Shown: positions 1-64,000 of the stretch, piece after piece
How the letters are laid out: each line of letters starts with the position of its first letter
Numbering within the stretch: position 1 is the stretch's first letter
Virus record (IMG/VR): IMGVR_UViG_2926558313_000004
Location: 32,001-96,000 of that record
Source: a virus
Lineage: Duplodnaviria; Caudoviricetes
Strand: one strand, 5' to 3'
Length of the DNA stretch: 64,000 nucleotides
Translations under genes and position numbers: made by a program
The notes under the pieces: model-generated
The model's input: the letters and a program-made list of their open reading frames with translations, nothing else
What the model was told of the DNA's origin: nothing
Database searches by the model: none

Positions 1-187
1 AATAAATTTCTTCAGCCCAATGCTCGATGGAATACTCTGTAACTTGATTTGGATACTTCTTTATTAAAGTTATCAAACTTGAATCGTAAACCATTTTCTC
101 AGCCTGTCGTTTAGGCACACCGAACATTTCTTGAATATCTAATACAACACAATCTATAAACTTGCTTACGCTTTCTTGTTGCTTCAT
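1..187 (-). CDS. Hypothetical protein, 3' end runs off the window (MKQESVSKFIDCVVLDIQEMFG...)
   Basis: ATG at 187-185 overlaps the stop of the upstream HD gene; frame open to the window edge. Confidence 0.6.
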   Translation of the reverse strand, partial: MKQQESVSKFIDCVVLDIQEMFGVPKRQAEKMVYDSSLITLIKKYPNQVTEYSIEHWAEEIY

Positions 188-738
188 AACATCAATTTTT
201 CAATTTCATATTTAAACATTGACTTCACAATATCAATTTCCATTTCGCAAAACCAATCTCTAGGAGCCACATAATCTTCATTATCCAAAATTAATTCCTC
301 AATCCATCCATCTACGTTATTCGTTAAATATTTACCCTCATAATACAATACCAAATTATCTATGTATTTTATAATTAACTTTTCATCTTCGGTTGGTGGT
401 TCCAGCCCTACAAATTCATACATTTTATTTTGTACTTTATGTTCAATCGCCTTATAATCCGGAAGAAGCGCTTTTAGAGGACGTGGAATATCAACAATAT
501 ATGCTTCGCTAAAATCATGCGATAGTGCGTACAATTCAATTTTCTTACTACACCCTAGCTCTCTCGCTACTAGTGCACAAATCATTGAATGCTGCGCCAC
601 TGAAAAATGAATAGGCAGGTGATTACCAAACCTACATGCTTTTGCTAATGAATGCACAATATCTTCTAAACAAATTTCTTCTAAACTGGGATTTAGGGGA
701 TGAAACTTCTTACCGCTGTATGTCTCCATCCAAGTCAT
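184..738 (-). CDS. HD-domain phosphohydrolase (YfbR/YfdR-like 5'-deoxynucleotidase)
   Basis: Motifs CRFGNH, FSVAQHS, ALSHDFSEAY, DIPRPLK. Confidence 0.85.
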   Translation of the reverse strand: MTWMETYSGKKFHPLNPSLEEICLEDIVHSLAKACRFGNHLPIHFSVAQHSMICALVARELGCSKKIELYALSHDFSEAYIVDIPRPLKALLPDYKAIEHKVQNKMYEFVGLEPPTEDEKLIIKYIDNLVLYYEGKYLTNNVDGWIEELILDNEDYVAPRDWFCEMEIDIVKSMFKYEIEKLML

Positions 739-917
739 ATTATCATCTCGTTTCTATATTAGTGTTTCTTCGTTTCTCTTTTTTGTATACTGAATAAGAG
801 CAATTATCAAGCAACCCAATATCAGCGTTATAAAACTTTCTATAATGGTGATTAAATTTAACTGTCACAATAGCATATTTTATGTATTCTATTATATTAT
901 TTTTAATTTGTTTATAC

Positions 918-1475
918 TTACTTAATTTCATACGGTCTTACTCCCTTTGCTACATCACTGTAAATTTGATCTACGTGAATGGGAGTATAATTAATATTTT
1001 CTACGCTAACACAGTAATGTAGATCCTTATCTAAGCCTTGTACTTGCTCATGAACATGTCCATGAGCGTTTGCAATAATATCAGTATTATTGTATAAGCT
1101 TCTCAGGGGTGTAATCTGCTGAGGATAATGACTCAATAGCAGTTCTTCAAATACATAATAATTGTATGGCTCAAATCCTAATTTACGATACTTTGTATTA
1201 CTACTTTTATCATGATTACCTTTTATTAGAGTCTTGCGCCCGTTCAATCTATCACTTATGTATTTCATTTTCTGTGCACCACAGAAGAAAACGTCGCCTA
1301 GGTGAAAGATTAAGTCATTAGGCTTGACCACTTTATTCCAATTTTCAATAAGAATCTCATTCATTTCGTCAGCATCCTTAAATGGACGTGAAGAGAATTC
1401 AATTATTCGTGAATGATCCCAATGTGTATCGCTAATTAACCAAATGTCCTGAAAACCAATCATATAACACCTCAC
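918..1475 (-). CDS. Calcineurin-like metallophosphoesterase
   Basis: SDTH, HLGD, GNHD, SHYP, HGHVH motifs. Confidence 0.9.
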   Translation of the reverse strand: MRCYMIGFQDIWLISDTHWDHSRIIEFSSRPFKDADEMNEILIENWNKVVKPNDLIFHLGDVFFCGAQKMKYISDRLNGRKTLIKGNHDKSSNTKYRKLGFEPYNYYVFEELLLSHYPQQITPLRSLYNNTDIIANAHGHVHEQVQGLDKDLHYCVSVENINYTPIHVDQIYSDVAKGVRPYEIK

Positions 1476-1511
1476 AATTTATTTATAACACCTCATATTT
1501 ATGAATAGTAT

Positions 1512-1682
1512 CTAATAATACTTGTTACTACGTCTTCCCTTAATCATAATAAATTTCAAACGCGTTCGTATCTGATAATATCTCAAAATTGCTTTTTGCC
1601 ACGGATTTAACTCAAGACCACTATATTTTTCAATAAAATAAAATATGTTATTTTTACATTTAATTAATTCCTCTTCATTCAT
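1512..1682 (-). CDS. Small protein resembling a terminase large-subunit N-terminal segment
   Basis: EELIKCKNNIFYFIEKY..LELNPWQKAILR; RBS AAAGGA precedes ATG at 1682. Confidence 0.5.
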   Translation of the reverse strand: MNEEELIKCKNNIFYFIEKYSGLELNPWQKAILRYYQIRTRLKFIMIKGRRSNKYY

Positions 1683-2360
1683 GTGATTTTCCTTTCTGTA
1701 TTTTTCTATGCTCATCCTTCAAAATGATGCTTTTATTTCACTACACTCAAAATTAACTGCTTAACTTTATCAAATTCACTATCCTTTATTAAAATTTTGT
1801 CATCTGGATTAGTAGCAAAAAACCCAATTGTCACGTAAACGTACTCTCTCACACACTCATCGAAATCCTCCTCGAATTCAATGACTTCTTTCCACTCTGT
1901 CCACTCTAGAACAACGTTTGCAGTGAATTTAAATTGTTTTAAATCACTTGTTTTCACGTTAGGAAGCTTTTGATTGCAACAGTGACAGTAGGCTTTAAGT
2001 GTTTTATATTCCAGTATTACGAAGTTACTCTCTTTTTTCACAATATTCACACCTTAATATAATTTTTATTTTCACCCTTTACTTATTTTTCTTTGAAATT
2101 TTAACTACATAATCCTTTTGTGAGAATACTTCAATGATATTATTGCGTCGTTTAAGCATGTCTTCCATAGTTTCATAAAACCTAAGTTGTGTTTTCTTTC
2201 CAGTTAAACTTAACATGAAATAACCTTCCAGTTGCGAATGGCAAACCATATAAAAATTATGCTCCCTATGACCACCTGAGCCAAATTGAATGATATCCCC
2301 AACTTTTATATTATTTAATTTACTGTTATCTACTGTAACATTCATTTGCAAATTCTCCTT

Positions 2361-2555
2361 TTATTTTAATTTATTTTTACTCATATCAAATACACATCGA
2401 ATAAATTCATCTTCTGATATTTCTCCCTCTATTACCTTTCGGATCAATCCTTCTTCGGCTTGGTTGAGCTTTTTACCTTCAATTTCTAAAGATGCTATGG
2501 CATTGCGAAATGAGTATGCTTGCTTATCCTCTTTATGCTTTTTGAATACAATCAA
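2361..2555 (-). CDS. VbhA-family (Fic) antitoxin-like protein, orphan
   Basis: NAIASLEIEG carries the (S/T)xxxE(G/N) inhibitory motif; C-terminal GEISEDEF. Confidence 0.7.
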   Translation of the reverse strand: MIVFKKHKEDKQAYSFRNAIASLEIEGKKLNQAEEGLIRKVIEGEISEDEFIRCVFDMSKNKLK

Positions 2556-2937
2556 CCCCTATATCATTCTTCTTATTAATTTATTTAACTTCACTCTCTT
2601 TTTAAAATAAGCGATTTCTTCTTCGGTAGAGCTATAATTAATTTATTTCTTTTATTTAGATTTCTTCAAACTTAACTTCATTCACCTGCTCCACTGGTGT
2701 CATCTCTGTGATAGTAGTACTTCTAACAAATAATTCAATTGTCTCATAAAATTCCGATTCTACATTATATGTAACCAAATTTAAAATTGCATATCCTCGA
2801 TCCCTATCATAAATAACTGTATGTAACTCTTCATGTGAATTAATCAGAAAACAACCTTCTCTAAAAAGATCTTTATTCGTTGAGTCATTTCTCAAGATTG
2901 AATATTTCATTTGTAACAACTCCTTAAAACTCTTCTT

Positions 2938-3111
2938 TTATTCAATGAATACTTCTGGAAATAGCTCTTTAACTGACACCTTCGTTGATGCGCCATCATC
3001 ATCCGTTATATAAATACCAGTCTCCCCTTTTGGAACATTAGTTTTTACTTTTATTCCATAGGACTCTGCAGATTTCAACATATCTTCCTTGATAATTTTA
3101 AAATCATTCAT
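2938..3111 (-). CDS. Hypothetical 57-aa protein not in the ORF track (MNDFKIIKEDMLKSAESYG...)
   Basis: Open frame with RBS GAAGGGA; flanked on both sides by junction palindromes (2925-2940, 3128-3143). Confidence 0.65.
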   Translation of the reverse strand: MNDFKIIKEDMLKSAESYGIKVKTNVPKGETGIYITDDDGASTKVSVKELFPEVFIE

Positions 3112-6100
3112 ATGAATTATTCCCTTCTCAAATACTCCTTTTAAATTGAGTCTAAATCAAAGTCTGCATATTCACCAATCAACTTCCCATTTAAATAAAG
3201 TTCTGTTGTAAATAACATCTGTTTAAGTTGAATATCATTTTCTCCTTTTATGACTACTAACTCGAAGTTAGAAGGTTTGTCACTAATTGAAACTCCATTT
3301 ACTCTCAACGTTTGAATAAACCATTTATCTTTTGAATTTAATTCTGCTGTCATTTAATCACCACTCCATTCTCCATATACACCAATTTCTTCTCCCGCTG
3401 ATCCTTTTGCCACGCTGATTGATTTGTGTATTCTGGCTTAATTGGCTGCGCTTTTTCATATTGTGAATGTCCGACTTCTAAGTGATTAAAACTTAATTTA
3501 TTTTCTTTTGTTTTACGATACCACAGTGTTACTGGCTCCATTGGTCATCACTCTCCTTATTCAAATTGATTAAAGCGTTTGATAAAGAATGGATGTTTTT
3601 CCTTCATCATTTTTTCTTTTTCAAATTTTATAATCAAAGGTTTCCATTCTTTAAAATAAGCAAATAAAAACACAGCAATACCAATGACTAAGAATATTGG
3701 TGATACTACATATTTCATAAATGTTAAATCTAATAATGGTTCGTCATATAATCTAACTGTCAAGATTAAAAATGAAATTATTGACATTAGAAATCCCGCT
3801 CCGACTATTTTCAATAATGCTTTTTTTAGAACGATCATATCTCGAATAAATTTACTCATTTCCAACCCCCGCTCAATTAAAAAATATATTTTAATCAACT
3901 TTATTTTCAATTTACAAGAATACGCAATTCTTCCAGACTCATCTGATTCACTTTCTTATGCGCTTGCTCAAGCATCTCTTTCATTTCTTTCTTATAAGAA
4001 ACATTCTTTTCATATTCTTCTTTAGATAACCACAAACGATATGAACATCCGTCTGGAATTCCATATTGAACTTGGTGTGTCTTTTGATCAACTTTATAAC
4101 GCACTTTAGACTTTTCATAATACCAAATATATGCGCTCGTTTTATTCGCTTCTAATACGATCATTTCTTCAAGTTTCTGCTCGTGATCAATATCTCCCCA
4201 AAATTTACTCACTGTTTCGAGCCATACTTTTTGTCCAACCTGTAGAGGTACTTTTTTAGACATTTTGTATTATCCTTTCTCAATTATTTGAATGTTGCTT
4301 TTTAATTCTCTTACCATAAAACTTCACAAAGTCCTCAACGCTCATTTTTTGCGTTACGAGTTTACCACCCATATATAACTCTTCAAAGTCAATATAAATT
4401 TCCCCATTCTGAATATATGGTAAGGTTTGAGCGACTATTTCATCTTGACAATCTACCTCCTCCAAGATCAAATCATATAAAGTAGATAACATTACTTTTA
4501 TAGTCTCATCATATTTTTCTAGCAGATCATTTATATCTTTTGTGACTTCTTGAATATTCAATAATATCCCTCCAAAGTTTCACAGATTATTTTATTTGTG
4601 GAATAACCTTGTCTAAAACTTTCTGTAGCACCTTATCAAGATAATCCAGCAAATCCTCTAATTTATATGCGGCTATTGTTAGCAGAAATAAAGGCAGCCA
4701 TATGGGACTCGTTAGTATCAAAACAAACAATCTCACTTTAAGCATAAGTCTATGTGATTTTTCCGTATAAAATCTACTTACACCTTTTAGATCGTGCCTA
4801 CTCCTCATTCCTTCAATTCACCTCATTTCAATTTTAATTTTTTTAATAAATAATCACCAAAACTTCCACCATTTTTTATTGTGAGTTTTAACTTGAGATA
4901 TTTCATTATGCTTTTCATGACGCATCATAGAAATAAATTCATCAATAGCATCTTCTTTCGCATTTAAATTTATTTCTTTAATTATTTTGTCTGTATGATA
5001 TGTAATTGTATTATCTAGTCCGTACATAACATCTTCAATAACCACCTCATCATTATTAATGTTAACTTTGTTTCCCTTTCTAAATTTAATGGTCATATCC
5101 TCTTCATGAAAAACTAACCTTCCTTTTAACCTGTAGTATTCCATAGGAAACTTCATTGTAGATCCCACTGGTCTAGAAATGTTAAGATATTCTTCACGAA
5201 GTCCAAAATCATCAGTTGTAAACGTCGCTCTATTTCCCATCATCCATTTATTCTCAATTACTTTACCTGTAAAATATGATTTTATTTTAAATACACCTCA
5301 ATTCAGATTCTAATAAAACAGGCATTTTACACAATAACTAAAAGTTTTTTCAGATTTTAAAATCATCAACAATACCTATTCTCGAACTCCCTGACATCAT
5401 TGAAAATTCTTTTCCATGATGGTGACGTTGGCTCAAAACATTTCTCTAGTCGTCTAACATTACTTTCTTGCCTTCTTAGCTCATCTTTCGCTGGTATTAA
5501 ATCGCCAAACGAGGCATTTAAAATAGCTGTGATACAATTTGCTTCATGTTCATTTAATTCTTGCTTGTTATTAAATTTTTCTATTGCACGATGTGCCAAA
5601 TTATAATCAACATTCACTTTCATATTAGATCCTCCTCAATGAACATTTAGTCAGAATATTGATCAATCTTCGTGATATTCGTATGCTCGTTGTACTTCAT
5701 CGAACTCTTCTTTTGGCAATACATCTTTAGCAACCTGACACCAATAACCTAAATCCTGTGCTGCTTCAATTAATTCATTAATTGCTTGCTCTTGTGAGAT
5801 TCTTTTCTCATCAATAAACAACTCGCCCTCTGTGTTTTTTGTTAGCATATGTGCTCCTTTTTTATGTAAACATACTTTTACTTCTTCCATTTTCAATTCC
5901 TCCTAATTTAATATAATTTAATTAATTTTATTTACTGGTTAATAACTTTCTTTGAATTCAGATTACCACAATGCGTCTTTTGTTTCAATAGTTATTTTTA
6001 TTTTATTTATTAAATTCACTTTAAATCACTATGTCGTATTTTAGATAGTACTATGATACAGCTTAAGAAATAACTCTTCATTAATTTTAATGACCTCTTC

Positions 6101-8393
6101 ATTTTCACTGCCACATTTCGTTTGAATAATATCAATTACATTTAAGCCATGTATTCTAAACATAATACTTTCATCAATGTTATAAACCTTTTCGTGAGTT
6201 GGGGTGAAAGGATTTTCCCAATGCAATCTCTCTTCCCAATTTGGATTTTTATATGCGAATAAGCACTCATACATCTCATGCAATTGATCATCAGTTAAGA
6301 CTACTGAATTAGATTCCTGGGTTTTATAGAAAGTCTGAGTTATTTTTAGTGTTTCGTTCTCACTGCTCATTATCAATCTCTGATTCTTATTATCCTTTAT
6401 CGTTAACAACCTTTCCACCCCAATTCAGCTCACTCATATTATTGACATTGATTTTTATTATATCATAGTCCACTTGGTTGTAGATAATGGCGACAACAAC
6501 CATTTTCTTTATGTATTAGATTGTATTTATTCATTGTTTCAACTTTCTTCTCTGCCTCTTCAAGTGTTAGCCCCGTTTCCACTGTCCACCAATAATCCGC
6601 AAATGGACATGTAAAAACAATTTCATATAAGTCATTATTCATTTAGAATCTCCTTAAAGGAAAAATTATTCGCTTTCATAATTTAAAGTAATCCCTATGC
6701 CATCTGTTTTAGCTTTATCAATGAACTTGAAAGTCCCATCTTTAAAATAAATGTTAACTCCATTTTTATAATTCTCTACTTTATTAATGCTATCAGGCGT
6801 TATTGTTATAATATCAACTTCATCTTCACTGAGAACCCTATGGGTTCCGTCTTTATTATAAATTCTCACCATATTTTTCACCTTCGCCCTTCATATAATG
6901 GAAAATTTATCTATTTTAGTTGCTTAAAATGTTTCGCTACCAATCGAAAAGATTTATATAATTCAATTTCTTCTGGAGTTGCTTCTCTTATTTCTTCTAC
7001 TCCGTTAAACCGATAATCACTTTCTACAATATATCCATTTCTGATCCATCTATCTTTATCTCCTAAAATATTCGCCAGCTCTGCTTCGATAATACTGCCG
7101 ATATTCCATGAGTTAATTTTTGCTTTCGACCACAGCGAGACACTTGTTTCAAATTCCGCCATTCATCTTACCCCTTTCACAATTTAATATTATAATTAAA
7201 CTTTACTTGTTTTCATTTAAAAGAAAGATTTCAATTAATCTTCATCCTCAGTTAACTTTTTATATGTATCATTCAGTAGCTCATATAACCCACCATCTTG
7301 TTGCATACTACTACTAACTTCTTCCCTATCAATGATCCTTAATTTAATTAAAATTGTTAGTGACGCTGCTAAACAGTCCTTTAACTCATCTTTCTCCATT
7401 AGTTTACTTCCCCTTTCTATTTTATTTAATATAATTTCCACCAAAAATCAAATATCTTGTTAGTCATATTACCTTTAAGAGAGATGTCTCCCTTATATCT
7501 TCTTATCTTTCTGTGCGATTGTTTTTTAAAGTGTCTACTTCGCTTTCCACGATAGGATCTTTGTTTCCACCCTTCTCTGTTATTAACATTCATCCATGAA
7601 ATTTCACTTAACTTTTTAAGTCTCTCTTTTTCTTTTTTCTTATAATCCCGTTTATGCAATCTCTTTTTCTTTTTACGTTTGGACTTTGAATTATCAATAT
7701 GTAAAAACTCCATCTTTTCCATCAGTGCCTGTATGTACATTTTATAATAGGCATCTTCACTACCCATAGACATCTCATTCACAATTAAGCCTGTCCCAAA
7801 ATCAAAATCCTCTCCTTCCAATTCTGCGTAGGCTAGAAGATCATTCAGTTGGTCGATGTAATCTTGTTTAGTTATTAATTCTTTATTGTTGTAAGTCACC
7901 AATACCACCCCGAAAATTAATAATGATTATTTTATTTTTTTAATTGTTATTTTCAACTTCCCTTCTTCAATTTCAATTTTTTCATAAGTGTTATTATAAT
8001 CATCTTCTTCGCTCCAAGGTGGATAGATTAATTTAATTCTACTCTCCACTTCATTCAATAAATCAATACAAACAATGTCGCTATGATTTAAAATTCTTCC
8101 TAAAATATTTGGTCTGTCTTCAACTTTATTGCTCATGGGATTACTAACAAACATACCTAATGGCTCATCATAATCAAAAGGATTATACACAAGATCGGAT
8201 TCTTCTTGGTATAGCACTTCCAACTCAACACCTTCGGCAAGATAGGCATTCTCTTCATAAAAATCATTAGTGAATGGTTTTAAATCTCCATATTCAAATT
8301 TTAAAATACGTTCAACAGGAATTATGATTGACTCACAATTTTCAAAGATTAATTCAATATATTTAACTTCCACTAACTAATCTCTCCTTTTTA

Positions 8394-8750
8394 TTAATTA
8401 TATAATTTTAATTCTTTAATCCAATCAGGTAGCATATTCGAAGTCATAATTCCATAGTTAACACATGTTAGCGTGTCCGGCTTTAATTGAGTTAACCCAT
8501 TATCTCTAATTACACAATAATTACCTGTTTGCTCAAGCTCCTCTAGTCTCCATTGTGGACATTTGAGAATTATTTTCTTCTGGGCAATCATGTAATCCTC
8601 AAGCGGTTCAATCTTCTTCCCTTCTTGTAATGGTTTGATAGCGTTATAGTAAAGATGACTCATTACTGCATGACCGACTTGCCCTGCTAGCTTACCCTTA
8701 CCAATCTTGATGTTTTCATTAACTAAAATATACATTCTATAATCGTTCAT
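8394..8750 (-). CDS. Peptidyl-tRNA hydrolase, Pth2 family
   Basis: GKGKLAGQVGHA, QKKIILK, IRDNGLTQ..PDTLTC motifs. Confidence 0.85.
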   Translation of the reverse strand: MNDYRMYILVNENIKIGKGKLAGQVGHAVMSHLYYNAIKPLQEGKKIEPLEDYMIAQKKIILKCPQWRLEELEQTGNYCVIRDNGLTQLKPDTLTCVNYGIMTSNMLPDWIKELKLYN

Positions 8751-9838
8751 TCTTTACTTCCTCTCTTCAACTTTTTAAAAGTCTTTTCATTTATTTAATC
8801 ATCCCAAAATTTATTTCCTTTAATGATGTGCTCCACAATAATTTTCACAATAATCGGAAACCAAAACAAGGTCACAAATGAGTAAACAGTTGCTAATATT
8901 TTTTTATCCCCAATCAATTTCACTAATAAATTCAAACTATCCAAGAGGTTTGATTCGAGTTTATCTAATTCTTTGCCATTCTCATACTTAATTATAGTGT
9001 GATCCATTACTTTTACTATACATTCTGACATTACAATCCCAAAGAAAAAATATCCACCATATATAATACTGATCATGTGACAACCTCCTCCGTATTCATC
9101 TATATAGGGTATTCATTCTAATTAAGAATTATTAATAGTTGTAAGGAATGGTCGCATTTAAAGAAAATAGTGAATAACAGAAACATTTTTTAATTTTCTA
9201 TCCCTTACTTCTCCTTTCATTAAAAGACCGTTTTTAATTAAATATATTCCCCTGCCGTATAGTTTTCAACGATTCCTTTCTCAGTCAAATCCAACATAAT
9301 TTTTTCAACTTTGTCTTTTACCGTCAGAGCGAATTTAAAATTTGGGTCTTGTGATAAGTAATATTGATAATCATAAGGTTGTAAAAAGTTTTCATCTAAT
9401 ACGTCAATTTTAAAACTACTATCTTCTTTTTTAACTGTGAGATTGAATGTAATATCCTCTTCAACTGTTTTACAATAATGCCAATATCCTTTTCTATACT
9501 CTGTGAAGGACAATTCTCTCATTTGCATATCATTTAATATGTTTACTTTCATAATTTTACTCTCCTTTAGAAAATTATTTAAATTGTAATTCCCCTTTAA
9601 AATAATTGGATAAAGCTTCATGAATATCAATACAGCTTACTTCTCTGCTCTTTTGTTCTACTTTTAAATTACCTGTTATCATTTGTTCATCATCATAAAG
9701 AATTTTAAAGTTAACCATATCTCTATATTTACCAGTAACATCACATAAAACAGTATTCACCTGATTGATAGTAATATAACCTTTCATATTCCCTCCTATG
9801 ATTTTTTTGATTAAAATGAGAATATTATATTATTTAAT

Positions 9839-10140
9839 TTATTTCTTTACTTCTTCTCTGTTTACTTCTATTCTCCACGCTTTATTCAGATCGCTAAAAT
9901 TTCTAGTGATCATTTCTCCAAATATAAGATGTCTGTCGCTCCACCCCTTATTAACTTCATTATGTAACTGTTCTTTGATAACTGTGGCATCATTATAACC
10001 TTTATGTAAATTCGCTTTAGGATTCCATTCTTTATACCAATACCTTAATTCAGAAAGAGAATTTTTATTCCCTATACGTTCTAATGCATCACATAACAAT
10101 TTTTTAAGCGCTCTTTCTTTTCTAGTCAAACCAATCATGT
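9839..10140 (-). CDS. Hypothetical protein, start uncertain
   Basis: The ORF-track start (10246) lies inside the IS right end; the body after MIGLTRKE is plausible coding sequence. Confidence 0.5.
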
Positions 10141-10210
10141 TTATTTTATTTTTATTATTTATTTTATTTAAATTCTTTTTCTGTTTTTCAGTTAAATTAA
10201 ACTCTTTAGA

Positions 10211-10400
10211 TGTAGGAGAGATTACATTATTTGAACTACTCACCACTTAACACCCTTCGGGTTGTTTGAAGTGGGAGATTCTTGGGAATAGAGCGTACTT
10301 GTTAGCGTATTTCTTTGCCAACAGAGGTTTCTCTTATTGACCAAGCTATCCCCGTAGATTCCTACGGTTCTATATTTTTTGTTTAAGCCAAAACTAAGGC
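10211..10400 (-). ncRNA. TnpB omegaRNA/reRNA scaffold plus flank-derived guide
   Basis: Structured sequence between the tnpB stop and the right end; guide predicted as ATAATGTAATCTCTCC (10230-10215). Boundaries approximate. Confidence 0.7.
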
Positions 10401-11525
10401 TCTTAAACCTTCGGCTAGGATATTTTTGCTGGCATTTATATCTCTATCGTGATGTTCGTGGCAAACAGGACAAGTCCAATCCCTTATTTCAAGAGATTTC
10501 TTGCCATCTTGATGTCCACAATCGGAACATATTTGACTAGACGGAAACCATCTGCTTATTTTCACGATTGTTTTACCATACCATTTCGCTTTGTATTCTA
10601 ATTTAGTTACAAAGGCAGACCATGATACATCAGAGATTGATTTTGCTAACTTATGATTGCGTAACATTCCTTTGGTGTTCAAGTCTTCGATACAGACAAT
10701 ATCGTGGTTTTTGATGATTTCTGTACTTAACTTGTTAAGAAAATCGTCACGTTGGTTCATTACTCTCTCATGCAATCTAGCAACTTTACGCTTTTGTTTC
10801 TGATAGTTTTTTGCATCAAGAAGGTTAATACCATTGTTTTTAGCATTTAACGCACGTCTTGAGAGTTTTCGCTGTTCACGTTTTAGTTTCTTTTCCATTT
10901 TTGATGTGAATTTCTTATTATCAATCTTGCGACCATCAGAAAGAATGGCAAAGTCAGTAATGCCTAAGTCTATACCAATAGATGATTCAGTTTTCTCCAA
11001 TGGCTGTACTTCTATTTCTGCAAGAATGGATACAAAGTATTTACCACTAGGATTTCGTCTAACAGTAGCATTAAGGAGACGACCATGTACTTCACGACTT
11101 TTGGCAAAGCGAACAAGACCAAGTTTCGGCAATTTGATTTTGCTGGCTACAATGGCAATGTTATTGTTTGTTCCTTTAGTCGTGTAGGATTGTACTTTAT
11201 TCTTTTTAGACTTGAAGCGCGGTGCTTTATTTTGTTTCTTGAAGAATCGAGTATACGAATCAGCAAGGTTTTTCAGTGATGATTGAAGGGCAATGCTATC
11301 AACTTCTTTTAACCATACTAATTCTTTTTTTAATTGTGTTAACTGAGCAGAACAAGAATTATAAGTTAATCCTTTGCCAGTTTCTTTGTATGTATCGTTC
11401 CATTGACCTAAAAAGCGATTAAATACAAAACGACTACATCCTATTGTTTTAGCAATTAAGATTTCCTGTTCTTTGGTTGGATAGATACGGAATTTGTACG
11501 CTTTGTTGACTAACATTGTTTCCAC
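10383..11525 (-). CDS. tnpB: RNA-guided endonuclease TnpB
   Basis: KAYKFRIYP HTH; RuvC D (GIDLG), E (IEDL), D (DRDINA); Zn finger CSDC...CPVC. Confidence 0.97.
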   Translation of the reverse strand: METMLVNKAYKFRIYPTKEQEILIAKTIGCSRFVFNRFLGQWNDTYKETGKGLTYNSCSAQLTQLKKELVWLKEVDSIALQSSLKNLADSYTRFFKKQNKAPRFKSKKNKVQSYTTKGTNNNIAIVASKIKLPKLGLVRFAKSREVHGRLLNATVRRNPSGKYFVSILAEIEVQPLEKTESSIGIDLGITDFAILSDGRKIDNKKFTSKMEKKLKREQRKLSRRALNAKNNGINLLDAKNYQKQKRKVARLHERVMNQRDDFLNKLSTEIIKNHDIVCIEDLNTKGMLRNHKLAKSISDVSWSAFVTKLEYKAKWYGKTIVKISRWFPSSQICSDCGHQDGKKSLEIRDWTCPVCHEHHDRDINASKNILAEGLRALVLA

Positions 11526-11526
11526 C

Positions 11527-11925
11527 TCACTTTAGACCTTGATTTTCAATGTACTTTTTAACTACGTTGATTGGAGATCCACCAGTAGTTAGTAAGCAAA
11601 AACTTCTCGACCAAAACATTTCTTTCCATAGCTTTTTTCTTATTTGTGGGAAGTCACGTTTTATCAGACGAGAACTTGCACTTTTATAAGCATTTATGAA
11701 CTTTGACAATTCTGTATTAGGGTGTGCTTTGAACAAGATGTGAACATGGTCTTTATCATGATTCCATTCGACTAGGGAGATATTATATTTCTCGCCTAGC
11801 TTTACAAACATATCCTCAGCATAGTCAGATACTTTATCATCAAAGACTTCTCTACGATATTTTACAACTAGTACAAGATGGTAATACATTAAGAATACTG
11901 AATGATTATTACTGTCCAATTTCAT
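11527..11925 (-). CDS. tnpA: Y1 HUH transposase TnpA
   Basis: YHLVLVVKYRR, DHVH (HUH), FWSRSF, YIENQ catalytic Tyr. Confidence 0.97.
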   Translation of the reverse strand: MKLDSNNHSVFLMYYHLVLVVKYRREVFDDKVSDYAEDMFVKLGEKYNISLVEWNHDKDHVHILFKAHPNTELSKFINAYKSASSRLIKRDFPQIRKKLWKEMFWSRSFCLLTTGGSPINVVKKYIENQGLK

Positions 11926-12117
11926 TACAATATCAGCCTTTCTCTTATATAAGACTGATTATATCAATAAGGTATGAAGTGGGCAACAAAAAGCCTTTAG
12001 GCTATCGCCTAACCGACATTCATCTCCCCCTTATCGTTGGGCTTCGCCCTTCACACGATTGAAGAGGGAGTCTTCTGTCGGAATACAGATAAAATAATTC
12101 CTTTGTTCTTTTTGATT

Positions 12118-12166
12118 AAAAAGACAGGCCTTAGTTTGTCTAATTTAACGAAATGCCTGTCTTTTT
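12118..12166. terminator. 12-bp inverted repeat, probable bidirectional terminator
   Basis: AAAAAGACAGGC-N25-GCCTGTCTTTTT. Confidence 0.5.
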
Positions 12167-12251
12167 AGGGTTCACAAGGGTTTATACTTTGCAATGAGAA
12201 CTTTTCTTGTTATACTTGCTCTTGGGTATAAATTTAGAGACTACTGTTGGC

Positions 12252-12485
12252 TCAGTGGTCTTTCTTTTTATCATCTTCTACTTCTTCTACTTGCAAATCA
12301 TCTATAGACCAATCAAACACATCTAAATCTTCATCCTCTCCATTAATATTGCTAATTTTTAAACTTTTTAAAACACTAACCTCATTACTTACTTTTTTTA
12401 AAAGTCTATGCAATGCTTCTTCCTCCGTCTCACCTCCTAACTCTAAAGCAAAATTAATAGTTAGAATCCCATTACCAATATACAT
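12252..12485 (-). CDS. YopT-like small acidic protein
   Basis: Position divergent from the yopS-like gene; recalled resemblance to SPbeta YopT; RBS GAGGGGG before ATG at 12485. Confidence 0.5.
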   Translation of the reverse strand: MYIGNGILTINFALELGGETEEEALHRLLKKVSNEVSVLKSLKISNINGEDEDLDVFDWSIDDLQVEEVEDDKKKDH

Positions 12486-12547
12486 TTTTATTTCCCCCTC
12501 ACTGTTGTGTTTTAATCTGTGCCTTTTGGCGGTTTTAGCGAACACCT

Positions 12548-12600
12548 ACAAACAAATGTTCTTATTTCTATTATACAATAGAAATATGGTAAAATCTATA
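12548..12600 (-). promoter_or_regulatory. Sigma-A promoter with LexA/DinR SOS box
   Basis: Minus strand TAGATT-N17-TATAAT followed by AGAACATTTGTTTG, close to the Bacillus consensus CGAACRNRYGTTYG. Confidence 0.65.
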
Positions 12601-12710
12601 TTGCTAACCCAAATTGTTTTCTCCTTATTTTAAGCACTATACTATTTTAACAATTTTTGTTATCATATTTGTTATTATAGTGATTAGAACTTTTGTAGGA
12701 GGACTTTCTT

Positions 12711-12935
12711 ATGATACGCAAAAAGCGTAAGAAATGTCTACTCCGATATAGGTTAGCCGAAAAACGCATGTCTCACACTGAGTTAGCTCAAATTACTGGA
12801 ATATCAGTCACCCAGATATCAGAATATATCAGCAATAAGCGTGGAATGTCTTTAGATAATGCTGCAACGATTGCTTATGTATTAAACACTCAGATAGATG
12901 ACTTGTATGATTGGGACATTACCATATCCGAGTAG
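12711..12935 (+). CDS. XRE/Cro-family HTH regulator (YopS-like)
   Basis: MSHTELAQITGISVTQISEY HTH; RBS AGGAGG; convergent with yopR as in SPbeta. Confidence 0.85.
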   Translation: MIRKKRKKCLLRYRLAEKRMSHTELAQITGISVTQISEYISNKRGMSLDNAATIAYVLNTQIDDLYDWDITISE

Positions 12936-13185
12936 ACGCTAAAGGACTAGTCCTTTAGTACGATAGACTTTACTATATAGTAAAGTTGCGGATAGTAAGA
13001 AAGTTCGGGTTGCTATTATTTTACTACAAAAGGTAAGTAATAGCATCATCATATTTTGTCGATAACACAATATGATTGTCGAATCATCCAGAAATTTATA
13101 GTTTATTATCAAATTATTGACAAATAACTCGACAATCACATCGAACATTTTATTTTAATAATTATTTTTATTTTATATGTAAAAT

Positions 13186-13207
13186 TCAGTCCATAAATAC
13201 TGGACTA
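13186..13207. terminator. Hairpin at the yopR-like stop
   Basis: AGTCCA-taaatac-TGGACT. Confidence 0.4.
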
Positions 13208-14179
13208 AATTTCGTATAACTTCTTGATGTTTTCTATGTTGACATCCTCTTTGATGCCAATAAGGTTGTAATCCATCTTGCCTTGCAGTTTTGATTTTTT
13301 ATGCCCGAAATTTTGAACAATTGTTCTCAAGTCGTTATTTGTTAGCTCCCCTGTTTCTTCATATATATCCTTTCCCACTTTTATCATGCCACTTCTTGCG
13401 ATATTTGTCGGCGTGAGATAAGGATAGTCAAAAAACTTTTTAAGCATTTTTACTCTAGTATAAAGTGTCATATTTCCGACTGGTGCATTTTCATCTAATA
13501 CCCGACCATTATCAATAGATCGGATAATAAAATCATTGCGTATTAATTTCTTTTCTGGATTTGCTCGTTGAAAAACGGATTCTCCGTTATTAACAATGTA
13601 TACAGATTCTTTATAAGCTTCCGTAATTATTCTTAAACACCTATCACTTACTTTTACCTCCCTTTCCATCTCTCCTCTAACTTTTATAATATTATTATCA
13701 AAGTCTATGTCTTTATAATGTAAATTTCTAATCTCACTCAGTTGTGATCCTTTCAATCCTTCAAATAGCAACCGGAAAACAACCTTGTCTTGTCCATTAA
13801 CTAACTTCTTATCTTCTAGTTCTGCCAACTCTTCTTCAGTAAGAAACTGCTTTTTGCTATGGTCAATTAAACGGAACAAGGAATCTCTAGTTAAATTTGC
13901 AATTGGATTAATGGAGCTATTAGAATATCCATGAGCACTAGCCCAGTCTATATAATTTTTAAACACATTTGCTGCCATAGCTATAGAGCCTAATGATGGC
14001 TGAGCCATGTCTCTTAAGGTATCTTCAATTTCTGCTCTAGTAAAAGAATATAGGTCTTTCTGGAGCGCTCTTTCATTTCTTTCAGCCCCTCTTAGCTTGT
14101 ATCTATAAATAACTGCAGTATCTGCATCATAATTTTTTAAAAAAGCTTCTTTGATTTTTTCGTTGTACAAATTAGACAC
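13205..14179 (-). CDS. yopR: Tyrosine-recombinase-fold master repressor, YopR/MrpR/SroF-like
   Basis: LYNEKIKEAFL start; LLFEGLKG..LSEIRNL; lacks the canonical catalytic R and HxxR; third gene of the yopP-Q-R triad. Confidence 0.8.
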   Translation of the reverse strand: MSNLYNEKIKEAFLKNYDADTAVIYRYKLRGAERNERALQKDLYSFTRAEIEDTLRDMAQPSLGSIAMAANVFKNYIDWASAHGYSNSSINPIANLTRDSLFRLIDHSKKQFLTEEELAELEDKKLVNGQDKVVFRLLFEGLKGSQLSEIRNLHYKDIDFDNNIIKVRGEMEREVKVSDRCLRIITEAYKESVYIVNNGESVFQRANPEKKLIRNDFIIRSIDNGRVLDENAPVGNMTLYTRVKMLKKFFDYPYLTPTNIARSGMIKVGKDIYEETGELTNNDLRTIVQNFGHKKSKLQGKMDYNLIGIKEDVNIENIKKLYEI

Positions 14180-15551
14180 CTACCTTGTATTTACTCAAAT
14201 CAATATTTTCAAACACTTCTTTTATGTGTTTCCGTATCCCTGCTGGAGATTTACCTTTCAACTCTTGCCAATTCTCCTTATTAAAGTCGATATCTTTTAC
14301 AATATCAGATAGTAACTCAATTTCAATACCCTCATCTTGCATTCGTTTAGCTAAGCAGACAAAACCATAAAACATAGTTGGTCTGTTAATTTCACTTTTA
14401 TATCTTATCTCTTTAATATCGCTGATGAATTCATCAGGAAACGAGTAACAAAGATTATTGAAATACTTAGTCAAATACTGACCAGTTTTAATAGCTTGAC
14501 CTCTATTTTCCATTTCAAAAAATTCTTCTACGGCATCCACTAAAATTCCGAAAGTAGTTAATTCATCAGACTTAACAGTATTCTCAGACGTAATCTTTTC
14601 TTTTAATTCACTACCTGACTTTTTAAGAAATTCTACAGCTACAGTAGATAACTTTTCTTGATCCATCTCCTTCATTCGAGAAGTAGTGATATCATTAAAT
14701 GTATTAATTTCAACAAACACTTCTTTTGCTTCGGCATCAGTGAGATTCTGTATCTTTATGATAAACTCCATGTCTTTATTTGGATTTTCATGCTGCCCTT
14801 CAACTGTTGCTGTAAAACGGTGAAATCCGTCAATGCAGTCAAATAAAGTCCCTTTTGTAATGGTTAATTCTTTTGTATCTTCATCGTAGGAGATTTCTTC
14901 CCCATCATCTGAACTTCCCAGGCGGGCATTAAAAGTTAATGTCGTACTTGATAATTTCCCTTTTAAAAATCTGTTTTTGATTCCTTCGATGCTTCTTCTA
15001 AATATTTTTGGGACGGGAATAAAGGTTTCATCATCAACCTGTTTGACTTTGCCACTTCTTTGTACGTTAGGATTATATTGAATCTGTTTTCCATTGCTTA
15101 ATAATCGCATTTCTGTTACGGATATTTTACCCGTATAGCCATCGTGCAACTTTTCGAAACTACTCTTGAAAGTATATGGAAATTTGATTTCTTCCGCCTG
15201 ATAACCCGTAAAAGTTGTTTCAATTTCCTTCTTCTCTCTTTCATTATAAAAATGGTCTGGATTCAGTCTTTGATTACCCGTTGTCATGTAAAGCTGCACT
15301 GAAAAAACATACAGCTCTTTATCGTCTAGTTGTGGAACTTCCTTTTCGGGATCATTTAATACAGATTGAACTCTGCCTCCCAGCACTTTAAACTCTGCCA
15401 TCAGATCCTTGTATTTACTAACCATATCTTTTTTTGTTTTTATTGTGGGAAGTATTTCAATCAATACACTCTCTAATTCTTTTCTTTCTACTTTCACAAT
15501 GTGACACCTCTCTTCAAAAGACATTTCAATTAATTTTGTTATTAAATTCAA
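14172..15551 (-). CDS. yopQ: YopQ/SroE-like protein with a DndB/DGQHR (ParB-Srx fold) domain
   Basis: YNPNVQR, TLTFNA, CIDGFHR motif; 459 aa; synteny. Confidence 0.8.
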   Translation of the reverse strand: MNLITKLIEMSFEERCHIVKVERKELESVLIEILPTIKTKKDMVSKYKDLMAEFKVLGGRVQSVLNDPEKEVPQLDDKELYVFSVQLYMTTGNQRLNPDHFYNEREKKEIETTFTGYQAEEIKFPYTFKSSFEKLHDGYTGKISVTEMRLLSNGKQIQYNPNVQRSGKVKQVDDETFIPVPKIFRRSIEGIKNRFLKGKLSSTTLTFNARLGSSDDGEEISYDEDTKELTITKGTLFDCIDGFHRFTATVEGQHENPNKDMEFIIKIQNLTDAEAKEVFVEINTFNDITTSRMKEMDQEKLSTVAVEFLKKSGSELKEKITSENTVKSDELTTFGILVDAVEEFFEMENRGQAIKTGQYLTKYFNNLCYSFPDEFISDIKEIRYKSEINRPTMFYGFVCLAKRMQDEGIEIELLSDIVKDIDFNKENWQELKGKSPAGIRKHIKEVFENIDLSKYKVGV

Positions 15552-15608
15552 TAATTAATACACTTCCCTTCTATTATACACAATATAAACAAAAAATAAA
15601 ACAAAAAA

Positions 15609-16682
15609 TTATAAATTCGAATTGAGGTTTCTTAGTAATATAATTTTCGCAACTTTATTACTATTAATTAAGTCCAATAACTCTTCTTTACTTAGCGATT
15701 CTAGAGCATCGCTGTTAAGAAATTTATCGAAATCTAACACACCTATTCTCTTGTATTTATTTTCTTTTATATATCTTTTTGTGACATTGAAATCTGAGTG
15801 ACCTGCGAATTCCATTGTCGCATGAGGATCTTTTGAGTTTTCATAAAAAATAGTAATCGCAGTTCCACGTATGCTATGGAAAGAGACATTTCTTTTTTCT
15901 GAAATATTCATTTTGATTTTAAGTTGATTCATTAGTTTCGATATATGATTCTTGTTAAACGGAAATACTACCTCGTCATTAACTTTATTATCAATTAATT
16001 CTTGAAAAAAGTCTTCATCTACATAATGAATTTTCCTCCGCTGCCCTTTTCCTCTTAATTCGATTTCATAATCTCCTTCTCTTGTGAGAATAAAATCGCT
16101 CCACTTCAACTTTAAAATTTCTTGCTGTCTCAGTCCGGTGTGTAAAGCGAACTTAATCAGCAATCCTTGAATAATTCGATTTTTAAATCTAGGCATTCCC
16201 TCTTTGACCATTGGGGCAATCTTTATCATTTCTTCTACTTCTTCCTTATGGAGTAAGCCGTAATTTACTTCTACGCTCTTAAGCTTTTGCATTTTACTAA
16301 TGAAGCTAATGTCTATATCGGCTAATAAACCAAATTCTATCTTCCTGCTATTTATATAGCTAAACAATCCAGTTATTGTCGTTAACTTTCGTTTTATTGT
16401 TTTATTAACCGAACCTTCATCCTGTAAATGAGCAATAAATTTATCAATATCGCTAACAGTAACTTTAAAATCATGTTCGATTAAATTTTCCAGCTCTTTT
16501 CCTTTTGTGATTTTAAAGAAATGTCTTATGTCACCCAAGTAGTTTTTAATTGTATTTTCGGATCTTCCGTTGCTCTTTAAATACATCATAATTATCTCTA
16601 AACAATTAACTTTATTTATATGGACTAATTGTAAGCTCATCTCTTTCATCCTCCTCAAAATTATATTAGGTTTATTATACAA
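15609..16682 (-). CDS. yopP: Tyrosine recombinase, YopP/SroD-like (start probably about 16649-16640)
   Basis: SAM-like N-domain (SENTIKNY); full catalytic set GLR, RGKG, FHSIR, AGH, RY. Confidence 0.85.
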   Translation of the reverse strand: MYNKPNIILRRMKEMSLQLVHINKVNCLEIIMMYLKSNGRSENTIKNYLGDIRHFFKITKGKELENLIEHDFKVTVSDIDKFIAHLQDEGSVNKTIKRKLTTITGLFSYINSRKIEFGLLADIDISFISKMQKLKSVEVNYGLLHKEEVEEMIKIAPMVKEGMPRFKNRIIQGLLIKFALHTGLRQQEILKLKWSDFILTREGDYEIELRGKGQRRKIHYVDEDFFQELIDNKVNDEVVFPFNKNHISKLMNQLKIKMNISEKRNVSFHSIRGTAITIFYENSKDPHATMEFAGHSDFNVTKRYIKENKYKRIGVLDFDKFLNSDALESLSKEELLDLINSNKVAKIILLRNLNSNL

Positions 16683-16715
16683 TTACATCAACATTTAATC
16701 AATACAATAATTTAA

Positions 16716-16937
16716 TTATATTTGTTTACTTAGTAAATTCATATACCCTTTTATCATATTTCTTCTCGCTTCGCTTTTATCGATATTTCTTTCTTTTATG
16801 TTTCTCTCCGTATTTCTCCAGTACATCCCCTCATTCCCCGAATTAACAACGCCCTTCATAGAAATTTCCTGATATTGTTTTTCAATTTTTTTATGTACTA
16901 AATTAACTACTTTATTTTCCATTTTATTTACCTCCAC
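16716..16937 (-). CDS. Hypothetical protein heading the repression operon
   Basis: RBS GGAGG; directly upstream of the yopP-like gene. Confidence 0.6.
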   Translation of the reverse strand: MEVNKMENKVVNLVHKKIEKQYQEISMKGVVNSGNEGMYWRNTERNIKERNIDKSEARRNMIKGYMNLLSKQI

Positions 16938-17066
16938 TACTATATATACCTTATTATATTTGTTTTAAACATAAATATTACTTTTTTTCGTTTGACTATT
17001 TCTGACCTTTATCTGATTATAATATAACATATTGGATAGTGGAAAGTAAATAAAAATATATGACAA

Positions 17067-17104
17067 ATAGCCTTATTTTTAATATTTTTTAAAAAAATAA
17101 GGCT
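17067..17104. terminator. Probable intrinsic terminator
   Basis: AGCCTTATTTTT...AAAAATAAGGCT inverted repeat. Confidence 0.5.
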
Positions 17105-18014
17105 CAATTACTTATTATTTTTTTATTTTTTATTCAGTAACTCGTTTTCTATATTCATAAGTAATTAGTTTGTCATTATGATCTATATCTATTTTTACTT
17201 TATTTCTAAACTCTTCTTTAATATCTTTTATAATTATTTTCATTTCCTTTTTGTTTTTATATGGCTGTGCTCCCATGTATATTAGTTTTCTTTTATTCAT
17301 CTACCATCATCCTTTCTTAAAATGTGTAATTTATTGAATTAATTTATTTTTCTATTATTTCTCTAGATACTCTCTTGCTTCTCTTATTATCTCTTCATAT
17401 TCTTCGTCCGAATACACTCCAGATTCTCCAATTTCTTCATTTGCTAAAATTTCTATTAATTTATTTTGATACTTAGCGGGTAAATACTTTAAAACATATT
17501 CACGAAAAAGTTCATCAACCTCAGCACCATCAAATGCTCCAGAAAGTCTTTTTAATATTTCTTTTCGTTTTCTACTCATTTACTCCCCTTTACTCTTCCT
17601 ATTGGTTAGCTTTGTCTTTTAAATCTTCATAACATAAGATGTGTACCCACTGTTCAAATCCATCATATATTCCGGCTTGATCGATCATCTTATCTGTTGA
17701 ATCTTCTTTGCTACAAAATGCACATACCTTTTTATTCATTGCAAGTCCTCCTATTTCAGTTTTAAATCTCAGCTAAATTATGATTATCGACAATCCATCT
17801 TTTTTCGCCTTCAAATTCTTCCCCATCCACACGCTCAATGATCATCCTATTATCAAAAGCACTAGCAGAGCCGACAATATAATATTCTGATTCCGTGTCT
17901 ATTTGAGGCTGTTTGTTTGTCATAATCCCATAACCTAATGATCTGTTACATTTATATTTTCTTTTCTCCATTTTCGCCACCCTTTCTCAGTGAACTACAT
18001 GACCGAGAAGCTTA

Positions 18015-18257
18015 TTAAGAACTTTCTCGTTCCCAAAGTAAATCTTTTAAGACTTTTCCTTTTTCGTCAAGCTCGTACTCAAATTCACTTTTGCATTTAC
18101 TACATTCAAGATAATCCATCGTAGTATCGTACTCTGAACCCATAGTGTGAATTTTTCTTTTAGATAAGGTGTTTTTTGATGTCAAAGGTATTCTATATAC
18201 TTTTTCAGTTACCTTATAAAGACTTAGCTCTCCATCTTTACATTTAGGACACTTCAT
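18015..18257 (-). CDS. Small Zn-ribbon protein
   Basis: CPKC...CSKC. Confidence 0.6.
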   Translation of the reverse strand: MKCPKCKDGELSLYKVTEKVYRIPLTSKNTLSKRKIHTMGSEYDTTMDYLECSKCKSEFEYELDEKGKVLKDLLWERESS

Positions 18258-18565
18258 TCCATCCCTCTCCTTTCTATATCACATTATCACTCTTTAATTC
18301 ATTAAAACTAAAATTTTAAACACAATTATTATCCTAGCTCTTTTAAATTTCTCATTCCAATTCATACATACTTCTAATATCTATACAGATTTCATGTGCC
18401 TTATTTAATTGTTTTTGCGCCTGCTCAATTGAATTAATATCCTGATCATTCATGATATTTTGGTTCGCATACCCAATTAGAAATTGAATTTCTTCGACTT
18501 TCTTTAATATGATCTTTGTATTCCCTCTAGCTTTCATTCTCCCCCACCTTTACTCTTAGCTTCTA

Positions 18566-19339
18566 TTAACCATGTTTCCAGATAACTTTAACTTGATGCT
18601 CATTGCCTTTTAGACATGCTACGTCTATCACAGATCCATCTGCTAGCTCAAACTGTCTTACATCTTCATCACTTAACACAGCGGCATGTGGAGCTTCACC
18701 AAGCTTTATTTTACCCAGCTCTAAACTTTCTTCTATTACAAACATTGCGCCTTGTTTTTGAACAACGCATTTATTCCATTGAATCCGATCATCATTCTCT
18801 CCATTTCCTCTTTCTGCAAGAGAATAATTAAATTTCCGACTGTCCTTTTGATATGGCTCAGCAAATACATAGTCACCATGCTTTAAATCTAGCTGTCTGA
18901 CAATTGATTCTGGGATAAACGCTTCAATTTCTGGAATGAAAGCTCCTCTAATCTTTCTTTCTATTTTGTACTTTTGAGTTTCTGAATCGGTTTCGTCTAC
19001 TGCATCTTCATGTTGTTCTTTTATAACAAATCCAGAAAAATCTTCGTTATTACTATTTAATAGAAAATCCATTTCCTTATCAGTAACAAAATCTTTGCAG
19101 GTTGTTCCTAAATCACAAGGTCTTGAAGTATTTTTTGATGCCTTTTTATGGTCTGCATATTTTTTGATTGCAGTAAGCAACTCTATCTGATGTTCTAATT
19201 GCTGACTGGGATTTTCATCCGCTATATTTATTAGATCAATCGAATCTTTCATTTCCTTTTTAAGCAAATCTAACATTTCTAAATATATTTCCGTCATTAT
19301 TTCCACTCCTATAATCGCATCTCTTGGTGATTTATTCAT
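18566..19339 (-). CDS. Protein with two Rho-RNA-binding-like (OB/beta-barrel) repeats
   Basis: FIPESIVRQLDLKHGDYV and VLSDEDVRQFELADGSVI resemble Rho YVSPSQIRRFNLRTGDTI. Confidence 0.45.
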   Translation of the reverse strand: MNKSPRDAIIGVEIMTEIYLEMLDLLKKEMKDSIDLINIADENPSQQLEHQIELLTAIKKYADHKKASKNTSRPCDLGTTCKDFVTDKEMDFLLNSNNEDFSGFVIKEQHEDAVDETDSETQKYKIERKIRGAFIPEIEAFIPESIVRQLDLKHGDYVFAEPYQKDSRKFNYSLAERGNGENDDRIQWNKCVVQKQGAMFVIEESLELGKIKLGEAPHAAVLSDEDVRQFELADGSVIDVACLKGNEHQVKVIWKHG

Positions 19340-19884
19340 GTAGTATTGTACACGATTTATGGAGTTTATAGTATAGTTTTGTTTACGTTGTTATGAAACG
19401 ATGCTTTTATTTGACTTTCTTTACTTTAACTCTACTGTTCATGCCCTGCACTTCTAAATAAAAAACACTGCCCTCTTGGAACACTTTTACATTTGGACGA
19501 TATTGGTAATTGTATTGATATTTATACTCATCTTGTTGAAATATTCTCCCGTTAGTTAATTCAAAAAAAGTATCACGGTTTTTATATCCTCTACAAGCAC
19601 CTTTAATTTGAGCTTCACAAAATAACATTTTAATCCCTCTCCTCACATAAAATGATTATTTCATCTTATAATTTCCAATTCGGTAGCCTTAGTCCAAAAT
19701 CCATTCAAGCTTGCTGGCATTATCAAATAATAGCCATCCACTGTCATACCCTTAACTACACCTTCGATATCTTGATAATATCCAGTCGTTACTTTTACCC
19801 TTCTATCCATTAGGTTCATTTTTTCAGCTCCAGTCAATAACTAATAATTCCAATCTCTTTCAGACTTGAAATATCATTATCGAC

Positions 19885-20598
19885 TTAATCATATTTCTTT
19901 TCAGGATTTTTAAAGCTTTCTGAAGAAGAAAGTGTTGTTCCAGTAACTCTTCCTCTCTTTTTCCAAGTATCCCCTTCTTTAAGCTTATACTCTCTGTACC
20001 TCTTGGTTTCTTTTTGGAATACAAACTTTTTTGGATCATGAAGGAGATTGTACATCTTATCGACAAACTTGATATCTAACTCCTTTTCTTTTTCTTCTGT
20101 CTTTATGCAATATGCTTTAATAACTTCTTCAATTCCTTCGCGACTATCTAGTAGTGACAATTGTCCTCTCAACTCTAAGAGAGTTTTTAGGGCTTTAATG
20201 TAATATGTAGTCTCCCTCTTAGTTGGTATCCCTTTGACTATTTCAGGAAAATCATTTCTAATCTTTAATATTAAACTCAATTCTTTTTCCGCATTCGAGA
20301 AAAACACTTGACTATCTTCTAAAGTTTCCGTCCCATTTAAAACTACAAATCTTTTTATGCATTCTGTGCCTACTTTTAGAATAGCGTTGGTATTTCGATT
20401 TACAATAGCCCAATTCCCCCTGTAATTACGAGCACCACACAACTCACAATGTTCAGAGAAATCTGCCGAATCAGAAGGGACAGATCCTTCAAGATCCCAT
20501 TCTGTTTTTGCTTCCTCGAAGTCATTGGAAAGACTGTGTTGCAAAATATTAGAAATAACTAAAGGTCTTGGATCTGATTTAGGTTCACTTTGATTCAT
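19885..20598 (-). CDS. Hypothetical protein with an N-terminal Cys (Zn-binding) domain
   Basis: EAKTEW...CELCG...N..T...LKVGTECIKRF. Confidence 0.6.
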   Translation of the reverse strand: MNQSEPKSDPRPLVISNILQHSLSNDFEEAKTEWDLEGSVPSDSADFSEHCELCGARNYRGNWAIVNRNTNAILKVGTECIKRFVVLNGTETLEDSQVFFSNAEKELSLILKIRNDFPEIVKGIPTKRETTYYIKALKTLLELRGQLSLLDSREGIEEVIKAYCIKTEEKEKELDIKFVDKMYNLLHDPKKFVFQKETKRYREYKLKEGDTWKKRGRVTGTTLSSSESFKNPEKKYD

Positions 20599-23500
20599 GA
20601 CTATCCCTCATTTCAATTGAGTATATAGTATATTATACTCAAAATTTCCATTGTTTGAAATATTAAGAGGGGTGAAACACTCCTTATTTTTGAATCATGA
20701 TTACCTTTAATCAAACTGACATTTCAACTAGATTTATGACTGTCTTTATATTCACTAACTGACATTTCTTTTAACTTTAATATATTGTATTTGTCCAATA
20801 AACCAAGCAATTCTCTCGGTTCTAAATGATCAATTGAACCAATATCAACCTTATCGATAATTAATCTCTCGTCAATTCCTCTATTAACCCACGTAACTTC
20901 TTTCATATTATCACACTCCTTCAAATAGATATTTTATTCAGCTTTTTTATTCACAAAGTAGAGAAATAATTCTTCAATTTCTAGAATGTTCTCTTCAATA
21001 TTACCTTCATTGTTATTAATAAAAGCTAAAGCCTCTGTATAAGGTTCTCCATCAAACGGGGGAGACACTGCTGTTAAATTGTCAATTGGTACTCCATAAG
21101 CTCGTATAGCTTCATCAACCTCCCTTGATAACCTGTGAGCTTTCGCTTGTGCTTTTGCATATTGCCGCAGCTTCTGTTTAATTTCATATGGCATTGCTTT
21201 CATATTTAAATTTCACCTACTTTATAAGTTTGCGTTCAATTTTTACTTTCTAGCATATGATCCCATCTATACTCATAAGGAAAACCAATAAAAGAACTTT
21301 CAAACTTCTTTACTCCTGCCTCTTTTAGTTTTTCTTTTGTCCACACAGGCTTATTATTTAAGAAATGTCCTAATGTACTGAATCCATCATTATCGCCCAT
21401 GTAAAACATTTGATTTAAGTACTGAGAGTTTTTTACATCTTTAACTAAGATTGCAGTTTCAATTTGAAATACTCTTCCTACACCACTAGAAATGTCATCT
21501 TCTTCTAATGGATAGCCAGTTAAGTTAGCGAAAACCACAACTTCTTCATTTTCATACATCTCAAAATAGTAATCGAAATTATTATCATTGAATTTATTCT
21601 CTATGATTAACTGGTCAATGTCATTAATTTTCATCTCACTAAGCTTTTCTATATATTCAACTTCAATCTCTGGCAGTTTCATATGAGTTTACTCTCTCCT
21701 TTTCGCATTAGAGCTTTCCTCTATAGTGTCTATTCTAAATTCGTATTCATTCACACGTTTATAATACATAAATCTGTTGTAGTCATCTCCCCAGTAATAT
21801 CTACCTAAGACTTTTCCATTTTCCCAAACTTCTACATAGTAATCATCTATACTATGATTGTCATCATGTATAGAGGCTATTGCTTTTTCGAGATCAGTTC
21901 CTGCATAGATTGTTCTAGTTGGCTCATGCATATCCACTTCAAAAATTCCCAAATACACCTTCGTCATTTTATATCCTTCTCCTTAAAACTCTGATATTAT
22001 CTGGCTAAAATCGATAGAGCGTTTAACTCATTTCCAATCCATTCATATTGAAATTTACTAAACAGTTGAATAGTTAACTCATAACCCTCTTCGACTTCTA
22101 CAGCATCACTTATAACACCGATAGTTTTTGTTTCAAAGGTATTAGAAAGGTCTACTCTGTCTAATACAGGTTTATTTAGATAGGAAGATAGTTCACCATC
22201 TTTTGGAACTATCGTTTTAAACTTGACAAAGCTCATATTCTCCCCTCCCTCCTTTTCTTTAAAAGTGAAATTTTATTAAATATACTGCACCACCGCTATC
22301 TGCCTTGATTCCTTGAGGCACTACTGCTTCACTCTTTACTTTAGTCTTACTAATGCTAAATTCTACAATTGCTGTTTACATTTCTTCATCTCTCTGAAGT
22401 GAGCCTCATCTGAATTTATCATACTTACCCTCTTTCCATTTTTCTTTTGAAACCTGTAGTACGATTAACCATCCATTGCGAAATCTACATTTTTCATATA
22501 CTTGGATATATTCCTCTGACTCAGAAATGAATCTTTCCATCAAAGTGCTCCTCCTCTCACTGTAAAATCATACTTTTAAATAGTTATTTCTTTCTTTTGC
22601 TTACTACTTCACTAACCCCTAATACGCCCTCTTTATCGCAAAAGATATTTGTAAAAGAAGCTTCAGTTACAGCTTCAAAAAGGTCGCTATCTATTAGCTT
22701 ATTGGCGTAGTCAGCATTTTCAGATGAAATAGCCATTCCAATCCTATCATCTGTTTTACTTAATGACAGATATACTTTAAATACATAGTTCAACTTTTCT
22801 AAAGGATGCATCTCCCTCAATGTATCTGAGCTAACTGTATTAAAGCCTTTACTTTTGAAATACGGATCTGACAATAGAATCACCCTCCAAATTTAAAAAT
22901 GGGAAATCAGATTTTATTCTTCATTACCTTCATAAAATTCATATTTTACCAAAAGTTATTCACTAAGAAACCTTTCAAAGTCTTCCATCATAGTATGTAA
23001 ATATGAATGTCCACCGTCCCATCCAACGCTATTCAATTCCTCTTCAAGAGCACGAAGGTTTTCTAGAAATGCCTCCGCTTCGGCTTTTTGACCATCTAAG
23101 AATCCCTTATCATACTGTTTTAACTTTGCCATTGTTCCCCTCCTTCGCTTTAGTGTCGAATTGTGTATTAAAGTTCTTCAAATTCCCTCTCCTTATCAGC
23201 AAGAAATTCTTTGTGATGCTGTAAAATAACGTCCCTCACTTCATCTTTTTTCTCTCCAATTAAATACATTTTTTGCGGCTTTGTTGCTGAGGATAAGGTG
23301 ATTTCATCAGATTTAAATAACTCTTCCCAGTTTTTTATATTTAATCGTTCGGTTCTGATTATCGACTCCAGAACTTTAGCCCTTTGTAACGTTTCCATGT
23401 CCATTTTCTCTCACCTTCCTTCACAAAATCACTCTGAAATACACCAGTTCGATTTTTACTTTGCTGTTATACATAATTATACCATTTCAGCCATTCGCTC

Positions 23501-26500
23501 AGTTAGCCCTTTATTCAAATTAACGCCCTCTAAATTCATCTTTTTTGTATATGTAAATCCTTCTTCTAAGTCTGCTTCTACGCATTCTTTATATTTCAAT
23601 CCTCTATAGCTTTCATCATTAAACGGTATCTTATATAAATAACCCTCTACAAAATCATAAGCTCGTTCCTCAGTTTTAAATGACTCTACTGGCATGGATG
23701 AGAACTCCATATAGACATCATAATATCCATGTGCCTCTACAACCTTAGTATTATTAATATTAGCAATTTGCTCTCCTTTCATTATTATCACCTCTCCGAA
23801 TAAGTCTTTTCTTCTTTCTTGAATTAGCCACTTTTACGAAGTGGTCAATTTCATTTTGATCATTTGCTTCAATAGCATTATTATATAATTCAATTTGTTT
23901 ATCTGTTAAATATTCGACCACTTCTTCACTCATATTTATCACCTAATTATTTTATATTTGTTTATTCATCCGCACACTCGAAATGATTTTCTTGCTTCAG
24001 CTACTTCCATCATACGCATTAAGACATCTACAAAATCACTATCTGACCTTGAATGATCTTCATAAGCCATAGCAAGTTCTAACTGCTCTTTTGGTGTCAA
24101 ATAAAACATTAATCCGTTAAACTTTTCATAAGTTTCAATATATTCATTATACGCATCGATTTCAATTTTCATCTCATCAACACTCATCTTCTCTCCCCCT
24201 TGCAATTTATTTCCTTAAGTTAATAATAACATGGTTTCCACATCCTAACAATAAAAATCTTAACATAATTTAATTTATTTTATTTACAAAATTCCAGTTC
24301 GAATTTTCGTTCGCTGTTATACGGTTTCGCGCTGTCTAATATCATTCAAAATTTCGTCTTTAGATCTTCTTACTCCAATTTCATTTATAACTTGAATTCC
24401 CAGAGAAGTAAAAACTTCTTCGAGAATAGGGAAGTCAACTTCATCATACGAAAACTTTCCATCGGTCGATGCATTTTGAATGTTGCTTAATAAACGTTTC
24501 AATAAATCATCCTTACTAATTCGACCGTCAACCATCCAAGCACTATAGAAGATATTACCAATAAATTTTCTTAATTTTATTTCTTCCATAAGCTTCAAAT
24601 CGATCATTTTTTGATAAATATCAACTACCATACTCAGGATATTATATTTATCAATATGATTTACTGGAATGTCATATAATTCAGAAGCAAAATACTTTAA
24701 GTCTTGATCATAGTTAATTCGTCCGAAGTGTCCTTTGGTGTATAATATAAGCTGCTTTTCAAAATGATTAAGTTCTGTTTTCATGTTACACCACCCTTTA
24801 ACTATATTTATTTTTAATTTCTACCATAACTAACATTGCATAGGTGAAATAGGATTTATCACCGAACATTTTATACAGCGTCATATAATCATTATATTTA
24901 TCAAGAAGATCATCAATGCAGTGATTGTTAGATAGTTCAAGTTTAATTATCATATCAGCATTCACCAGCCTCATAATTTTATTAATTTGCTCCTGAGAAA
25001 AAGCTTCTGGTTTATTATAGTTATTCATTTTTAAGCTCCTATCTGCCTTCTTAAAATCAGCATTTTATTAAGTTTCATAGTCTCCACCTAAAATTTCATC
25101 TTTGGTGAATATAGGCAAAATCCATAGCAACCAATATGTAGTACTTTTTCTTTTCTGTTTTCCATAATATCCAACCTTTTTAAAATAATATTTTTCAGTC
25201 TTTCTTATCATGTTATCAACTCCTTTAAAGTTTTTTAATGCCAATAAATTCATCTGGATAAATATATTCACTTAAATATCTTTCTTTATCCCATACATCC
25301 AATCTGTCATAACCCAGCCCTTCATTCTCTACTTCTCTAACTTCCACTATGTCACCGTTAGACCATAGCATCTCTCCCTGTCTAATTGCATTCACATTAA
25401 TAATTTTTATTTTTTCTCCTTTTTTGAAATTAGTAATTAACATTTTTGTCATCCCCATTATTAAATTTAATTGAAATTACATTTTTATTTAAAGCTGTTC
25501 AATAAGTTAACTTTTCTTTCCGCTTCTTCACTGCTCGCATAGCTATAAGGAGAATGACCACTTTCAGTATGATAGATATGATAGGCTCCGGTTTCATCTT
25601 CAAACTCATAATACCATTCTCCAATTTTCAATTGCTCTTCTGTTAATTTCATTAGATCTCCTCCTCTAAAATCCCTATTTTATGTAGCTGCTGTTATTCA
25701 ATCTCACTTACTGATTCAGTCCAAAAACAAGACCCTGTATTGTTGAAATAAATGTCAACCTTTTCATTCTTAAAGAATTGTATTAGTAAATCATAAAAAT
25801 CTGTCGTTGGGTTAATAATCTGGTCTTCCATATTCAAATATCTATCTTTAACCAACTTAATATCTACACTACTATGATTGGGGATCAGTCTTATACTACT
25901 TCCTGACTGTTCCATTAAATTGTTAAATTCATTAATCATTTCTTTTGAAATAACGCTCATCATTATTCCCTCCTGTTTTATCCAATCATTTTGATTATAC
26001 TATGTCTTGAATATGTTCACATCGATAATTTCAGCAATAGTATGTAGCTGCTGTTATACACTTAATGATCGAACTATTCATTAACCTTTTTAAACCTTCC
26101 ATTAATGTACATTTCTTCTCTTACATATCTTCTTGCTGATTGATACGAGGGAAACCAAAGGGCGTTTGTTGTTGAATCACTCCAATGGTTAGTGCAGATT
26201 GTAAAAAAGTCTTTTCTTACTTCTGTTATCGTGACAGTTTCTCTATCAGTTTCAATTCTCCATTTATTCAATTTTTACACCCTTTCTTAATGAACATAAT
26301 CACTCTTATGTTCAATTACTATAAAATGATTCTTTTAATTAAATTGCTCAGACTTCTTTTTAACTGTTAAAATAAACTCTCCTGCAACTCCTTGCTCGTA
26401 AAAATAATTTTCAAAATCATCTAAGGTGTCAATTAATGTCATAATCATATGTTGTTCAGGCAACATTTCTATTTCAAATTTTACATGTCCTTCATCATTC

Positions 26501-26820
26501 ATTTCAATATAATATACACTTCCCGAAGCTTTATAATGCATCATGGTATATTCTACTTCAGGAAAACGTTGCTCGATAATGTCTTTTGTTCTAAAATCAA
26601 AAGTATGAATACAAGCAACCATTGCTTGCTCTAAAATGTCATTAAAAGTGACTTTTTCTTTATCTATTTCCAAGAATCCTATTACATCTGCAACTTGTTC
26701 ATAAACCCCATCACTTAGATTATAGATGTAGTTTTCCTCAAAATTATTTCTAGCATATTTTTGAATCATTTCTTCACGGCTCATTAGTTTATTCATTAAT
26801 ACCCCTCCTGATTTTAGATG

Positions 26821-27057
26821 CTATTCACCCGAAAACCAATCGTCTTCATCAACTATTTTAAAAACTCTGTCTACATCTGTTATTTCTAATGCCGTGATTA
26901 TTGTATTGAGCGTATCTATCTTGATTGTCGTTCTTTTCATGTTCACAAGCTCACTAATCTTGGGCTGCGTAATGCCTGTTAACTGACTTAGTTGAGCTTG
27001 TGTCATGTTTTTCTCATAAAGTATTTCTTTGAGGCGCAATTTAACTTTTAAGTTCAA
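26821..27057 (-). CDS. XRE-family HTH regulator
   Basis: LKEILYEKNMTQAQLSQLTGITQPKISEL. Confidence 0.9.
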   Translation of the reverse strand: MNLKVKLRLKEILYEKNMTQAQLSQLTGITQPKISELVNMKRTTIKIDTLNTIITALEITDVDRVFKIVDEDDWFSGE

Positions 27058-27931
27058 TAATTGTCACTCCCCTTCGAAATATCTCTTAGCTGCTTCGAAA
27101 AAGAATTTTTCTGGCAGGGCATATAAAGGAAAGTCAAATCCTTGTAAATTATATTGCTCATGAATTTTTCTAGTTAAGCCGTCGTTTAAAATTCCGGTCT
27201 TTTTCCATTCCACTAATTCGTCGTAAGCCGCTTTTAGTTGCTTGTCTGTTAATGCTGCAATAAACTCCTCTAAATGTTTCATTATTATAATTCCTCCTTA
27301 AATTCCAGCGATTAAAAGACTTCGCTGTTATATGATTAATCATTAAGGTAGTCTGTATCCAATTCAGCATAGCAAGGGTTGACATCTTCTATATTTTTTC
27401 CTTCCGGTACTTTCCAGCATATAAAAGCCGGATGTCCGTCGATTGTTTCTGCTTTTGCTACATGTGTGAAACCTCTTGGACTGCTTATTTTGATTGGCTT
27501 ATCAGTCATTATATATTCATCTTCTGCAATTGTATAAACTTCCATATTAAATCCCTCCCCTTTTGAGTTATATTATACCATTGTTGGAATAGAGGGCAAT
27601 TGAAGAAAACATATTTTAGTTTTTTCTCAATGACCTACTTTTATATCGAAAAATTTTAGAAAGTCATCCGTTACAAAAATATCATCCTTTGTGATCTCTG
27701 CCTGTATGTCCTTGTTATAACCTTCGGCTGCACTGTAAATAGCGTAAATTTTTGCTTTATCGTATGTGCGCCCATTTAGTTTTACAATTCTTAGAATAGC
27801 CCCATGACAAATCACCAGTCGGTTGAATTCGTCATTACCTTGTATGGATATATCATTTATTTTACCTCCCTCAAAAATTATTGTTGCCGTAGCCCCTGAA
27901 TTTTTATGAGTTAATACTATTATTTTCATTT

Positions 27932-28693
27932 CTAATTCCTCCTTTCTATTATAAACGTAATCTCATGATCGTTTGACAGATCACCTTGTAATACCTCGAT
28001 TAAGTATTGCGGATTACGAATAAACTTTTTAATGAGTGTAACGCTTGTGTATATCATGATGTTTCTATAAATTTTATCGTGGTCACTTACAACATCGTTA
28101 GAGTTGAATGCCCCGCTAAGATCAAAGTAGACATATGCTTCTCTATCTCCTTCTGTGAACGATTCATCACCGTTATTAGATATATCCACCTTTATTTTTG
28201 TTTGGTAGAATAATCCGTGTTTTAATTTTTGGATAATCGTCACGCCCTCTAATAAAGCTTTTTCCAGTTGATCGCTTGTCATCTCAACTGTTTTGTAATC
28301 AATTGTCTTTTTTAGTGACGGGCGCTGCAATCTATCCCATTCTTTTATTAGAGTCTCTTCCAGTTTCCTTTCTTTTTCGGGAGGAGACTCTTTATTATTT
28401 TTTGAGTTTATTTCCATTTCTACATAGTCGAAAATTATATCGACGTGTACATATCCCGCCCAATATGGATCGTAACCTGGATCAATCGACTCTACTGTCC
28501 TAGATTTAAAAAACAGGATCGCTTGCTCGTCACTTTTTAGATTATGACATAGAGACGAAGGGATTACTGTGTAGTGCATGTTGGTATTTTTGTCAAGTAC
28601 TGTGTAATCGGTCAAAATATCTTTCAGATGATAGTCTGATCGAGAAAAATCCTTACCTGTTACCTTTAACATATCTTTGTGTAATTGTTCCAT
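27932..28693 (-). CDS. Hypothetical protein
   Basis: 253-aa ORF with RBS GGAGG. Confidence 0.7.
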   Translation of the reverse strand: MEQLHKDMLKVTGKDFSRSDYHLKDILTDYTVLDKNTNMHYTVIPSSLCHNLKSDEQAILFFKSRTVESIDPGYDPYWAGYVHVDIIFDYVEMEINSKNNKESPPEKERKLEETLIKEWDRLQRPSLKKTIDYKTVEMTSDQLEKALLEGVTIIQKLKHGLFYQTKIKVDISNNGDESFTEGDREAYVYFDLSGAFNSNDVVSDHDKIYRNIMIYTSVTLIKKFIRNPQYLIEVLQGDLSNDHEITFIIERRN

Positions 28694-28803
28694 ATCATCC
28701 TACCTCCATTTATTTTATTTTTATTAATTTCGTTTTTAATCTTTCCAGCAATCCTTCGATCAAGCTGTTATACACTATAACTAGTCGAAGGATTAAGCAA
28801 AAA

Positions 28804-29370
28804 TTAAATATCTAACTCTTTAACTTTGATCGGATTACTTGCGACAACTAACCGCTCACTAAGAGCTACGTCTGTTAAGTCGCCATCTTTTTTATAATCA
28901 AAATCTTTAATTGTAACAGCCGTATACATATCGCACTCAGTAATCAAGTGTGGAGGCAGTGTGCCGACAACGTGCTTGCCTTTAATATCCTCTGCTGTTA
29001 CATTCTCAAAAACGGGCGCTAACCACCAGTCTTTTTTAAGAATATCAATCGTGCCTTTATGACGGCTTGCGATCACTGTTTTATCTGGATTGGAATACTT
29101 AATAAGATCAAGCTTATCTACAACCTCAATTTGATATTTGCGTACTGGTAAATCAGCATCAAAAATCTCTTGAGATGTGTTAAATATTGTGCCTCTCGGC
29201 AGTTGCAGTGCATAAAACTCTGTTACTCCTTGCTCTGCTAAAATAGCAGGTGATAGCGACGATAAAACAACCTCTTCTGTTCCTTGACTGAAATCAGATA
29301 ATCCCTTAATAGCTTCAAATCCACTTGCTACAACCTTTTTTTCTGATAATAATTGTTTAATAGTTTTCAT
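28804..29370 (-). CDS. Csx16-like protein with tandem domains (putative ring nuclease)
   Basis: C-half IASRHKGT...DIKGKHVVGTLPPHL matches the Csx16 SRH.G...V.GTLP.HL pattern; N-half VVLSSLSPAILAE...YALQLP looks like a degenerate copy. Confidence 0.55.
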   Translation of the reverse strand: MKTIKQLLSEKKVVASGFEAIKGLSDFSQGTEEVVLSSLSPAILAEQGVTEFYALQLPRGTIFNTSQEIFDADLPVRKYQIEVVDKLDLIKYSNPDKTVIASRHKGTIDILKKDWWLAPVFENVTAEDIKGKHVVGTLPPHLITECDMYTAVTIKDFDYKKDGDLTDVALSERLVVASNPIKVKELDI

Positions 29371-30827
29371 TTTAAATTCTCCTTTTTTTATATTTTTAAT
29401 TTTATTTTTCCAGTGATTCTCTTAGCTGCCTGTTAATCAACTAAGAGAATCTGACAAGTATGAATTAGATATTCTCTACTCTGATTGGATTATCCCAATC
29501 ACAAGCTTCTGACTCGTCTGAAGTATCAAAATTAATTGTTTCCCAGTAGATCATATATTCCTTATCATTTTCATCGACAGCATGAGCTTTATACTCACTA
29601 CCATCATCTGAAACATATGCATCTTGCAATGTGCGATACTCTTTACCCTCAAATTCTACAATGGTTGAATTTCCGCTATTTAATTCTTCAAACTTTTTCA
29701 TAATGACTTCCTCCTTTTGTTTTTGTTTCCTTATCTTTAACTTAATTTTATACTAAAAGTAGTATAAAGTCAATAAATTATTATAATTATTTTTATTTTA
29801 TTTATAGGAAATGTGTTTTAATAATGCCTGTTCCAGCCATGTAAAATAATCCTGCTAAAACAATACCTGTCAATATAATAATAGACCAATCAGTTTTATC
29901 TTTATTTTTAATTTGTTTATGTAGCACAATTATCAACCCCATATCATTATTTTAGTTTTATATTGTGAATGAAAAACCTTCCCTCTTACGTTCAGATAAA
30001 ATAGTCATTAATACCGAATCTTTCTTTATAACCCACTACGTTCAGATAATAAAGTCACCTATTTACTTTTTAAAGATCGGAAAGTAACTATGAGATGCGA
30101 ACCCGCAACGTCCAACCTCTAAAACATATCCATTGTTATTTTCCGTTACACAGATCTCCTTATAAGATGAGACATATTCCATTTTCTCTTGTACTTGCTT
30201 AGATATAAAATACAATCCTTTTGAATTCAAATAATTACAAGCGTCCTCTGCTCTTTCAAAATAAAGTTCTCTCCCCCAGTCTTTTTTAAATACGCCAACA
30301 TTCATACCGTTAATTATTTCTCTCATTTTTTACCTCCTGTTATTTAATGATTTAATTATCGCTCATTAAATCAGATATATCAATAGTATCCTCTAAATTC
30401 ATCAACCTGTCAGACATAGCACCCTCTAAATCGTGTTCATTAATCCCAGCTTTGAGTAGTCTTTTTTTTGATTACCTTTTGTTTTTCGAGGGATAATTGA
30501 GATATAAAGATTGTTTTGTTATACTCCATCTATTATAACTCCTTATATAATTAACTTTAAAAGATTGAATTTATCCGAATACAGTATTTATTATTTCCCC
30601 AGTTTTTACATTTAGGAATTTTTCGTTTTTATAATAATCTAAGTAAAACATTTTAATAAAACTTATACCTGTTTCCAAAAGCCCGAAATCATACACCAGA
30701 TTATCCACTTCAATTTTAATCTGATGATTATCTAAGTTGTAATTTATAAGCTTAATGTCTGAAGCCTCTACAAGTTTTTTAATAAACATTTTTATTCCTC
30801 CTTCCAACTTAAAATATTACTTTTATC

Positions 30828-31091
30828 CTAATTAGTTTTTAGGTGTATTTCTCCATTGTCACTAACCTTCAAAGTTGTAATTCCAACATACTCTAAAACT
30901 TCTACCTCTAACACTTGAAACATTTCTCCATTTGGATTACAAAATTTATCATTTACAATTCTCTCAAAATGTCTAATACTTCCGTTTTTCATTTCAACTT
31001 TAAACCTAACCTTATGTCCCTCAAATTCTTTTTGTCTGTTAACAAATTCATCTATGCTCATTTTCATTTCAATTCCTCCAATTTTTTTCAT
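30828..31091 (-). CDS. Hypothetical protein, paralogue of 35499-35705
   Basis: Shared MSIDEF..RQ.EFEG.K.RFKVEMKNGSI.HFER.VNDKFCNPNGE.F.VLEVE.LEYVGI. Confidence 0.8.
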   Translation of the reverse strand: MKKIGGIEMKMSIDEFVNRQKEFEGHKVRFKVEMKNGSIRHFERIVNDKFCNPNGEMFQVLEVEVLEYVGITTLKVSDNGEIHLKTN

Positions 31092-32022
31092 AAAAGGTTT
31101 ATTTTATTATAGCTTCCTATGCTTCTTGTTCTGTCCGAAAAACTGTAAATTCATTCCTAGTCTACTTTTATCTTTCTTCTTTTTTAAAAAATCTTTTGCA
31201 AGCTCAATTTGAGAAGGCTTTAACGCTTTAATAATTGGACTTTATTCATCTTTGATCGTCCGGCAATTCCTTTTTCCTTCGCTAGTTCATAAAGCTCTTT
31301 CATTGTCATATTAGATAGTTTTTTGTTATTCATTTTTATTTCCTCCCTGTTTATCTTTAATTTTATTTTATATCATTACTAGTATAATGTCAATATATAA
31401 TTTAATTAATTTTATTAAAATGCCAGTGATAATTTAAAGATGCTGTTATAGAAATGTTAATTACGAACCAATCTAACAAAATTGATCAATTGCTCCTGTG
31501 AATAGTTTTCTCGTTTAAATCTTGGTAAATTAATTTCGTTCAAATCAAATTCTTTCAAGCCTAATTCTTTTAGGCGTCTAAAATAACTTTTCAGGCTAAT
31601 CCATTTTAAAGCTGTTATACTTGTTTCCCATTCGCTAAAACGAACGAGTGAACCGTCTACAATATTATAATTATATTTAAAAATATTTCCCGTGTTCGTA
31701 TTAACTTCTACGACTTCATAGGAACATGAGCCATTGTTGTATTTTCTGAATGCCTTGATATTTTTCATATTAAAAACCTCCAGTATTATTTATACTTTGC
31801 TGTTATAAGCTTATTTGTTCGGCTTCAATATTTAATTCATTCACCCATCTATTATGTGCTTCTATTCCTGCTCCTACGTTACGGCAGCACTGAGGGCGCA
31901 AAGGACATTGCCCGCAATTATTTTTATAGTTCTGTTTGCAAATATCCTTTACTTTTTGTTTTAATTCTTCATACATGCTTAAAACCTCCACCAGTTCGAT
32001 TTTTAATCTGCTGTTATATAGA

Positions 32023-34173
32023 TCACGCTGGTTGCATTTCCTTCTTTACTTGCAAGGCAACAAACTTTTTTGCGTCTTCTAATTTTTCAGTTGTTTTTGT
32101 GGAATGGATTTCATATCCATTTTTAAATACTCTAAAGCATCCCCACAACTTACAAATCCAATAATTACCATGAATATACACACGCCTATCATCTTTAATT
32201 CCCATGTATTCAATTTCTTTTCTCTTTGTTTGGAATTCAATATCAATTTCAGTATTTTTAATTTCTTGCTTTAACTTACTATCCTTCTCATTAATAATTC
32301 TGTATTCAGTTTTATTAATTTTATTTTCGATCTCTTCTGTTAAATGGACTAAATCGCCCATTAACTTATGCTGTCTATCATCTGCTTTTCTATCTTTATG
32401 TCTATTCCTTCCGGCTGCCCCAGTGACAAACCATGAAGGATTGTTTGCCTTGAAGCTTAGATATTTGACATAAGCATCATAATATTTCTTTTTAAAACGT
32501 TGTAAGTCACGTTTTAAATAATAGATTGTTGCTTTATTACTTGTTGTAGAAATAACCTCTTTAACTTGATTAGTATAGCGTGAAAACGTTTCTTGAATTT
32601 CTTTCGTATGGTCGCGCTTCTGTTTACGGAATACCCATGCACTGTCATGCTCTCTATCTTGTAGCTGTTGATCAATTGTATATGTTTCAATATCATCAAT
32701 TTCAATGTCAGGAAAGTTTAGGCTTGTTCCGCTTTCGCTGTTATGCGCTTCTGGTTGAGTATTATTACAAAGCGTTTGCACAAACTCCAAACGTTCCTCA
32801 CTTTGTTTTGCATACCATATCTTTCTAGCTCGTGACCATCTAAAACCATGCGCTTTTAGTTGTGCTCTGATTTCTTCGCTTGGCTTATCCGAAAATGAAA
32901 CTTCAATGCCGTTTTTCTCTTCATTCAAATAGTATGTTGCAGCATTGGTCTGCTCTTTTACTTCTTCGCTGTTATTGGTGGTTTCTTCATCAATTAAAGG
33001 ATCAAAATTACCTTCTCTACTATTTTTATTATTTTTATATTGATTATTATCCGGTGTCGGTTCAAAACCTTCTTTGACAGCGATATAACGAGCGTAGTCA
33101 TAGCCTTGCGGATCAATTAACAATGTTTCGTTTGTTTCAGTGTTAATCACTTCTAATACTACTCTATATGATTCATTTGCCCAACGTGTCTGATCTTCTT
33201 CTGACAATTCCCACATATTTTCAATGTCTTCGTTGACTTCAAATGTGCTATTTGTCCCACCCTTGAATTCTGTATTTAATGTTTGCATGTCTAAATTTGA
33301 TAAAAATAAATCGAATGATTCTTTATCAACTGAAATAGATTCTTCTACAACATATCTGTCATATGTTGCTAATTCCTTGGATATAACTTCTTTCATGCTA
33401 CACGGTTTGGAAGCAAACCATGCAAACGCAATTCTTTTCCCTTCTTTTGTATATAATTCTTTTTGTCTCGGCTCATCTACGGTTTCTCTTGCTCGTTCCA
33501 TTTCAATATTGTAACGCTCTTTCATGCTTAACTGATCTTTGATTGATGTAGTATCAAAAAGTATCATAGCAGTTCTATCGCTTTGTCCATATTGTTGAAT
33601 GGAACGCAGTTCAACATCTTTTACTAGTCTAACATTACCGTATGTCTTAAAACCATTTAAGAGCATTTCTTTAAGCGCCAACCCTGTAACATAGGGAATG
33701 TTACTAGCAATAAAAATTCTGTTATCAATTAACTCCTTACGCTTAAAATCGCCATGACTTCCTATTGCAAAAATATCGGTATTATTAAACTCTGCTAGTT
33801 CTGCTTTGATTACTCTGTTATCGTTTAGTAATTCGCAGCCTGTGAGATAACTATAATATTCAATCCAATGCGAATGATATTCGTCATAGTAATAAAATTC
33901 AACTTTATAAAGGGATAATAAATCAATGTTTTTATATGTAGCAGATTGAAGGAAGGAATCTCTTTTTTGTTTTCGCTCAGCTTCTTTTGCATTAAAAGCC
34001 GCCTCATGTTCTTTTTGTAAAAACAGACTAACAGCTTCAATAATTTCAGTTTTATGTTTTCTTGCTCCCTTTCCTTTTACTGAACTGTCGCTACCTTCAA
34101 AATAAGAAATAACCGCTTGAATCCCTTCACCACTTACTAAATATTGTCCATACTCTTTTTTCACTGTTAGCAT
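32023..34173 (-). CDS. Large multidomain (polyvalent-type) early protein
   Basis: Modules DPQGYDYARY, NGIEVSFSDKP...LKAHGFRWS...WY and SWFVTG, as seen in large polyvalent proteins of phages and plasmids; own strong promoter. Confidence 0.6.
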   Translation of the reverse strand: MLTVKKEYGQYLVSGEGIQAVISYFEGSDSSVKGKGARKHKTEIIEAVSLFLQKEHEAAFNAKEAERKQKRDSFLQSATYKNIDLLSLYKVEFYYYDEYHSHWIEYYSYLTGCELLNDNRVIKAELAEFNNTDIFAIGSHGDFKRKELIDNRIFIASNIPYVTGLALKEMLLNGFKTYGNVRLVKDVELRSIQQYGQSDRTAMILFDTTSIKDQLSMKERYNIEMERARETVDEPRQKELYTKEGKRIAFAWFASKPCSMKEVISKELATYDRYVVEESISVDKESFDLFLSNLDMQTLNTEFKGGTNSTFEVNEDIENMWELSEEDQTRWANESYRVVLEVINTETNETLLIDPQGYDYARYIAVKEGFEPTPDNNQYKNNKNSREGNFDPLIDEETTNNSEEVKEQTNAATYYLNEEKNGIEVSFSDKPSEEIRAQLKAHGFRWSRARKIWYAKQSEERLEFVQTLCNNTQPEAHNSESGTSLNFPDIEIDDIETYTIDQQLQDREHDSAWVFRKQKRDHTKEIQETFSRYTNQVKEVISTTSNKATIYYLKRDLQRFKKKYYDAYVKYLSFKANNPSWFVTGAAGRNRHKDRKADDRQHKLMGDLVHLTEEIENKINKTEYRIINEKDSKLKQEIKNTEIDIEFQTKRKEIEYMGIKDDRRVYIHGNYWICKLWGCFRVFKNGYEIHSTKTTEKLEDAKKFVALQVKKEMQPA

Positions 34174-34290
34174 TGTTTATCATCCTTTCGAAAGCTGTTT
34201 ATTAACTATCTTTATCTTATACTACATTTGATATAATGTCAATAATATAATTTAATTTGTTTTGTTTTTAAAATGTTGATTTTATGACAA

Positions 34291-34318
34291 GGAGAGTCAG
34301 CTATTCAGCTGATTCTCC
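34291..34318. terminator. Hairpin terminator
   Basis: GGAGAGTCAGCT-attc-AGCTGATTCTCC directly after the stop at 34318. Confidence 0.65.
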
Positions 34319-34662
34319 TACCCTTCCATGTTACATACATTACCGTTTCCATCTTCCCACATTTCATTAATTGGACAACTTCCATTGTCCAAGTCTTTGA
34401 TAATTTGCTCCATATCTTCGATTGTCGCTGGTGTGATTAATCCCAAAAAGTTTTCTTTCTTGTCGTAAACTTCAAAAGCGTGTAGACTATGGTCAAATTC
34501 CACTTCATTTACAATTACTAATGCCGTTTCCCAGGTTTTCATAATATAACCTCCTAATAGTTATTTATTAACTACCTTAATTTTATATCAGAAGTGGTAT
34601 ATTGTCAATACAATAATTTAATTCAATTTATAAAAACAGTTGTTTTTTTAAATTAATATTAG

Positions 34663-34694
34663 GGTTTCACTCTCTAACGTTAGAGAGTGAAACC
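34663..34694. repeat. Perfect 32-bp palindrome overlapping a stop codon
   Basis: GGTTTCACTCTCTAACGTTAGAGAGTGAAACC. Confidence 0.9.
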
Positions 34695-35498
34695 AAGAAA
34701 CAACTTTTCATACTTCCTTCTTTCGTATGTATCTTTGATTTCTTTGTTTACTCCGTTGATTGTTTCCCACATTCTGCTTTCTGTATCAATCCATAAAACA
34801 TAATCTTCGTTGTTTTTATAAGAACTAACTAATGTGATAACTACATTTAAATTATATACCGGCATTTTGATTCCTCCTAATAGTTATTTATTAACTATCT
34901 TAAGTTTATATCAAATGTAGTATAATGTCAATATATTTATTTAATTTATTTTATTTGCTGTTTAAAAAGCGTATTTTATTAAGATGAAGAGAAGGAGAAA
35001 CCAGCTTATTAGGCTGGTTAATTATCTAAGTAAATTGTTAATCTTTCTTTTAAATATGCCTTGTTTAAATCTAACCGTCTTGATAATTTCTGAATTCCTT
35101 CATCATTGAAAGTAAATCCATAGCCGTTAACATTTACGTATTCCTGCCATAATTTTCGACCTTCATGCCATAATTTTCTTTGTTCCATTGTCATATGTAG
35201 CAACCTCCAAATATTTTTTATTTGTTTTCTTACTTATTATATTACATGTTCATCTAACGAAATTCAAGTATTAATTTAATTTATTTTGTTTTAAAATCAC
35301 TGTTTTATCTTATTATTCTTGACAGAATTCTATATCATTTACATCTACAAAACACTCCCCTCCATCAAAGCGAACCAAAACTAAATCTTTTTCCCCTAAA
35401 TAGTTTACCTCTGTAATATAACCAATAATAGATGGATCACCTTTTCGTATTACTTTATCATGTAATTTAAATTTCATTATTTATCACTCCATTTTTTA

Positions 35499-35705
35499 TT
35501 ATTTAAATAGTGAAATAATCCCAACATATTCTAAAATCTCAACTTCCAGTACATTGAAATTTTCTCCATTTGGATTACAGAATTTATCATTTACAACTCT
35601 TTCAAAATGTTTAATACTTCCATTTTTCATTTCTACCTTAAATCTAATCTTACGTCCTTCAAATTCATCTTGTCGGCTGATAAATTCATCTATACTCATT
35701 ATCAT
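35499..35705 (-). CDS. Hypothetical protein, paralogue of 30828-31091
   Basis: Direct sequence similarity between the two ORFs. Confidence 0.8.
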   Translation of the reverse strand: MIMSIDEFISRQDEFEGRKIRFKVEMKNGSIKHFERVVNDKFCNPNGENFNVLEVEILEYVGIISLFK

Positions 35706-36484
35706 TGTAAATCACTCCTATTATTAATGATAAAACGATTGTTTTATATTAGTTGAAATTCATTATCTTTTAAGTACACTTTGCCATAATAATTTGCATC
35801 TAATTGAACTAAATAATATTCTTGATTATTATGTTTTTCTACTGCTTTGATTCGACCGTGACAACCTTCTAATAAATCACAAAATGAATTTTTTAATACT
35901 TTAATATTTTTATTTAACATAATTAACCACTCCATATTTTTAATTTTGTTTATTACATAAAACTAATGATTTATTTAACTATTTCCACTTCGTAACCTCT
36001 ATTTTCTACATAATCAATTTTCTTATCAATAGTCCATTTACCTGAATAGTAATCTTCATAATCTTTTTTGTAATACTCTTCGAAATCTGGGTCTTGTTTA
36101 TCATCCAACAAATGAATTTCACATAAGCTATCTAAAGTGTGATCTGTCCATTTATTCAATTGCATATCAAAAATTCTTATCATTTTACATTCCTCCGATT
36201 AATATTTTTAATTTCCTTACATTCAATAAAAAGTTATTCAGTTAATACAGCGAAAATGTTAAAATGCTGACTACTTTCATGCTTTATACTTACTAAAATT
36301 TTATCTTCTGCTTCCTGTAAGATTTCAACTATGCATTTTTCTTCGTGATCTGTGTCAAAGGCTGAAAAATACAGGTTTCCATTTTCAGTTTTTAGAAAGA
36401 TAACATTTTCAAAAGCGTATGAATTAAGGTAATTTATAATATCTTCGTTAGTGTAAGTATATGACATTTCTCACATCTCCCATT

Positions 36485-37153
36485 TCATAAGTTAAATTTT
36501 ATAATTAAATTATTTTTATTTAAACTATCTAAAATATCGCTTAAATACTGTTTATCAAAACTGCTATATTTTGACTGCTTTACAGTAAGCTGTTCGTTTT
36601 GTGTGAGTGTGCTATGTGTTAATGATTCATTTAGGTTGATCCATCCGTTCACGACAATTAGCTGATCAGATTCCATGATACGGTTGCTATAATATGTGCG
36701 TTTACGTTTAGGCTTATGGATGATTTTTAAAGTGTTTTCATATTGTGCATATGATTCAATAGCTGATGATTTTAAAGTGGTCTGAATAGCCACAGGGAAG
36801 CCGAAATCAGATAGTTTTATAATCGTTACCTTTTCCCCTTCGTGAGCGCTTAAAGCCTCTTGAACGGGTTGCAGCGGCGTTTCATTGATTACAGTATAGC
36901 CGTAACGTTTGCAAGCTGTCGCCAAGTGTAGAAGATTGGCGACTCCAATTGCTTCAATGAGTTTATTATTTAATTCAATTTTTTTGCTGGACATTTCGGA
37001 ATGGAAGAGCTTAATTGCTGCTTCTTGCTGATCGTTGCTAAGTTGTGGGAATGGAATACAGCCTAGAGTGAAAATTGATTCAGCGAAAAGATCAGATAGT
37101 AAATCAATTTGCTCGTATTGTGAAAGCTGGCTGAACGTTTGTGTTTTAATCAT
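36485..37153 (-). CDS. Hypothetical protein
   Basis: 222-aa ORF with RBS AAAGGAG. Confidence 0.7.
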   Translation of the reverse strand: MIKTQTFSQLSQYEQIDLLSDLFAESIFTLGCIPFPQLSNDQQEAAIKLFHSEMSSKKIELNNKLIEAIGVANLLHLATACKRYGYTVINETPLQPVQEALSAHEGEKVTIIKLSDFGFPVAIQTTLKSSAIESYAQYENTLKIIHKPKRKRTYYSNRIMESDQLIVVNGWINLNESLTHSTLTQNEQLTVKQSKYSSFDKQYLSDILDSLNKNNLIIKFNL

Positions 37154-37448
37154 TTTTATTAGCTCCTTTTAATTTAATTGAATTTATTACGTGCTGAATT
37201 TTTTAAGTGCGATAACCTTACCTTCTTTGATTGATACGAAAGCGAAAGGTATCCTCTTTAATAACAAAAACCTAAATATTTTAATTGATTATTTTCTTTT
37301 AGTTTATCTAAGTAGGTAATTTTCATTTTTTATACCCCTCTCCATTAACTTATCTTACTTATAATATTATATCGAAAGTAGTATAAAGTCAATAAAAAGA
37401 TTAAAAATAATTTAATTTATTTTATATATGTATAGCCGTTTCTTACGG

Positions 37449-37631
37449 CTATTTATTGCTTTTACTCACTGTCTTTGTGAAGTTGAAAAGTGTTAAAGCT
37501 GCTGCAATGATTATGAGAATGTCAACTATATAAACAAAGGCTGTTGTTGCGTCATAGGATAAGCGGAACAAAAGATATAGGGCAGCGAAGATAAGGAAGC
37601 CATAATCTAAATATTTACGCATAGTTTGCAT
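37449..37631 (-). CDS. Small two-TM membrane protein (YoyJ-like position)
   Basis: Two hydrophobic helices; directly downstream of the YonT-like toxin. Confidence 0.6.
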   Translation of the reverse strand: MQTMRKYLDYGFLIFAALYLLFRLSYDATTAFVYIVDILIIIAAALTLFNFTKTVSKSNK

Positions 37632-37760
37632 TTATTATTAGAATGTGATATATAATGAAGTGTAAAGGTTGGTAAGGATAAGGGAATCTTACTGACTTCC
37701 CCTACCCTTTTACTGCTAAGAGTTATCATTCATTCGTTTTCCTCTTGTTCGGCGTGTGCG
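37626..37760 (+). ncRNA. Putative antisense antitoxin RNA (SR6-like)
   Basis: Plus-strand TTGCAT-N17-TATATAAT promoter at about 37626-37656 reading into the toxin 3' end; hairpin-rich sequence. End approximate. Confidence 0.45.
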
Positions 37761-37937
37761 ACGCTTACGTTCAGGAATTATGCGAATGGTGATGACTCTT
37801 TTTTGTGGTTTTGGCTTTTTGTATCGCTTAGTAAGTATGTGTAGTTTGTCTATGATGTTAAGTACCGATAGTAGCAAGCCTATCCACAATACTAGCTCAA
37901 CCTTTACAACTTCCGTCATATTCACATTCTTATTCAC
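37716..37937 (-). CDS. YonT-like type I toxin
   Basis: N-terminal TM helix, LNIIDK, then an Arg/Lys-rich tail, as in SPbeta YonT. Confidence 0.65.
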   Translation of the reverse strand: MNKNVNMTEVVKVELVLWIGLLLSVLNIIDKLHILTKRYKKPKPQKRVITIRIIPERKRRTRRTRGKRMNDNS

Positions 37938-38016
37938 CTCCTTTTATTTGATAAATTAATTATATCATATGCAGTATATATTTGTATATGTTTATTTTTA
38001 TTTTGTTTAATTATTT

Positions 38017-38646
38017 TTATGCGATGTCCCCTTTTATTTTTATAGCCAAATAACCTTTGTTGTTTATATATTGGCTTTTTGCTCCTTTATTAAAAGTGAA
38101 TATTAGATTGCCTTCGCTGTCTGTTTCTACATTGTGAGACATAGCACCGACTTTGATTATATAGTGATTGTCGGCAATTTTATGAGTATACATATCATTA
38201 TTAATTGATAAGTCAATTTTATTATATTTGTTTGTATTGGCTAACATTGTGACTGCTTTATTTTTTGCATATTCAAGTGTATCAGCTTCGGAAAGGTTTT
38301 CTCTTCCTGAAATACGAAAGCCAGCACGATATAAGGCTTTTACTTCTTTTTTATTGTGCGTTTTAATGTAGGTTTTTTTATTGGATATAGATGAAACGAT
38401 AGAATGCGTTAGTTCGTGAGTGGTTAAGTCTAAATAGTTTGCCCATGTAATAGAATACATTTTTAAATGTTCATTGTAAATGTAGGTTATGTCATGGGTA
38501 AATGCGCTGGGATTTTTAGAGTAGATTAATTTTATTAGTTCCTCTCGTTCCAGTTGTGTGTATCTTCTTAGATGGAGGCTTCTTGCTATTGATTGCAATT
38601 CGGTAAGCATTTTCGAGTTTAATTGGGATAAAGTATATTGTAACAA
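38017..38646 (-). CDS. Protein with a Rho N-terminal (Rho_N)-like helical domain
   Basis: LNSKMLTELQSIARSLHLRRYTQLEREELIKLI. Confidence 0.65.
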   Translation of the reverse strand: MLQYTLSQLNSKMLTELQSIARSLHLRRYTQLEREELIKLIYSKNPSAFTHDITYIYNEHLKMYSITWANYLDLTTHELTHSIVSSISNKKTYIKTHNKKEVKALYRAGFRISGRENLSEADTLEYAKNKAVTMLANTNKYNKIDLSINNDMYTHKIADNHYIIKVGAMSHNVETDSEGNLIFTFNKGAKSQYINNKGYLAIKIKGDIA

Positions 38647-38839
38647 TTTATTACCTCCTATTTATAATACGTTTATAATATTATATTCACTTTATATTAT
38701 ATAGTAAGATTAAAAGAAGGTAAAGAATTATTTTAATTTTAATTTTATTGAATTTATTTATGAAGTTTCTTGGACAACCTCCCAGCCTGCTAACTGGGAA
38801 CGCTCTGCGCTTAATGCGGTTTATAGTCGCACAGACGAC

Positions 38840-38992
38840 TTATTTATTACAATTGCAATCTTTAACGTGTGAAACAAGACTATAGGCTTCTTTGCATTTT
38901 TCGCATTCTTTGTAATAGCGGCTTAAATGTTCCATTTCATGTGATGATAAGCCTTGTTTAACCCATTCTGCGCGTAGTTTTTTCATACTCAT
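38840..38992 (-). CDS. 50-aa Cys-rich protein not in the ORF track
   Basis: MSMKKLRAEW...CEKC...HVKDCNC; RBS AAGGAG. Confidence 0.6.
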   Translation of the reverse strand: MSMKKLRAEWVKQGLSSHEMEHLSRYYKECEKCKEAYSLVSHVKDCNCNK

Positions 38993-39415
38993 ATCTGACA
39001 ACTCCTTATCATAAATTTTATTTATTTTATTAATTCAATATTCATACTGACTAACAATTGTTCAATATCTGACATAATATCAGATGAAATATTGACAGTA
39101 GTATTATATTCAAACTCGTAATTTTCTACTGCTGAATTAACTAGTTCTTTTATTTCTTTGATGGTGTATGAAGGTTGATTTTCATTAAGTAAAGCTGTTT
39201 CGATTAAGTTTAGGGTAAATTCCTTAAATGTGATTGACATTGTATGCAACCTCTTTTCTAAAAATAGTATGTTGTTGTTACTTATAATATTATACTATAA
39301 GTAGTATATTGTCAATATATAATTTAATTTATTTTGTTTATTTGAGAAAAAAATTTGAACACATTTCCCATAATAAGTAATAGTCTATATAAGAAGATAT
39401 GTTCAAATTTTTAAT

Positions 39416-40549
39416 TTAATTATATTTGTTAAAATCATTAGGTAGCTGTTTTGCTTTACTGTCAATAAGTATATTATTTAATTTTCTAGTATTATTTATA
39501 TAATCTTCCTTCATTCTCATTTTCATTTTATCGCTATTAGTATTGGCTTTTTTATGCCTTGATAAACTGTTTTCATTAATTCTATTCTTTATACCCTTAT
39601 TAACTGTTTGAAATGAATACTCTTTCTCCTTTGAATCTAATTTGAAGCTATTTAATTCTTTCCACTTATTGGTAATATATTTATTATTTGCAACTATTTC
39701 ATAAGACTTAAAGTAACGATAGATATTGAATTTATCAAATAAAATTGAATTAACCTCTCTGTAAAATTGATCTTGTATTCCTCTAATAAAAATATCTCTT
39801 TCACTATTGCAATTATATTTTAAGGCTACTTCCTTTTCAATTAGTTTGATATTCTCCCTTTCTTCTTCTGTTGCCTTTCTTATATATGTATTTGTTTTTA
39901 CGTTAGACCCTTTGAAGGTTTGCGTTTCTTCTCCATACTCATTAACGTTTATTAGTTGTTCAGCTTTTATCTGATTATATTCATTATATTTAGCTTCTGT
40001 ATCTATAAGGCATACTGTCGTTGTTTTAGTCCAATCAATTAAAAATTGTGATTCCAAACTATTTAAGGCAGATTCTATATTTCTTTTGAGTAAGTCGTCA
40101 GATGTTGAGTAGAAATCTTTTATTTCATCTAATGATATGTCGAGATGTTTGGATAGTCTTAATTGTTTATATTTAGCTTTTATATAATTTTGATTTATCA
40201 TCCTTAATTCTTGAAGAAGGTTATTTCTTGTGATAAATAAGTAACCATTATTACTATTGTGAATGATTTTGTCTAAGATTAACCTTTGAATAGTTGATAT
40301 ATATTTAGTTTTATTATTATTGGCTGGAAGCGGTATTTTATATATGTGAGTTATAATGAAAGAATGCCCTTTTTTAGTATATTTAAAATAGCGTTCTAAT
40401 TCTTTAAGTTGAGCCTTTTTTGAATTTCCTGCTTCAATTGGAATGGATAAGGCTTCACAAAGGTGCTTATAATTTTTAAATGTATCACCTTCTTTTATGT
40501 GTGATGTGGAAATGATGGGATTAGGTGGTTCAATTGGATTAGTTGACAT
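39416..40549 (-). CDS. Basic DNA-binding-type hypothetical protein, possibly replication or packaging related
   Basis: FKNYKHLCEAL...GNSKKAQLKELERYF; RBS AAAGGAGG; flanked by an inverted repeat and DnaA boxes. Function inferred only. Confidence 0.5.
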   Translation of the reverse strand: MSTNPIEPPNPIISTSHIKEGDTFKNYKHLCEALSIPIEAGNSKKAQLKELERYFKYTKKGHSFIITHIYKIPLPANNNKTKYISTIQRLILDKIIHNSNNGYLFITRNNLLQELRMINQNYIKAKYKQLRLSKHLDISLDEIKDFYSTSDDLLKRNIESALNSLESQFLIDWTKTTTVCLIDTEAKYNEYNQIKAEQLINVNEYGEETQTFKGSNVKTNTYIRKATEEERENIKLIEKEVALKYNCNSERDIFIRGIQDQFYREVNSILFDKFNIYRYFKSYEIVANNKYITNKWKELNSFKLDSKEKEYSFQTVNKGIKNRINENSLSRHKKANTNSDKMKMRMKEDYINNTRKLNNILIDSKAKQLPNDFNKYN

Positions 40550-40738
40550 TTATATGAAATTCCTCCTTTTAGTTTTAGCTAGTGGAAAGATGTGGGTAGT
40601 TAGTTGATAAATAAAATTAAAATAAATAATATGGATCAATATACATTATACTATAATTTCGGATAATTGTAAATATGATTGACTTGTGAAAAATATAATA
40701 AATTAAATGAATTAGATGGGAAGTTATTAACATTAGTG

Positions 40739-40756
40739 TGTGGATAAAGTGGATAA
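40739..40756 (-). promoter_or_regulatory. Two tandem DnaA boxes
   Basis: TGTGGATAA (perfect reverse complement of TTATCCACA) followed by AGTGGATAA (8/9). Confidence 0.6.
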
Positions 40757-41565
40757 GTCGAAGGAAAGGTAAGTGTGTATATCGTATATATACAATATGA
40801 ACACTTAAAGAATTGCCGCCCTGTTATTCTGTTCGATATTATAAAACAATTGTTTCAGCGGTGGTCTATGTGGTATTGGCTGGCACGGTTTCATATTGGA
40901 TATAAGTGGAATACTAGACTAGGATATAATTGGAAATACAATAGATTAAAACTGAATATAATAATTGAATGCTTCAAAGTGGGATATAACACATATTATA
41001 TCCTTATTTTACGCTGTTTTTTGGCTATATTTTAACAAAGGAGGGGGCTAATAAACATCCAAAAAACTACCATAATTTCCATATTTTGCTAGAACACATC
41101 CACTCCTCCACTCACTCAATTTTTAAACTCGACTCCCCTCACACTCCCTACCTCACAATTTCACCTGAATCTACACTCGAACTCACATCGAAATTTCCCC
41201 TTCATCTCGCCATTTTTACTCACTCAATTTTCCTCATTTTCACTCAATTTTGTCTCTAATCACCCTACAACCCCTACTACATCAACTCTTTTCGATATTC
41301 TCACCTGTCTAATCACCTTATAACCCTTATCCCATCTATGTTTTCACCCCTTAATCCCCACTTTTTCGATCACACTTTTCTGCTCTCCCAATTATTCATT
41401 AAATTATATGTATCACCTTCAATTTATTCCTTCATAATCACTTAATTCACCACTTCCACTAAAATACTCTGACACTTTTCGATACAGCGAAAGGACATTG
41501 ATGTAATATTCTAAAAGTGTTAGCTAATCCTTTCGCTAATTTTTTAAATATGGTACTATAAATCT

Positions 41566-41714
41566 AGTTACAAAATGTAACATTCGGTTACTTTAGTTTA
41601 CTTACGCTTTCTAGCGTTCAGAAACACCTTCAGTTTTGATCGCATGTGCCACCATAACATCAAAACTGACCCGTAGCTTATTAGTTTAGTTAAAAACTGG
41701 TAAGCTACTTTTTT
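41566..41714 (+). ncRNA. Putative type I antitoxin sRNA
   Basis: TG-extended -10 TACTAT at 41554-41559; internal stem CAGTTTTGAT...ATCAAAACTG; terminator GTAGCTTA...TAAGCTAC-T6 overlapping the toxin stop. Confidence 0.6.
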
Positions 41715-41800
41715 GTCATTTTCAAAACAAGATTCAAGAGTCCAATCATAAACAAGCCTCCTGTAAACAATAATGTAAGCAATGACATTGTATCTCCCAT
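41705..41800 (-). CDS. 31-aa hydrophobic type I toxin (BsrG/holin-like toxin class)
   Basis: MGDTMSLLTLLFTGGLFMIGLLNLVLKMTKK; RBS AAAGGGGTGA; convergent sRNA. Confidence 0.75.
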   Translation of the reverse strand: MGDTMSLLTLLFTGGLFMIGLLNLVLKMTKK

Positions 41801-42332
41801 AGCCTCACCCCTTTCTCTTATTTTCATGGGTAAGCTTACCACATAATTCTACCCTTATTCAATATTTTGTACTCCCTTTTTTTTGAATCACACTATATAT
41901 AGTAATCTTTTTGATTCAGGCGTAAAAAGTCAACTATGAAAAGATGTAAAAAATGAAGTATTAACGAGTTTCCCATAGAATTTCATCTATTTACCCACTT
42001 ATTTGAATCGTTCTCTAATTTGTTAAATTAATCAGTACACTTCACACCTTACCATATAAAGGATTCACATATCTCTTAAAATCCTTGACTATATTTTTTC
42101 TTGGTGTATATTATTCTGTTTCTCTTTCACAATCAATTCTACCCAGAATTATATGTCTCAACTCCTTTATAATTTTACTCAAGACTCCTTCCGAATAGTT
42201 TTACCCTCACCACTCTTTAAATTTCTAAATCATGTTAATTTAACATAATCTACAGAAAGAGGGGGGTTATTTTACACCAAAATAAAAATGGATAGTATAA
42301 TCACTACCCATTCCATAAATTATTCTCTACAT

Positions 42333-44105
42333 TTACCTACTATACTCCATAATAAAGCGATTATTTTCACCAATCTGACTTAGATATAAGCAATCCTTAG
42401 CTCTTGTTACTGCCACATAAAATAATCTCGCCTCTTCGACTAAATCACTTTTGCTATGTGGAAACTTGCTATCCTCTACTCCAATAACAAATGTATGTTT
42501 GAATTCCAATCCCTTGCTGCTATGTACTGACATCATTTTCACACATTTTTCTTTTACCTTTTTCTTCTCTTCGCTCATATATACATAATCAATGAACGAC
42601 TCAAGAGTGTTGCTCTTAATAAACGATTTCAAGGTATTCAATGAATCAATTCTCTCCTTGACTTCCTCTTCACTTGGATACTTATCTTGAATAAAGGCAA
42701 TAAATTGAAATGACTTAATAATATTATCAATTAATTTTTCCAATGGAACATTCTTTGATTTTTGCAAGATTAGCTTATTCATGATTTCACCAAACTCTCT
42801 TGCGCTTCTATTTTGGAAGTCTTTTGGAAAACGGAAATTAATAAATGACTCATATAAAGATTGATTATTTGCTCCGGCATTTACTTTAATGCTATTGAGT
42901 AATTGATTACTCATGTATTTTAATGGCTTAGTCTTAATCTTATAAATTGTCTCAAAAGCATTATCATCATGTGGATCTTGAATTAATCTAAGATATGACA
43001 TAATCCCAACGATCTCTTTACGTTTAAAGAAGCTGCTCTTATTTGAGATATCATAAGGAATATCCCTTCTTTTTAACTCTCCTTCTACATATCCAGAATG
43101 AGAATTTACTCTATACAAGATTCCAATCTCTTGAGGCTCCACACCATCTCTTAATAATTGTTCTACTTTATCACAAACATCAAAGGCTTCTTCTTCTCTG
43201 CTCCCATAAGTCAAAATGGAAATTTGTCCTTCATCACTTCTAAATGCCTCTGCATCTTTATAGTGTTTATAATCCTTACAATACTCTCGGATAAACTGAT
43301 TCGCTCTTTCAACAATTGCTTGAGAGGATCGATAATTTGTGAACAAGTTTATTGTCTTAGCATTTTGCCAATCTTTCTCAAAATTCATGCAGTATTCGGG
43401 GTTTCCCCCACGAAATTTATAGATCGCTTGATTTGGATCAAATACACAATAAATGTTGCCTGACTTACATAATTCCTTCAAGAGAAGGTTTTGTACTAAA
43501 TTAGAGTCCTGATGTTCATCGACTAATACAAAGTCATATGTATATTTACCACTTAATTTTTTGAGTAAGTCATAGCACATAATTAAGTAATCATCGAAAT
43601 CATATTTATTGTGCTTCTTTTTGTATTCCTCATAATTTTTATAGAAAGACCGTAATTTATCTTCTGGGTAATCACTCTCCTTAAATACAAATTCATCTTT
43701 CTCACTTCTCATGTAGCATTTTTGATAAGAAATGTAGCTTGCAATATCTTCATAGTTACATTCAGAATCAATAGCTCTATGACAATTCTCAATTTCATAT
43801 GGCTTAATTAGGTTGGAGCTTAGATTATATCCTTCATTAGAAAGAATCTTCCCACAAATGGAATGGAATGTACCAACATTAACGTCTCTAAACCCCATTT
43901 TATTTAATTTTGCTTTTAATTCATCTGCAGTATTACGTGTAAAGCTAATTGATAAGATTTCTTTCTGATCAACCTTATGATTATCAATCAGATTTTTAAT
44001 CCTATTTATCAATACTGTAGTTTTCCCTGATCCTGCCCCAGCTACAATTCCATATGCGCCTTCGTAAACATTGATTGCTTCAATTTGCTGTTCATTAAAA
44101 TTCAA
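42333..44105 (-). CDS. UvrD/PcrA/Rep-family SF1A helicase
   Basis: AGAGSGKT, VDEHQD, NYRS, HSSKGLEF, YVAVTRAK. Confidence 0.95.
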   Translation of the reverse strand: MNFNEQQIEAINVYEGAYGIVAGAGSGKTTVLINRIKNLIDNHKVDQKEILSISFTRNTADELKAKLNKMGFRDVNVGTFHSICGKILSNEGYNLSSNLIKPYEIENCHRAIDSECNYEDIASYISYQKCYMRSEKDEFVFKESDYPEDKLRSFYKNYEEYKKKHNKYDFDDYLIMCYDLLKKLSGKYTYDFVLVDEHQDSNLVQNLLLKELCKSGNIYCVFDPNQAIYKFRGGNPEYCMNFEKDWQNAKTINLFTNYRSSQAIVERANQFIREYCKDYKHYKDAEAFRSDEGQISILTYGSREEEAFDVCDKVEQLLRDGVEPQEIGILYRVNSHSGYVEGELKRRDIPYDISNKSSFFKRKEIVGIMSYLRLIQDPHDDNAFETIYKIKTKPLKYMSNQLLNSIKVNAGANNQSLYESFINFRFPKDFQNRSAREFGEIMNKLILQKSKNVPLEKLIDNIIKSFQFIAFIQDKYPSEEEVKERIDSLNTLKSFIKSNTLESFIDYVYMSEEKKKVKEKCVKMMSVHSSKGLEFKHTFVIGVEDSKFPHSKSDLVEEARLFYVAVTRAKDCLYLSQIGENNRFIMEYSR

Positions 44106-44159
44106 ATTATTATCTCCTTTATTTAATTTAATTTATTTTTAAGCTGTTGTTTTTTGAAA

Positions 44160-44400
44160 TTGGTCAAGCGTTAGCGCGACCAATTTAGAATGTATATATC
44201 TCTTGTATCTATTACTTGTATATATTATCTGTATCTATATATATTAAAACCTCTTTTTAGATCGCAATTTATACCGTATTAATTGATACGCAACCTAGTA
44301 ACTTTTGATTTTCATCTGGTACTATTTGATTCGTATCTGGTACTTTTTGAACACTATCTGGTATAAATTGCGATACGCTGATTTATAAGGCTTCTTGAGC
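44160..44400. repeat. Putative replication origin: 21-bp iterons, 15-bp inverted repeat, AT-rich tract
   Basis: ATCTGGTA at 44314, 44335, 44356 (degenerate copy at 44293); ATCGCAATTTATACC (44261-44275) inverted at 44360-44374; TATA-rich 44194-44245; hairpin 44160-44183. Confidence 0.7.
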
Positions 44401-44406
44401 CATATT

Positions 44407-45075
44407 TTATGTGTCTGAATCCCCTATTAATTTGGTTATATTCTCCAACTTAACATAAGTATGATTTGCATACTGAACATAATCAATCATGTTTCCATCT
44501 TTCTCCCATCCCGCATGTTCCAACTTATGTTTTTTTATTCTAATCAACTTATTCTTTTTAAGTATTTCGTTGTATTTCATGATTGTATTTTTAGAAATCC
44601 CAGTTTCTTGTGAAATAGTTGATATGGAAGCATAGCAGCGATCTTTATATAATTCTAATCGGTTTATTCTTGATTCATAATAATAAATCAACCTAACTCC
44701 TACACTTCCAATTTGATCGACTATTCTTTTGTCTAAAAGTCTTATATCAACTTGGGTAAAATAATTCTTACTATGTAGAGTTGTCATTTCTTTATTGATA
44801 TGAACTTGCAAAGCCTTTTTCTTTGGAAAAGACTTTATTTCATTTAGAATTAACTTATTTTCATACATATTATTGAAAATTAGTTTTAAACTGCGATTAT
44901 CTGAGACAGATAAATAGTTCTTTAAGGCGGTATGATTCACTTCTAACAATTCGGATTTACACCTTCCGTAAAGTTCACATAATTTAGCGAACAGCAGGAA
45001 GGCGCTAGATTTCAGAGCAGGATTCCTTACCACTTCTTCTGTAAGGAGCTGCAGTTTAAACACCTTATCTGACAC
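44407..45075 (-). CDS. wHTH protein, putative replication initiator
   Basis: CYASISTISQETGISKNTIMKYNEILKKNKLI HTH; lies between two helicases with iterons directly downstream. Confidence 0.65.
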   Translation of the reverse strand: MSDKVFKLQLLTEEVVRNPALKSSAFLLFAKLCELYGRCKSELLEVNHTALKNYLSVSDNRSLKLIFNNMYENKLILNEIKSFPKKKALQVHINKEMTTLHSKNYFTQVDIRLLDKRIVDQIGSVGVRLIYYYESRINRLELYKDRCYASISTISQETGISKNTIMKYNEILKKNKLIRIKKHKLEHAGWEKDGNMIDYVQYANHTYVKLENITKLIGDSDT

Positions 45076-45117
45076 CAGCCCCCTCCTTTCTTTTTATTAA
45101 TTTTAATTTATTTTATT

Positions 45118-47316
45118 TTATTTATTTTGAAACATTTCACCTAAAAATGTCCTGCGCTCATGACTTACGTCAGTATTTATGGCATAGCGTAAAGCACTTA
45201 ATTCACAAATCATCATACACCATTTGCTTGCACGAGTAGGACCAGTATAAACAAATTGTCTACTTAGAAGTTTATACGAAGAATAATCAAATACAAATAG
45301 AACATTTTTTATAGTTGATCCTTGTGATCTATGTACGCTAATAGCATAAGCCAATTCAATTTGGTCTAGTTCCTCCTCAGTATACTTAATTACCCTATCA
45401 ATCCCTTCAAATTGAATGTATACTTCATGCTTTTTATTTCCTTTGATATATGTCTCTTGTATATCAATAATTTTACCAATTGTACCATTGAATACACTTA
45501 TCTCGCCATCTTCTCCAGCTTCGTAATTGTTTCCACATTGAATTATTTTATCATTAATATAATAAGTATACTCACCTTTCTTCACACCTTTTTGGCTAGT
45601 ATCGTTAAAGATTCCCTGTAATGTTTTATTTAATTGAGTGACTGAAATATCCCCACCTTTTTTTCTGCCGGTAATAACTTGAAAATCATCAATACTCTTC
45701 CCTTTTAGTTTTTTGGCAATATCAATAACAAGAGGAAGTATTCCTCCTTTATTTTTCAATCCATACACATAAAAGTCCTCTAATTCACCAAAAACATGCT
45801 TGCCAAATTCATCACTCTGGAGAATTTGATTGCCTTCTCGTATCTCATTTGCTTTTGATAGAATGCCAGATTTTTTGGCTTGCCTTTGAACTTGAGTTAA
45901 TTCTATACGAGGGATTTTACCACTATCTATTAGATCTCTAAATACTGCTCCAGCTCCAATGGAAGCAAGCTGCCCAATATCGCCTAAAATAAATAATTTA
46001 TAGCCTTCTTTAATTGCTTTAACTAGGCTATTAAAAAGATAAATATTTACCATTCCACTCTCATCTAAGGCGGTAATGTGGTATGGTAATTTATTCTCTT
46101 CATTGTATTTAAACTTAACTCCATCAGTTCCAAGCGTACGGTGTAGTGTCATTCCATTTAATCCGTTTTTCACCAAGATATTTGACGCTTTCCCGCTTAA
46201 TGCACATGCAACATGATTGTATTGATTATGAATTTTTATAATCCCTTTTAAAACGGTACTCTTTCCCGTTCCTGCTTTACCATCAATTATTAGCACATTG
46301 TATTTTAATGACAGTTTAATAGCTTCCATTTGCTCTTCAGAAAAAGAAAAACCTTGTTCGCTTTCTATTTCTTTAATTTTATTATTGATTTCTTCTATAT
46401 TTAGTTTGCTTTCAACTTTAAGAATTCTCTCTAATCTCAACTTAATTTCTTTTTCAGTATCAAATGTATATCTATTAGCTACCCTATTTTCATCTTGATA
46501 AAAATACCTCTTATCTAATGCTTGAATATGTACTTCTATAATAGAACGCTCAATCTCTAGCAATTCCTTCATCTTTTCAACTAGATCAAACTTTGTCATC
46601 CATGTATGACCTTCTTGCTCCTCACTCTTCAATATAAAGATGATGGCAGCTTGAATCCGATTGGGATTATCCTTAGCATCTCCTCTATTCATGGCATACC
46701 CATCTACTTTTTTAAAACCGAACATCTTAACTTCACACAAGGAATAAATATTATCTTTTACTTTTTGCACTACCAGCTCCGGACTGCCAAAATGATCCAC
46801 TAGCTTTTTCATTGCCTTAAAATTAATATTTAGGTCTTTTAGTTCCGTAATGGCATCTTGCATATCTAAATTTGCTAATAAATAACTCCTGATTTTTTTA
46901 TACCTTTTTTCACCAATGCCATGTATGTCTGTATAATCAAATGTATCCTCTTTCATCATGTCTAATATTTTTTCATTTGGGTATTTTTGGATAATCGCAT
47001 TAGCTTGAGATTCTGGCAATAAAGCTCTTATATATTCTTGCTGAGAACTTGCTGTCGTGGGTTTTTCCTGTTTTACAGAAACAAATCCATACCCTTTTCC
47101 GTATTTAGGATGAAATGTTGATTCAATCTCAAGATCGTACTCTTTACCTTCAATTAATTCAAAAGTATTCCCACTGACTACAAAAGTATTGAATTTATCA
47201 GTAATAATGTCATTTCTTTTCTCAATGGGTGTGAATCCATAAACACCCCATGAACTCTCTTCATTATAAAACCTTTTATGATCAACCACCGCTTTTATTT
47301 TGATCACTTCTTCCAA
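45118..47316 (-). CDS. RecD2/TraA-like SF1B helicase
   Basis: HhH IHGIGEK, GFKKVD, GKAGTGKS, DESGM, GDIGQL, AYAISVHRSQG. Confidence 0.93.
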   Translation of the reverse strand: MEEVIKIKAVVDHKRFYNEESSWGVYGFTPIEKRNDIITDKFNTFVVSGNTFELIEGKEYDLEIESTFHPKYGKGYGFVSVKQEKPTTASSQQEYIRALLPESQANAIIQKYPNEKILDMMKEDTFDYTDIHGIGEKRYKKIRSYLLANLDMQDAITELKDLNINFKAMKKLVDHFGSPELVVQKVKDNIYSLCEVKMFGFKKVDGYAMNRGDAKDNPNRIQAAIIFILKSEEQEGHTWMTKFDLVEKMKELLEIERSIIEVHIQALDKRYFYQDENRVANRYTFDTEKEIKLRLERILKVESKLNIEEINNKIKEIESEQGFSFSEEQMEAIKLSLKYNVLIIDGKAGTGKSTVLKGIIKIHNQYNHVACALSGKASNILVKNGLNGMTLHRTLGTDGVKFKYNEENKLPYHITALDESGMVNIYLFNSLVKAIKEGYKLFILGDIGQLASIGAGAVFRDLIDSGKIPRIELTQVQRQAKKSGILSKANEIREGNQILQSDEFGKHVFGELEDFYVYGLKNKGGILPLVIDIAKKLKGKSIDDFQVITGRKKGGDISVTQLNKTLQGIFNDTSQKGVKKGEYTYYINDKIIQCGNNYEAGEDGEISVFNGTIGKIIDIQETYIKGNKKHEVYIQFEGIDRVIKYTEEELDQIELAYAISVHRSQGSTIKNVLFVFDYSSYKLLSRQFVYTGPTRASKWCMMICELSALRYAINTDVSHERRTFLGEMFQNK

Positions 47317-47387
47317 ACTATAATCAACTCCTTTATATATTTTAATTTATTTTATTTATCCTTATCACTATCCTCCTTTTACTTCGA

Positions 47388-47416
47388 ATCATATCACTTA
47401 ATCTACCAATAGTCAA
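47388..47416 (-). promoter_or_regulatory. Sigma-A promoter for the replication operon
   Basis: TTGACT-N17-TATGAT with TG extension and AT-rich UP tract. Confidence 0.7.
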
Positions 47417-47455
47417 TAAATTATAATTATTTTTTATTTGTATTGGAGGAGCAAA

Positions 47456-49669
47456 TTAACTCCTCCATTTGTTTAACTCTTCTTTGCTTGCTATTAATTC
47501 ATATCCCCTATTCCCTTCATGCTTTATCAGCCATCTATCTTCAATTAACTGATGCATTAATTCCTTTATTACTTCTGGTCTTGTTCTCATCTCTTCTCTT
47601 AATTTTCTCGCTCTTACTTCCCCTGTGCTAGCGATAATGCGTTTAATTTTATCCAATGGACTTTCTTCTACTACTTTCGGATTTAAATACCGATTCGATT
47701 TTACATATGAGATAATTTTTTTATATGTTTTTTCTTCCTCATTAGCATTTAAAGAAATTACCGCACTTTGAAATTGCTCAAATGGTTTGATTTGACCTTT
47801 TAACTTCATGACTCCATGCCCACTACCCAATAATTCAAATGGAACACCTGTTCCAAAAACTGTTCTGTATCCAGAAGAGGTTGATAATCTGAAACTAATC
47901 TTAGATGGAATATTGTCTTTAATTATGGTATCAACAATATTTTTATTTGGCTGCTGAGTAGCTATTATTAAATGGATTCCAGAAGCCCTTGCTTTTTGAC
48001 TTATTTTTTGAATACTGTCAACTATTTGGGGATTAGCCATCTTTAAATCTGCGAATTCATCAATTATGATTACGATATATGGAAGAGGATCATGGGGATT
48101 TTTTTGATTATAACTCTTGATGTCTTTAGCACCTCTCTTTTTAAATAATTCATATCTTTTTTCCATTTCTTGAATAACCTCATTCTCCATCTTTAACGAT
48201 GCCTCTTTTGGATCTGTAATTACTGAATTAACGTGAGGAAATTCTTTAAACTGTACTAGTTCTACTTGTTTTGGGTCAATAAGATAAAGATTAAGGCGAC
48301 TAGGTGGAACAAAAAGGAGCATTGTTAAAATAGCTTGATTTAAAAAATTGGATTTTCCTCCTCCTGTCTCACCAGCTATAAGAAGATGGGTTAAAGAAGT
48401 CAAACAACGAAATATCGGTTTACCAAATGAATCGAGTCCGACAAAGAAAGGAATTTCCAACTCTATGAGAGAATTTTGTGTCTTTTTATCAGATAATACT
48501 TCACTGAGATAAATCGCATTCTTGTTTTGTTTGGCAATTAAAAACCCAATGGTGTCAGGTTTATCACCTTGTTCAATTGACAGTGAAGATACTCCAAGTG
48601 ACACCTGAACATCTTCCTTTTTTGCAATAATTTTTGAATAAACTAAGTCTTTTGGTATGAAGTACTGACACCTAATAAAACTAAGACCATCCATTTCATG
48701 ATCTAATTTCATATCTTTTTCACTTTTAATTACACCTATTCTTTTTAATGTTTTTGGTATTTGTAGAGAAATATCTCTATATTCATTATTTATACTTTTA
48801 TTATTGTTCATTGGCAATAGATCAAATATATTGTTTGCGGCATTAACACCCTCCTTTTCTTTGTGCCTCCCTTCTTCAATTATATCTTTTGTGAGTTCTA
48901 TTGTATTGTCGTAAGCCAAGAACGAATTTATCTCATTTCTGCTCAAATATTGTTTTTCATAAAATATTGATGAACCACTTTTAATTTCTTCTATGAAAAA
49001 ACAGTTCATTCCTGACAGTTTTTTGCACGAATATTTTATTAAGTCTTTAATTAATTTTATTTGGCTATTGTTGTTGCTATCGATACCTATCATACATTCA
49101 AAACTATATTGATCATCAATTATTTTCTGCTCAATTTCTTTTATAGGACTTCTAATCTTAGATTTTGCTTTAAGGTTTAATATGTTCCAAATTGACCGAT
49201 AAAAACCACTTTCTATCGCCAACTCATTTCCGGTGATAAAGTGCTCATATTTTTCTATCTCAGTATCTCTCCATGCCCCACTCCTTTTTTTAATCATTAA
49301 TTTAATTATTATTTTATCATTGGGATCAAAAACATGGAGATTACTAAGCAAAGGAGAAATGAGTGAAAGACCATCTTCTACACCTATCGGAAAGAGCGAG
49401 TCTTCTTTCAATTTCAATCGAATCCAGTTGGCAGCATTAATATTAACTCCGTTTACAACTTCACTCAATCCTCTGTTTTTCCAGAAATAAGGAGCATGAA
49501 GGTAAGACTTGCTTTCGTGTTTATTAATTTCCCATATAACTGACACATGTGCCATTTCTAAGTAGTGATTATCAAATAGCTTTTCATGATCTTTAATCAT
49601 GAAATAACCATATGAATATTTTTCTTCGTCGTTCACATTTATAAAATTTGACAATATTTTATTTAGCAC
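47456..49669 (-). CDS. FtsK/SpoIIIE-family ATPase with a C-terminal wHTH
   Basis: HLLIAGETGGGKS, IDPK, IIDEFADL, RASGIHLIIATQQP, LLGSG. Confidence 0.93.
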   Translation of the reverse strand: MLNKILSNFINVNDEEKYSYGYFMIKDHEKLFDNHYLEMAHVSVIWEINKHESKSYLHAPYFWKNRGLSEVVNGVNINAANWIRLKLKEDSLFPIGVEDGLSLISPLLSNLHVFDPNDKIIIKLMIKKRSGAWRDTEIEKYEHFITGNELAIESGFYRSIWNILNLKAKSKIRSPIKEIEQKIIDDQYSFECMIGIDSNNNSQIKLIKDLIKYSCKKLSGMNCFFIEEIKSGSSIFYEKQYLSRNEINSFLAYDNTIELTKDIIEEGRHKEKEGVNAANNIFDLLPMNNNKSINNEYRDISLQIPKTLKRIGVIKSEKDMKLDHEMDGLSFIRCQYFIPKDLVYSKIIAKKEDVQVSLGVSSLSIEQGDKPDTIGFLIAKQNKNAIYLSEVLSDKKTQNSLIELEIPFFVGLDSFGKPIFRCLTSLTHLLIAGETGGGKSNFLNQAILTMLLFVPPSRLNLYLIDPKQVELVQFKEFPHVNSVITDPKEASLKMENEVIQEMEKRYELFKKRGAKDIKSYNQKNPHDPLPYIVIIIDEFADLKMANPQIVDSIQKISQKARASGIHLIIATQQPNKNIVDTIIKDNIPSKISFRLSTSSGYRTVFGTGVPFELLGSGHGVMKLKGQIKPFEQFQSAVISLNANEEEKTYKKIISYVKSNRYLNPKVVEESPLDKIKRIIASTGEVRARKLREEMRTRPEVIKELMHQLIEDRWLIKHEGNRGYELIASKEELNKWRS

Positions 49670-49682
49670 AATGTCCTCTCCT

Positions 49683-50765
49683 TTACCTAAGAAGTTTTTT
49701 ACCAGCTAGCTTTACCCAACCAGCGGGTGTAGATAAATTAAGAGACTTTAATGTAAACATAGCTCTATATCCTTTTAACATCTCATTTATCCCTTTTTCT
49801 GAAGTAGAAGCCAAGTTCTTGATGAATCTTGGAGGATGGCTCATACGCCAGAAACCACCTGCTACGATAATTATGCGAAAAATAGCTTCCCATCCACTGG
49901 AAGTCCCCCTAGTAAGAAAAATAAATAATCCTATAAAAGTTATAAATAGAGCATAAGTGAGTTGAACAATACAAATATCTTTAATGTTCTCATACCACAT
50001 AAAAAAGTATTTTTTTGTATCGGTAAATATCCAAGATGACAGTGCAAGAGGCGTAAGGGCGCTTAAAACAAACAAGTCAAAATATCTTCGACCGTTTTGT
50101 AAAGCAACAGGTATTAAAGTTCCAATCAATAAAACGTCAAAACCAATGAAAGCTAATGTATCTAGTCCTGACAGAGTTGAAGCTGGCAAATCAGAAGAAG
50201 TAGACATGCCACTATAACCTAATTTAGTGATTAACCTAGATAGTTGACTGACATAATAAAAGACTTTTTCAAGAATAAATGGAGAAAATCCCATTCCTAC
50301 GATTACAATCGCAAATCGTTTTACGATATCTGAAAAATTATCTGCTTTCTGCTGTCGATTAAACATAAGCTTTACCGAATTTAAGATAAATCCTATTGTC
50401 ACCAATCCTATTGATACTCCCGAAAAAATCATTATGTTTTCCCTAAAATAATCATTAGTAAAGATAAATGGAGGTATTTGTAGTACGATGCTTGAAATAG
50501 CTTCGTAACACCAGCCAAGCAAATCAATACTAGCTACAGCAATTTTTGAATTTAAATCAGCAATCCAATCAAAAAACTGATTCAATTTGCTTCCAATTTC
50601 ATCCCATAGATCTAATTGATCTTTTATACGCTCTCCGATCATTAGCCCCTTCTCTAATCCCTCATCATTTTTGCTCAAATCCCAAATTATTTGAGCTGGT
50701 GACTTGTATTTAGTGTGAGCAAAAGCTTTTTCACAATTAAGTAGTATAAATGACATGGAAAACAC
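49683..50765 (-). CDS. Polytopic membrane protein (VirB6/TrbL-like)
   Basis: About 6 hydrophobic segments; RYFDLFVLSALTPLAL...FFMW pattern. Confidence 0.6.
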   Translation of the reverse strand: MFSMSFILLNCEKAFAHTKYKSPAQIIWDLSKNDEGLEKGLMIGERIKDQLDLWDEIGSKLNQFFDWIADLNSKIAVASIDLLGWCYEAISSIVLQIPPFIFTNDYFRENIMIFSGVSIGLVTIGFILNSVKLMFNRQQKADNFSDIVKRFAIVIVGMGFSPFILEKVFYYVSQLSRLITKLGYSGMSTSSDLPASTLSGLDTLAFIGFDVLLIGTLIPVALQNGRRYFDLFVLSALTPLALSSWIFTDTKKYFFMWYENIKDICIVQLTYALFITFIGLFIFLTRGTSSGWEAIFRIIIVAGGFWRMSHPPRFIKNLASTSEKGINEMLKGYRAMFTLKSLNLSTPAGWVKLAGKKLLR

Positions 50766-50797
50766 AGAAACAGGGATGATTATTTTTTTATATTTAT

Positions 50798-51367
50798 TTA
50801 TAAGGGAAGTTGAAAGTTCGGCAATCCTCCCAACAATAATTTTGCCACAGTTAGTAAAATGATGATTACGGTGGGCGTTATTAGTATTTGTGTCATCCCT
50901 TTGATTGAATTTGATGCTGATTCCATTGCTTTTTTGTGATATTTCTCGTTTGGATGATAGTAATAAAGTCGAGTTATAAGAAGAACCAAAGCCCCGATCC
51001 CTATTCCAATTATTACTGAATAGTCTATTAGCATTTTGACTACTTCCATTAATTCTGTCGAGGTGGGTAGACCTGTTATTTCTGCCACTGATTTCTCTTC
51101 TGCACTGGCTTTGATTGGTTTTGTAATTGCTGTGGTTGATAGGAGCAGTGGAATGGTGTTTTCCAATATTTTTTGTTTGCTGTTTGGTAGCTTTTTCACC
51201 TCCTTTCTTAGTTGATCCACTAAAAAACTTAGTTGATTTGAGTTTCTGTCACTAATTGTTATAACCTTATTTGGCTTCTTGTACTTGACGTAGCTCTTCA
51301 AGGACTTCGCTTGCATGTTCACCTGTATAGACATTTCTCTTTCCTCCTCTACTTCTTTTAAAATCAA
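50798..51367 (-). CDS. Membrane protein with two C-terminal TM helices (pilin/VirB2-like topology)
   Basis: Hydrophobic hairpin SVIIGIGIGALVLLI / ILITPTVIIILL. Confidence 0.55.
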   Translation of the reverse strand: MILKEVEEEREMSIQVNMQAKSLKSYVKYKKPNKVITISDRNSNQLSFLVDQLRKEVKKLPNSKQKILENTIPLLLSTTAITKPIKASAEEKSVAEITGLPTSTELMEVVKMLIDYSVIIGIGIGALVLLITRLYYYHPNEKYHKKAMESASNSIKGMTQILITPTVIIILLTVAKLLLGGLPNFQLPL

Positions 51368-51509
51368 GTGATTTACTTTCTTTCTTACTTAGTTTGAAAT
51401 CATGATGTTTTTGCAAGCCTGAAATCAAACCAATACTCGTGCTCACAACTAATCCTGCCTTAATTGCTAACCACCCGATACCTAATATTGTTGTAGTCAA
51501 TTTTTTCAC
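51267..51509 (-). CDS. Small membrane-anchored protein
   Basis: N-terminal hydrophobic helix; overlaps the downstream gene. Confidence 0.45.
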   Translation of the reverse strand: MKKLTTTILGIGWLAIKAGLVVSTSIGLISGLQKHHDFKLSKKESKSLDFKRSRGGKRNVYTGEHASEVLEELRQVQEAK

Positions 51510-51580
51510 CTCATTTTTGTTTGCTTACTAAAGTGTATTCATGAGAAAATTTGTACTATTACAAATTAAATCGAAAAAAT

Positions 51581-51991
51581 TTACTCCCTATAAAGAACTC
51601 TCCTTATGGGTGGATTGTTGAATGCTGTCCATATCCTCAAAAAATTATCTAAAGACATTTGAGATTTATTATTTAAAATCAAATTTAATGTTGATGGGTC
51701 AATCTTTGTTATTTCAGCAAGATCTTTTTGCTTTGCTTCTGAATTTACAAGTAACTCTTTAAAGCGGTTTTTAATTACACCTTGTTCAATTTCATTTTGG
51801 TTTACGACATCATAATTGAAGAGAGTGTGGATCTCAGCCAATTGTTTGACAACTGATCCCTTTATGAAGTTTTCAATTAAGACTGGTTCCTCACCAATCT
51901 TTAGCAATTCATTTTTATAATTGTAGTAATTCACGACTTTTACAAGTTCCTCGTAAGTTTCGTCTCTAAGTGAGATTTTTATTTCCTTCAT
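51581..51991 (-). CDS. Regulator with an N-terminal RHH-like segment and a C-terminal XRE HTH
   Basis: MKEIKISLRDETYEEL; QKDLAEITKIDPSTLNLI. Confidence 0.75.
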   Translation of the reverse strand: MKEIKISLRDETYEELVKVVNYYNYKNELLKIGEEPVLIENFIKGSVVKQLAEIHTLFNYDVVNQNEIEQGVIKNRFKELLVNSEAKQKDLAEITKIDPSTLNLILNNKSQMSLDNFLRIWTAFNNPPIRRVLYRE

Positions 51992-52132
51992 GAATAACCC
52001 CTCCGTATTTAGGACATTTTAAAGGTAACATGATTTTTGAGGTGATAACGCATGGCAAAAACCAAGGAAGAAAGACTGTCAGACACTATTAAGGATATTA
52101 ATAATAACGGCAAAAATGCTTAGGAGGAAAAT

Positions 52133-52300
52133 ATGGAAGCTTTTATGGGATGGAAAATAGATAAGTTTGACTGGGAAGATGACTTGTTGAACTGCAGCAA
52201 TAAAATTATAAGGGAAACAGGTCTTTCAAGAGAACGGTTATATACGGCATTACACGTTCTAAGTGAAGAAGGAATAATAAAAGCTAAAATAATAAATTAA
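52133..52300 (+). CDS. 55-aa wHTH-like protein not in the ORF track
   Basis: RBS AGGAGG; IIRETGLSRERLYTALHVLSEEGII. Confidence 0.55.
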   Translation: MEAFMGWKIDKFDWEDDLLNCSNKIIRETGLSRERLYTALHVLSEEGIIKAKIIN

Positions 52301-52796
52301 ACCAAATAACAATATTAGAAATGATGATATTAATAAATTCTGTAAGTTGCTCCTGATTATTGCTTAAAAGATCGAGGATGGAATGGTGTGGATTACTAAA
52401 AATCCCTGCTTCATTACCCATATTTTGAATTTGATCAATATATTGAGATGGATCTATATACTGGTCATTAAACTTTACTCCGAAGTGAAGATGGTTTCCG
52501 GTGGAATGTCCGGTATTGCCCGAATAACCAATAAGCTGATCTTTTTCAATTGAATCTCCACTTTTCAATTGATTGTTAAATTTGCTTAGATGACCATAGA
52601 TAAAAGTTAATCCTTGTTCATTCTCAATCATGACGGTTTTTCCGGCATTTTTATCACCATAGTCTACATATTTAATTACTCCTTCGGTAATTGAATAAAG
52701 TTCCTCTCCTTCTTTCATAGCAAAATCAATTCCATTATGAGGATTTTTTCTGAAAGCTTCTTGTTCACCGAAATGTGAAGTGATTCTCCAAGTCAT
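52284..52796 (-). CDS. M23 metallopeptidase (peptidoglycan hydrolase)
   Basis: HNGID, YGHL, GNTGHSTGNHLHF. Confidence 0.93.
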   Translation of the reverse strand: MTWRITSHFGEQEAFRKNPHNGIDFAMKEGEELYSITEGVIKYVDYGDKNAGKTVMIENEQGLTFIYGHLSKFNNQLKSGDSIEKDQLIGYSGNTGHSTGNHLHFGVKFNDQYIDPSQYIDQIQNMGNEAGIFSNPHHSILDLLSNNQEQLTEFINIIISNIVIWFNLLF

Positions 52797-52895
52797 ACCA
52801 ATCCTCTCCTATTTAATATTTCATAATAATTTGATTCCTGTCTCTACCGAGGTTAATTGGATAACTTAAAAAGACAAAAATTTAGCTGTTTTTCT

Positions 52896-52972
52896 GTTAC
52901 CCACTAGTGGTAACGGATTCGGTAACACATATGGGTAACAGAAATTTGATTTTCGGTAACAAAGAGGGTAAC
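52896..52972. repeat. GGTAAC iteron cluster (tubC-like centromere candidate)
   Basis: GGTAAC at 52909, 52921, 52934, 52955, 52967 plus inverted GTTACC at 52896. Confidence 0.7.
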
Positions 52973-52999
52973 AATAAGTTTATATGTCAGTATAATATT

Positions 53000-54109
53000 T
53001 TATCGTTGGTATCTTGTTAAAATTTCAGTTATTGACCTCTTTTCTTGTGTTTTTTGTTCCTTTTTATTGAATAGTGAAATATCTAAATCGGGTCGATATC
53101 TTTTTTCAGGTTGTAATGTACTTTTAATTCGACTTTCATCGGAATGAATTTTTTGTTCAATTTGCTTTAATCGTGTTTCACACCATGAAAGACCGCTGCA
53201 AATGGTAATTATTTTGCTTGCGCCTGTGGAATAATATCCCTCAAATAAGTTAATTGGCTCCCCAAAGTCAAAATGCCTAAATAGTCTATTTGAATGTGTA
53301 TTGCTTATAGTTTTGGAGTCATAATCAAAGATCACTCCTGCTTTAATCACCTTTTTCATCTCTGGCTCAATATAAATAGAACATAGCCATGACTGCTTAG
53401 TTTTTTCATATATCCATTGTTCATCTTCAAATTTCGATTCTTCGGTAACATTAATGTCTCCAATAATAGCTAACCCGTCAGTGTCAAAGATCGTCAATAA
53501 GTCTCTCTCATCTAAGTTGGATATAGATGATTCTTCTCGTGTGTATTTTAAAAGTTGATGAATTTGGTTTATAAACTTACAATTTATTTCCATATACTTA
53601 GTGTGTTTATTTAGATTACTGTTTGCTTTTTGATTATCTATAGGCAGAATGCACGTTTGTAAATTAGATAATTCTGAAAAAACATCTAGGGTATTAAGTT
53701 GATTAATTGTTACTTCTGTCAGATCAGGTAAAATTGGACAAGCTACGATAACCTTACCTAATTTATGTTTAAGTAATTCAATAATCATTGGACTAGAGCC
53801 AGAACCAGTTCCTCCGCCAGTGGAAAAAGCAATAAAAATTATCTTAATCGAAGGGTGTGAAAACCTCTCTTCTATAAATGAAACCACTCTCTCCCAATTA
53901 AAGTTCATAAGTCGAAGTGCCTCATTTCGATCTCTTCCCACTCCCTCGGAACCAATTAAACAAAGTTTATTTTCATTTTGAATTTCTTTGCAGCCATCTA
54001 AATCTTTTTGACTGAAATTTATTGCTACTGAAGGATACCCTAATTTAGATGCTAAACTCACTACAGAAGTCCCGCCTTGCCCAACTCCTATGAAACCATA
54101 CATGTTCAT
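53000..54109 (-). CDS. Tubulin/FtsZ-family GTPase (TubZ/RepX-like)
   Basis: GVGQGG, GGGTGSG signature, IDN, T7-like NLDERD. Confidence 0.9.
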   Translation of the reverse strand: MNMYGFIGVGQGGTSVVSLASKLGYPSVAINFSQKDLDGCKEIQNENKLCLIGSEGVGRDRNEALRLMNFNWERVVSFIEERFSHPSIKIIFIAFSTGGGTGSGSSPMIIELLKHKLGKVIVACPILPDLTEVTINQLNTLDVFSELSNLQTCILPIDNQKANSNLNKHTKYMEINCKFINQIHQLLKYTREESSISNLDERDLLTIFDTDGLAIIGDINVTEESKFEDEQWIYEKTKQSWLCSIYIEPEMKKVIKAGVIFDYDSKTISNTHSNRLFRHFDFGEPINLFEGYYSTGASKIITICSGLSWCETRLKQIEQKIHSDESRIKSTLQPEKRYRPDLDISLFNKKEQKTQEKRSITEILTRYQR

Positions 54110-54384
54110 TCAACCCCTTCTAATGAATAATGAACAGATTTAACTCCGAAATTTGTAATATAAATATCATGAGTCATTTGATTTCTTAAGATTCCAATTA
54201 GCTTTTTTGTTTCTAAAGACATAATTGTTTTATTGAAAGTTGCCTGACTCCAATCAATTTTTTTCTTCAAATCTTTACGTTTAAGTGCTTTAAATGGAGC
54301 ATCGGAATCATGATCCATCAAAATTCCCAGTATCATAATTTCATTATTTGATAAATCAGATGCGATTGCTTCAAAATAATTCAT
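54106..54384 (-). CDS. MarR-like wHTH protein (TubR-like adaptor)
   Basis: SQATFNKTIMSLETKKLI...IYITNFG; translationally coupled to the tubulin gene. Confidence 0.7.
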   Translation of the reverse strand: MNYFEAIASDLSNNEIMILGILMDHDSDAPFKALKRKDLKKKIDWSQATFNKTIMSLETKKLIGILRNQMTHDIYITNFGVKSVHYSLEGVE

Positions 54385-54524
54385 CAGCCTACCTCCTTAA
54401 AATTTTTAAAAAATTTTAAAGCGAATTGAAAATGTTCAAATATTTCGCTTTGTGATTTAGTTATATGCAATGTATACTTGTCAATATTTCCATTTATTTT
54501 TAAAAAACAAAATAAATTAAAACA

Positions 54525-54553
54525 TTGACTAAAATAATAATTTGTAGTAAAAT
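54525..54553 (+). promoter_or_regulatory. Sigma-A promoter for the yonO operon
   Basis: TTGACT-N17-TAAAAT preceded by CAAAATAAATTAAA. Confidence 0.7.
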
Positions 54554-54659
54554 TAGTACAAGTAATAGAATAGGGAGGTGCTAAAAAGAAGTAATGTATT
54601 TTAATTAAATAAAGTAAATTTAATTATACAAATGAAAATATTTAAAGGAGGATTAATTA

Positions 54660-54968
54660 TTGGGGTATTCAAATGAAGAACAAGAAACAGTTTTAGTGTT
54701 TAATAGAGTTACTGATAAGTGGGATGTATATAGTTGCTGCTCCCCTCATATCACAAAATTAGTCAATACATATGGAATGAAAAAATTCACAGCAGATTAT
54801 GAGGAAGGACGTGAAGCCCCTCTCTCCCTTCGTGGAACGCTGGAAGCAAACCAAGTTTCATTTAGAAAAGGTGAAAAACGCAAACGAGAATTGTCTCCTG
54901 AGCAGTTAGAGGCTCAAAGAGAGCGTGTGAAGAAAATGCGTTTAGCAAGGAAAAACAAATTGAAATAA
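54660..54968 (+). CDS. Phage hypothetical protein
   Basis: RBS AAAGGAGG; EQETVL...ITKL...LSPEQ. Confidence 0.75.
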   Translation: MGYSNEEQETVLVFNRVTDKWDVYSCCSPHITKLVNTYGMKKFTADYEEGREAPLSLRGTLEANQVSFRKGEKRKRELSPEQLEAQRERVKKMRLARKNKLK

Positions 54969-55034
54969 ATTATTAATATATACACCTCTAAAGAATTTAA
55001 AGGAGGAATGTCATGAAGAATTTAAAATTAAACT

Positions 55035-55241
55035 GTGAAAAGGCGGATAATAATGAAGGATCTAAAAAAACATAAATTTAGTGTTAGAGAAGTAATTGAA
55101 TATATAGAATATAAGATTTTACACAATGAAGAAACTGATGAGGAATATGGTTGGTATGTTGACTATCGGTGGTTTGGGATCATAAATAAAGATAGAGTTT
55201 TAAGAAAAATTTTGGATGAGATGCATGAGTATTGGGGGTGA
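55035..55241 (+). CDS. Hypothetical protein (YonP-like position)
   Basis: Small ORF directly upstream of the yonO-like gene. Confidence 0.55.
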   Translation: MKRRIIMKDLKKHKFSVREVIEYIEYKILHNEETDEEYGWYVDYRWFGIINKDRVLRKILDEMHEYWG

Positions 55242-55248
55242 AACATTA

Positions 55249-57798
55249 TTGCTCGATAAACAAGTTTATATTTACAGCCTAGATACAGCAAATTTTTACA
55301 ATGAATTTGAAACAAAAATACATAATAAATTAAATAAATCCTACATATATAAAAAAACATTAAATAAAATAATTAATTCTAAAGATATCGATAAAGAAAA
55401 AAAGGATAAAATACAAACTCGTTTAATATGGAATAATAAAAGAATAAAAAGATTAAAAGACGATTTATATAAAGAGTTTGAAAAAAATAGTGAAACTCGT
55501 AAACTTAAAAAAAGATCTCTTGTAGATAGAAATGTCATTTCGTTATTTGATTCAGTATTAACAAGGACTATAGGAGTAAAACAAAGCGAATTAACTACCG
55601 ATATAATTGTGGTACAGACGTATTTTTTTCAAGTTTTAGAGCAGTTGATACAGGACGGATTTACTTTAGATAATGAAAAATACATATGTTTTACTGCGTC
55701 GGCAGGACAAATTAGAACTAAAAAGACAATGTTTATCAAAGAATCAGTATGGAAGAAACATGAAAAATCTTTGACATGTGGACTAACTGTAGATGATATT
55801 AATGCTAAAGGCGGCATGAATACTAATAAGTATTTGGCGTATCTAGCTTTATGTAATAGTGCTACAGATGAATGGATTGATTTCAATATCGATCGAGCAA
55901 TTGTGGTTGACGATCTTGAAACAGATGTATTCGGAGAAGTTGATTATATAGATGACAAAACATTTGATGTAACTAGAAGATCTATGAGTGTCCCTATTCC
56001 TCATACAGATGGATGTGGAATGATTTTGCCTAAAGTGTCAAGTAAATCATTTATGGTTAGATTACCTTTTATTAAAGGTCTTCTCTCCCCTTTTGATTTT
56101 TATGATTTTGCTAAAGAACATTCCGCTTACATCATCAAAGATATATATGGGAAAGAGTGGGACTTGAGAAAAGATGAAATTGACGTGATCTTTACTCGTT
56201 CGCAATTTAAAATGGCTTCTTTCTATTCTTCTTGGCAGGATTATCGTGAAAAATTTATCAAATATAAGTGTCAGGCAGCTAAATGTAACGTTGAAGAAGG
56301 TGATATACCTGATGCAAAATTAAATTATCAAATGCTACAAACTCTCTCTGATATGACTAATGAAGAACTATATCGAGTATGTGAGCCTACTTTGACAGAG
56401 CTTGAGAATATAGCTACTGACAAATCAACTATGTTTAAAGTATTAGGAATAACTAAATCAAATAAAAATAAAAGTTACATACAGAAGTCTATAGAAGCCT
56501 ACCCTCCACTATTGAACGATTATTACAGTAAAGAGATTTTAAAAAGTAAAAAGAGATCGATGGTAAATGATGCTAGGTCGGCAAAATTAAAAATCAATGG
56601 AAAATATACTTTTATTATTCCTGATCTATATGCTTTTTGCGAAAGAATTTTTTTAAACATTGAAAATCCTCAAGGTTTATTAAATAATGGCGAGGTATAT
56701 TGTAGTTTATACCCTGAGCATGAGGAATTAGATTGTTTAAGAAGTCCTCATCTGTATAGAGAACATGCAGTTAGGAAAAATGTTATTGATTCAATTAAGA
56801 AGAAATGGTTCATTACAAAGGGTTTATATACGAGTGTACATGACTTAATTTCCCGTGAGCTTCAATTTGACTGCGATGGAGATAAAAGTTTGGTGTGCGC
56901 TGACGAAACTATAATTAAGGTCGCTAAAAGAAATATGGAAAATGCAGTTCCTCTTTACTACCAAATGGCAACTGCACAAAAAGGTAAAATAACCAGCGAA
57001 GAAATTTATAAGGGACTGCAAGCTGCTTATAAAGGAAATATTGGGATCATTTCTAATCAAATTTCTAAGATTTGGAATAGCAAAGCAATTAATATTCAGG
57101 CAATTAAATGGCTCACTGCTTATAACAATTATGTTATTGATTATGCGAAAACACTTTACTTGCCAATAATACCTTCTGAAAAAAGAAAGATAATTAACAG
57201 TTACACAAGAAACAAAGTGCCCCACTTCTTTACTTATGCAAAAAAGAAAAAGAAAAGTGAAGTTGAACCTTTAAATAGTAGTGTAGTAAATAAGCTTGAA
57301 AGGATGATTCCTAATAAAAGAATTCAATTCAAAAAAATAGGAGGAGAATTCGATTATAAGTTCCTATTAAAAAACAAAAAAATACAAGTCGATAATAAGA
57401 TTATTGAAAAATATATAGAGTTAGACAGATCTAAAAAGTGGAGATTAAAAAAATCAGATGAGAAAACAAAGTCGAAGTCAGTATTGTATGTATATAATAA
57501 AATACGAAATGAATTATTAGAGATTAATGAAGATCCATATTATATTACTGATGTACTCACAAGATATTTATATGAAAAGGAAAGCTCTCGAAAAGAAACT
57601 TTATGGCAATGTTTTGGAGATATTCTTTATGAAAATTTAACTAAGAATCTCAAAGGGAAAAAATCCTGTGTCTCCTGCGGAACAATAATTAAAGTTGCTA
57701 ATAATAGAGTCAAGTATTGTAGAAAATGCTCCAATGAAAAACAAAAAGAATGGCAGCGAACTAGCATGAAGAAATCTAGAAAGACAAAAAACATGTGA
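55249..57798 (+). CDS. yonO: YonO-like single-subunit DNA-dependent RNA polymerase
   Basis: TASAGQIRTKK, HTDGCG, RLPFIKG, RSPHL, catalytic QFDCDGD, IDYAK, C-terminal Zn ribbon; TTG start after GGGGGTG. Confidence 0.92.
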   Translation: MLDKQVYIYSLDTANFYNEFETKIHNKLNKSYIYKKTLNKIINSKDIDKEKKDKIQTRLIWNNKRIKRLKDDLYKEFEKNSETRKLKKRSLVDRNVISLFDSVLTRTIGVKQSELTTDIIVVQTYFFQVLEQLIQDGFTLDNEKYICFTASAGQIRTKKTMFIKESVWKKHEKSLTCGLTVDDINAKGGMNTNKYLAYLALCNSATDEWIDFNIDRAIVVDDLETDVFGEVDYIDDKTFDVTRRSMSVPIPHTDGCGMILPKVSSKSFMVRLPFIKGLLSPFDFYDFAKEHSAYIIKDIYGKEWDLRKDEIDVIFTRSQFKMASFYSSWQDYREKFIKYKCQAAKCNVEEGDIPDAKLNYQMLQTLSDMTNEELYRVCEPTLTELENIATDKSTMFKVLGITKSNKNKSYIQKSIEAYPPLLNDYYSKEILKSKKRSMVNDARSAKLKINGKYTFIIPDLYAFCERIFLNIENPQGLLNNGEVYCSLYPEHEELDCLRSPHLYREHAVRKNVIDSIKKKWFITKGLYTSVHDLISRELQFDCDGDKSLVCADETIIKVAKRNMENAVPLYYQMATAQKGKITSEEIYKGLQAAYKGNIGIISNQISKIWNSKAINIQAIKWLTAYNNYVIDYAKTLYLPIIPSEKRKIINSYTRNKVPHFFTYAKKKKKSEVEPLNSSVVNKLERMIPNKRIQFKKIGGEFDYKFLLKNKKIQVDNKIIEKYIELDRSKKWRLKKSDEKTKSKSVLYVYNKIRNELLEINEDPYYITDVLTRYLYEKESSRKETLWQCFGDILYENLTKNLKGKKSCVSCGTIIKVANNRVKYCRKCSNEKQKEWQRTSMKKSRKTKNM

Positions 57799-57810
57799 AG
57801 TTTTAGAAAC

Positions 57811-57900
57811 CGCTGAAACCCTTGATACACAAGGGATTGACAGGATAGTGTAAAATATTGATTTTAAACAATCGCTGAAGTCCTTGTATATCAAGGGTTC
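57811..57900. repeat. Two direct-repeated palindromic sites
   Basis: CGCTGAAACCCTTGATACACAAGGG and CGCTGAAGTCCTTGTATATCAAGGG. Confidence 0.7.
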
Positions 57901-57996
57901 TAAGAGATTTATTAAAAATAAGATAATAACCTACAAGGGAAGAGTGACCTTCCCGCTATTAAAATAAAATTAATTGATTAAAAGGAGAAGATTTAA

Positions 57997-58275
57997 ATGA
58001 ATAAAACTGAATTGGTAAATGTGGTAGCAGAGACAACAAAAATGAGTAAGAAAGATGCTGAATTAGCTGTAAATGCGACTTTTCGTGCTATTCAAGACAC
58101 CCTTGTTGCAGGTGAAAAAGTTCAAATTGTAGGTTTTGGTAGCTTTGAAGTTCGAGATCGGGCTGCACGTAAAGGTCGTAATCCTCAGACTGGAGAAGAA
58201 ATTGATATTGCAGCATCTAAAAATCCTGCTTTTAAAGCTGGTAAGCAACTTAAAGAAGCAGTTCAAGGTTCTTAA
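57997..58275 (+). CDS. hup: HU DNA-binding protein (YonN-like)
   Basis: [31 protein letters not shown]...PAFKAGK.LK. Confidence 0.97.
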
Positions 58276-58541
58276 TTTATAAAATAAAATGAATTAAATT
58301 AAATATTACATATAAAATAGTGGTTTTATTTAGTTAATTAAGGTGGGAAAGGTTCCCCATACGCTTCCTGTCACATTGAGCCAAAAGCTCCTTTTAGTGG
58401 CAGGAAGTTAAAAGAGATATAGGATACGCCGCCCTATTAATTAATTTATAAGATCACTCCCCTCCCCTTTTAAAGCTTGATTAATTAATAAAGCTTTTTA
58501 TTTTAACCTCTAATAATGTCAGATATATAAGGAGTAAATGC

Positions 58542-59840
58542 ATGAAAAAAGTATTCGTTCTCGATACGAATGTTTTACTTTCAGATCCTAATGCAATTTT
58601 TTCATTTGATAATAATATAGTAATTATCCCTACTATTGTCCTTCAAGAGTTAGATCGTAAAAAGGTATTAATGGATGAGGTTGGGCGAAATGCACGACAC
58701 TTTTCAAAAATGGCTGATAAACTCCGTAAGCAAGGAAAATTGCATGAGGGCGTGAAATTAGAAAATGGTGGTACTTTAAAAGTTACTCCTCCACCAGTTG
58801 AATCACGAGTGTATGACAATTTCTTAGATAGTGAAGCTGACAATCGAATAATTGCAACTGCTAAAATGTTATCTGAACAAATGAAGAATAAAGTAGTTGT
58901 TGTATCAAAAGATGTCAATGTCCGATTAAAAGCTGACGCTGAGGACGTCGGAGCTGAGGATTATGAGAATGATAAGGTTATTTCCTCAACTGACGAACAA
59001 TATAAAGGATATAAAATTGTTGAAACCGATGCACATTCATTAAACATTTCGAAAAAAAATGGTTTTGCAGATCTAGATACCGATAATTTAATTGAAAATG
59101 AGTTTGTTTTATTAAGAAATGGGACTCAAGAAGAAATAGCAATAAATAAAAACGGCGCTTTGAATCGATTATATAATTACGAAAAAAATGATTTTGTATA
59201 CGGTTTAAAAGCCAAAAACACCGAACAAAAAATGGCTTTAGAGCTACTTTTGGACGATTCCATACCCCTAGTTACATTGTCAGGAGTAGCTGGAACCGGA
59301 AAGACCTTGCTTGCTTTAGCTGCAGCGCTCCATAAAGTTCAAGATGAGCAAAAGTATAAAAAGGTTATTGTGGCTAGACCGGTTGTTCCTATGGGGAAAG
59401 ATATTGGCTATTTGCCTGGAGAAATGGAAGAAAAACTTCGCCCTTGGATGCAACCTATTTATGATAATCTTGAATTTTTGTTCGATTGTAAAAGTGATAA
59501 AGAATTAAGAGATATGTTGCAGGGATATGAAAAAATAGTACAAGTAGAAGCACTTACTTATATTCGTGGCAGAAGCATTCCTGAACAATTTATTATCATT
59601 GACGAGGCACAAAACCTAACAAAGCATGAAGTGAAGACGATACTGACACGGGTTGGAGAAGGAAGTAAAATTGTTTTAGTTGGTGATCCGTATCAAATTG
59701 ACCACCCTTATCTAGATCAATTTTCTAATGGTCTTACTTATGTAACAGAGAGAATGAAGCACTTAAAAGAGTCTGGACATGTAACTTTGCAAAAAGGTGA
59801 GCGCTCTGATTTGGCGCAGCTCTGCGCAGAATTATTATAA
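58542..59840 (+). CDS. PhoH-family ATPase with an N-terminal PIN domain (PhoH2/YlaK-like)
   Basis: VLDTNVLL, GVAGTGKT, IRGRS, DEAQN. Confidence 0.93.
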   Translation: MKKVFVLDTNVLLSDPNAIFSFDNNIVIIPTIVLQELDRKKVLMDEVGRNARHFSKMADKLRKQGKLHEGVKLENGGTLKVTPPPVESRVYDNFLDSEADNRIIATAKMLSEQMKNKVVVVSKDVNVRLKADAEDVGAEDYENDKVISSTDEQYKGYKIVETDAHSLNISKKNGFADLDTDNLIENEFVLLRNGTQEEIAINKNGALNRLYNYEKNDFVYGLKAKNTEQKMALELLLDDSIPLVTLSGVAGTGKTLLALAAALHKVQDEQKYKKVIVARPVVPMGKDIGYLPGEMEEKLRPWMQPIYDNLEFLFDCKSDKELRDMLQGYEKIVQVEALTYIRGRSIPEQFIIIDEAQNLTKHEVKTILTRVGEGSKIVLVGDPYQIDHPYLDQFSNGLTYVTERMKHLKESGHVTLQKGERSDLAQLCAELL

Positions 59841-59867
59841 TAAAATAAATTATATGATTAAAAGGAG

Positions 59868-60080
59868 ATGGATTTAATGGCTAAAGATACTTTAAATCGT
59901 AAATATACAAACGTAGTGTTGGATCTAGAAAATGGAACATTAACTGAAATGCCTAAAAAGAAAGATGATGAAAAAAGAGAATTTGACTTGATGACTGAGC
60001 TTGCTAAATTTGCTGGTGATGATAAACGAATTGATATTACCATTGTTGAGACATCTGAGCACTTGCCAGATGGCGAATAA
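59868..60080 (+). CDS. YonK-like small protein
   Basis: LDLENGTLTE..K....FDL...LAKF; synteny with yonJ. Confidence 0.6.
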   Translation: MDLMAKDTLNRKYTNVVLDLENGTLTEMPKKKDDEKREFDLMTELAKFAGDDKRIDITIVETSEHLPDGE

Positions 60081-60085
60081 GGATA

Positions 60086-61282
60086 TTGCCTATGGAAAAT
60101 ATCTTAAATAAGCAGCCACAAGAGTCGTTTAACGAATATCACATTCGCCTATATGACAACTTAGATGAATATGGCATTAATTCTCATAAGGCTGCCGAAC
60201 TATTAAACAAAGAGTTAGGTAGTTCTTATAGTGAATCTAAATGGAGAAAAGATCACGCCTCATATCATAAATGGCGGGATTTTATTATATCTCAGAACTA
60301 TGACGAAGACATTCTTGCTAAATATGAATCGATTCGCATTGAGTCTGAAAAAGAAAAAATTCGTAATCAAGATCAAAAACGTGAATTTCGTAAAATGATA
60401 CGACATGAGGCACGTTTTGAAAAGATTAAAGAAGATATTACTAAAGCTGTCTCCTCCCTCACTTTACATAAACCTTTAGAATTTCACTCCCCTGCCCCTT
60501 CTTTCTCCCAAAAAGAAGGGCTTCTTCTTCTCAGTGATTGGCATTTTGGCATGGATGTAGAAAACAGATTTAACAAATTCAATAAAGATATTTTCCTAAG
60601 ACGCATTGAAAAAGTCACTACTAAAGCGATTGAATATGGAAAATTACATAATATTAAAACTATGCATGTTGCTCAACTTGGAGATTTATTTGCTGGTTTG
60701 TTGCACGTAAGCACAAGAGTTCAATCCAATGAGGATATTGTTAATCAATTAACATATGTTGCCGAAGTATTAGCGCAAGTATTAACTAGATTTTGCTCCG
60801 AGTTCCCCAACGTAAAGCTTTATAACGTTATTGGTAATCATGGTCGGGTAATTGCTAATAAAAATGATGTGGGAATAAAAGAGAATTTTGAATATCTTAT
60901 CCCTTGGTTTTTAGAAGCTCGCCTTTCGAGCATCTCAAATATTGAGATTATCAAAGATAGCGATGGATTAATTGAAGCAGACATTATGGGTGAAAAAGTT
61001 TTGTTTGTACATGGAAACTATGATACTGTGGCTAATAGTGCAAAGGCAATTCCACAAATGTTGGGTTATACACCATCACATCTATTCATGGGTCATATCC
61101 ATCACAATGTAGAAAAAGAGCATGGTCTTATGACAGTAACAGTAAATGGATCTTTAATTGGTGTAGATGATCACGCTGTTCAAAAGCGTTTGTTTTCGAA
61201 GCCATCTCAAAAATTCATTGTGTTTGATGAAGATGAGGGCGCAGAAAATACATATTTAATTAAATTAGATAAAATAGCATAA
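60086..61282 (+). CDS. YonJ-like metallophosphoesterase
   Basis: SDWHFG, LGD, GNHGR, VHG, GHIHH, NGSLIG.D. Confidence 0.85.
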   Translation: MPMENILNKQPQESFNEYHIRLYDNLDEYGINSHKAAELLNKELGSSYSESKWRKDHASYHKWRDFIISQNYDEDILAKYESIRIESEKEKIRNQDQKREFRKMIRHEARFEKIKEDITKAVSSLTLHKPLEFHSPAPSFSQKEGLLLLSDWHFGMDVENRFNKFNKDIFLRRIEKVTTKAIEYGKLHNIKTMHVAQLGDLFAGLLHVSTRVQSNEDIVNQLTYVAEVLAQVLTRFCSEFPNVKLYNVIGNHGRVIANKNDVGIKENFEYLIPWFLEARLSSISNIEIIKDSDGLIEADIMGEKVLFVHGNYDTVANSAKAIPQMLGYTPSHLFMGHIHHNVEKEHGLMTVTVNGSLIGVDDHAVQKRLFSKPSQKFIVFDEDEGAENTYLIKLDKIA

Positions 61283-61344
61283 TGCTGGTATGATTCTCAG
61301 GAATCCGATGCCTCCTTTATACAATACTTAAGGAGGATTTATAT

Positions 61345-61929
61345 ATGATTGAAATTAAGACGAATAATGAAAATAACATTCACGATATAATTGAAAAAGA
61401 TTTATTTAATGAGCGTATCATTAACATTAATGATGATGTATCTAGCTATATTCTCGATGATTATATTCCATTAATTCAACGGATTAACTTAGAAGACGAT
61501 AATAATGGAATTAACCCTGAGGATAGAAAACCAATCAAAATTTATGTGAATTCCTATGGCGGATCAGTTTACGATGGGTGGTCGTTAATTTCTCATATTG
61601 TTTCAAGTAAAACACCAGTTTGGACATATTGCTATGGTTACTGTATGAGTATGGGTTTATCTATTTTTGCTGCTGGTCATCGTCGATTCATGAGTAAATA
61701 TGCTACGCTCATGTATCACGAGTTAAGTTCGAGACTTGAAGGTAGCCGTGAAGAAATTAAGCGACAATCAGAAGAGTTTGATAGATTACAAAAAGTATAT
61801 GATGAGTTTTTAATTGAACGCAGTAAGCTGGATCAAGACACACTTATCAAGCATCAAAAGAACGTTAATGATTGGTACATTGATCATGACACTGCAATTG
61901 AATTAGAAATTGCTACTGATTCTATTTAA
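61345..61929 (+). CDS. ClpP-like serine protease
   Basis: YVNSYGGSV, CMSMG (Ser), MYHE (His), DWY (Asp). Confidence 0.88.
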   Translation: MIEIKTNNENNIHDIIEKDLFNERIININDDVSSYILDDYIPLIQRINLEDDNNGINPEDRKPIKIYVNSYGGSVYDGWSLISHIVSSKTPVWTYCYGYCMSMGLSIFAAGHRRFMSKYATLMYHELSSRLEGSREEIKRQSEEFDRLQKVYDEFLIERSKLDQDTLIKHQKNVNDWYIDHDTAIELEIATDSI

Positions 61930-61956
61930 AAATAAATTAAAAGAAATATTTTAAAG

Positions 61957-61982
61957 AGTCTGTTCTACTGAACAGGCTTTTT
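61957..61982 (+). terminator. Intrinsic terminator
   Basis: AGTCTGTTC-tact-GAACAGGCT followed by a T run. Confidence 0.75.
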
Positions 61983-62018
61983 GTAAATGATTCTTTTGAG
62001 GTAAAGAAGGTGAAATAA

Positions 62019-62804
62019 TTGAGCAGAAGACCTAAAGAGACAAAGGAATTAAAAATGTGTCTGAAATGTCTGGACAATAAGCGGAAAATAGAGGATTTTT
62101 ATTTGAGTTACAGTGAGTGGCACGGAGATGCAAGAACTCCAATTTGCAAAAAATGTCTTAAAGAGAAGTTGAATGAAAATGATCCATCATCCGTTAGGAA
62201 TGTTTTAAGAGCAATTGATAAGCCTTATAGACCGCTTGAGTGGGAGAAGGCTTGCAAAGGGAAAACAGATACATTGGGTACTTATTTAAAAAATTTAGGT
62301 TTGAATTATAAAGAAGAAACTTATGACGATAGTATATTTGATAATGAAAACAATTATGAAAGTGAAAATAGATTAGAAGAGAGAAAGATTTACAGTAAAA
62401 AATGGCTTGGTTACTATTACCCATCTGAAATTGAATATTTGGAAGAGTATCTTAATGGATTAGATCGAGATTTTAAAGTTGTTACTTTAAGTCATAAAGA
62501 TTACGCAAAGAAAATTGCTAAAGCAAGCTTACACATGGATAAATGTTTTCAAGAGATGCAAGAAGGCGTTACTAATGCAGATAAGAAGTATAAGGAAGCT
62601 AAAGATATATTTGATACATTATCTAAATCAGCAAAATTTTCGGAAAGTCAAAGAGGTATAAATGAAGTTGGTTTAGGATCTTTTTCTCAAATTGTTGATA
62701 TGGTTGAAAGTAACACTTATGTTTATGAACATAAAAATGATTTAGATAAAGATAGTTACGATAAACTTATAGATGATTTTAAGCACATCTATAAGTCATT
62801 GTAG
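62019..62804 (+). CDS. YonG-like protein, putative terminase small subunit
   Basis: CLKC...FY...PICKKC; directly upstream of the terminase large subunit. Confidence 0.6.
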   Translation: MSRRPKETKELKMCLKCLDNKRKIEDFYLSYSEWHGDARTPICKKCLKEKLNENDPSSVRNVLRAIDKPYRPLEWEKACKGKTDTLGTYLKNLGLNYKEETYDDSIFDNENNYESENRLEERKIYSKKWLGYYYPSEIEYLEEYLNGLDRDFKVVTLSHKDYAKKIAKASLHMDKCFQEMQEGVTNADKKYKEAKDIFDTLSKSAKFSESQRGINEVGLGSFSQIVDMVESNTYVYEHKNDLDKDSYDKLIDDFKHIYKSL

Positions 62805-62812
62805 GTGTCATT

Positions 62813-63082
62813 ATGAGTTCATACAATAATTTCAGTCAAAAAAGTAGACAAAAAAAAGATTTTACTTATGCAAATTTTGATCATCCTGATAGTCATGATC
62901 CAATAAAAAAAGAACAAATTAATATTGAGTCTTGGAGGAAGTTCATTTCTTATTATAGACATCATATTGATGAGTTTGCGATTGATATTTTAGGTATCAA
63001 CCTTTATCCTTTTCAAAGGTTAATATTAAGGTCTATGGCACGGTATAAAGAATCCATGTTTATTGCAAGCCGAGGGCTGGGT
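62813..63082 (+). CDS. Terminase large subunit (YonF-like), first exon or N-terminal fragment
   Basis: ILGINLYPFQRLILR, then Walker A IASRGLG, broken before the expected K. Confidence 0.8.
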
Positions 63083-63143
63083 AGATTATGTAAGTATTAT
63101 AATTATCATAGTCTCACAATTTAAATAAAGGAGATGAGGTTTA

Positions 63144-63983
63144 ATGAGTAGGTATACCTACAATAAAAACTTCTTTGAAAAAATTGATTGTGAGAAAAAA
63201 GCTTATTGGCTAGGCTTCCTGTACGCAGATGGATGTATTAATAGATATTATCGAAATGAAAAACTAAATGCGATGTCTTTAGAAATAGGATTAAGTGATA
63301 AAGATAGAGATCATTTACAGAAATTCTTAAGTGATATAGAATCAAATGTACCTATAAAAAGCAAAGTTGTAAAACTTAACGGAGAAAAATATAATTCTAG
63401 TAAAGTTGTAGTTTGCAACACTAAAATGTGCAGAGACTTAATTAAACTGGGATGCACTCCTCAAAAAAGTTTAACTTTAACATTTCCGAATGAAAATATC
63501 CTTCCTAAACAATACATTAGAGATTTCATTAGAGGGTATTTTGATGGAGATGGCTGTATATTTTTTGGAGAATATGATAGTTTGAAATCTTTAAAAATTA
63601 TAATTGTTGGTACTTTTAATATGGTAAAAGCTATAGAATATCACTTTAAAGAAAATCAAATAAACATTAATCCTATGATCAAACAAAAAGGCAAGGCATA
63701 TCAAATGGTTATCTCTGGATTCGATAATATTAATGAAATACATACATATTTTTATGAAAACTCAACTGTTTATTTAAATAGAAAACATGAGAAATTTACC
63801 GAGTCATTAAATTATATAAATCAAAATAGGAAAAGTACATCTGGTAAAACAGGTGTATATTTCGACAAAAGAAGTAATCGTTGGGTTGCTTCTTTTTGTT
63901 TTGACGGTAAAAGAAAACAATTAGGGAGTTTCATAAATAAAGAAGATGCAATTAAAGCTAGAAAAGAAGCCGAATCATTATAA
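63144..63983 (+). CDS. Double-motif LAGLIDADG homing endonuclease with a C-terminal AP2 domain
   Basis: YWLGFLYADGC, FIRGYFDGDGC; SGKTGVYFDKRSNRWVA...LGSF..KEDAIKARKEAE. Confidence 0.9.
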   Translation: MSRYTYNKNFFEKIDCEKKAYWLGFLYADGCINRYYRNEKLNAMSLEIGLSDKDRDHLQKFLSDIESNVPIKSKVVKLNGEKYNSSKVVVCNTKMCRDLIKLGCTPQKSLTLTFPNENILPKQYIRDFIRGYFDGDGCIFFGEYDSLKSLKIIIVGTFNMVKAIEYHFKENQININPMIKQKGKAYQMVISGFDNINEIHTYFYENSTVYLNRKHEKFTESLNYINQNRKSTSGKTGVYFDKRSNRWVASFCFDGKRKQLGSFINKEDAIKARKEAESL

Positions 63984-64000
63984 ATTTGATAACTATATTA

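Follow-up and report, generated by a model that had tools for sequence, protein, structure and literature searches.

A spacing-specific intergenic dyad with site-specific cores in a large AT-rich prophage, a candidate site of module exchange

Phage mosaicism is usually explained in one of two ways: by random illegitimate recombination filtered through selection, or by the homology that conserved regulatory sequences offer. Three kinds of short site are useful for comparison with the one described here: dif, a single chromosomal site for dimer resolution with FtsK; the heterospecific lox and FRT sites of genetic engineering, which have the same arms and different spacers, so that only sites with the same spacer recombine; and parS, a 16-bp palindrome with a fixed centre that is bound by a ParB-family protein.

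In Acinetobacter plasmids, dif modules are bounded by pdif sites of XerC/XerD (PMC6449649, PMC13141974 and PMC12907356, in their available portions). T4-type phages have short conserved intergenic elements, named PeSL, between small non-essential genes, and indels and replacements between relatives start and stop there (available text of PMC2839356). The inner arms of difH and difSL end with GAAAA and begin with TTTTC around a centre of about 6 bp or more, as given in the available text of PMC5357621.

We hereby describe a dyad from a stretch of 64 kb (the window) of an SPbeta-like, AT-rich prophage of about 148 kb (C5:1-148000). The motif searched was exact TAAAA-N6-TTTTA, a 16-base palindrome with six variable core bases. 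The aligned sites extend it to a dyad of about 28 bp, T-Y-T-n-n-W-TAAAA-K-N4-M-TTTTA-W-n-n-A-R-A, whose outer arms are symmetric (T at -6, Y at -5, T at -4 and W at -1 in both half-sites). The layout, 11-6-11, follows that of an Xer/dif core site, whose inverted arms of about 11 bp flank a centre of 6-8 bp; the invariant part of each arm is 5 bp and the outer arms are moderately conserved, which is short for a recombinase arm.

As with the pdif modules, many short Xer-type sites (11-bp arms, 6-bp centre) are present per replicon, each bounding a discrete gene module that is seen in varied contexts of related replicons. The differences are that the replicon is a phage, that the candidate enzyme is a phage Xer-like protein rather than the XerCD of the host, and that both half-sites share one consensus, without separate XerC and XerD halves that alternate in orientation; since the arms are symmetric, a single recombinase is implied. 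Moreover, the cores are site-specific and their order is fixed, so that exchange looks allelic and in register. The dyad resembles PeSL in being a short conserved intergenic element that is the boundary of swaps between related phages; PeSL, however, consist of a sigma-70-like promoter and a terminator stem-loop and are recombined through homology, whereas the dyad contains neither, is palindromic, is 16-28 bp long and has a variable yet conserved core. Its inner arms are similar to those of difH (XerH) and difSL (XerS), and XerH is also the closest solved relative of the YopP-like protein encoded in the window. Unlike dif, it occurs at 30-40 sites per phage genome, with differing centres. In comparison with parS its centre is variable; a ParB_N-like protein, YopQ, is encoded, but Tsamsa, PMBT69 and 949, phages in which no YopQ homologue was found at E<=0.001, also have the motif. 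The analogy with heterospecific lox or FRT sites would explain why the cores are unique within a genome and conserved between genomes, although these are an artificial design, and the literature searched gave no natural counterpart in phages. In the papers searched, which did not extend to Lazarevic et al. (1999) or to the Dragos preprint's supplementary files, the motif was not seen described.

The dyad in the window and in the prophage

The motif is genuine. It depends on one spacing, is all-or-none, lies between genes and is specific to the phage. The window contains 20 exact copies, whereas 100 dinucleotide shuffles gave 1.87 on average (sd 1.17, maximum 4). The prophage contains 38 exact copies at spacing 6, against 2-9 at each of the other spacings within 0-20 and 0-15 for other arm arrangements, while copies with one mismatch are no commoner at spacing 6 (59) than at the other spacings (53-90). 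The whole genome, host and prophage together, has 62 exact copies; in the host part no peak at spacing 6 was found (24 copies, against 6-29 at other spacings), and on this ground a host factor was rejected. An initial annotation of the window had noticed the recurrence, and its enrichment over shuffled background was confirmed, but the exact sites between 1720 and 35973 number 17 and not about 30. Thirteen of the 22 coordinates that it listed are exact sites; eight others carry one mismatch (1720, 3128, 7218, 19394, 20921, 21984, 30558 and 35958) and one, 20711, has two or more, and since one-mismatch copies are not enriched, these nine examples are unsupported.

All 20 copies in the window are intergenic or touch only a stop codon, with 81% of the window called as coding (both the coding fraction and the intergenic status come from crude gene calls made in this analysis), and the genes around the sites lie on the minus strand. 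At three exact sites the TTA of the motif is the stop of a minus-strand ORF: 2925..2940 (plus-strand core CTCTTC; ORF 2938-3111), 26322..26337 (ORF 26335-26796) and 35731..35746 (ORF 35744-35920). Eleven stops had been reported to overlap the dyad; all 11 are true ends of minus-strand ORFs, but just these three are at exact sites. The site at 9221..9236 lies 1 nt past the end of minus-strand ORF 9238-9621, and that at 25052..25067 adjoins the end of minus-strand ORF 25068-25211. On the minus strand, 22260..22275 is followed by the ribosome-binding site AAGGAGGGAGG, and 25667..25682 has a GAGGAGG ribosome-binding site directly downstream. Further intergenic sites are at 5314..5329 (previously placed at 5313), 22563..22578, 22933..22948, 30810..30825, 31091..31106 and 35292..35307. 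Seven exact sites had been missed. Four are within the range covered before: 3878..3893 and 18303..18318, both intergenic; 34269..34284, just upstream, on the minus strand, of an AT-rich repeat and a sigma-A-like promoter (34242-34214); and 34963..34978, just upstream of a sigma-A-like promoter (34931-34903) on the same strand. Three lie beyond it: 57851..57866, between the gene of a YonO-like RNA polymerase and an HU-like gene; 58313..58328, past the HU-like gene; and 61938..61953, past a ClpP-like gene.

At 7 of the 38 prophage sites and at 11 of the 34 sites of SPbeta, an ORF of 45 codons or more ends with the TAA of the motif as its stop codon. Extra stop codons are also present just upstream of motif sites, and sites often directly precede a ribosome-binding site or a promoter. 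The HU-like gene in the window and mtbP in SPbeta are single genes with a site on each side.

The sites had been interpreted as borders of single-gene cassettes in an integron-like system. Positions 1-37200 of the window, however, contain 78 same-strand junctions, and the motif is found at no more than 16 of these, about one in five; the units are therefore modules of several genes and not single-gene cassettes. A strict integron, with promoterless single-gene cassettes, attC-like sites, excised circles, one attI and an integron-type integrase, is highly improbable. The likeness consists in the position of the sites at gene 3' ends, sometimes over the stop codon in the proportions given above, in lone genes between two sites (mtbP, the HU-like gene) and in a tyrosine recombinase gene nearby; but the sites measure 16-28 bp, against about 57-141 bp for folded attC with its paired R''/L'' and L'/R' boxes, an attI/Pc platform is lacking, the units are of several genes in fixed slots, the order of cores is fixed, and the variation looks like allelic replacement in slots rather than insertion at one attI. 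The YopP-like protein scores 21.2 bits with the NCBIfam model TIGR02249 (integrase_gron), below the cut-off of 265, and the integron analogy does not hold for this enzyme either.

Because the spacing is strictly 6 and the outer arms are symmetric, the motif is regarded as a DNA dyad. It is very improbable that it is only punctuation of expression, either a stop context with an A/T-rich leader or an RNA hairpin or processing site, with no role at the DNA level. The motif does start with TAA, falls between a stop codon and the ribosome-binding site that comes after it, and has further stop codons just upstream, but the strict spacing and the symmetry of the outer arms on both sides argue against this reading, a 5-bp A-U stem would be too weak for a stable hairpin, the host's own junctions are without the motif, and both the conservation of the cores and the breakpoints at motif edges (see below) would be left unexplained. 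In the aligned sites no covariation is seen by eye beside the arms, and the RNA hairpin was dropped on this ground. A sigma-A promoter or an intrinsic terminator was also rejected, in that no consensus coincides with the dyads in positions 17000-36999 of the window; the six terminator-like hits in this region are all on the non-coding strand, at chance level. According to the available text of PMC5467207, YonO initiates transcription of the late operon from a single start upstream of yonK; because of this, and because the dyads are mostly in the early region, the dyad as a YonO promoter was dropped too. In one sequencing run 13 short contigs matched the stretch, 12 of them at least 99% alike, without joints, while two further runs gave none; this is uninformative on excision or expression.

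Probable module borders in the SPbeta genus

No close relative of the window phage was found by megablast against phages, 60 relatives and 18 genus genomes giving short hits only, and locus searches with three of its proteins found no usable relative; for this reason the breakpoint evidence is carried over from relatives. Eight genomes of the SPbeta genus (SPbeta and seven relatives) carry 30-37 copies of the motif, against 0-4 at spacings 3-9, and SPbeta itself has 34. In this genus the 6-bp core is particular to each site, and the place of a site in gene order is fixed. Divergence at orthologous sites is 0.7% in the arms and 1.4% in the cores (24/1692), against 5.0% in the outer 6 bp and 3.9% in the flanks.

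Of 582 informative pairwise comparisons at junctions with the motif, 388 (67%) are one-sided, against 876 of 3653 (24%) at junctions without it, which corresponds to an odds ratio of 6.3 (5.4-9.9 when limited to small genes), the pairwise counts being drawn from related genomes and hence not independent. Counted per junction in SPbeta, a breakpoint is found at 18 of 20 junctions with the motif and at 31 of 92 without; mosaic breakpoints are common at motif-free junctions too, as these 31 junctions and the 876 pair events indicate. Among 16-mers common to genome pairs, the flanks are homologous on both sides in 231 cases, on the left only in 121, on the right only in 130 and on neither side in 193, whereas the same classes contain 510, 1, 1 and 9 control intergenic 16-mers. 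In fact, throughout the eight genomes an identical 16-mer (the core too) is found between left and right flanks that are unrelated and combined in many ways. For TAAAAGATGCATTTTA, all four pairings of two left with two right flank types are found, and TAAAATATTCCTTTTA is shared with unrelated flanks by SPbeta (116415) and phi3T (107932). Homology blocks begin and stop at the edges of the motif: blastn block starts cluster at -12..+3 and ends at +12..+27 relative to it, and 367 of 2412 unique block ends fall inside intervals covering 0.94% of the genomes. Between adjacent cores, 22 of 52 slots have two or more unrelated alleles, and modules bounded by sites are found in different contexts within the genus.

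The proposal that genes are gained, lost and shuffled at the dyads is thus supported by way of eight genomes that carry the same motif. Judging from these alignments, the sites are very probably true module borders in the SPbeta genus, and as they are located exactly where gene blocks were swapped in relatives, the motif is a probable crossover site for module exchange. Other breakpoint data count against this reading. Where both flanks are homologous, identity steps of at least 5 points are not more frequent at motif sites (23%) than at control junctions (21%; p = 0.31). In the laboratory hybrid Hyb2 the two parents do not differ over the 1.4 kb in which the crossover falls, and for that reason it has no definable position relative to the motif. 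The Dragos preprint (10.1101/2020.05.06.055103) places 15 of 16 laboratory recombination sites in ordinary homology; its single junction termed non-homologous, after yosA, is predicted to coincide with the 16-mer at SPbeta 116415.

In the mechanism that we propose, a crossover would occur inside the 16-mer between sites with the same core on two related genomes in one cell, and modules would be swapped in register, like in recombinase-mediated cassette exchange between heterospecific lox sites. Unlike cores would keep the sites of one genome from recombining together. The likeliest catalyst would be the phage Xer-like YopP recombinase, cutting at both borders of the core. Taken as a whole, this statement (dif- or lox-like module borders, crossover between same cores, cores as addresses and YopP as the likeliest catalyst), which for the window phage is carried over from relatives, seems to us about equally apt to prove right or wrong.

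Alternatively, the dyad could serve primarily in regulation or DNA architecture, as the binding site of a phage DNA-binding protein such as SroE/YopQ or the HU-like protein, and exchange could be a by-product of ordinary or short-homology recombination; we consider this less likely. Conserved islands between unrelated genes would recombine as PeSL cassettes do (PMC2839356, available text), the arm centres of the 16-bp palindrome are about one helical turn apart, and the sites are strictly intergenic and often ahead of a ribosome-binding site or promoter. On the other hand, the cores differ by site and yet are about three times better kept than the flanks at orthologous sites, and one protein would be unable to read 30 or more different cores. 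The lack of enrichment of one-mismatch sites is atypical of operators, and a sigma-A-like promoter or terminator is not within the motif. Moreover, 16 bp is very short for exchange driven by homology, and unrelated sequences meet exactly at the motif edges.

Candidate proteins and distant phages

Integration of SPbeta is carried out by the serine recombinase SprA and does not require YopP. The YopP-like protein of the window (15609..16682, minus strand) is an Xer-like tyrosine recombinase (Pfam Phage_integrase, 5.8e-18), and its nearest solved relative is XerH (5jjv, E 4.7e-8), with which the catalytic R, K, HxxR, H and Y are aligned. It hits the XerA/C/D/S models of NCBIfam, but stays under the curated cut-off of every Xer equivalog model. 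The initial annotation had already suggested this enzyme, and the alignment of its catalytic residues agrees with the suggestion, while the Clostridium phage c-st, in which no YopP homologue was found at E<=0.001, is nevertheless enriched in the motif, although more weakly. That YopP acts at the sites is put forward tentatively.

The neighbouring YopQ/SroE-like protein (14172..15551, minus strand; 33.7% identity to SPbeta yopQ by tblastn) is the candidate binder if the dyad is primarily a protein-binding site. Searches of Pfam and NCBIfam gave no hit for it at the thresholds used; the domain call for SPbeta YopQ is ParB_N/DndB-like (PMC8612738). In the available part of 10.1101/2025.11.27.690993, yopP belongs to a lysogeny-control operon, and its neighbour SroE is called a second repressor that is needed for lysogeny; given this operon and this neighbour, a regulatory role for the sites is possible. 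YopQ homologues are present in SPbeta, E3, Perkons, the Staphylococcus SPbeta-like phage, phi36 and c-st, and the last of these, with YopQ and without YopP, is still enriched, as would be expected from a YopQ-binding site. Tsamsa, PMBT69 and 949 speak against it: they keep the motif and have YopP, but no YopQ homologue was found in them at E<=0.001.

A third protein, the MrpR/YopR-like repressor of recombinase fold (13205..14179, minus strand; Pfam MrpR_C_cat and MrpR_N_CB), is not the binder of TAAAA-N6-TTTTA. The dyads had alternatively been seen as operators (SPBRE, 15 bp) of this master repressor, MrpR/YopR/SroF, and SPbeta dyads do lie upstream of three MrpR-controlled genes, yorE, aimR and yosX. 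This is hardly credible and already contradicted: 9 of 10 promoter regions with MrpR ChAP-seq peaks in SPbeta carry AATATGTATA, which is unrelated to the dyad (the comparison with SPBRE is based on this k-mer, common to MrpR-peak promoters, and not on the published logo), the peaks are about 10 (PMC10516654, available text) against 34 dyads, and SroF/YopR binds, as a monomer, a non-palindromic box of 24-26 bp (10.1101/2025.11.27.690993, available part).

The motif is also present in distant large Firmicutes siphophages. Counted against the reversed pattern as a control (motif/control), it gives 30/7 in Geobacillus E3, 17/2 in Perkons, 23/3 in Tsamsa, 17/8 in the Staphylococcus SPbeta-like phage, 8/1 in PMBT69, 28/1 in phi36, 31/7 in c-st, 18/3 in Skywalker, 22/2 in Nate and 22/2 in Izhevsk, whereas four large myoviruses are without enrichment (SPO1 0/0, K 4/4, SBSphiJ5 1/1 and phiNIT1 1/1). 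For c-st the enrichment is weaker, with 31 sites where other spacings give 5-13, and its outer arms are weak.

It is conceivable, if somewhat doubtful, that large Firmicutes siphophages of the SPbeta kind possess a built-in module exchange, in which 20-40 lox- or dif-like sites per genome, with the same arms and with cores as addresses, are used by a phage Xer-like recombinase to swap modules in register between relatives residing together, without scrambling gene order, as a natural form of recombinase-mediated cassette exchange. If this is true, the ordered dyads with their address-like cores would be a dedicated mechanism for modular exchange, the conserved and so far unexplained Xer-like recombinase YopP would have a function, and the points of entry and exit of accessory genes (methyltransferases, defence and counter-defence) could be predicted. 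From SPbeta, conservation of the motif reaches as far as phages of Staphylococcus, Lactococcus and Geobacillus; the phages counted in this reading are SPbeta, Tsamsa, Geobacillus E3, and the Staphylococcus, Mammaliicoccus and Lactococcus relatives. In the Tsamsa group, which is more diverged, block ends pile up modestly at the motif, with 22 of 1041 in 0.46% of the genome.

Distribution of an exact intergenic dyad

The window corresponds to C5:32003-96002, part of one contig of a 4.5-Mb genome with 46% G+C, and lies within an element of 31% G+C that extends from C5:1 to about position 148000. This element encodes the SPbeta hallmarks, namely an MrpR/YopR-like protein (window 13208-14170), a YopP-like tyrosine recombinase (15612-16649), a YonO-type RNA polymerase (55249-57795), an HU-like protein and YonK; a yopQ homologue with 33.7% identity to SPbeta yopQ by tblastn is located at 14175-15497. 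The genes of window 1 to about 52000 are carried by the minus strand.

The initial annotation had described about 30 TAAAA-N6-TTTTA dyads between 1720 and 35973 and proposed a scan against a shuffled background, which shows enrichment: the window holds 20 exact copies versus a mean of 1.87 and a maximum of 4 in 100 dinucleotide shuffles. Exact sites in that range number 17; 13 of the 22 coordinates listed are exact, whereas eight have one mismatch and one has two or more, and seven exact sites had been overlooked (four inside the range, three beyond it). In the whole prophage (C5:1-148000) there are 38 copies at spacing 6 versus 2-9 at each other spacing from 0 to 20, and alternative arm arrangements give 0-15 copies. 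The entire genome has 62 copies, 38 of them in the prophage and 5 in contig C35; in the host part the spacing-6 peak is absent (24 versus 6-29). One-mismatch copies are enriched at spacing 6 neither in the window phage (59 versus 53-90 elsewhere) nor in SPbeta (41 versus 34-60 at other spacings), and the motif is therefore all-or-none. C35, a separate AT-rich contig of the same genome (23,354 bp, 32% G+C, five exact dyads), probably represents another piece of the prophage element, or else a related element.

All 20 window sites are intergenic or touch only a stop codon in a sequence of which 81% is called coding, and the dyad is found at 16 of the 78 same-strand junctions of window 1-37200, both coding fraction and junction counts coming from crude in-house gene calls. 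At 7 of the 38 prophage sites an ORF of at least 45 codons terminates at the TAA of the motif; most others lie 3-55 nt behind the end of such an ORF, and at eight no end of this kind was found. Read along the gene strand, the dyad is in most cases succeeded within 5-30 nt by a ribosome-binding site. The pooled half-site consensus, T(-6) Y(-5) T(-4) n n W(-1) TAAAA K, is valid for 400 half-sites of the SPbeta genus, and the 76 half-sites of the window phage share it except at position -6 (T 38%); the dyad therefore extends weakly to arms of about 11 bp around the 6-bp centre.

A second repeated A/T-rich element (approximately AAAACAAAATAAATTAAATTA) is present on the minus strand downstream of three dyads (window 34214-34284, 34903-34978 and 35260-35307), two of which are then followed by strong sigma-A-like promoters, TTGACA-17-TAAGAT (34242-34214) and TTGACA-17-TAAACT (34931-34903). 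Stretches resembling AAAACAAAATAAATTAAATTA precede other prophage sites.

SPbeta itself has 34 exact copies versus 0-4 at other spacings, and eight genomes of its genus have 30-37 each versus 0-4 at spacings 3-9. Using the motif pattern read backwards as a control (second number), high counts were obtained in Geobacillus E3 (30, 7), Perkons (17, 2), a Staphylococcus SPbeta-like phage (17, 8), Tsamsa (23, 3), Mammaliicoccus phi36 (28, 1), Clostridium c-st (31, 7), Skywalker (18, 3), Nate (22, 2) and Izhevsk (22, 2); Lactococcus PMBT69 (8, 1) and 949 (7, 3) have fewer copies, and SPO1 (0, 0), phage K (4, 4), SBSphiJ5 (1, 1) and phiNIT1 (1, 1) do not exceed the control. Spacing 6 is preferred in E3 (30 versus 1-8 elsewhere) and in the Tsamsa group (18-23 versus 0-5), with a weaker enrichment in c-st (31 versus 5-13). 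The motif is real, and SPbeta-like phages over a wide range have conserved it as an exact dyad between genes.

Gene modules between dyads in the SPbeta genus

The initial annotation predicted that breakpoints of gene gain and loss would fall at the motif. Since no close relative of the window phage was present in the sequence collections searched, this prediction was tested on SPbeta, phi3T, Goe11, Goe13, Goe14, SPR, SPbetaL1 and SPbetaL8. In these related genomes, whose breakpoint, flank and block-end counts are non-independent, as are those of the Tsamsa group, 388 of 582 informative pairwise comparisons (67%) at motif-bearing same-strand gene junctions show one-sided homology, versus 876 of 3653 (24%) at junctions without the motif. 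The odds ratio is 6.3, or 5.4 and 9.9 when both neighbours have at most 200 and 120 aa; among SPbeta junctions, one or more comparisons reveal one-sided homology for 18 of 20 with the motif, versus 31 of 92 others.

We also compared the 40-bp flanks of 16-mers common to two genomes, taking at least 70% identity as alike. For motif 16-mers both flanks are alike in 231 cases, only the left in 121, only the right in 130 and neither in 193; the corresponding values for control intergenic 16-mers are 510, 1, 1 and 9. In aligned examples a single 16-mer is found with up to five different left flanks and up to eight different downstream genes, and TAAAAGATGCATTTTA was seen with two types of left flank and two of right flank in every possible pairing. 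Blastn blocks start preferentially at -12 to +3 and end at +12 to +27 relative to the motif; 367 of 2412 unique block ends fall in intervals making up 0.94% of the genomes, with 1.36 ends per site versus 0.35 per control junction. The Tsamsa group is more diverged; there, identity drops below 70% in one or both flanks for 58 of 86 shared 16-mers, and block ends accumulate modestly at the motif (22 of 1041, within 0.46% of the genome).

The order of cores along the SPbeta-genus genomes is constant, and 22 of the 52 slots between adjacent cores that are common to at least two genomes are occupied by two or more alleles unrelated to each other. Within each of these genomes every 16-mer is unique, although chance alone would also yield few duplicates. 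Where both flanks of orthologous sites align, divergence is 0.7% in the arms, 1.4% in the core (24/1692), 5.0% in the outer 6 bp and 3.9% in the flanks: the core varies from site to site yet is constrained. The dyads of the SPbeta genus mark the borders of exchanged, unrelated gene modules, while site and core are retained.

Between SPbeta 113664-115059 and phi3T 105167-106562 (labelled L007, L009 and L012) no differing position was found over a stretch of about 1.4 kb that begins at one dyad, spans the mtbP methyltransferase module and reaches 8 bp beyond the next dyad; the left flanks are unrelated and the right ones differ at about 11% of positions, which looks like a recent transfer of the module with the two dyads as its limits. 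At phi3T 89340 the core is reverse-complemented relative to the conserved neighbouring flank (TTATCA, not TGATAA, as compared with Goe11 90554 and others), an inversion of the site in place.

Candidate proteins and proposed mode of exchange

The dyad had alternatively been proposed as the YopR/MrpR operator, SPBRE. MrpR targets from ChAP-seq, according to the target list of PMC10516654, have AATATGTATA in common, and SroF (MrpR/YopR) is described as a monomer on a box of 24-26 bp (10.1101/2025.11.27.690993); on that target list, MrpR/YopR is excluded as the dyad binder. A role as YonO promoters was also ruled out, because YonO starts the late operon from a single site, as described in PMC5467207.

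The YopP-like protein is a candidate enzyme acting on the dyads. With XerH (5jjv, E 4.7e-8) it shares R, K, HxxR, H and Y at aligned positions, and it matches the XerA/C/D/S models, all below the model cut-offs. The arms of difH (AGTTATGAAAA and AAAAGTTTGA) and difSL (TTTCCGAAAA and TTTTCTTGAAA), as given in the review PMC5357621, share with the dyad an A4 ... T4 inner-arm layout. YopP homologues are present in every motif-rich phage tested except c-st; YopQ homologues are missing from Tsamsa, PMBT69 and 949, and c-st has one. Neither protein perfectly tracks the motif, and these phages have many other genes in common.

Other results do not favour recombination. At sites lying inside a single blastn block, identity steps of at least 5 points are no commoner than at control junctions (23% versus 21%; p = 0.31), and junctions without the motif also hold many breakpoints in the SPbeta genus. 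The laboratory hybrid Hyb2 switches from phi3T to SPbeta somewhere in the 1.4-kb mtbP-module stretch identical in both parents. The Dragos preprint (10.1101/2020.05.06.055103) reports ordinary homology at 15 of 16 laboratory recombination sites and one 'non-homologous' site, after yosA, in the neighbourhood of the SPbeta dyad at 116415.

The best reading of these sequence comparisons is that the dyads would serve as crossover sites of the dif/lox type, their cores acting like addresses. The set is not an integron, contrary to the integron-like cassette system suggested in the initial annotation; in the sources consulted, the closest known systems are dif modules of Acinetobacter plasmids and PeSLs of T4-type phages (PMC2839356). 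No description of this dyad was found in the literature searched.

Other features of the phage

An IS200/IS605 pair, Y1 TnpA and TnpB/OrfB with a Cas12f-like TNB domain, lies inside the early region (window 10383-11925, minus strand). The phage also encodes an FtsK/SpoIIIE-like ATPase (47459-49669), a tubulin/FtsZ-like GTPase with a small upstream gene (53003-54384) and UvrD-like and RecD2-like helicases (42336-47316), none of which has a counterpart among the annotated features of the SPbeta record.

A stretch of 26-32 nt at window 30018-30049, whose last 13 bases recur as a partial copy at 29987-29999, has 94-100% identity to a repeat in G009, a genome of the host's genus. There about 100 copies of the repeat recur every 65 bp or so (G009:C135:113243-119751), which looks like a CRISPR array, and the repeat is also present in two other genomes, G047 and G051. 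Two spacer-like stretches inside the G009 array match window 23371-23409 (39 nt) and 36503-36538 (36 nt) perfectly. Together, the repeat match and the spacer-like matches suggest that the phage may carry a solitary CRISPR repeat, possibly an RNA anti-CRISPR or mini-array, and may be targeted by the G009 array.

Follow-up and report, generated by a model that had tools for sequence, protein, structure and literature searches.

An apparently undescribed 28-base element punctuates the small-gene arrays of SPβ-like temperate phages

The window, a stretch of 64,000 nucleotides taken from the IMG/VR virus record IMGVR_UViG_2926558313_000004 (positions 32,001 to 96,000), lies in a large, Bacillus-type, SPβ-like prophage that encodes homologues of YonO, YopP, YopQ, and MrpR. 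An array of small genes, headed by the gene for a 716-aa protein, holds nine full copies and one truncated copy of the motif TATAACAG-N16-CTGG, every one on the minus (coding) strand. The nearest tyrosine recombinase is encoded 6.8 kb downstream on the same strand. The features referred to below are the following (bit scores come from the weight matrix described in the next paragraph):

32023..34173, minus strand: gene for the 716-aa protein, heading the array; its homologues are followed by a motif copy in G000, G032, and G035
31991..32018, minus strand: copy 1, TATAACAGCAGATTAAAAATCGAACTGG, 26.6 bits, beginning 7 nt past the TGA stop of the 716-aa gene, with the RBS GGAGG 1 nt later
31780..31807, minus strand: copy 2, 32.4 bits, its own TAA being the stop of the ORF 31803-31976 and its CTGG overlapping the following RBS (CTGGAGG)
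31423..31450, minus strand: copy 3, 6 nt past the stop of the ORF 31457-31768, followed by a strong promoter of sigma-A type (31393-31365) whose -35 lies 29 nt downstream of the copy
29410..29437, minus strand: copy 4, 24.7 bits, its 5' box being the variant ATTAACAG and its N16 segment pairing with upstream sequence in a 10-bp stem
28745..28772, minus strand: copy 5, with a 10-bp stem AATCCTTCGA/TCGAAGGATT between upstream sequence and the N16 segment
27305..27332, minus strand: copy 6, with the internal dyad CAGCGA/TCGCTG, 35.1 bits, RBS 8 nt later
26031..26058, minus strand: copy 7, with the 3' box CTGA, 29.0 bits
25671..25698, minus strand: truncated copy, AATAACAGCAGCTACATAAAATAGGGAT, its own TAA being the stop of the ORF 25694-25963
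24294..24321, minus strand: copy 8, 33.3 bits, its own TAA being the stop of the ORF 24317-24784
23444..23471, minus strand: copy 9, 5 nt past 'gene C' (23477-23791), whose homologue in G032 has a motif copy at the same downstream place
15609..16682, minus strand: tyrosine recombinase of the YopP type that keeps intact R, HxxR, and H..Y motifs
13205..14179, minus strand: MrpR-type protein, a homologue of the SPβ master repressor, with a tyrosine-recombinase fold and degenerate catalytic motifs

An earlier note on this DNA had described nine copies with a constant 16-nt spacing, plus a truncated one, all in one orientation and confined to a single block, and each of these claims held. The plus-strand form CCAG-N16-CTGTTATA matches the window eight times when one mismatch is allowed, always on the plus strand: seven times exactly (23444, 24294, 27305, 28745, 31423, 31780, and 31991) and once, at 26031, with TCAG in place of CCAG. 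The remaining two sites are the one at 29410 (CTGTTAAT) and the truncated copy, which carries CTGTTATT at 25691-25698. Shuffled sequences contain 0.20 such matches on average, with a maximum of 1 in 100 shuffles. All seven exact matches in the 4,525,319-bp genome fall within the block of the window, and 8 further matches with one mismatch are scattered singles on other contigs. The genome scan with a weight matrix proposed in the earlier note, carried out with a matrix of 34 nt, gives the nine full copies 24.7 to 35.1 bits, while the best score elsewhere (in the remaining 4,375,319 bp) is 16.9.

The spacing between the two boxes is equally strict. On the coding strand of the prophage, TAACAG-Nx-CTG[GAT] occurs nine times with x = 16 and 0 to 1 times with any other x from 8 to 24; the opposite strand shows 0 to 1 occurrences at every x. 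The same preference is found in other genomes: next to the 9 occurrences at N = 16 in G000, the genome of the window, there are 10 in G032, 7 in G435, 2 in G035, and 4 in phage Perkons, against 0 to 2 for each of the other spacings. Over its 28 bp, the element opens with the 5' box (Y)ATAACAG and closes with ATCGCTGG or TCGAACTGG as the 3' box; the segment between them is variable and rich in A. Its core CAG-N16-CTG had been regarded as a dyad; CAG and CTG do pair, but over 3 bp only, and the pairing reaches 5-6 bp in just 2 of 10 copies. Two copies are chimeric: copy 9 matches copy 2 at positions 1-15 and copy 1 at positions 14-28, and the truncated copy is the same as copy 7 at positions 2-18 and diverges beyond. 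Both switch points lie within or adjoin the variable centre.

With respect to genes, the element keeps to the end of the upstream unit. Among 52 sites, 43 are intergenic (outside same-strand ORFs of at least 70 aa), the median distance is 8 nt from the upstream stop to the motif and 42 nt from the motif to the next start, and the TAA of the motif is itself the stop codon in 10. This agrees with the earlier observations that the element sits just past a stop and ahead of an RBS, which in the window begins 0-80 nt after the motif, and that it provides the stops at 24317, 25694, and 31803. The array copies lie on the coding strand in G000 (9/9), G435 (8/8), G438 (6/6), and Perkons (4/4), as do 9 of 10 in G437, where the tenth is outside the array.

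Conserved copies in related phages, which the earlier note had named as a check, do exist. Arrays of 4 to 10 copies on the same strand, within small-gene blocks of 4-20 kb, are present in six other genomes (G032, G435, G436, G437, G438, and Perkons). The motif is down to two copies in G035 and to a weak trace in phage E3, and SPβ itself has no array. In Perkons and E3, the 5' box is enriched alone, often without the 3' box, and the E3 homologue of the 716-aa gene shows only a CATAACAG 5' box, which overlaps its stop codon. The array of Perkons includes an ArdA anti-restriction gene. No close relative emerged when the block was compared by megablast with 50,697 phage records, or when the genome contig collection was searched for related loci with the 716-aa protein. 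A pattern scan of genome contigs gave 15 single matches, about the chance expectation, one of them in a G035 contig, and a metagenome scan gave 19 single matches, with a second copy only in L055. At least three matches were found in G000 only among 401 genomes of the order, and in G000 and G032 only among 49 genomes of the family.

Since it follows almost every small gene in the block and in comparable blocks of at least seven distant relatives, the 28-base element is a real phage punctuation mark, apparently one not described before. A literature search for the strings TATAACAG and CTGTTATA returned primer lists among the matches listed, and the words 'motif' and 'promoter' are absent from the text of the Perkons paper.

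The element differs from the SPBRE operator, from sigma-A promoters on either strand, from intrinsic terminators, from conserved RNA hairpins, and from attC sites. SPBRE is the operator of MrpR in SPβ (PMC10516654); as derived in this analysis, it reads tAGACAaatacAAAwAATATGTATAT and is embedded in sigma-A promoters. Like the present motif, the 15-bp SPBRE has about 10 copies, is co-oriented with the genes, and occupies the early region in the same phage family. However, the two share no sequence likeness, the present motif lies past stop codons and not in promoters, and it forms no array in SPβ.

The reading that we tentatively favour, by analogy with a known system, is that the motif would be a duplex-DNA site for a phage protein acting unidirectionally with respect to transcription, in the manner of a stoperator. 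Such a two-box site of fixed geometry would be read as duplex sequence by a phage-encoded protein or protein pair, would function in only one orientation relative to transcription, and would punctuate the early accessory-gene array in one lineage of temperate phages that are SPβ-like and encode YonO. Most likely it would separate gene units as a barrier or silencer whose effect depends on orientation, as the stoperators of cluster A mycobacteriophages do; the reader would be a DNA-binding protein whose binding may block or insulate transcription. The passages on stoperators in PMC9283540 describe them as asymmetric sites in short intergenic spaces, co-oriented with transcription and inactive when inverted, and their repressor as a monomer using two DNA-binding domains. 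The cluster A sites (L5 gp71 type) are alike in being many asymmetric copies, in short intergenic spaces and one orientation, in a temperate phage. They are unlike in being 13-mers spread genome-wide that also serve as operator at the early lytic promoter, whereas the present element is a bipartite 28-bp site that occurs in a single accessory block and in no promoter.

The enrichment of N = 16 alone fits a rigid duplex better than a flexible single-stranded RNA. Folding of 21 copies revealed no shared structure, with z-scores scattered around 0; where local hairpins are present, they overlap the boxes differently each time, and a perfect copy lies in frame within a 564-aa ORF of G032. These three observations favour reading as DNA over reading as RNA. 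Strand polarity, intergenic position, and residence in a temperate SPβ-like element that encodes DNA binders likewise speak for such a site. The DNA binders of the prophage are the tyrosine-recombinase-fold MrpR-like and YopP-like proteins and several HTH proteins, among them those encoded at 12711-12935, 44407-45075, and 51581-51991. These types were also the only candidate readers given by Pfam and PHROGs for about 50 window proteins. We infer that the YopP-type protein (15609..16682) is a candidate reader of the site.

Several observations count against a DNA site of this kind. The motif is kept despite 23-44% identity among the MrpR, YopP, and YonO homologues of the phages that bear it, which is unusual for a repressor-operator pair. 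In phyletic profiling over seven complete or near-complete genomes, no protein family combined absence from SPβ with presence in each of the six complete genomes that carry the motif. No overlap of a motif copy with an early promoter was found; another repeat, embedded in promoters, seems to be the genuine counterpart of SPBRE. The copies are restricted to one block of 4-20 kb, in contrast to the genome-wide stoperators, and the enrichment of the 5' box alone in Perkons and E3 points in the same direction.

The earlier note had put forward four models (an attC-like recombination site, a promoter for a phage sigma factor or RNAP, a nut-like antitermination or RNA-processing signal, and a plus-strand extended -10), none of which has been established. 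Recombination at cassette borders, in which a YopP-type recombinase would bind the two arms and exchange strands in the variable centre, is rather unlikely in our estimate. Accessory genes would then enter, leave, or be replaced in whole units, like integron attC cassettes or Xer pdif modules. The distribution of the element is consistent with this: in the G437 array, almost every gene has one site at its 3' end, all in direct orientation, and the genes between sites are almost entirely non-homologous among phages, while the site is retained. G000 and G032 have a module of three genes in common; copies flank it on both sides in each genome, and its neighbours are unrelated. The switches in copy 9 and the truncated copy, the anatomy of the site (28 bp, the arms conserved and ~8-10 bp between them variable, as in a recombinase core site), and an apparently active YopP-type recombinase 3-15 kb from every array also speak for exchange. 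Nevertheless, the arms are not inverted repeats, and the centres differ from copy to copy, a difference that blocks tyrosine recombination of the classical kind. SPβ encodes YopP but lacks the motif, the 3' box is often missing in Perkons and E3, and the same cassette was not found in two different contexts. No serine recombinase is encoded in the C5 part of the prophage. From sequencing run X1, which favours no model, came identical low-depth contigs that show no joints at the motif; a single loose end lies at a repeated promoter.

An attC site holds the inverse core sites RYYYAAC and GTTRRRY at its two ends and folds, as a single strand, into an imperfect palindrome. The attC-like model stands as regards sites at the 3' ends of gene units, direct orientation, a hypervariable array with a tyrosine recombinase nearby, and occasional overlap with the stop. 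It fails as regards the R''/R' inverse core (GTTRRRY at the 3' end in 0/52 sites; GTTATA within 150 nt downstream in 3/52), the folded palindrome, the divergent intI/attI/Pc, and the length, which is 28 bp here and 57-141 bp in attC. The sites of Xer recombination, dif and pdif, also measure 28 bp, with two different arms and a central spacer, and pdif copies bracket gene modules; however, dif arms are partly palindromic and pdif orientation alternates, while here the arms are unrelated and all copies direct. An even bolder proposal, that SPβ-like temperate phages carry their own integron-like cassette system, is improbable: the conserved YopP-family recombinase would recognise the 28-bp site at the 3' end of each small accessory gene to excise, capture, or swap these genes as units, and the centres, which differ, would play the part of heterospecific lox spacers and confine recombination to sites that match in co-infecting relatives. 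The PeSL motifs of T4-like phages (PMC2839356, PMC4122927) combine an early promoter with a stem-loop. They resemble the present element as short, conserved intergenic motifs that flank the variable small ORFs of hyperplastic regions and whose chimeric copies suggest exchange at the motif; the present element has neither early promoter nor stem-loop.

An end-of-gene signal in RNA has, in our judgement, a similarly low probability. In this reading, a ribonuclease or an RNA-binding protein, of the host or of the phage, would recognise the element in polycistronic early mRNA as a site of processing, stability, or decay, as with the RNase III sites of T7 early RNA and the RegB sites of T4. Its strict restriction to the coding strand and its intergenic position nearer the upstream stop than the next start would agree with this, and its conservation in phages with diverged regulators would fit a conserved host factor. 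Moreover, a PIN-PhoH or PhoH protein is encoded by five of the six complete motif-bearing phages and not by SPβ, and the coding strand of a 12.5-kb region (22500-35000), in which several promoters are present, shows no site like a canonical intrinsic terminator. Against this reading, the exact spacing is hard to reconcile with unstructured RNA, the in-frame copy lies within a coding region, and the boxes are sequestered variably by local hairpins. The missing shared hairpin and the in-frame copy likewise weaken the nut-like or RNA-processing model; the conserved boxB hairpin of a lambda-type nut site is absent from the 21 folded copies. Rfam covariance models gave two sub-threshold matches over 22000-35000, neither at a motif copy. 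In the case of PhoH2, the published cleavage preference AC[A/U][A/U][G/C] (PMC7390352) misfits ACAGC.

It is improbable that the element is a promoter of a phage-specific temporal class. The 8-mer could be a -10-only element, as in T4 late promoters, with the start inside N16; alternatively, an unknown sigma-like factor could read a 6-16-6 arrangement with an AAC-type -35 and a CTGG -10. Repeated strand-specific intergenic motifs in phages are mostly promoters, 6+16+6 is promoter geometry, and restriction to one gene block is expected of a temporal class. The motif 8-mer is also, on a par with Shine-Dalgarno words, the most over-represented 8-mer of the coding strand in G000, Perkons, and E3. 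Against this, no match to sigma-70 region 2, region 4, or region 4_2 was found in the prophage (C5:1-150000), and copies are lacking from the host genome. In about 9 copies the 3' box and the RBS overlap; a transcript begun past CTGG would therefore be without that RBS. The position of the motif follows upstream stops and not downstream starts, and strong sigma-A promoters lie downstream of some copies. The one mapped YonO start of SPβ (record position 60451 by our own conversion, minus strand) has no TAACAG motif in its upstream sequence.

A sigma-A promoter has a TTGACA-like -35, a spacer of 17 +/- 1 bp, and a TATAAT-like -10 that ends in T. On the coding strand, TATAAC ends in C without a conserved -35. 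The plus-strand extended -10 is rejected, since none of 9 copies has T at position six of the would-be hexamer and the -35 is not conserved.

A hairpin-independent, factor-dependent terminator or attenuator with a T-rich tract past the 3' box is very improbable. In its favour, the 3' flank consensus of 50 pooled copies is aattttt, the coding strand of the region has no canonical terminator despite several promoters, and a strong promoter stands 20-32 nt past three of the copies, in three genomes. Against it, many copies stand within operons directly against the next RBS, one lies inside an ORF, and those of G437 have no T tract. An intrinsic terminator, a GC-rich hairpin with a U tract behind it, is dismissed by the same terminator-free coding strand and the lack of a shared hairpin. 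Comparison of the sequence with consensus patterns alone led us to drop LexA, Spo0A, CcpA, DnaA, Chi, KOPS/SRS, dif, Ter, the ECF and sporulation-sigma consensus, tRNA T-loop mimicry, and 16S rRNA complementarity.

SPβ and its relatives serve as a model of lysis-lysogeny control (arbitrium, MrpR, YonO). The element defines a second repeated cis-element of this family, distinct from SPBRE and bordering a fast-evolving array of small genes. It offers a 28-bp probe for the role of YopP/YopQ, for the insulation or silencing of early accessory operons without canonical terminators, and for gene exchange in the array. The motif also flags small-gene arrays in unannotated prophages, and a pattern search found such arrays in three further IMG/VR proviruses.

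The two-box element of the window is real and conserved, and apparently undescribed: no description of it was found by a sequence-string search or in the literature on the SPβ master repressor MrpR and its operator SPBRE, on YonO, on SPβ (a review) and on the phage Perkons. On the minus strand, which is the coding strand of the local genes, it reads TATAACAG-N16-CTGG. A pattern scan for CCAG-N16-CTGTTATA at no more than one mismatch returned eight window matches, all on the plus strand, against a mean of 0.20 in shuffled sequences, and sequence inspection added a variant and a truncated copy.

Copies of the motif in the window
23444, 24294, 27305, 28745, 31423, 31780 and 31991, plus strand, pattern scan
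26031, plus strand, pattern scan, box read as TCAG
29410, variant copy, sequence inspection
5' box end at 25698, truncated copy, sequence inspection

This bears out the earlier note, which had reported nine full copies and a truncated one in a single orientation and a single block, and the N16 spacing that it called invariant is 16 in every genome compared. Seven exact copies exist in the whole 4.5-Mb source genome, every one within this block, and the weight-matrix scan that the note had suggested (34 nt) sets the nine full copies, at 24.7-35.1 bits, apart from the remaining 4.38 Mb, where the best score is 16.9 bits. The described placement also holds: three ORFs use the motif TAA as their stop codon, the other copies begin 4-31 nt past a stop, and an RBS follows at 0-80 nt.

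The scan of relatives, likewise proposed earlier, found one-strand arrays in other phages and prophages.

Relatives carrying the motif
G032, same family as the source genome, other genus: 8 intergenic or near-consensus copies, 20-kb span
G035, same family as the source genome, other genus: 2 copies
G435, IMG/VR provirus: 8 forward and 0 reverse copies, 60.4-72.3 kb
G436, IMG/VR provirus: 4 copies
G437, IMG/VR, 180.5 kb with terminal repeats: 9 copies
G438, IMG/VR provirus: 6 copies
Perkons, Psychrobacillus phage: 4 full copies
E3, Geobacillus virus: one weak full copy, 11 bits

SPβ (134 kb) matches the motif only at chance level, with one hit on each strand. The lone 8-mer YATAACAG is clustered and strongly strand-biased in the motif-bearing phages, with 21 forward and 0 reverse copies in 32 kb of Perkons (2.2 expected), 10 and 0 in E3 (2.3 expected), and 22 of the 26 coding-strand copies of G437 inside 11.5 kb, about one per gene; SPβ holds 5 and 3 (5.8 and 4.5 expected). 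All array-bearing phages have MrpR-like and YopP-like genes (YopP is a tyrosine recombinase), and despite these common genes they are, as judged by sequence identity, mutually distant: MrpR identity is 23-44%, and YonO, detected in the source genome, G435, G437 and Perkons, is 52% (G435) and 23% (G437) identical to that of the source genome. Some junctions are without the motif, as after the gene at 23477-23791 (minus strand), which is followed by a copy in the source genome and G032 and by none in G035.

Fifty copies were pooled by a TAACAG-N16-CTG selection, so that positions 3-8 and 25-27 are constant by design. Of the 50, 45 have T or C at position 1, 47 have A at position 2 and 35 have G at position 28; positions 17-24 have the consensus a-a-a-t-a-t-c-g, and the 3' flank aattttt. 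The 3' box is of type ATCGCTGG in G032, G435, G438, G035 and part of the source genome, and of type TCGAACTGG in G437 and another part of the source genome; TCG is offset by 2 nt between them, with the total length still 28. A set of 52 sites includes 43 that are not within any same-strand ORF of at least 70 aa, and 10 whose TAA is itself the stop. The median gap from the upstream stop to the motif is 8 nt (interquartile range 2-29, n=45) and that from the motif to the next start is 42 nt (22-70, n=50), so the element is tied more to the upstream gene end than to the next gene start. In about nine copies, the final GG begins the next RBS (CTGGAGG).

Hairpins occur at some copies (28745 and 29410 in the source genome, several in G437) and one terminator in E3; the boxes fall in loops at some hairpins and in stems at others, with a different overlap each time. 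A perfect G032 copy (38.9 bits) is in-frame coding sequence of a 564-aa ORF, where all 28 nt are translated as YNSKVKISLD between two homologous protein segments; protein homologues exist for both flanks, and on sequence it looks as if two genes had been fused across a junction. Because of the exact spacing, the inconsistent hairpin overlap and this in-frame copy, a reading on duplex DNA is favoured as somewhat probable. In the family of the 716-aa protein encoded at the head of the array, ATAACAGCGA codes for an xNS(E/D) linker seen repeatedly (window 32744 and 32976; G032 1680436; E3 10899 and 11142).

Our tentative preference is for a polar DNA site that would be bound by a putative protein, acting as a barrier or silencer. 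PMC9283540 describes stoperators of a temperate phage as asymmetric, present in many copies in short intergenic spaces and in one orientation relative to transcription, and the motif resembles them in each of these respects. However, its copies overlap no promoter and are limited to one block, and it has been kept while every candidate regulator diverged strongly. As for a reader protein, phyletic profiling that set six motif-bearing genomes against SPβ turned up no family shared by all six and lacking in SPβ; PhoH-like proteins came nearest (5/6 complete motif-bearing phages, absent from SPβ).

Less likely is a cassette recombination site, for which there is one directly oriented site per gene at the 3' position, hypervariable gene content, a module with copies on either side in two genomes, chimeric or truncated copies that switch in or next to the variable centre, and an intact YopP-type recombinase nearby with no known role. 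The arms, though, have no inverted-repeat relation, the centres are unlike between copies, and SPβ has YopP yet no motif. The attC-like site of the earlier note must be dropped as a class assignment, since the inverse core sites and folded palindrome of integron attC are both missing.

An RNA 3'-end signal is held to be just as doubtful as recombination; a perfect copy inside a coding ORF makes a cleavage or termination signal awkward. No conserved RNA fold was found among the copies, Rfam matched none of them, and no intrinsic terminator-like site was found on the coding strand at 22.5-35 kb, a region with several strong promoters.

The phage sigma factor or RNAP promoter entertained earlier survives only as a promoter for an unknown factor, which we consider unlikely: no sigma-70-type domain was found in the prophage, and no such motif upstream of the only mapped YonO start of SPβ (PMC5467207; record position 60451 by our own coordinate conversion). 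A coding-strand sigma-A promoter was rejected, as TATAAC has a final C and no -35 is conserved. A hairpin-less attenuator is improbable, and what little remains falls to other explanations, among them a plus-strand antisense promoter, whose proposed extended -10 fails on its sixth hexamer base (T in 0/9 copies).

The motif is not SPBRE. From the upstream regions of the ten SPβ genes that PMC10516654 names as having SPBRE in their promoter regions, we derived tAGACAaatacAAAwAATATGTATAT(aat). This is a sigma-A-type promoter whose spacer is conserved, and the motif bears no likeness to it. The window carries a promoter-embedded repeat of its own, TTGACAtTATAc...TAAAAT flanked by conserved sequence, in four near-identical strong sigma-A-type promoters.

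34608-34580, minus strand
34242-34214, minus strand
31393-31365, minus strand
29773-29745, minus strand

They share TTGACA/T, 17 bp, TAAAAT or TAAGAT, an upstream AAATTAAATTAT and a spacer start TATAC, and by position this repeat, rather than the motif, is likely the counterpart of the MrpR operator.

The window corresponds to positions 32003-96002 of contig C5 in the source genome. The first ~150 kb of the contig, from its edge, is a low-GC prophage (~31% against 46% for the genome), colinear with SPβ by BLAST. By Pfam, ORF 13205-14179 contains both MrpR domains and ORF 15609-16682 a tyrosine integrase; BLAST matched YonO (53% identical), YonN, YopP, YopQ, YopR, YopS, LigB, replication genes and late genes. 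The motif block occupies the leftward early region, from the 716-aa gene of unknown function to yopPQR-like genes. One end of the prophage and an SprA-type serine integrase, which E3, G435, G438 and Perkons carry, are probably missing from the assembly. Four genes had no SPβ ORF match by BLAST, and a PIN-PhoH fusion directly follows the YonN homologue at the head of the late genes.

53000-54109, minus strand, tubulin/FtsZ-like, no SPβ match
47456-49669, minus strand, FtsK/SpoIIIE-like, no SPβ match
45118-47316, minus strand, RecD2-like helicase, no SPβ match
42333-44105, minus strand, UvrD-like helicase, no SPβ match
58542-59840, plus strand, PIN-PhoH fusion

Downstream of the MrpR-like gene lies an IS200/IS605-type pair (10383-11925, minus strand; TnpA-like, 132 aa, and OrfB/TnpB, 380 aa), and the corresponding region of E3 also has elements of IS605 type. 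The intergenic space past ORF 30063-30326 holds two direct copies of TTATCTGAACGTA (~29950-30060), and a CRISPR-DR43 match of Rfam (30024-30052) falls below threshold (31.4 bits; gathering score 35). A second, AT-rich intergenic word family frequently separates the motif from the following RBS and may be the first junction element implied by the numbering of the earlier note. It includes ATTTAATTTAT, found 18 times in the prophage (contig positions 1-150000), and AAAATATAAAATAAA-like words precede many RBSs in G035.

Follow-up and report, generated by a model that had tools for sequence, protein, structure and literature searches.

A two-domain Csx16-like protein encoded by an SPbeta-like prophage is a candidate cyclic-oligoadenylate nuclease or sponge

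In the window, the 64,000-nucleotide stretch of viral DNA analysed here, a gene on the minus strand at 28804..29370 (stop codon included) appears in the list of open reading frames and encodes a 188-aa two-domain Csx16-like protein, P0001. The reading frame opens with ATG and is preceded by a ribosome-binding site read off the sequence, AGGAG, 8 nt 5' of the start codon (29379..29383, minus strand). A preliminary description of this DNA had claimed a 188-aa ORF with SRHKGT and KHVVGTLPPHL in its C-half, and this is indeed what the minus strand holds at this position. The gene sits in the early region of a large SPbeta-like prophage, as seen from a PHROGs scan and from synteny with SPbeta, which agrees with the earlier claim that it is phage-encoded. 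No cas genes were found among the 38 window ORFs of at least 120 aa scanned with PHROGs or the 34 scanned with Pfam, in line with the earlier statement that the window has none.

The relation to SPbeta extends to a tyrosine-recombinase-like protein (13205..14179, minus strand; 33% identity over 99% length; phrog_5830, integrase) located at the position of YopR/MrpR. In the SPbeta family its counterpart is the gene that lies between the yopQ-like gene and yopS-W, and together with 15609..16682 and 14172..15551 it reproduces the YopP-Q-R synteny. This protein is a candidate binder of the repeated motif that flanks the P0001 gene.

The motif had been described as a CCAG-N16 element; on the coding strand it reads TAACAG-N16-CTGG and can also be given as the phage-specific pattern TATAACAGC-N15-CTGG. 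A pattern search places one copy 39 nt 5' of the P0001 start codon (29410..29435, minus strand) and another (28745..28770, minus strand) 51 nt before the next gene, which spans 27932..28693. Both overlap inverted repeats found where they had been claimed: one at 28750..28794, just past the stop codon, with 10-nt arms (28750-28759/28785-28794) that are 100% complementary around a 25-nt loop, and one at 29415..29451, with 14-nt arms (29415-29428/29438-29451) that are 93% complementary around a 9-nt loop holding the TAACAG half-site. Both fold better as RNA than shuffled sequences (z -2.5 for the former; z -3.9 and -19.3 kcal/mol for the latter). An intrinsic terminator reading of the two was rejected: neither was called as one, and neither is followed by a U-tract.

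Across the window, TAACAG-N16-CTGG occurs 10 times at one mismatch or fewer, against 1.77 +/- 1.22 expected, with none of 100 shuffles reaching 10, and all 10 matches lie on the minus strand. The 4.5-Mb genome contains 11 exact copies, of which 8 fall inside 8.6 kb of the prophage, compared with 9 for the reversed-pattern control. The word CTGGAAA is not enriched in the window (9 found, 10.2 expected). Strong hairpins are seen at only two motif sites, those flanking the P0001 gene, the remaining eight having z above -2. The gene is bracketed by two hairpin-embedded copies, but this is not peculiar to it: the motif precedes about nine early-region genes and is a general element of that region. 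Its likely role is that of a phage-specific operator or promoter. A sigma-70 promoter was considered and rejected, since, although TATAAC would be acceptable as a -10 element, no conserved -35 is found 16-18 nt upstream at the nine sites inspected.

The arrangement recalls the SPBRE / MrpR system of SPbeta (PMC10516654, available text): here, too, a short repeated element occupies about ten intergenic regions 5' of early genes, and the prophage encodes a YopR/MrpR-like protein of tyrosine-recombinase fold within YopP-Q-R synteny. The element itself differs. SPBRE is given in the same text as a 15-bp motif, whereas the present one is bipartite over 28 bp, and its sequence is not common to SPbeta, with seven one-mismatch matches in an SPbeta-type record versus six for the control.

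The C-half of P0001 (residues 89-188; 28807..29106, minus strand) is a canonical Csx16 (PF09652) domain with the SRH(K)G and G-T-L-P-P-H-L motifs, as indicated by Pfam, hhalign, Atlas structure and conservation. PF09652 matches residues 101-152 with E 4.3e-5 and 24.1 bits, just below the gathering cut-off of 25; close relatives of P0001 exceed it (27.7, 30.4 and 38.3 bits), and the precomputed Pfam annotation in the protein database marks the family on P0001 itself. When aligned by hhalign with 15 single-domain Csx16 sequences, the C-half scores 99.8% with E 1.2e-29 over 78 columns, and residues 94-188 match the structure of a 109-aa Csx16 cluster in the Atlas with TM 0.71 by target, which is sufficient for naming. 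The Csx16-like call made for this half is thus borne out, and the structural comparison with Csx16 proposed alongside it gave a match. An R-H after strand 1 and a G-x-L-P after strand 3 are invariant in the alignment of the 15 canonical sequences; in P0001 they are found as S-R103-H104-K-G and G136-T-L138-P139, and H104, G136, L138 and P139 are each present in at least 90% of the 85 family members aligned, R103 being variable with SGH, SQH and TQH variants occurring. We regard the C-half as a bona fide Csx16/Cas_VVA1548 domain.

The N-half (residues 1-88; 29107..29370, minus strand) appears to be a degenerate duplicate of this domain, as judged by hhalign and Atlas structure. It aligns with the C-half at P 7.5e-4 and with canonical Csx16 at P 1.7e-3, the register being identical in the two alignments. 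The corresponding scores of 24.7 and 22.8 are not reached by any of 228 column shuffles, the reversed control giving 9.7 and 11.9, and the hhalign probabilities are low (25% and 16%). Of the representatives of 7.7 million Atlas clusters, the one structurally nearest to the N-half belongs to a viral Cas_VVA1548 cluster (TM 0.47, 69 residues); modelled alone the N-half reaches pLDDT 94.7, and a Foldseek search with it returned nothing at E <= 0.001. The structural signals are weak when taken singly. The R-H dyad is gone, with G17-F18 in its place, L39/P41 and P58-R59 are retained, and the half has conserved residues of its own (G17, F18, A20, P58, R59 and A72). The agreement between the alignment statistics and the predicted structure supports the N-half being a diverged duplicate of the Csx16 fold, in keeping with its first description as a degenerate repeat.

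The full-length AF2 model of P0001 is confident (pLDDT 94.8, pTM 0.87), and the whole chain, residues 3-186, aligns to a 262-aa bacterial Atlas cluster made up entirely of PF09652 (TM 0.56). Brix-domain ribosome-assembly proteins, the full-model matches returned by Foldseek against the PDB (two rows at E <= 0.001), were discarded at TM 0.16 and rmsd 19 Å. Searching PDB sequences with P0001 gave chance matches only (E about 0.9) and no Csx16 chain, so that a solved Csx16 structure is absent for comparison. AcrIII-1 / Crn2 (DUF1874) is a viral anti-CRISPR ring nuclease; DUF1874 is absent among the Pfam matches to P0001 at E <= 10, and a search of NCBIfam returned nothing at E <= 10.

The two-domain form is a rare conserved family found on prophages, phages and a conjugative element, and not in CRISPR loci. 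Homologues of P0001 number 73 in a set of 5.8 billion proteins, and the family comprises 111 representative clusters. Homologues also occur in Bacillus phage Shbh1 and Clostridium phage phiCs5676-1, and a 26-sequence alignment used as query finds family members on seven IMG/VR contigs. Marks of mobile elements are clear at three of six genome loci (a prophage, an ICE and an integrative element), and no cas genes lie beside family members at the six loci scanned of seven found. Both halves are clearly constrained across 85 sequences with identity down to 27%. Neighbouring genes are not conserved across 14 loci, apart from a partial two-gene block common with phage Shbh1, and megablast with the 3 kb surrounding the gene found no match among 50,697 phage records. 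No Pfam family matches the C-terminal extensions of the longer family members (about 240-415 aa), and by BLAST these extensions are not homologous to the downstream ORF of the window.

According to the available text of Hoikkala et al. (2025, PMC12409355), Csx16 (PF09652, Cas_VVA1548) belongs to type III CRISPR loci and is a ring nuclease specific for cA4 that does not degrade cA6; this gives experimental backing to the role in cyclic oligoadenylate degradation ascribed to the family at the outset. The same text reports Csx16 in two of 28,114 phage genomes and, in its available part, says nothing of tandem or pseudo-dimeric forms. P0001 resembles Csx16 in its C-half, which is homologous over 78 columns, bears the R-H and G-x-L-P motifs and has the predicted fold at TM 0.71, and its chemistry is expected to be identical. 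It departs from the canonical protein, a homodimer of a single domain of about 90-125 aa encoded beside cas genes, in that it joins a degenerate and an intact domain in one chain of 188 aa and is encoded on a prophage with no cas neighbours, in a genome without Cas10 above the cut-off.

Two known systems are also comparable. In the available text of PMC12751052, AcrIII-2 is a viral SAVED-domain ring nuclease and is alike in concept, a virus-borne sensor-type domain with two fused halves, CARF-like in AcrIII-2, that serves to degrade cA4. Bacterial tandem Csx16 proteins (for example P0137, 261 aa, and the 262-aa Atlas cluster with 86 members to which the whole P0001 chain aligns) similarly have two Csx16-type domains per chain, one of them without the R-H dyad; in P0137 this is the second, which reads T-H-Q. 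However, the order of the domains is reversed, the intact domain coming first in P0137, and whereas Pfam recognises two PF09652 stretches in P0137, the N-half of P0001 is far more diverged and does not match P0137 (P 0.1).

Where cA4 would come from in the host is not obvious. No Cas10 (Csm1 or Cmr2) is found above the cut-off in the lysogen genome or in any of 49 genomes of its family, which weakens a type III reading of P0001. Only one of the five other carrier genomes has Csm1, and CBASS cyclases (SMODS) occur in only three of the 49 family genomes.

Since Csx16 is a published cA4-specific ring nuclease, P0001 is best read as a protein of the Csx16 ring-nuclease family that is borne by a phage, is internally duplicated and acts as a cyclic-oligoadenylate nuclease or sponge, a proposal whose chances we judge to be evenly balanced. 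The combination of one intact and one degenerate Csx16 fold in one chain makes it probable that P0001 destroys an antiviral alarm molecule of bacteria. In the proposed mechanism, the two halves would pack like the two subunits of the Csx16 homodimer to form a single asymmetric pocket whose ligand would be a cyclic oligoadenylate, in the likeliest case cA4, and where the lone intact Arg-His site would open the ring, or where P0001 would merely sequester the ligand. The defence effectors activated by cyclic oligoadenylate would thereby be shut off early in the lytic cycle. The P0001 gene lies behind the repeated TATAACAGC-N15-CTGG element, the probable phage-specific operator or promoter.

The same architecture could serve a different target if the pocket were retuned to cA3, another CBASS product or another messenger of Bacillota, making P0001 an anti-CBASS-like or host-takeover factor. 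This is unlikely in our estimate, although it has several points in its favour: Cas10 is absent above the cut-off from the lysogen and from all 49 family genomes; the site cannot be two-fold symmetric because the N-half lacks R-H; and SAVED domains, which are fused CARF-like pairs that read asymmetric signals, provide a precedent. Csx15 and Crn4 relatives cleave CBASS-type or several cyclic-oligoadenylate species, according to the available text of 10.64898/2026.10.26.761840 and PMC12830947. However, SMODS cyclases are as noted rare in the family, all canonical Csx16 motifs are kept in the C-half, and the assayed Csx16 stayed cA4-specific even at 10-fold higher enzyme concentration (PMC12409355, available text). 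A sponge in the strict sense, in which the pseudodimer binds a cyclic nucleotide tightly and sequesters it without cleavage, we consider rather improbable. Half of the catalytic dyads are lost, with G17-F18 standing in the N-half, R103 varies among family members, and phage cyclic-nucleotide sponges are known, as reported in the available text of PMC12409355; against this, at least 90% of the 85 members retain H104 and both the R-H and G-x-L-P motifs are complete in P0001, which fits retained catalysis.

The duplicated architecture can itself be questioned. If there were no pseudodimer, the C-halves of two chains would dimerise as in ordinary Csx16, and the N-half would be an accessory domain (a lid, a regulator or a partner-binding unit) that resembles Csx16 in alpha/beta topology alone. 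The low hhalign probabilities for similarity between the halves would suit such an arrangement, as would AcrIII-2, which is already a fused pair and must still dimerise to sandwich cA4 (PMC12751052, available text). We nevertheless think it very unlikely, given that no shuffle out of 228 reached the observed scores, that one register recurs in both alignments, that the top structural neighbour of the N-half among representatives of 7.7 million Atlas clusters is a Csx16 cluster, and that the whole chain aligns to the tandem VVA1548 cluster at TM 0.56. The recurrence of the gene on independent mobile elements, the clear constraint on both halves and the very confident full-length and N-half models also argue against P0001 being a decayed or domesticated Csx16 remnant of unrelated or no function, with no role in defence signalling. 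That explanation, to which we assign hardly any weight, draws on the ORFan surroundings, where 31 of the 34 window ORFs scanned are without a Pfam match, and on the rarity of the family, which is carried by one of 401 sampled genomes of the class, the lysogen itself.

A more far-reaching proposal concerns the family. The two-domain proteins could be single-chain, asymmetric ring nucleases or sponges of a new class, in which duplication followed by loss of one dyad gave a one-sited pocket freed from two-fold symmetric cA4, so that they would neutralise a non-type-III signal (cA3, another CBASS-type nucleotide or one still unknown) for SPbeta-like phages and conjugative elements of Bacillota in hosts without Cas10. 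We hold this to be speculative and quite unlikely. Such an asymmetric non-type-III class would have arisen from Csx16 in parallel with the way SAVED evolved from CARF.

Cyclic-oligoadenylate immunity is switched off by ring nucleases, and those encoded by viruses serve as anti-CRISPRs. That Csx16 is an enzyme was confirmed only in 2025, according to the available text of PMC12409355. The Atlas clusters named Csx16 include ones that are 95-100% viral, which suggests that databases of cultured phages contain far less viral Csx16 than metagenomes do. The locus described here shows a distinct and conserved two-domain Csx16 architecture that travels on mobile elements instead of CRISPR loci and is present in a host lineage in which no Cas10 was found above the cut-off. 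If active, P0001 would be a new anti-defence enzyme, pseudo-dimeric and with one catalytic site, would offer a natural experiment on the number of active sites that a ring nuclease needs, and would prompt one to ask what signal it encounters in Bacillaceae without type III CRISPR.

The C-terminal half (residues 89–188) of the 188-residue protein encoded at 28804..29370 on the minus strand, with AGGAG lying 8 nt 5' of the ATG, is a Csx16 (Cas_VVA1548) domain. Pfam places PF09652 on residues 101–152 at E 4.3e-5 and 24.1 bits, just below the 25-bit cut-off, and NCBIfam gives no match for the protein; despite the sub-threshold Pfam score, the assignment to Csx16 holds because a family alignment over residues 89–188, compared with one built from 15 single-domain Csx16 proteins, matches it at 99.8% (E 1.2e-29, 78 columns). 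R103-H104 and G136-x-L138-P139 correspond to the R-H and G-x-L-P columns that do not vary among those canonical proteins, and H104, G136, L138 and P139 are retained by at least 90% of the 85 family members aligned. In the ESM Atlas model of the exact protein, residues 94–188 align to a 109-aa Csx16 cluster (TM 0.71 by target). The ORF position and the peptide motifs quoted in the preliminary description are borne out in the sequence, and its family call was right.

The N-terminal half (residues 1–88) is likely to be a duplicated, degenerate copy of the same domain, as had been proposed from the sequence. AlphaFold2 models both the full protein (pLDDT 94.8) and residues 1–88 alone (94.7) with very high confidence, each half having a beta-alpha-beta-alpha-beta-alpha-beta pattern. 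Profiles of the two halves align at P 7.5e-4 over 40 columns, VVLSSLSPAIL pairing with HVVGTLPPHLI, and the N-half aligns with canonical Csx16 profiles in the same register at P 1.7e-3 over 53 columns, P58-R59-G pairing with the canonical R-G-x-E-L motif. When the N-half columns were shuffled 228 times, no shuffle reached the observed score against either the C-half (24.7; shuffled mean 11.0, maximum 19.9; reversed alignment 9.7) or canonical Csx16 (22.8; mean 10.4, maximum 17.5; reversed 11.9). The nearest Atlas cluster to the N-half is a viral Cas_VVA1548 cluster (TM 0.47, 69 residues), and residues 3–186 of the whole chain align to a 262-aa bacterial cluster, all members of which carry PF09652 (TM 0.56). 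In place of the R-H of the C-half, the N-half reads G17-F18; the predicted pocket between the halves would accordingly contain a single catalytic dyad rather than two. A true tandem, the 261-aa bacterial protein P0137, has two Pfam-recognisable Csx16 domains, the second also without the R-H dyad; asymmetric tandems therefore recur.

A word-indexed search returned 73 family members, most of 179–195 aa and from 100% to about 40% identical, and an exhaustive search returned 111 representative clusters at E ≤0.001, 27 of them at E ≤1e-30. Some members are extended at the C-terminus by about 100 aa that match no Pfam family. Members of 270–368 aa at loci L004 (9995–11101), L005 (9977–10789) and L009 (3716–4651) bear acidic C-terminal extensions of about 90–180 aa, with no Pfam match and no homology to the ORF 3' of the focal gene in the window. 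Carriers include Bacillus phage Shbh1 (60%), Clostridium phage phiCs5676-1 (46.5%), seven IMG/VR viral contigs, genomes of Paenibacillus, Metasolibacillus, Oceanobacillus and Anaeromassilibacillus, and a Saccharibacteria MAG; the family is rare among species-representative genomes, the lysogen being the sole carrier among 401 sampled from the class. No cas family was found among 75 neighbouring ORFs in six of seven genome loci. By gene content, locus L002 can be recognised as a prophage (YolD, lysozyme, tail endopeptidase), L006 as a conjugative element (FtsK, Rep_trans, TcpC) and L007 as an integrative element (serine recombinase, Dam), and L004, L005 and L008 show no clear mobile-element marks. 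At L008, a Candidatus Saccharibacteria MAG contig, the two-domain member (9845–10396, 45% identity) lies amid housekeeping genes (ArgRS, MscL, glutamate dehydrogenase), and no mobile-element genes are evident up to 6 kb away. No neighbours are conserved across loci, bar a small block common to the focal locus and Shbh1.

The phage setting was also correctly recognised. The window falls within a large SPbeta-like prophage on contig C5 of the 4.5-Mb lysogen genome, whose RpoB is 97–98% identical to that of Halalkalibacter species, which places the host among the alkaliphilic Bacillaceae. The focal gene lies within a run of short minus-strand genes, and 31 of 34 window ORFs had no Pfam family in the Pfam scan, the exceptions being one HTH protein and two sub-threshold matches. 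The prophage's large genes resemble those of SPbeta-type phages: one 860-aa product (55216–57798, plus; phrog_8308, no Pfam family in the scan) shares ~53% identity with proteins of SPbeta, phi3T and Clostridium phage D-1873, and its size and phage family would fit a YonO single-subunit RNA polymerase. By phrog and SPbeta comparison, the minus strand encodes a YopP-like integrase-like protein (15609..16682, 357 aa), and also a YopQ-like protein (14172..15551, 459 aa, phrog_5732) and a YopR-like integrase-like protein (13205..14179, 324 aa) with 33% identity to the gene that takes the place of yopR (mrpR, the master repressor) in SPbeta-family phages. FtsK-like, helicase, exonuclease V-like and tubulin-like genes are also present. 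An FtsK/SpoIIIE-like 737-aa protein (47456–49669) lies near a 369-aa protein (53000–54109, minus) weakly matching phage tubulin PhuZ (phrog_4733, E 1.5e-7), and together they may belong to a segregation or partition module. An IS200/IS605-type pair lies inside the prophage at 10383–11925 (minus), made up of a 132-aa transposase (phrog_2577) and, after it, a 380-aa TnpB-like protein (phrog_506, E 1e-138); GC skew there is -0.05 against about -0.3 in the surrounding sequence.

The elements described as CCAG-N16 are copies of a bipartite, phage-specific motif that reads TAACAG-N16-CTGG on the coding strand, with the extended consensus TATAACAGC-N15-CTGG. At up to one mismatch the window contains ten matches where 1.77 would be expected, every one of them on the minus strand; exact matches number 11 genome-wide, eight of them inside 8.6 kb of the prophage, and the reversed pattern, used as a control, gives nine. 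Nine sites (23444, 24294, 26031, 27305, 28745, 29410, 31423, 31780 and 31991, spanning 23444–32016) are intergenic, mostly 11–88 nt 5' of start codons; that at 33795, one of two one-mismatch sites, falls within a 716-aa ORF and probably arose by chance. The focal gene does have a copy on each side, but this bracketing is nothing peculiar to it, since it and the next gene each carry an upstream copy. The two inverted repeats reported there are real and as RNA fold more stably than shuffled controls (z -2.5 and -3.9), and only these two copies lie in strong hairpins, the other eight having z above -2; no U-tract follows either hairpin, and neither was called a terminator. In SPbeta, according to PMC10516654, the master repressor MrpR (YopR), a protein of tyrosine-recombinase fold, binds about ten SPBRE sites 5' of early genes. 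The present prophage carries, in the same synteny, a YopR-like gene, together with sites comparable as a set to those of SPbeta. The motif sequence is not shared with an SPbeta-type genome. No conserved -35 was found 5' of TATAAC in the motif sites. By analogy the motif might tentatively be an operator resembling SPBRE, with the YopR-like protein as candidate binder, or a promoter read by a phage polymerase.

The best-supported reading is that the protein would act as a mobile-element-borne cyclic oligoadenylate ring nuclease, possibly a sponge, made early in the lytic cycle, because Csx16 degrades cA4 and viral ring nucleases are anti-CRISPRs. According to PMC12409355, Csx16 converts cA4, and not cA6, to linear products, and its specificity persists at higher enzyme concentration; AcrIII-1, AcrIII-2 and probably Crn4b are viral ring nucleases established as anti-CRISPRs (PMC12751052, PMC12830947). 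The activity and target proposed in the preliminary description are predictions. The main evidence against the ring-nuclease reading is ecological, namely that no Csm1 or Cmr2 scored over the cut-off in the lysogen or in any of 49 genomes of the host family. Csm1 occurs in only one of five other carrier genomes, and CBASS cyclases in three of the 49 family genomes. An anti-type III role is weakened by this but not refuted, since each of these genomes stands for a species and strains differ in their defence islands. These counts keep in play a bolder proposal, that the asymmetric pocket would serve a signal other than type III cA4.

Several Atlas clusters that bear the name Csx16 consist almost entirely of viral sequences (374 members, 95% viruses; 52 members, 100%; 71 members, 100%). 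PMC12409355 places Csx16 in 68 type III loci and 2 of 28,114 phage genomes; the clusters suggest that uncultured phages carry single-domain Csx16 far more often than that printed figure for cultured ones. No description of the two-domain form was found in text searches on Csx16 or in the main text of PMC12409355.

Follow-up and report, generated by a model that had tools for sequence, protein, structure and literature searches.

In Streptomyces, dsDNA conjugation is driven by TraB, an FtsK-like motor with clt repeats. Type III partition (TubZRC) is represented by pBtoxis, pBM400, and phage c-st, and the centromere of these systems is described as "always upstream tubR" (PMC6009700). The Gram-positive type IV secretion systems (T4SS) include pCW3 Tcp, ICEBs1 Con, and pXO16 tip; B. 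thuringiensis pXO16 conjugates with two ATPases and a hydrolase, with neither a relaxase nor an oriT identified (PMC9673590). Phages also encode actin-like positioning proteins (Alp/ParM-like; Bp8p phages and AlpC of CGP3). A Corynebacterium prophage actin-like protein was reported to be necessary for efficient viral DNA replication (PMC4446434), and AlpC and AlpA were described to guide the DNA of the phage to the membrane of the cell, which is where it replicates further (PMC8026635).

The locus described here lies in a giant SPbeta-like prophage, within the 64,000 nucleotides that were analysed (the window), and is best read as a conserved mobile cassette common to large Bacillus phages, in its tubulin-type version. 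We propose, with a probability of about one half, that a filament delivers phage DNA to a dsDNA pump that is anchored at the membrane and loaded at a site on the DNA. A first-pass annotation had listed a TubR/TubZ pair, repeats, an M23 peptidase, an XRE regulator, membrane proteins, and an FtsK-type ATPase as co-oriented. Each element was located where it had been placed and all of these genes are on the minus strand; however, the run is interrupted by a plus-strand ORF (52133..52300) between the M23 and XRE genes. SPbeta itself lacks the module, in agreement with the first-pass annotation. No published description of the cassette was found, nor of the link between Alp and the downstream VirB6-like/FtsK genes and the shared array, although the Bp8p paper may mention it.

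The centromere-binding winged-helix adaptor TubR (54106..54384, minus strand; 92 aa) aligned end to end with the TubR structure 4asn (E = 9e-13). The tubulin/FtsZ-like GTPase TubZ (53000..54109, minus strand; 369 aa) matched Pfam Tubulin (1e-14), and its best solved matches were 4xcq ("TubZ", E = 5e-13) and 3v3t ("Cell division GTPase FtsZ, diverged", E = 3e-12), both of which we take to be phage c-st TubZ. The GGGTGSG signature and the NxDxxD T7-type motif were found in TubZ, with G99, G100, G102, D200, and D203 invariant in the alignment (A1). The tubR stop and the tubZ start overlap as ATGA, a tubR homologue of ~93 aa was directly 5′ of tubZ in 11/11 TubZ loci examined, and the window TubZ was ~41% identical to that of pBM400-type Priestia plasmids. 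On these matches, the window TubR and TubZ are judged bona fide family members and resemble TubZRC. Unlike TubZRC, no TubY-like gene was identified in the window, and a membrane/FtsK gene set comes next.

The repeat array (52896..52972, without strand) consists of six GTTACC copies, or GGTAAC on the other strand. The 64-kb window has 11 GGTAAC/GTTACC hexamers, of which six fall in this interval, against a Poisson expectation of 0.015 per 90 bp. In gene direction, five copies are direct and one is inverted, with a spacing of 12-13 or 21 bp. Arrays with the same architecture were observed 3′ of tubZ in L007, L008, L017, L018, and L050 and thus, with the window, in 6/6 loci having both TubZ and FtsK, whereas no array was found after tubZ in the four TubRZ loci that have no FtsK gene (L006, L009, plaBV1, and pBM400). 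In L006 and L009, a different P-loop ATPase of ~790 aa (phrog_5156) comes after TubRZ. In the actin-type cassettes, this TT(A/T/-)CC(C) motif family recurs 3′ of the adaptor gene, likewise in a direct-then-inverted layout. The pentamer count is a weak statistic, with 4-11 copies per array compared with 3-7 reached by 260-bp stretches elsewhere in the same loci; the array exceeded everything else in its own locus in 33/42, and the orientation over the 42 loci was forward-biased in 29, equal in 3, and reverse-biased in 10. A hairpin and a TATA-like stretch adjoin the array in several cassettes.

The repeats were first read as iterons, and their ~12 bp spacing resembles the length of a tubC iteron. 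In pBM400, AGTATC repeats are located upstream of tubR. None were seen upstream of the window tubR; in contrast to TubZRC, the only window array is 3′ of tubZ, and arrays of this kind are also found in the actin-type cassettes. The window repeats are probably not an ordinary tubC, and a site tied to the C-terminal winged helix of the FtsK-like protein fits them better than TubR iterons do. We propose that the FtsK-like pump is loaded, or takes over the DNA, at this array.

Co-conservation was examined in 39 IMG/VR viral loci found through the VirB6-like membrane protein; many of them are near-identical isolates, and 36/39 FtsK sequences in the tree were distinct. The FtsK gene was directly 3′ of the VirB6-like gene in 38/39, the 39th contig ending there. 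A filament gene was upstream in 37/39, being actin-like in 34 (long Alp with adaptor in 32, short Alp detected by Pfam in 2) and TubZ in 3. The Alp families in the relatives are PF17989/PF21522, accompanied by a ribbon-helix-helix-like adaptor, and the Bp8p-C record annotates Alp as a plasmid segregation protein. Most cassette relatives share the filament type of the phage actin-like positioning proteins, whereas that of the window is a tubulin. The tubulin-type and actin-type genes occupy one place across the cassettes; therefore, the filament position is filled by one tubulin-type and two actin-type filament genes. The full order TubZ-M23-XRE-TM-TM-membrane-FtsK-RecD2 was kept in L007 at only 29-54% protein identity, L008 kept most of it, and both have TubR upstream of tubZ. 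The order was alike in three further Herelleviridae genera.

Furthermore, positions 4294-10905 of Spbetavirus Goe14, which begin immediately upstream of Alp and stop where the FtsK gene ends, showed 95.4% DNA identity to the Herelleviridae locus L025, indicating that the cassette moves as a unit. Large Bacillus phages (genomes >120 kb) thus have the cassette in common and exchange it whole, usually with an actin-type filament. The cassette is not special to the window prophage or to tubulin; its common form has an actin-like filament and is carried by Herelleviridae, which are virulent phages. As to whether the genes keep company, on which the first-pass annotation had staked its reading, the filament, membrane, and FtsK genes were co-conserved across phage families as one moving block. 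The earlier description of a partition system "fused" to a transfer apparatus overstates how obligatory the link is, because TubRZ occurs without the FtsK part and the FtsK part occurs on plasmids without filament genes in the flanks examined. These B. cereus and Niallia plasmids carry XRE-TM-membrane-FtsK genes with no clear array.

The occurrence of each half alone bears on another explanation, in which an ordinary TubZRC partition system and an unrelated early membrane/FtsK cassette are independent neighbours and the repeats are a TubR centromere or operator placed 3′ of tubZ. The closeness of TubR and TubZ to the plasmid pBM400 system, the iteron-like spacing, and the conserved antisense ORF between the halves agree with it, and among the six loci, the motif classes also go with different residues in the recognition helix of TubR. 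However, the described centromeres are upstream of tubR, the repeat family also occurs 3′ of the non-homologous ribbon-helix-helix adaptors, the array is missing from all four TubRZ loci without FtsK, a filament gene accompanies nearly every cassette, and the Alp-to-FtsK block was transferred whole between phage families. We consider this explanation unlikely.

The FtsK-like ATPase (47456..49669, minus strand; 737 aa) matched Pfam FtsK_SpoIIIE (3.6e-43), phrog_3551 (2e-157), and PDB FtsK 2iuu (4e-44). From N- to C-terminus, it consists of a domain of unassigned family (~residues 1-340), an alpha-beta motor with one P-loop domain, and a winged helix (residues 671-736; ~47462-47659), and no membrane helix was found by hydropathy. 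The model (pLDDT 76.9) aligned by Foldseek to the dsDNA-bound FtsK motor 6t8b with E = 8e-28, TM 0.84, and 30% identity over 395 columns covering alpha and beta, and to TcpA with 2e-20; YukB/EssC and EccC were matched at ~1e-20, the EssC/EccC matches being far weaker than that of FtsK. Among these matches, the FtsK dsDNA translocase stands nearest to the motor, nearer than TcpA. As in FtsK/KOPS and SpoIIIE/SRS, the alpha-beta motor (27-31% identical to FtsK, TM up to 0.84) is followed by a winged helix in the gamma position, and the repeats are oriented and purine-rich on one strand. In contrast to these systems, the window motor has no N-terminal membrane domain, and its repeats are clustered at one site, whereas KOPS/SRS are spread along the replicon. 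The FtsK gamma domain was not detected for the C-terminal winged helix by Pfam or PDB profile, and the profile of this region matched DtxR/MntR winged helices (9e-5). The single motor of the FtsK type that ends in a winged helix, the clustered short repeats as a possible recognition site, and the finding of no relaxase among the 20 window ORFs scanned, which agrees with the first impression, are reminiscent of TraB/clt. Unlike TraB, the window motor lacks its own membrane-association segment and has a VirB6-like protein, small membrane proteins, M23, and a filament system as partners, and the carriers of such cassettes are Bacillus phages.

In the aligned sequences, the motif class of the array covaries most strongly with the residues that open the recognition helix in the C-terminal winged helix of the pump. 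With 17 representatives, residue 698 ranked top of 714 columns (adjusted mutual information with motif class, 0.517) and residue 699 ranked third (0.366), and 5 of the top 12 columns were within residues 671-736. The highest values in the controls were 0.286 over 383 columns of the membrane protein and 0.30 over 89 columns of the adaptor. In L027 and L040, the adaptors are nearly identical in the DNA-binding part, whereas the arrays are TTACC x10 and ATTCC x8 and FtsK residues 698-699 are MN and AE, respectively. Goe14, Bastille, Eldridge, 010DV004, and McCartney, examined after the rule had been stated, fitted it, all being kin of the training set; for Bastille, three ATTCC copies were read by eye and the automatic scan gave no cluster. 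The window (P-E at 698-699 with GTTACC), L044, L039, and L046 are exceptions. The motif classes largely follow clades, with few independent changes (~4-6), and the 2 columns (543 and 699) that passed a two-criterion phylogeny-breaking test are about the number expected by chance (71 x 22 over ~700 columns). Among the actin-type representatives alone, residue 698 ranked only third of the 732 columns, with two conservative V/I positions ahead of it.

In the mechanism that we favour, TubZ here, or an actin-like Alp in the majority of relatives, would form a cytomotive filament that acts via a small DNA-binding adaptor (TubR here) and carries phage DNA, once replicated or excised, to the membrane, a cell pole, or the septum. 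A soluble hexameric FtsK-type dsDNA motor would be docked on the VirB6/TrbL-like membrane protein, together with small membrane proteins (one or two) and with an M23 wall hydrolase in the roughly half of the cassettes that encode it. The C-terminal winged helices of the motor would recognise the TT(A/T/-)CC(C) array between the filament and pump genes; the motor would load there and translocate phage DNA over a membrane or septal barrier, and the two opposed repeat blocks might load motors in both directions. We infer the docking, the binding of the repeats by the winged helix, the hand-over by the filament, and any translocation. As the destination, a closing division or sporulation septum, including entry into the forespore, is ranked above a neighbouring cell.

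Further genes encode wall and membrane proteins; the earlier assignments of the components, including the VirB6-like one, held up. The M23 metallopeptidase (52284..52796, minus strand; 170 aa) matched Pfam (3.1e-27) and phrog_7767 (1.9e-50). Its catalytic motifs HxxxD and HxH are intact (21/21 and 20/21 in the homologues, respectively), and it has a hydrophobic C-terminal tail; no signal peptide was found in the window protein or in 21/21 homologues, and M23 was detected in only 20/39 cassettes. The 80-aa protein (51267..51509, minus strand) has one N-terminal membrane helix by hydropathy, and its gene frame overlaps the next gene; a homologue with the identical frame overlap was found in L007. 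The next product (50798..51367, minus strand; 189 aa as ORF, likely start 51334) has two C-terminal membrane helices and matched phrog_3528 (7e-16). An Atlas match to T4SS_pilin/TrbC (0.86-0.87) is a lead only, and the Niallia plasmid gene in its position bears the record label "TrbC/VirB2 family protein"; the protein is possibly VirB2/TrbC-like. The polytopic 360-aa protein (49683..50765, minus strand) matched phrog_3750 (5e-70) and has a conserved PV(L/A)xQNGRR motif. Three weak to moderate lines suggest that it is VirB6/TrbL-like: Atlas TrbL clusters (0.95; structure TM 0.69/0.75), Pfam matches of the homologues (TrbL_4 at 4.6e-5 in 1/23 and TrbL at E = 0.17-0.26 in 3/23), and an AF2 model (pLDDT 69.5) whose top five PDB matches were all TrwI/VirB6 (E = 0.012-0.08, TM 0.42-0.53).

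These proteins raise the alternative of conjugation-like, virion-independent transfer in the manner of Streptomyces TraB/clt, in which M23 would open the wall of chained cells and the array-loaded motor would pump dsDNA to a neighbour through a VirB6/VirB2-like conduit. The VirB6/TrbL-like protein, the TcpA-like FtsK-family ATPase, the wall hydrolase with intact motifs, and the possibly VirB2-like protein resemble the Gram-positive T4SS, the winged helix and short repeats mirror TraB/clt, and pXO16 offers a precedent for the missing relaxase. In contrast to the T4SS, no VirB8-like part or relaxase was identified in the window and the motor resembles FtsK more than TcpA. The VirB4-type family of Gram-positive systems (Pfam AAA_10) gave 0 matches across the 99.99%-complete genome, and the first-pass annotation had seen no VirB4 in the window; VirB4 is regarded as a universal T4SS component. 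In addition, plasmids with the core cassette were typed non-mobilizable, M23, which carries no export signal, is absent from around half of the cassettes, the commonest carriers, the Herelleviridae, already spread by virions, and no recipient-side or surface-adhesion function was seen. Transfer between cells is accordingly quite improbable.

The cassette lies among early and replication genes (RecD2, DnaD-like, UvrD, and YonO RNA polymerase), which, together with the large carrier genomes and the Corynebacterium precedent, would suit a device in which an early membrane complex and motor pull in the long infecting genome or tether replicating DNA, with filaments organising the replication site. 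However, an entry channel would be needed before any phage gene expression, the array is internal and adjoins the partition genes, and large plasmids also carry the cassette; this possibility seems more doubtful still. Protein export related to type VII/IV secretion, in which the ATPase and channel would export the signal-less M23 or other phage proteins and the repeats would be a mere transcriptional operator, is the least probable of all, since the FtsK/SpoIIIE-family ATPases powering type VII secretion, the hairpin and TATA-like stretch, and the M23 proteins without signal peptide are outweighed by a single P-loop motor aligning to FtsK on DNA, a winged helix of DNA-binding type with a recognition helix that covaries with the repeats, and the cassettes that do without M23. 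No WXG100-like gene was noticed.

The 55-aa product of the antisense ORF is possibly a small winged-helix protein and is 41% identical to that of an ORF in the same place in L007 (E = 7e-14). The XRE-type regulator (51581..51991, minus strand; 136 aa) gave weak Pfam matches to HTH_19/HTH_26/HTH_3 (E = 2e-5 to 8e-4), and homologues were found in L007, L008, 6/39 viral loci, and the B. cereus plasmid L057. In the SPbeta-like and plasmid versions, the XRE gene comes first, before the membrane/FtsK genes.

All parts claimed for 47456-54384 (-) in the first-pass annotation were found in the window, which lies at positions 32003-96002 of contig C5 of the bacterial genome G000. The first ~150 kb of this contig have a G+C content of 31-36% and are followed by DNA of host-like composition (46% for the genome). 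Because this low-G+C stretch precedes the host-like DNA, the window is part of an integrated prophage that spans 150 kb or more and, judging from its genes, is SPbeta-like. A YonO-type RNA polymerase gene (55216-57798, +) encodes a protein with ~53% identity to YonO of SPbeta and its relatives. In addition, genes for a YopP-like tyrosine recombinase, a YopQ-like protein (phrog_5732), and a YopR/MrpR-like protein (phrog_5830) at 13205-16682 (-) constitute the SPbeta lysogeny-management set, and RecD2, DnaD-like, and UvrD-type genes follow the module downstream on the same strand.

The product of tubR matched the solved TubR 4asn over its whole length (residues 2-88, 9e-13), and the gene is located directly upstream of tubZ with a stop/start overlap of ATGA. 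TubZ is a GTPase of the tubulin/FtsZ fold (Pfam Tubulin, 1e-14) with the GGGTGSG and NxDxxD motifs. It matched the solved structures 4xcq ('TubZ', 5e-13) and 3v3t (~1e-12), both of which we take to be TubZ of phage c-st. TubZ was ~41% identical to that of pBM400-type Priestia plasmids, and its clade is small, with 49 proteins at E <= 1e-5 in a large protein collection and a single phage, Bacillus phage G (two records), in the phage collection. Apart from the position of its centromere, the TubRZ pair is a member of the TubZRC family. The type III centromere is described as 'always upstream tubR' in PMC6009700. Indeed, pBM400 has AGTATC repeats upstream of tubR, as in published type III centromeres. 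In the window, no tubC-type direct repeats were found upstream of tubR (54380-54680), and the sole array lies downstream of tubZ.

In the M23 enzyme encoded next, both the HxxxD and the HxH motif are intact, and a signal peptide is absent. The frames of the two small membrane proteins (51267-51509 and 50798-51367, -) overlap by ~70-100 nt, an overlap that recurs in an Alkalihalobacillus locus (L007) and a Nanhaiella locus (L008); the 189-aa small membrane protein gave only weak VirB2/TrbC leads. The 360-aa polytopic membrane protein (49683-50765, -) was related to TrbL clusters by Atlas language-model features (0.95) and by structure (TM 0.69/0.75). When its homologues were searched against Pfam, TrbL_4 was matched at 4.6e-5 in one of 23, and the remaining matches had E values of 0.17 or worse. 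In the Foldseek comparison of its predicted structure with the PDB, the five best matches were all TrwI/VirB6, with E values of 0.012-0.08. These weak-to-modest matches, all below curated cut-offs, suggest a VirB6/TrbL-like protein.

The FtsK-like protein (737 aa; 47456-49669, -) matched PF01580 at 3.6e-43 and carries the Walker A sequence GETGGGKS. Its predicted structure superposed on DNA-bound FtsK (6t8b) with a TM score of 0.84 and 30% identity by Foldseek, and its similarity was highest to FtsK, followed by the pCW3 coupling protein TcpA, with type VII ATPases far behind. No hydrophobic segment above the threshold for a membrane helix was found in the 737 aa, and Pfam gave nothing for the N-terminal 380 residues or the last 90 residues. 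The C-terminus was confidently modelled as a winged helix (residues 671-736), and the profile of this domain matched the DNA-binding winged helices of DtxR/MntR (9e-5). Neither Pfam nor the PDB profile comparison gave a match of the C-terminus to the FtsK gamma domain (PF09397), although the winged helix was modelled at the gamma-domain position. The motor is of the FtsK/SpoIIIE family, but is devoid of the membrane domain and of a recognisable gamma domain.

In keeping with the first-pass annotation, nothing of this kind adjoins yonO of SPbeta. In the Spbetavirus Goe14 (vB_BsuS-Goe14), genes for an actin-like protein (Alp), a small protein, M23, small proteins, the membrane protein, and FtsK lie next to yonO, and this gene set is shared by members of the Herelleviridae, among them Bastille and Bp8p-C. 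The Goe14 stretch that begins shortly upstream of the Alp gene and ends with the FtsK gene (4294-10905) showed 94-96% DNA identity to three Herelleviridae loci (L023, L025, and L053). This block is the strongest single item for the unity of the cassette, and its sequence indicates a recent transfer between phage families. Because a ~95% identical block occurs in otherwise unrelated phage groups, the cassette, including its filament part, is exchanged as a unit.

Scanning of viral contigs with the membrane protein as the query yielded 39 loci. The proposed co-conservation of the module held for these loci, since FtsK was directly downstream of the membrane protein in 38 (the 39th contig ends there) and filament genes were upstream in 37, namely Alp with an adaptor in 32, TubZ in three, and a shorter Alp detected by Pfam in two. 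Of the remaining two, neither of which is in the filament count, L055 shares the layout of one shorter-Alp locus and L041 is ambiguous. M23 was detected in 20 of the 39. Of the 39 FtsK sequences, 36 are distinct; because many of the loci are close isolates, they represent perhaps a dozen independent lineages. Each half also occurs alone: the core XRE-TM-membrane-FtsK genes are present on non-mobilizable plasmids of the Bacillus cereus group and Niallia, where neither the annotation nor our scan of the 7-9 kb flanks showed a filament gene, and TubRZ occurs without FtsK. A metagenome scan gave only nine extra loci, mostly short or copies of viral contigs, and when the complete region was compared with the phage collection at the DNA level, only short M23 matches (seven records, 3% coverage) and no close relative were found.

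TubZ loci among the species genomes fall into two kinds. In the Alkalihalobacillus locus, the order TubZ-M23-XRE-TM-TM-membrane-FtsK-RecD2 is preserved although the proteins are only 29-54% identical, and a divergent TubR is encoded upstream; the Nanhaiella locus keeps most of the order from TubZ to RecD2, with YonO divergent upstream. In L006 and L009, the genes after TubR-TubZ encode, in place of the FtsK set, a membrane protein (phrog_13699) together with a ~790-aa P-loop ATPase (phrog_5156) with visible Walker A and B motifs (L006:11531-14507; L009:3223-6301). The ATPase of L006 had no PDB match. This pair may represent another type of ATPase module linked to filaments.

Six of the window's 11 GGTAAC/GTTACC hexamers cluster within a 77-bp part of the interval that separates tubZ from the M23 gene. 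An array follows tubZ in all five other loci with both TubZ and FtsK, in a layout of several direct and then inverted copies; its motif is (G/A)TTACC(C) in L008, L018, and L050, GTTTCC(C) in L017, and AGTTCC(C) in L007. The four TubRZ loci lacking FtsK showed no comparable array downstream of tubZ. In the actin-type cassettes, arrays of the same motif family and layout were observed directly after the adaptor gene. When copies of one pentamer were counted on both strands in 260 bp, at least six were present in 34 of 42 loci and the array exceeded all other sites of its own locus in 33 of 42. The count is a weak statistic, as 3-7 copies are reached elsewhere in these AT-rich loci. More weight is given to the fixed position and layout than to the copy count. 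In four actin-type loci (L039, L043, L044, and L046), the region between the direct and inverted blocks contains a conserved palindrome (GGCTCTATAGAGCC-like), then T residues and a TATATA-like sequence; these elements may be a terminator plus promoter.

A single DNA-binding-type domain is shared by every cassette, namely the winged helix at the C-terminus of the FtsK-like protein. We classed 17 representative loci by the middle base of their repeat (A, T, or absent) and ranked the FtsK alignment columns by their information on this class. Residue 698 was the most informative (rank 1 of 714; adjusted mutual information, 0.517), residue 699 ranked third, and residues 671-736 held five of the top 12 columns. 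Residues 698-699 open the modelled third helix and correspond in the alignment to the beginning of the MntR-type recognition helix, so that the start of the predicted recognition helix covaries with the repeats. At residue 699, N or D was paired with TTACC or ATACC, T, A, or S with TTTCC, and E with ATTCC. The pairing of N with TTACC was found in the TubZ clade and also in an actin clade nested among ATTCC/E relatives in a quick IQ-TREE search. The best columns of the two controls were 0.286 (membrane protein) and 0.30 (adaptor). Furthermore, L027 and L040 have almost identical DNA-binding parts of the adaptor, different arrays, and different FtsK residues 698-699. The rule also fitted loci viewed after it was set (Goe14, Bastille, Eldridge, 010DV004, and McCartney), all of which are relatives of the training set; for Bastille, the automatic scan gave no cluster and three ATTCC copies were read by eye.

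Exceptions to the residue rule were the window itself (P-E with GTTACC), L044, L039, and L046. In a stricter two-criterion phylogeny-breaking test, two columns passed, which is about the number expected by chance; residue 698 ranked third among the actin-type loci alone, and the repeat classes largely track clades. For these reasons, the winged helix is kept as a candidate reader of the repeats, albeit the best-supported one from the sequences compared. Alternatively, the recognition-helix residues of TubR, compared in six loci, may explain the repeat class; the adaptor of the actin-type cassettes appears to be a ribbon-helix-helix protein with no relation to TubR.

VirB4, which the first-pass annotation had not seen, was not found here either: the VirB4-type family PF12846 (AAA_10) had no match in the whole genome, which is 99.99% complete. 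As a VirB4-type ATPase of this family is lacking, the gene set is not a type IV secretion system. No relaxase family was found among the 20 window ORFs scanned. Classical conjugation is opposed by the absence of VirB4 and by the typing of core-carrying plasmids as non-mobilizable. Protein secretion is opposed by the FtsK-like motor and its winged helix of DNA type. Type VII ATPases (EssC/EccC) have FHA domains, membrane helices, and more than one P-loop domain, whereas the motor has a single FtsK_SpoIIIE stretch and no membrane helix; the host's own EssC-like gene (1497 aa) is elsewhere, on contig C10.

The simplest model using all parts is a scheme of delivery and pumping of DNA. The filament and its adaptor would carry phage DNA to the membrane, where the soluble motor, seated on the VirB6-like protein, would be loaded at the adjoining array via its winged helices and would then pump double-strand DNA. 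The opposed repeat blocks could load motors in both directions, as needed for a looped or circular molecule, and M23, where present, might remodel the wall at the site. Streptomyces TraB uses clt repeats, FtsK uses KOPS, and SpoIIIE uses SRS; these are the nearest systems in logic, and compared with them the cassette has in addition a channel-like partner encoded separately and a cytomotive system for delivery.

The observation made in the first-pass annotation stood, and its interpretation as a machine that positions and pumps the phage genome was partly supported. In a more far-reaching interpretation, large Bacillus phages, both virulent and temperate, would share a portable machine that moves the naked double-strand genome over a cell boundary without a virion, the filament carrying the genome to the septum and a site-loaded pump of FtsK type, seated on a channel of type IV secretion origin, passing it into the forespore or an adjoining chain cell. 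We give this reading roughly one chance in five. The membrane protein is confined almost wholly to Bacillus phages (160 of 162 phage records), which is compatible with a link to the septa of sporulating or chained cells. If the reading is true, naked-genome transfer would be a second, capsid-free route of phage transmission and persistence.

Phage actin and tubulin homologues are usually viewed as stand-alone partition or positioning devices. In large Bacillus phages, filament and FtsK homologues belong to one exchangeable cassette, in which a conserved DNA site and a membrane protein resembling a channel are also present and tubulin is tolerated in place of actin. Phage FtsK/SpoIIIE homologues are routinely filed as 'sporulation-like' or 'auxiliary', with no mechanism given (PMC12651245). 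In our literature search, which covered main texts other than that on the Bp8p actin-like proteins (PMC4272706) and no supplements, neither the cassette, nor the exchange of actin for tubulin within it, nor the shared array was described. The cassette is assembled from known kinds of part, and the combination of filament, VirB6-like protein, and FtsK is new as far as this search reached. Several vague annotations become one testable machine, with a specificity prediction that sets two winged-helix residues against one repeat base. This bears on the persistence of virulent phages in spores and carrier states and on the possible passage of phage genomes through septa, and, if the pump proves site-specific, it would offer a compact means of moving double-strand DNA in a directed way.

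Several minor observations were made. The YonO-type polymerase (single-subunit, 860 aa, DxDGD motif), whose gene is divergent from the cassette, is equally ~53% identical to a gene product of Clostridium phage D-1873. A promoter/terminator scan showed no enrichment (27 promoter-like sites against 35 expected from shuffles). A transposase gene (10383-11525, -; phrog_506, 1e-138) lies in a prophage stretch of slightly raised G+C content. In the final 7 kb of contig C5 (190001-197000), the G+C content returns to 37% after 40 kb of host-like DNA, and this terminal stretch may be another mobile element. B. velezensis plaBV1 (122 kb), which is filed as a plasmid, has YonK, HU, a large gene at the YonO position, and TubR-TubZ with no FtsK cassette, and looks like an extrachromosomal SPbeta-like element. 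Finally, a 55-aa antisense ORF (52133-52300, +) between the M23 and XRE genes is kept in the Alkalihalobacillus locus at 41% identity, and its product may be a small winged-helix regulator.
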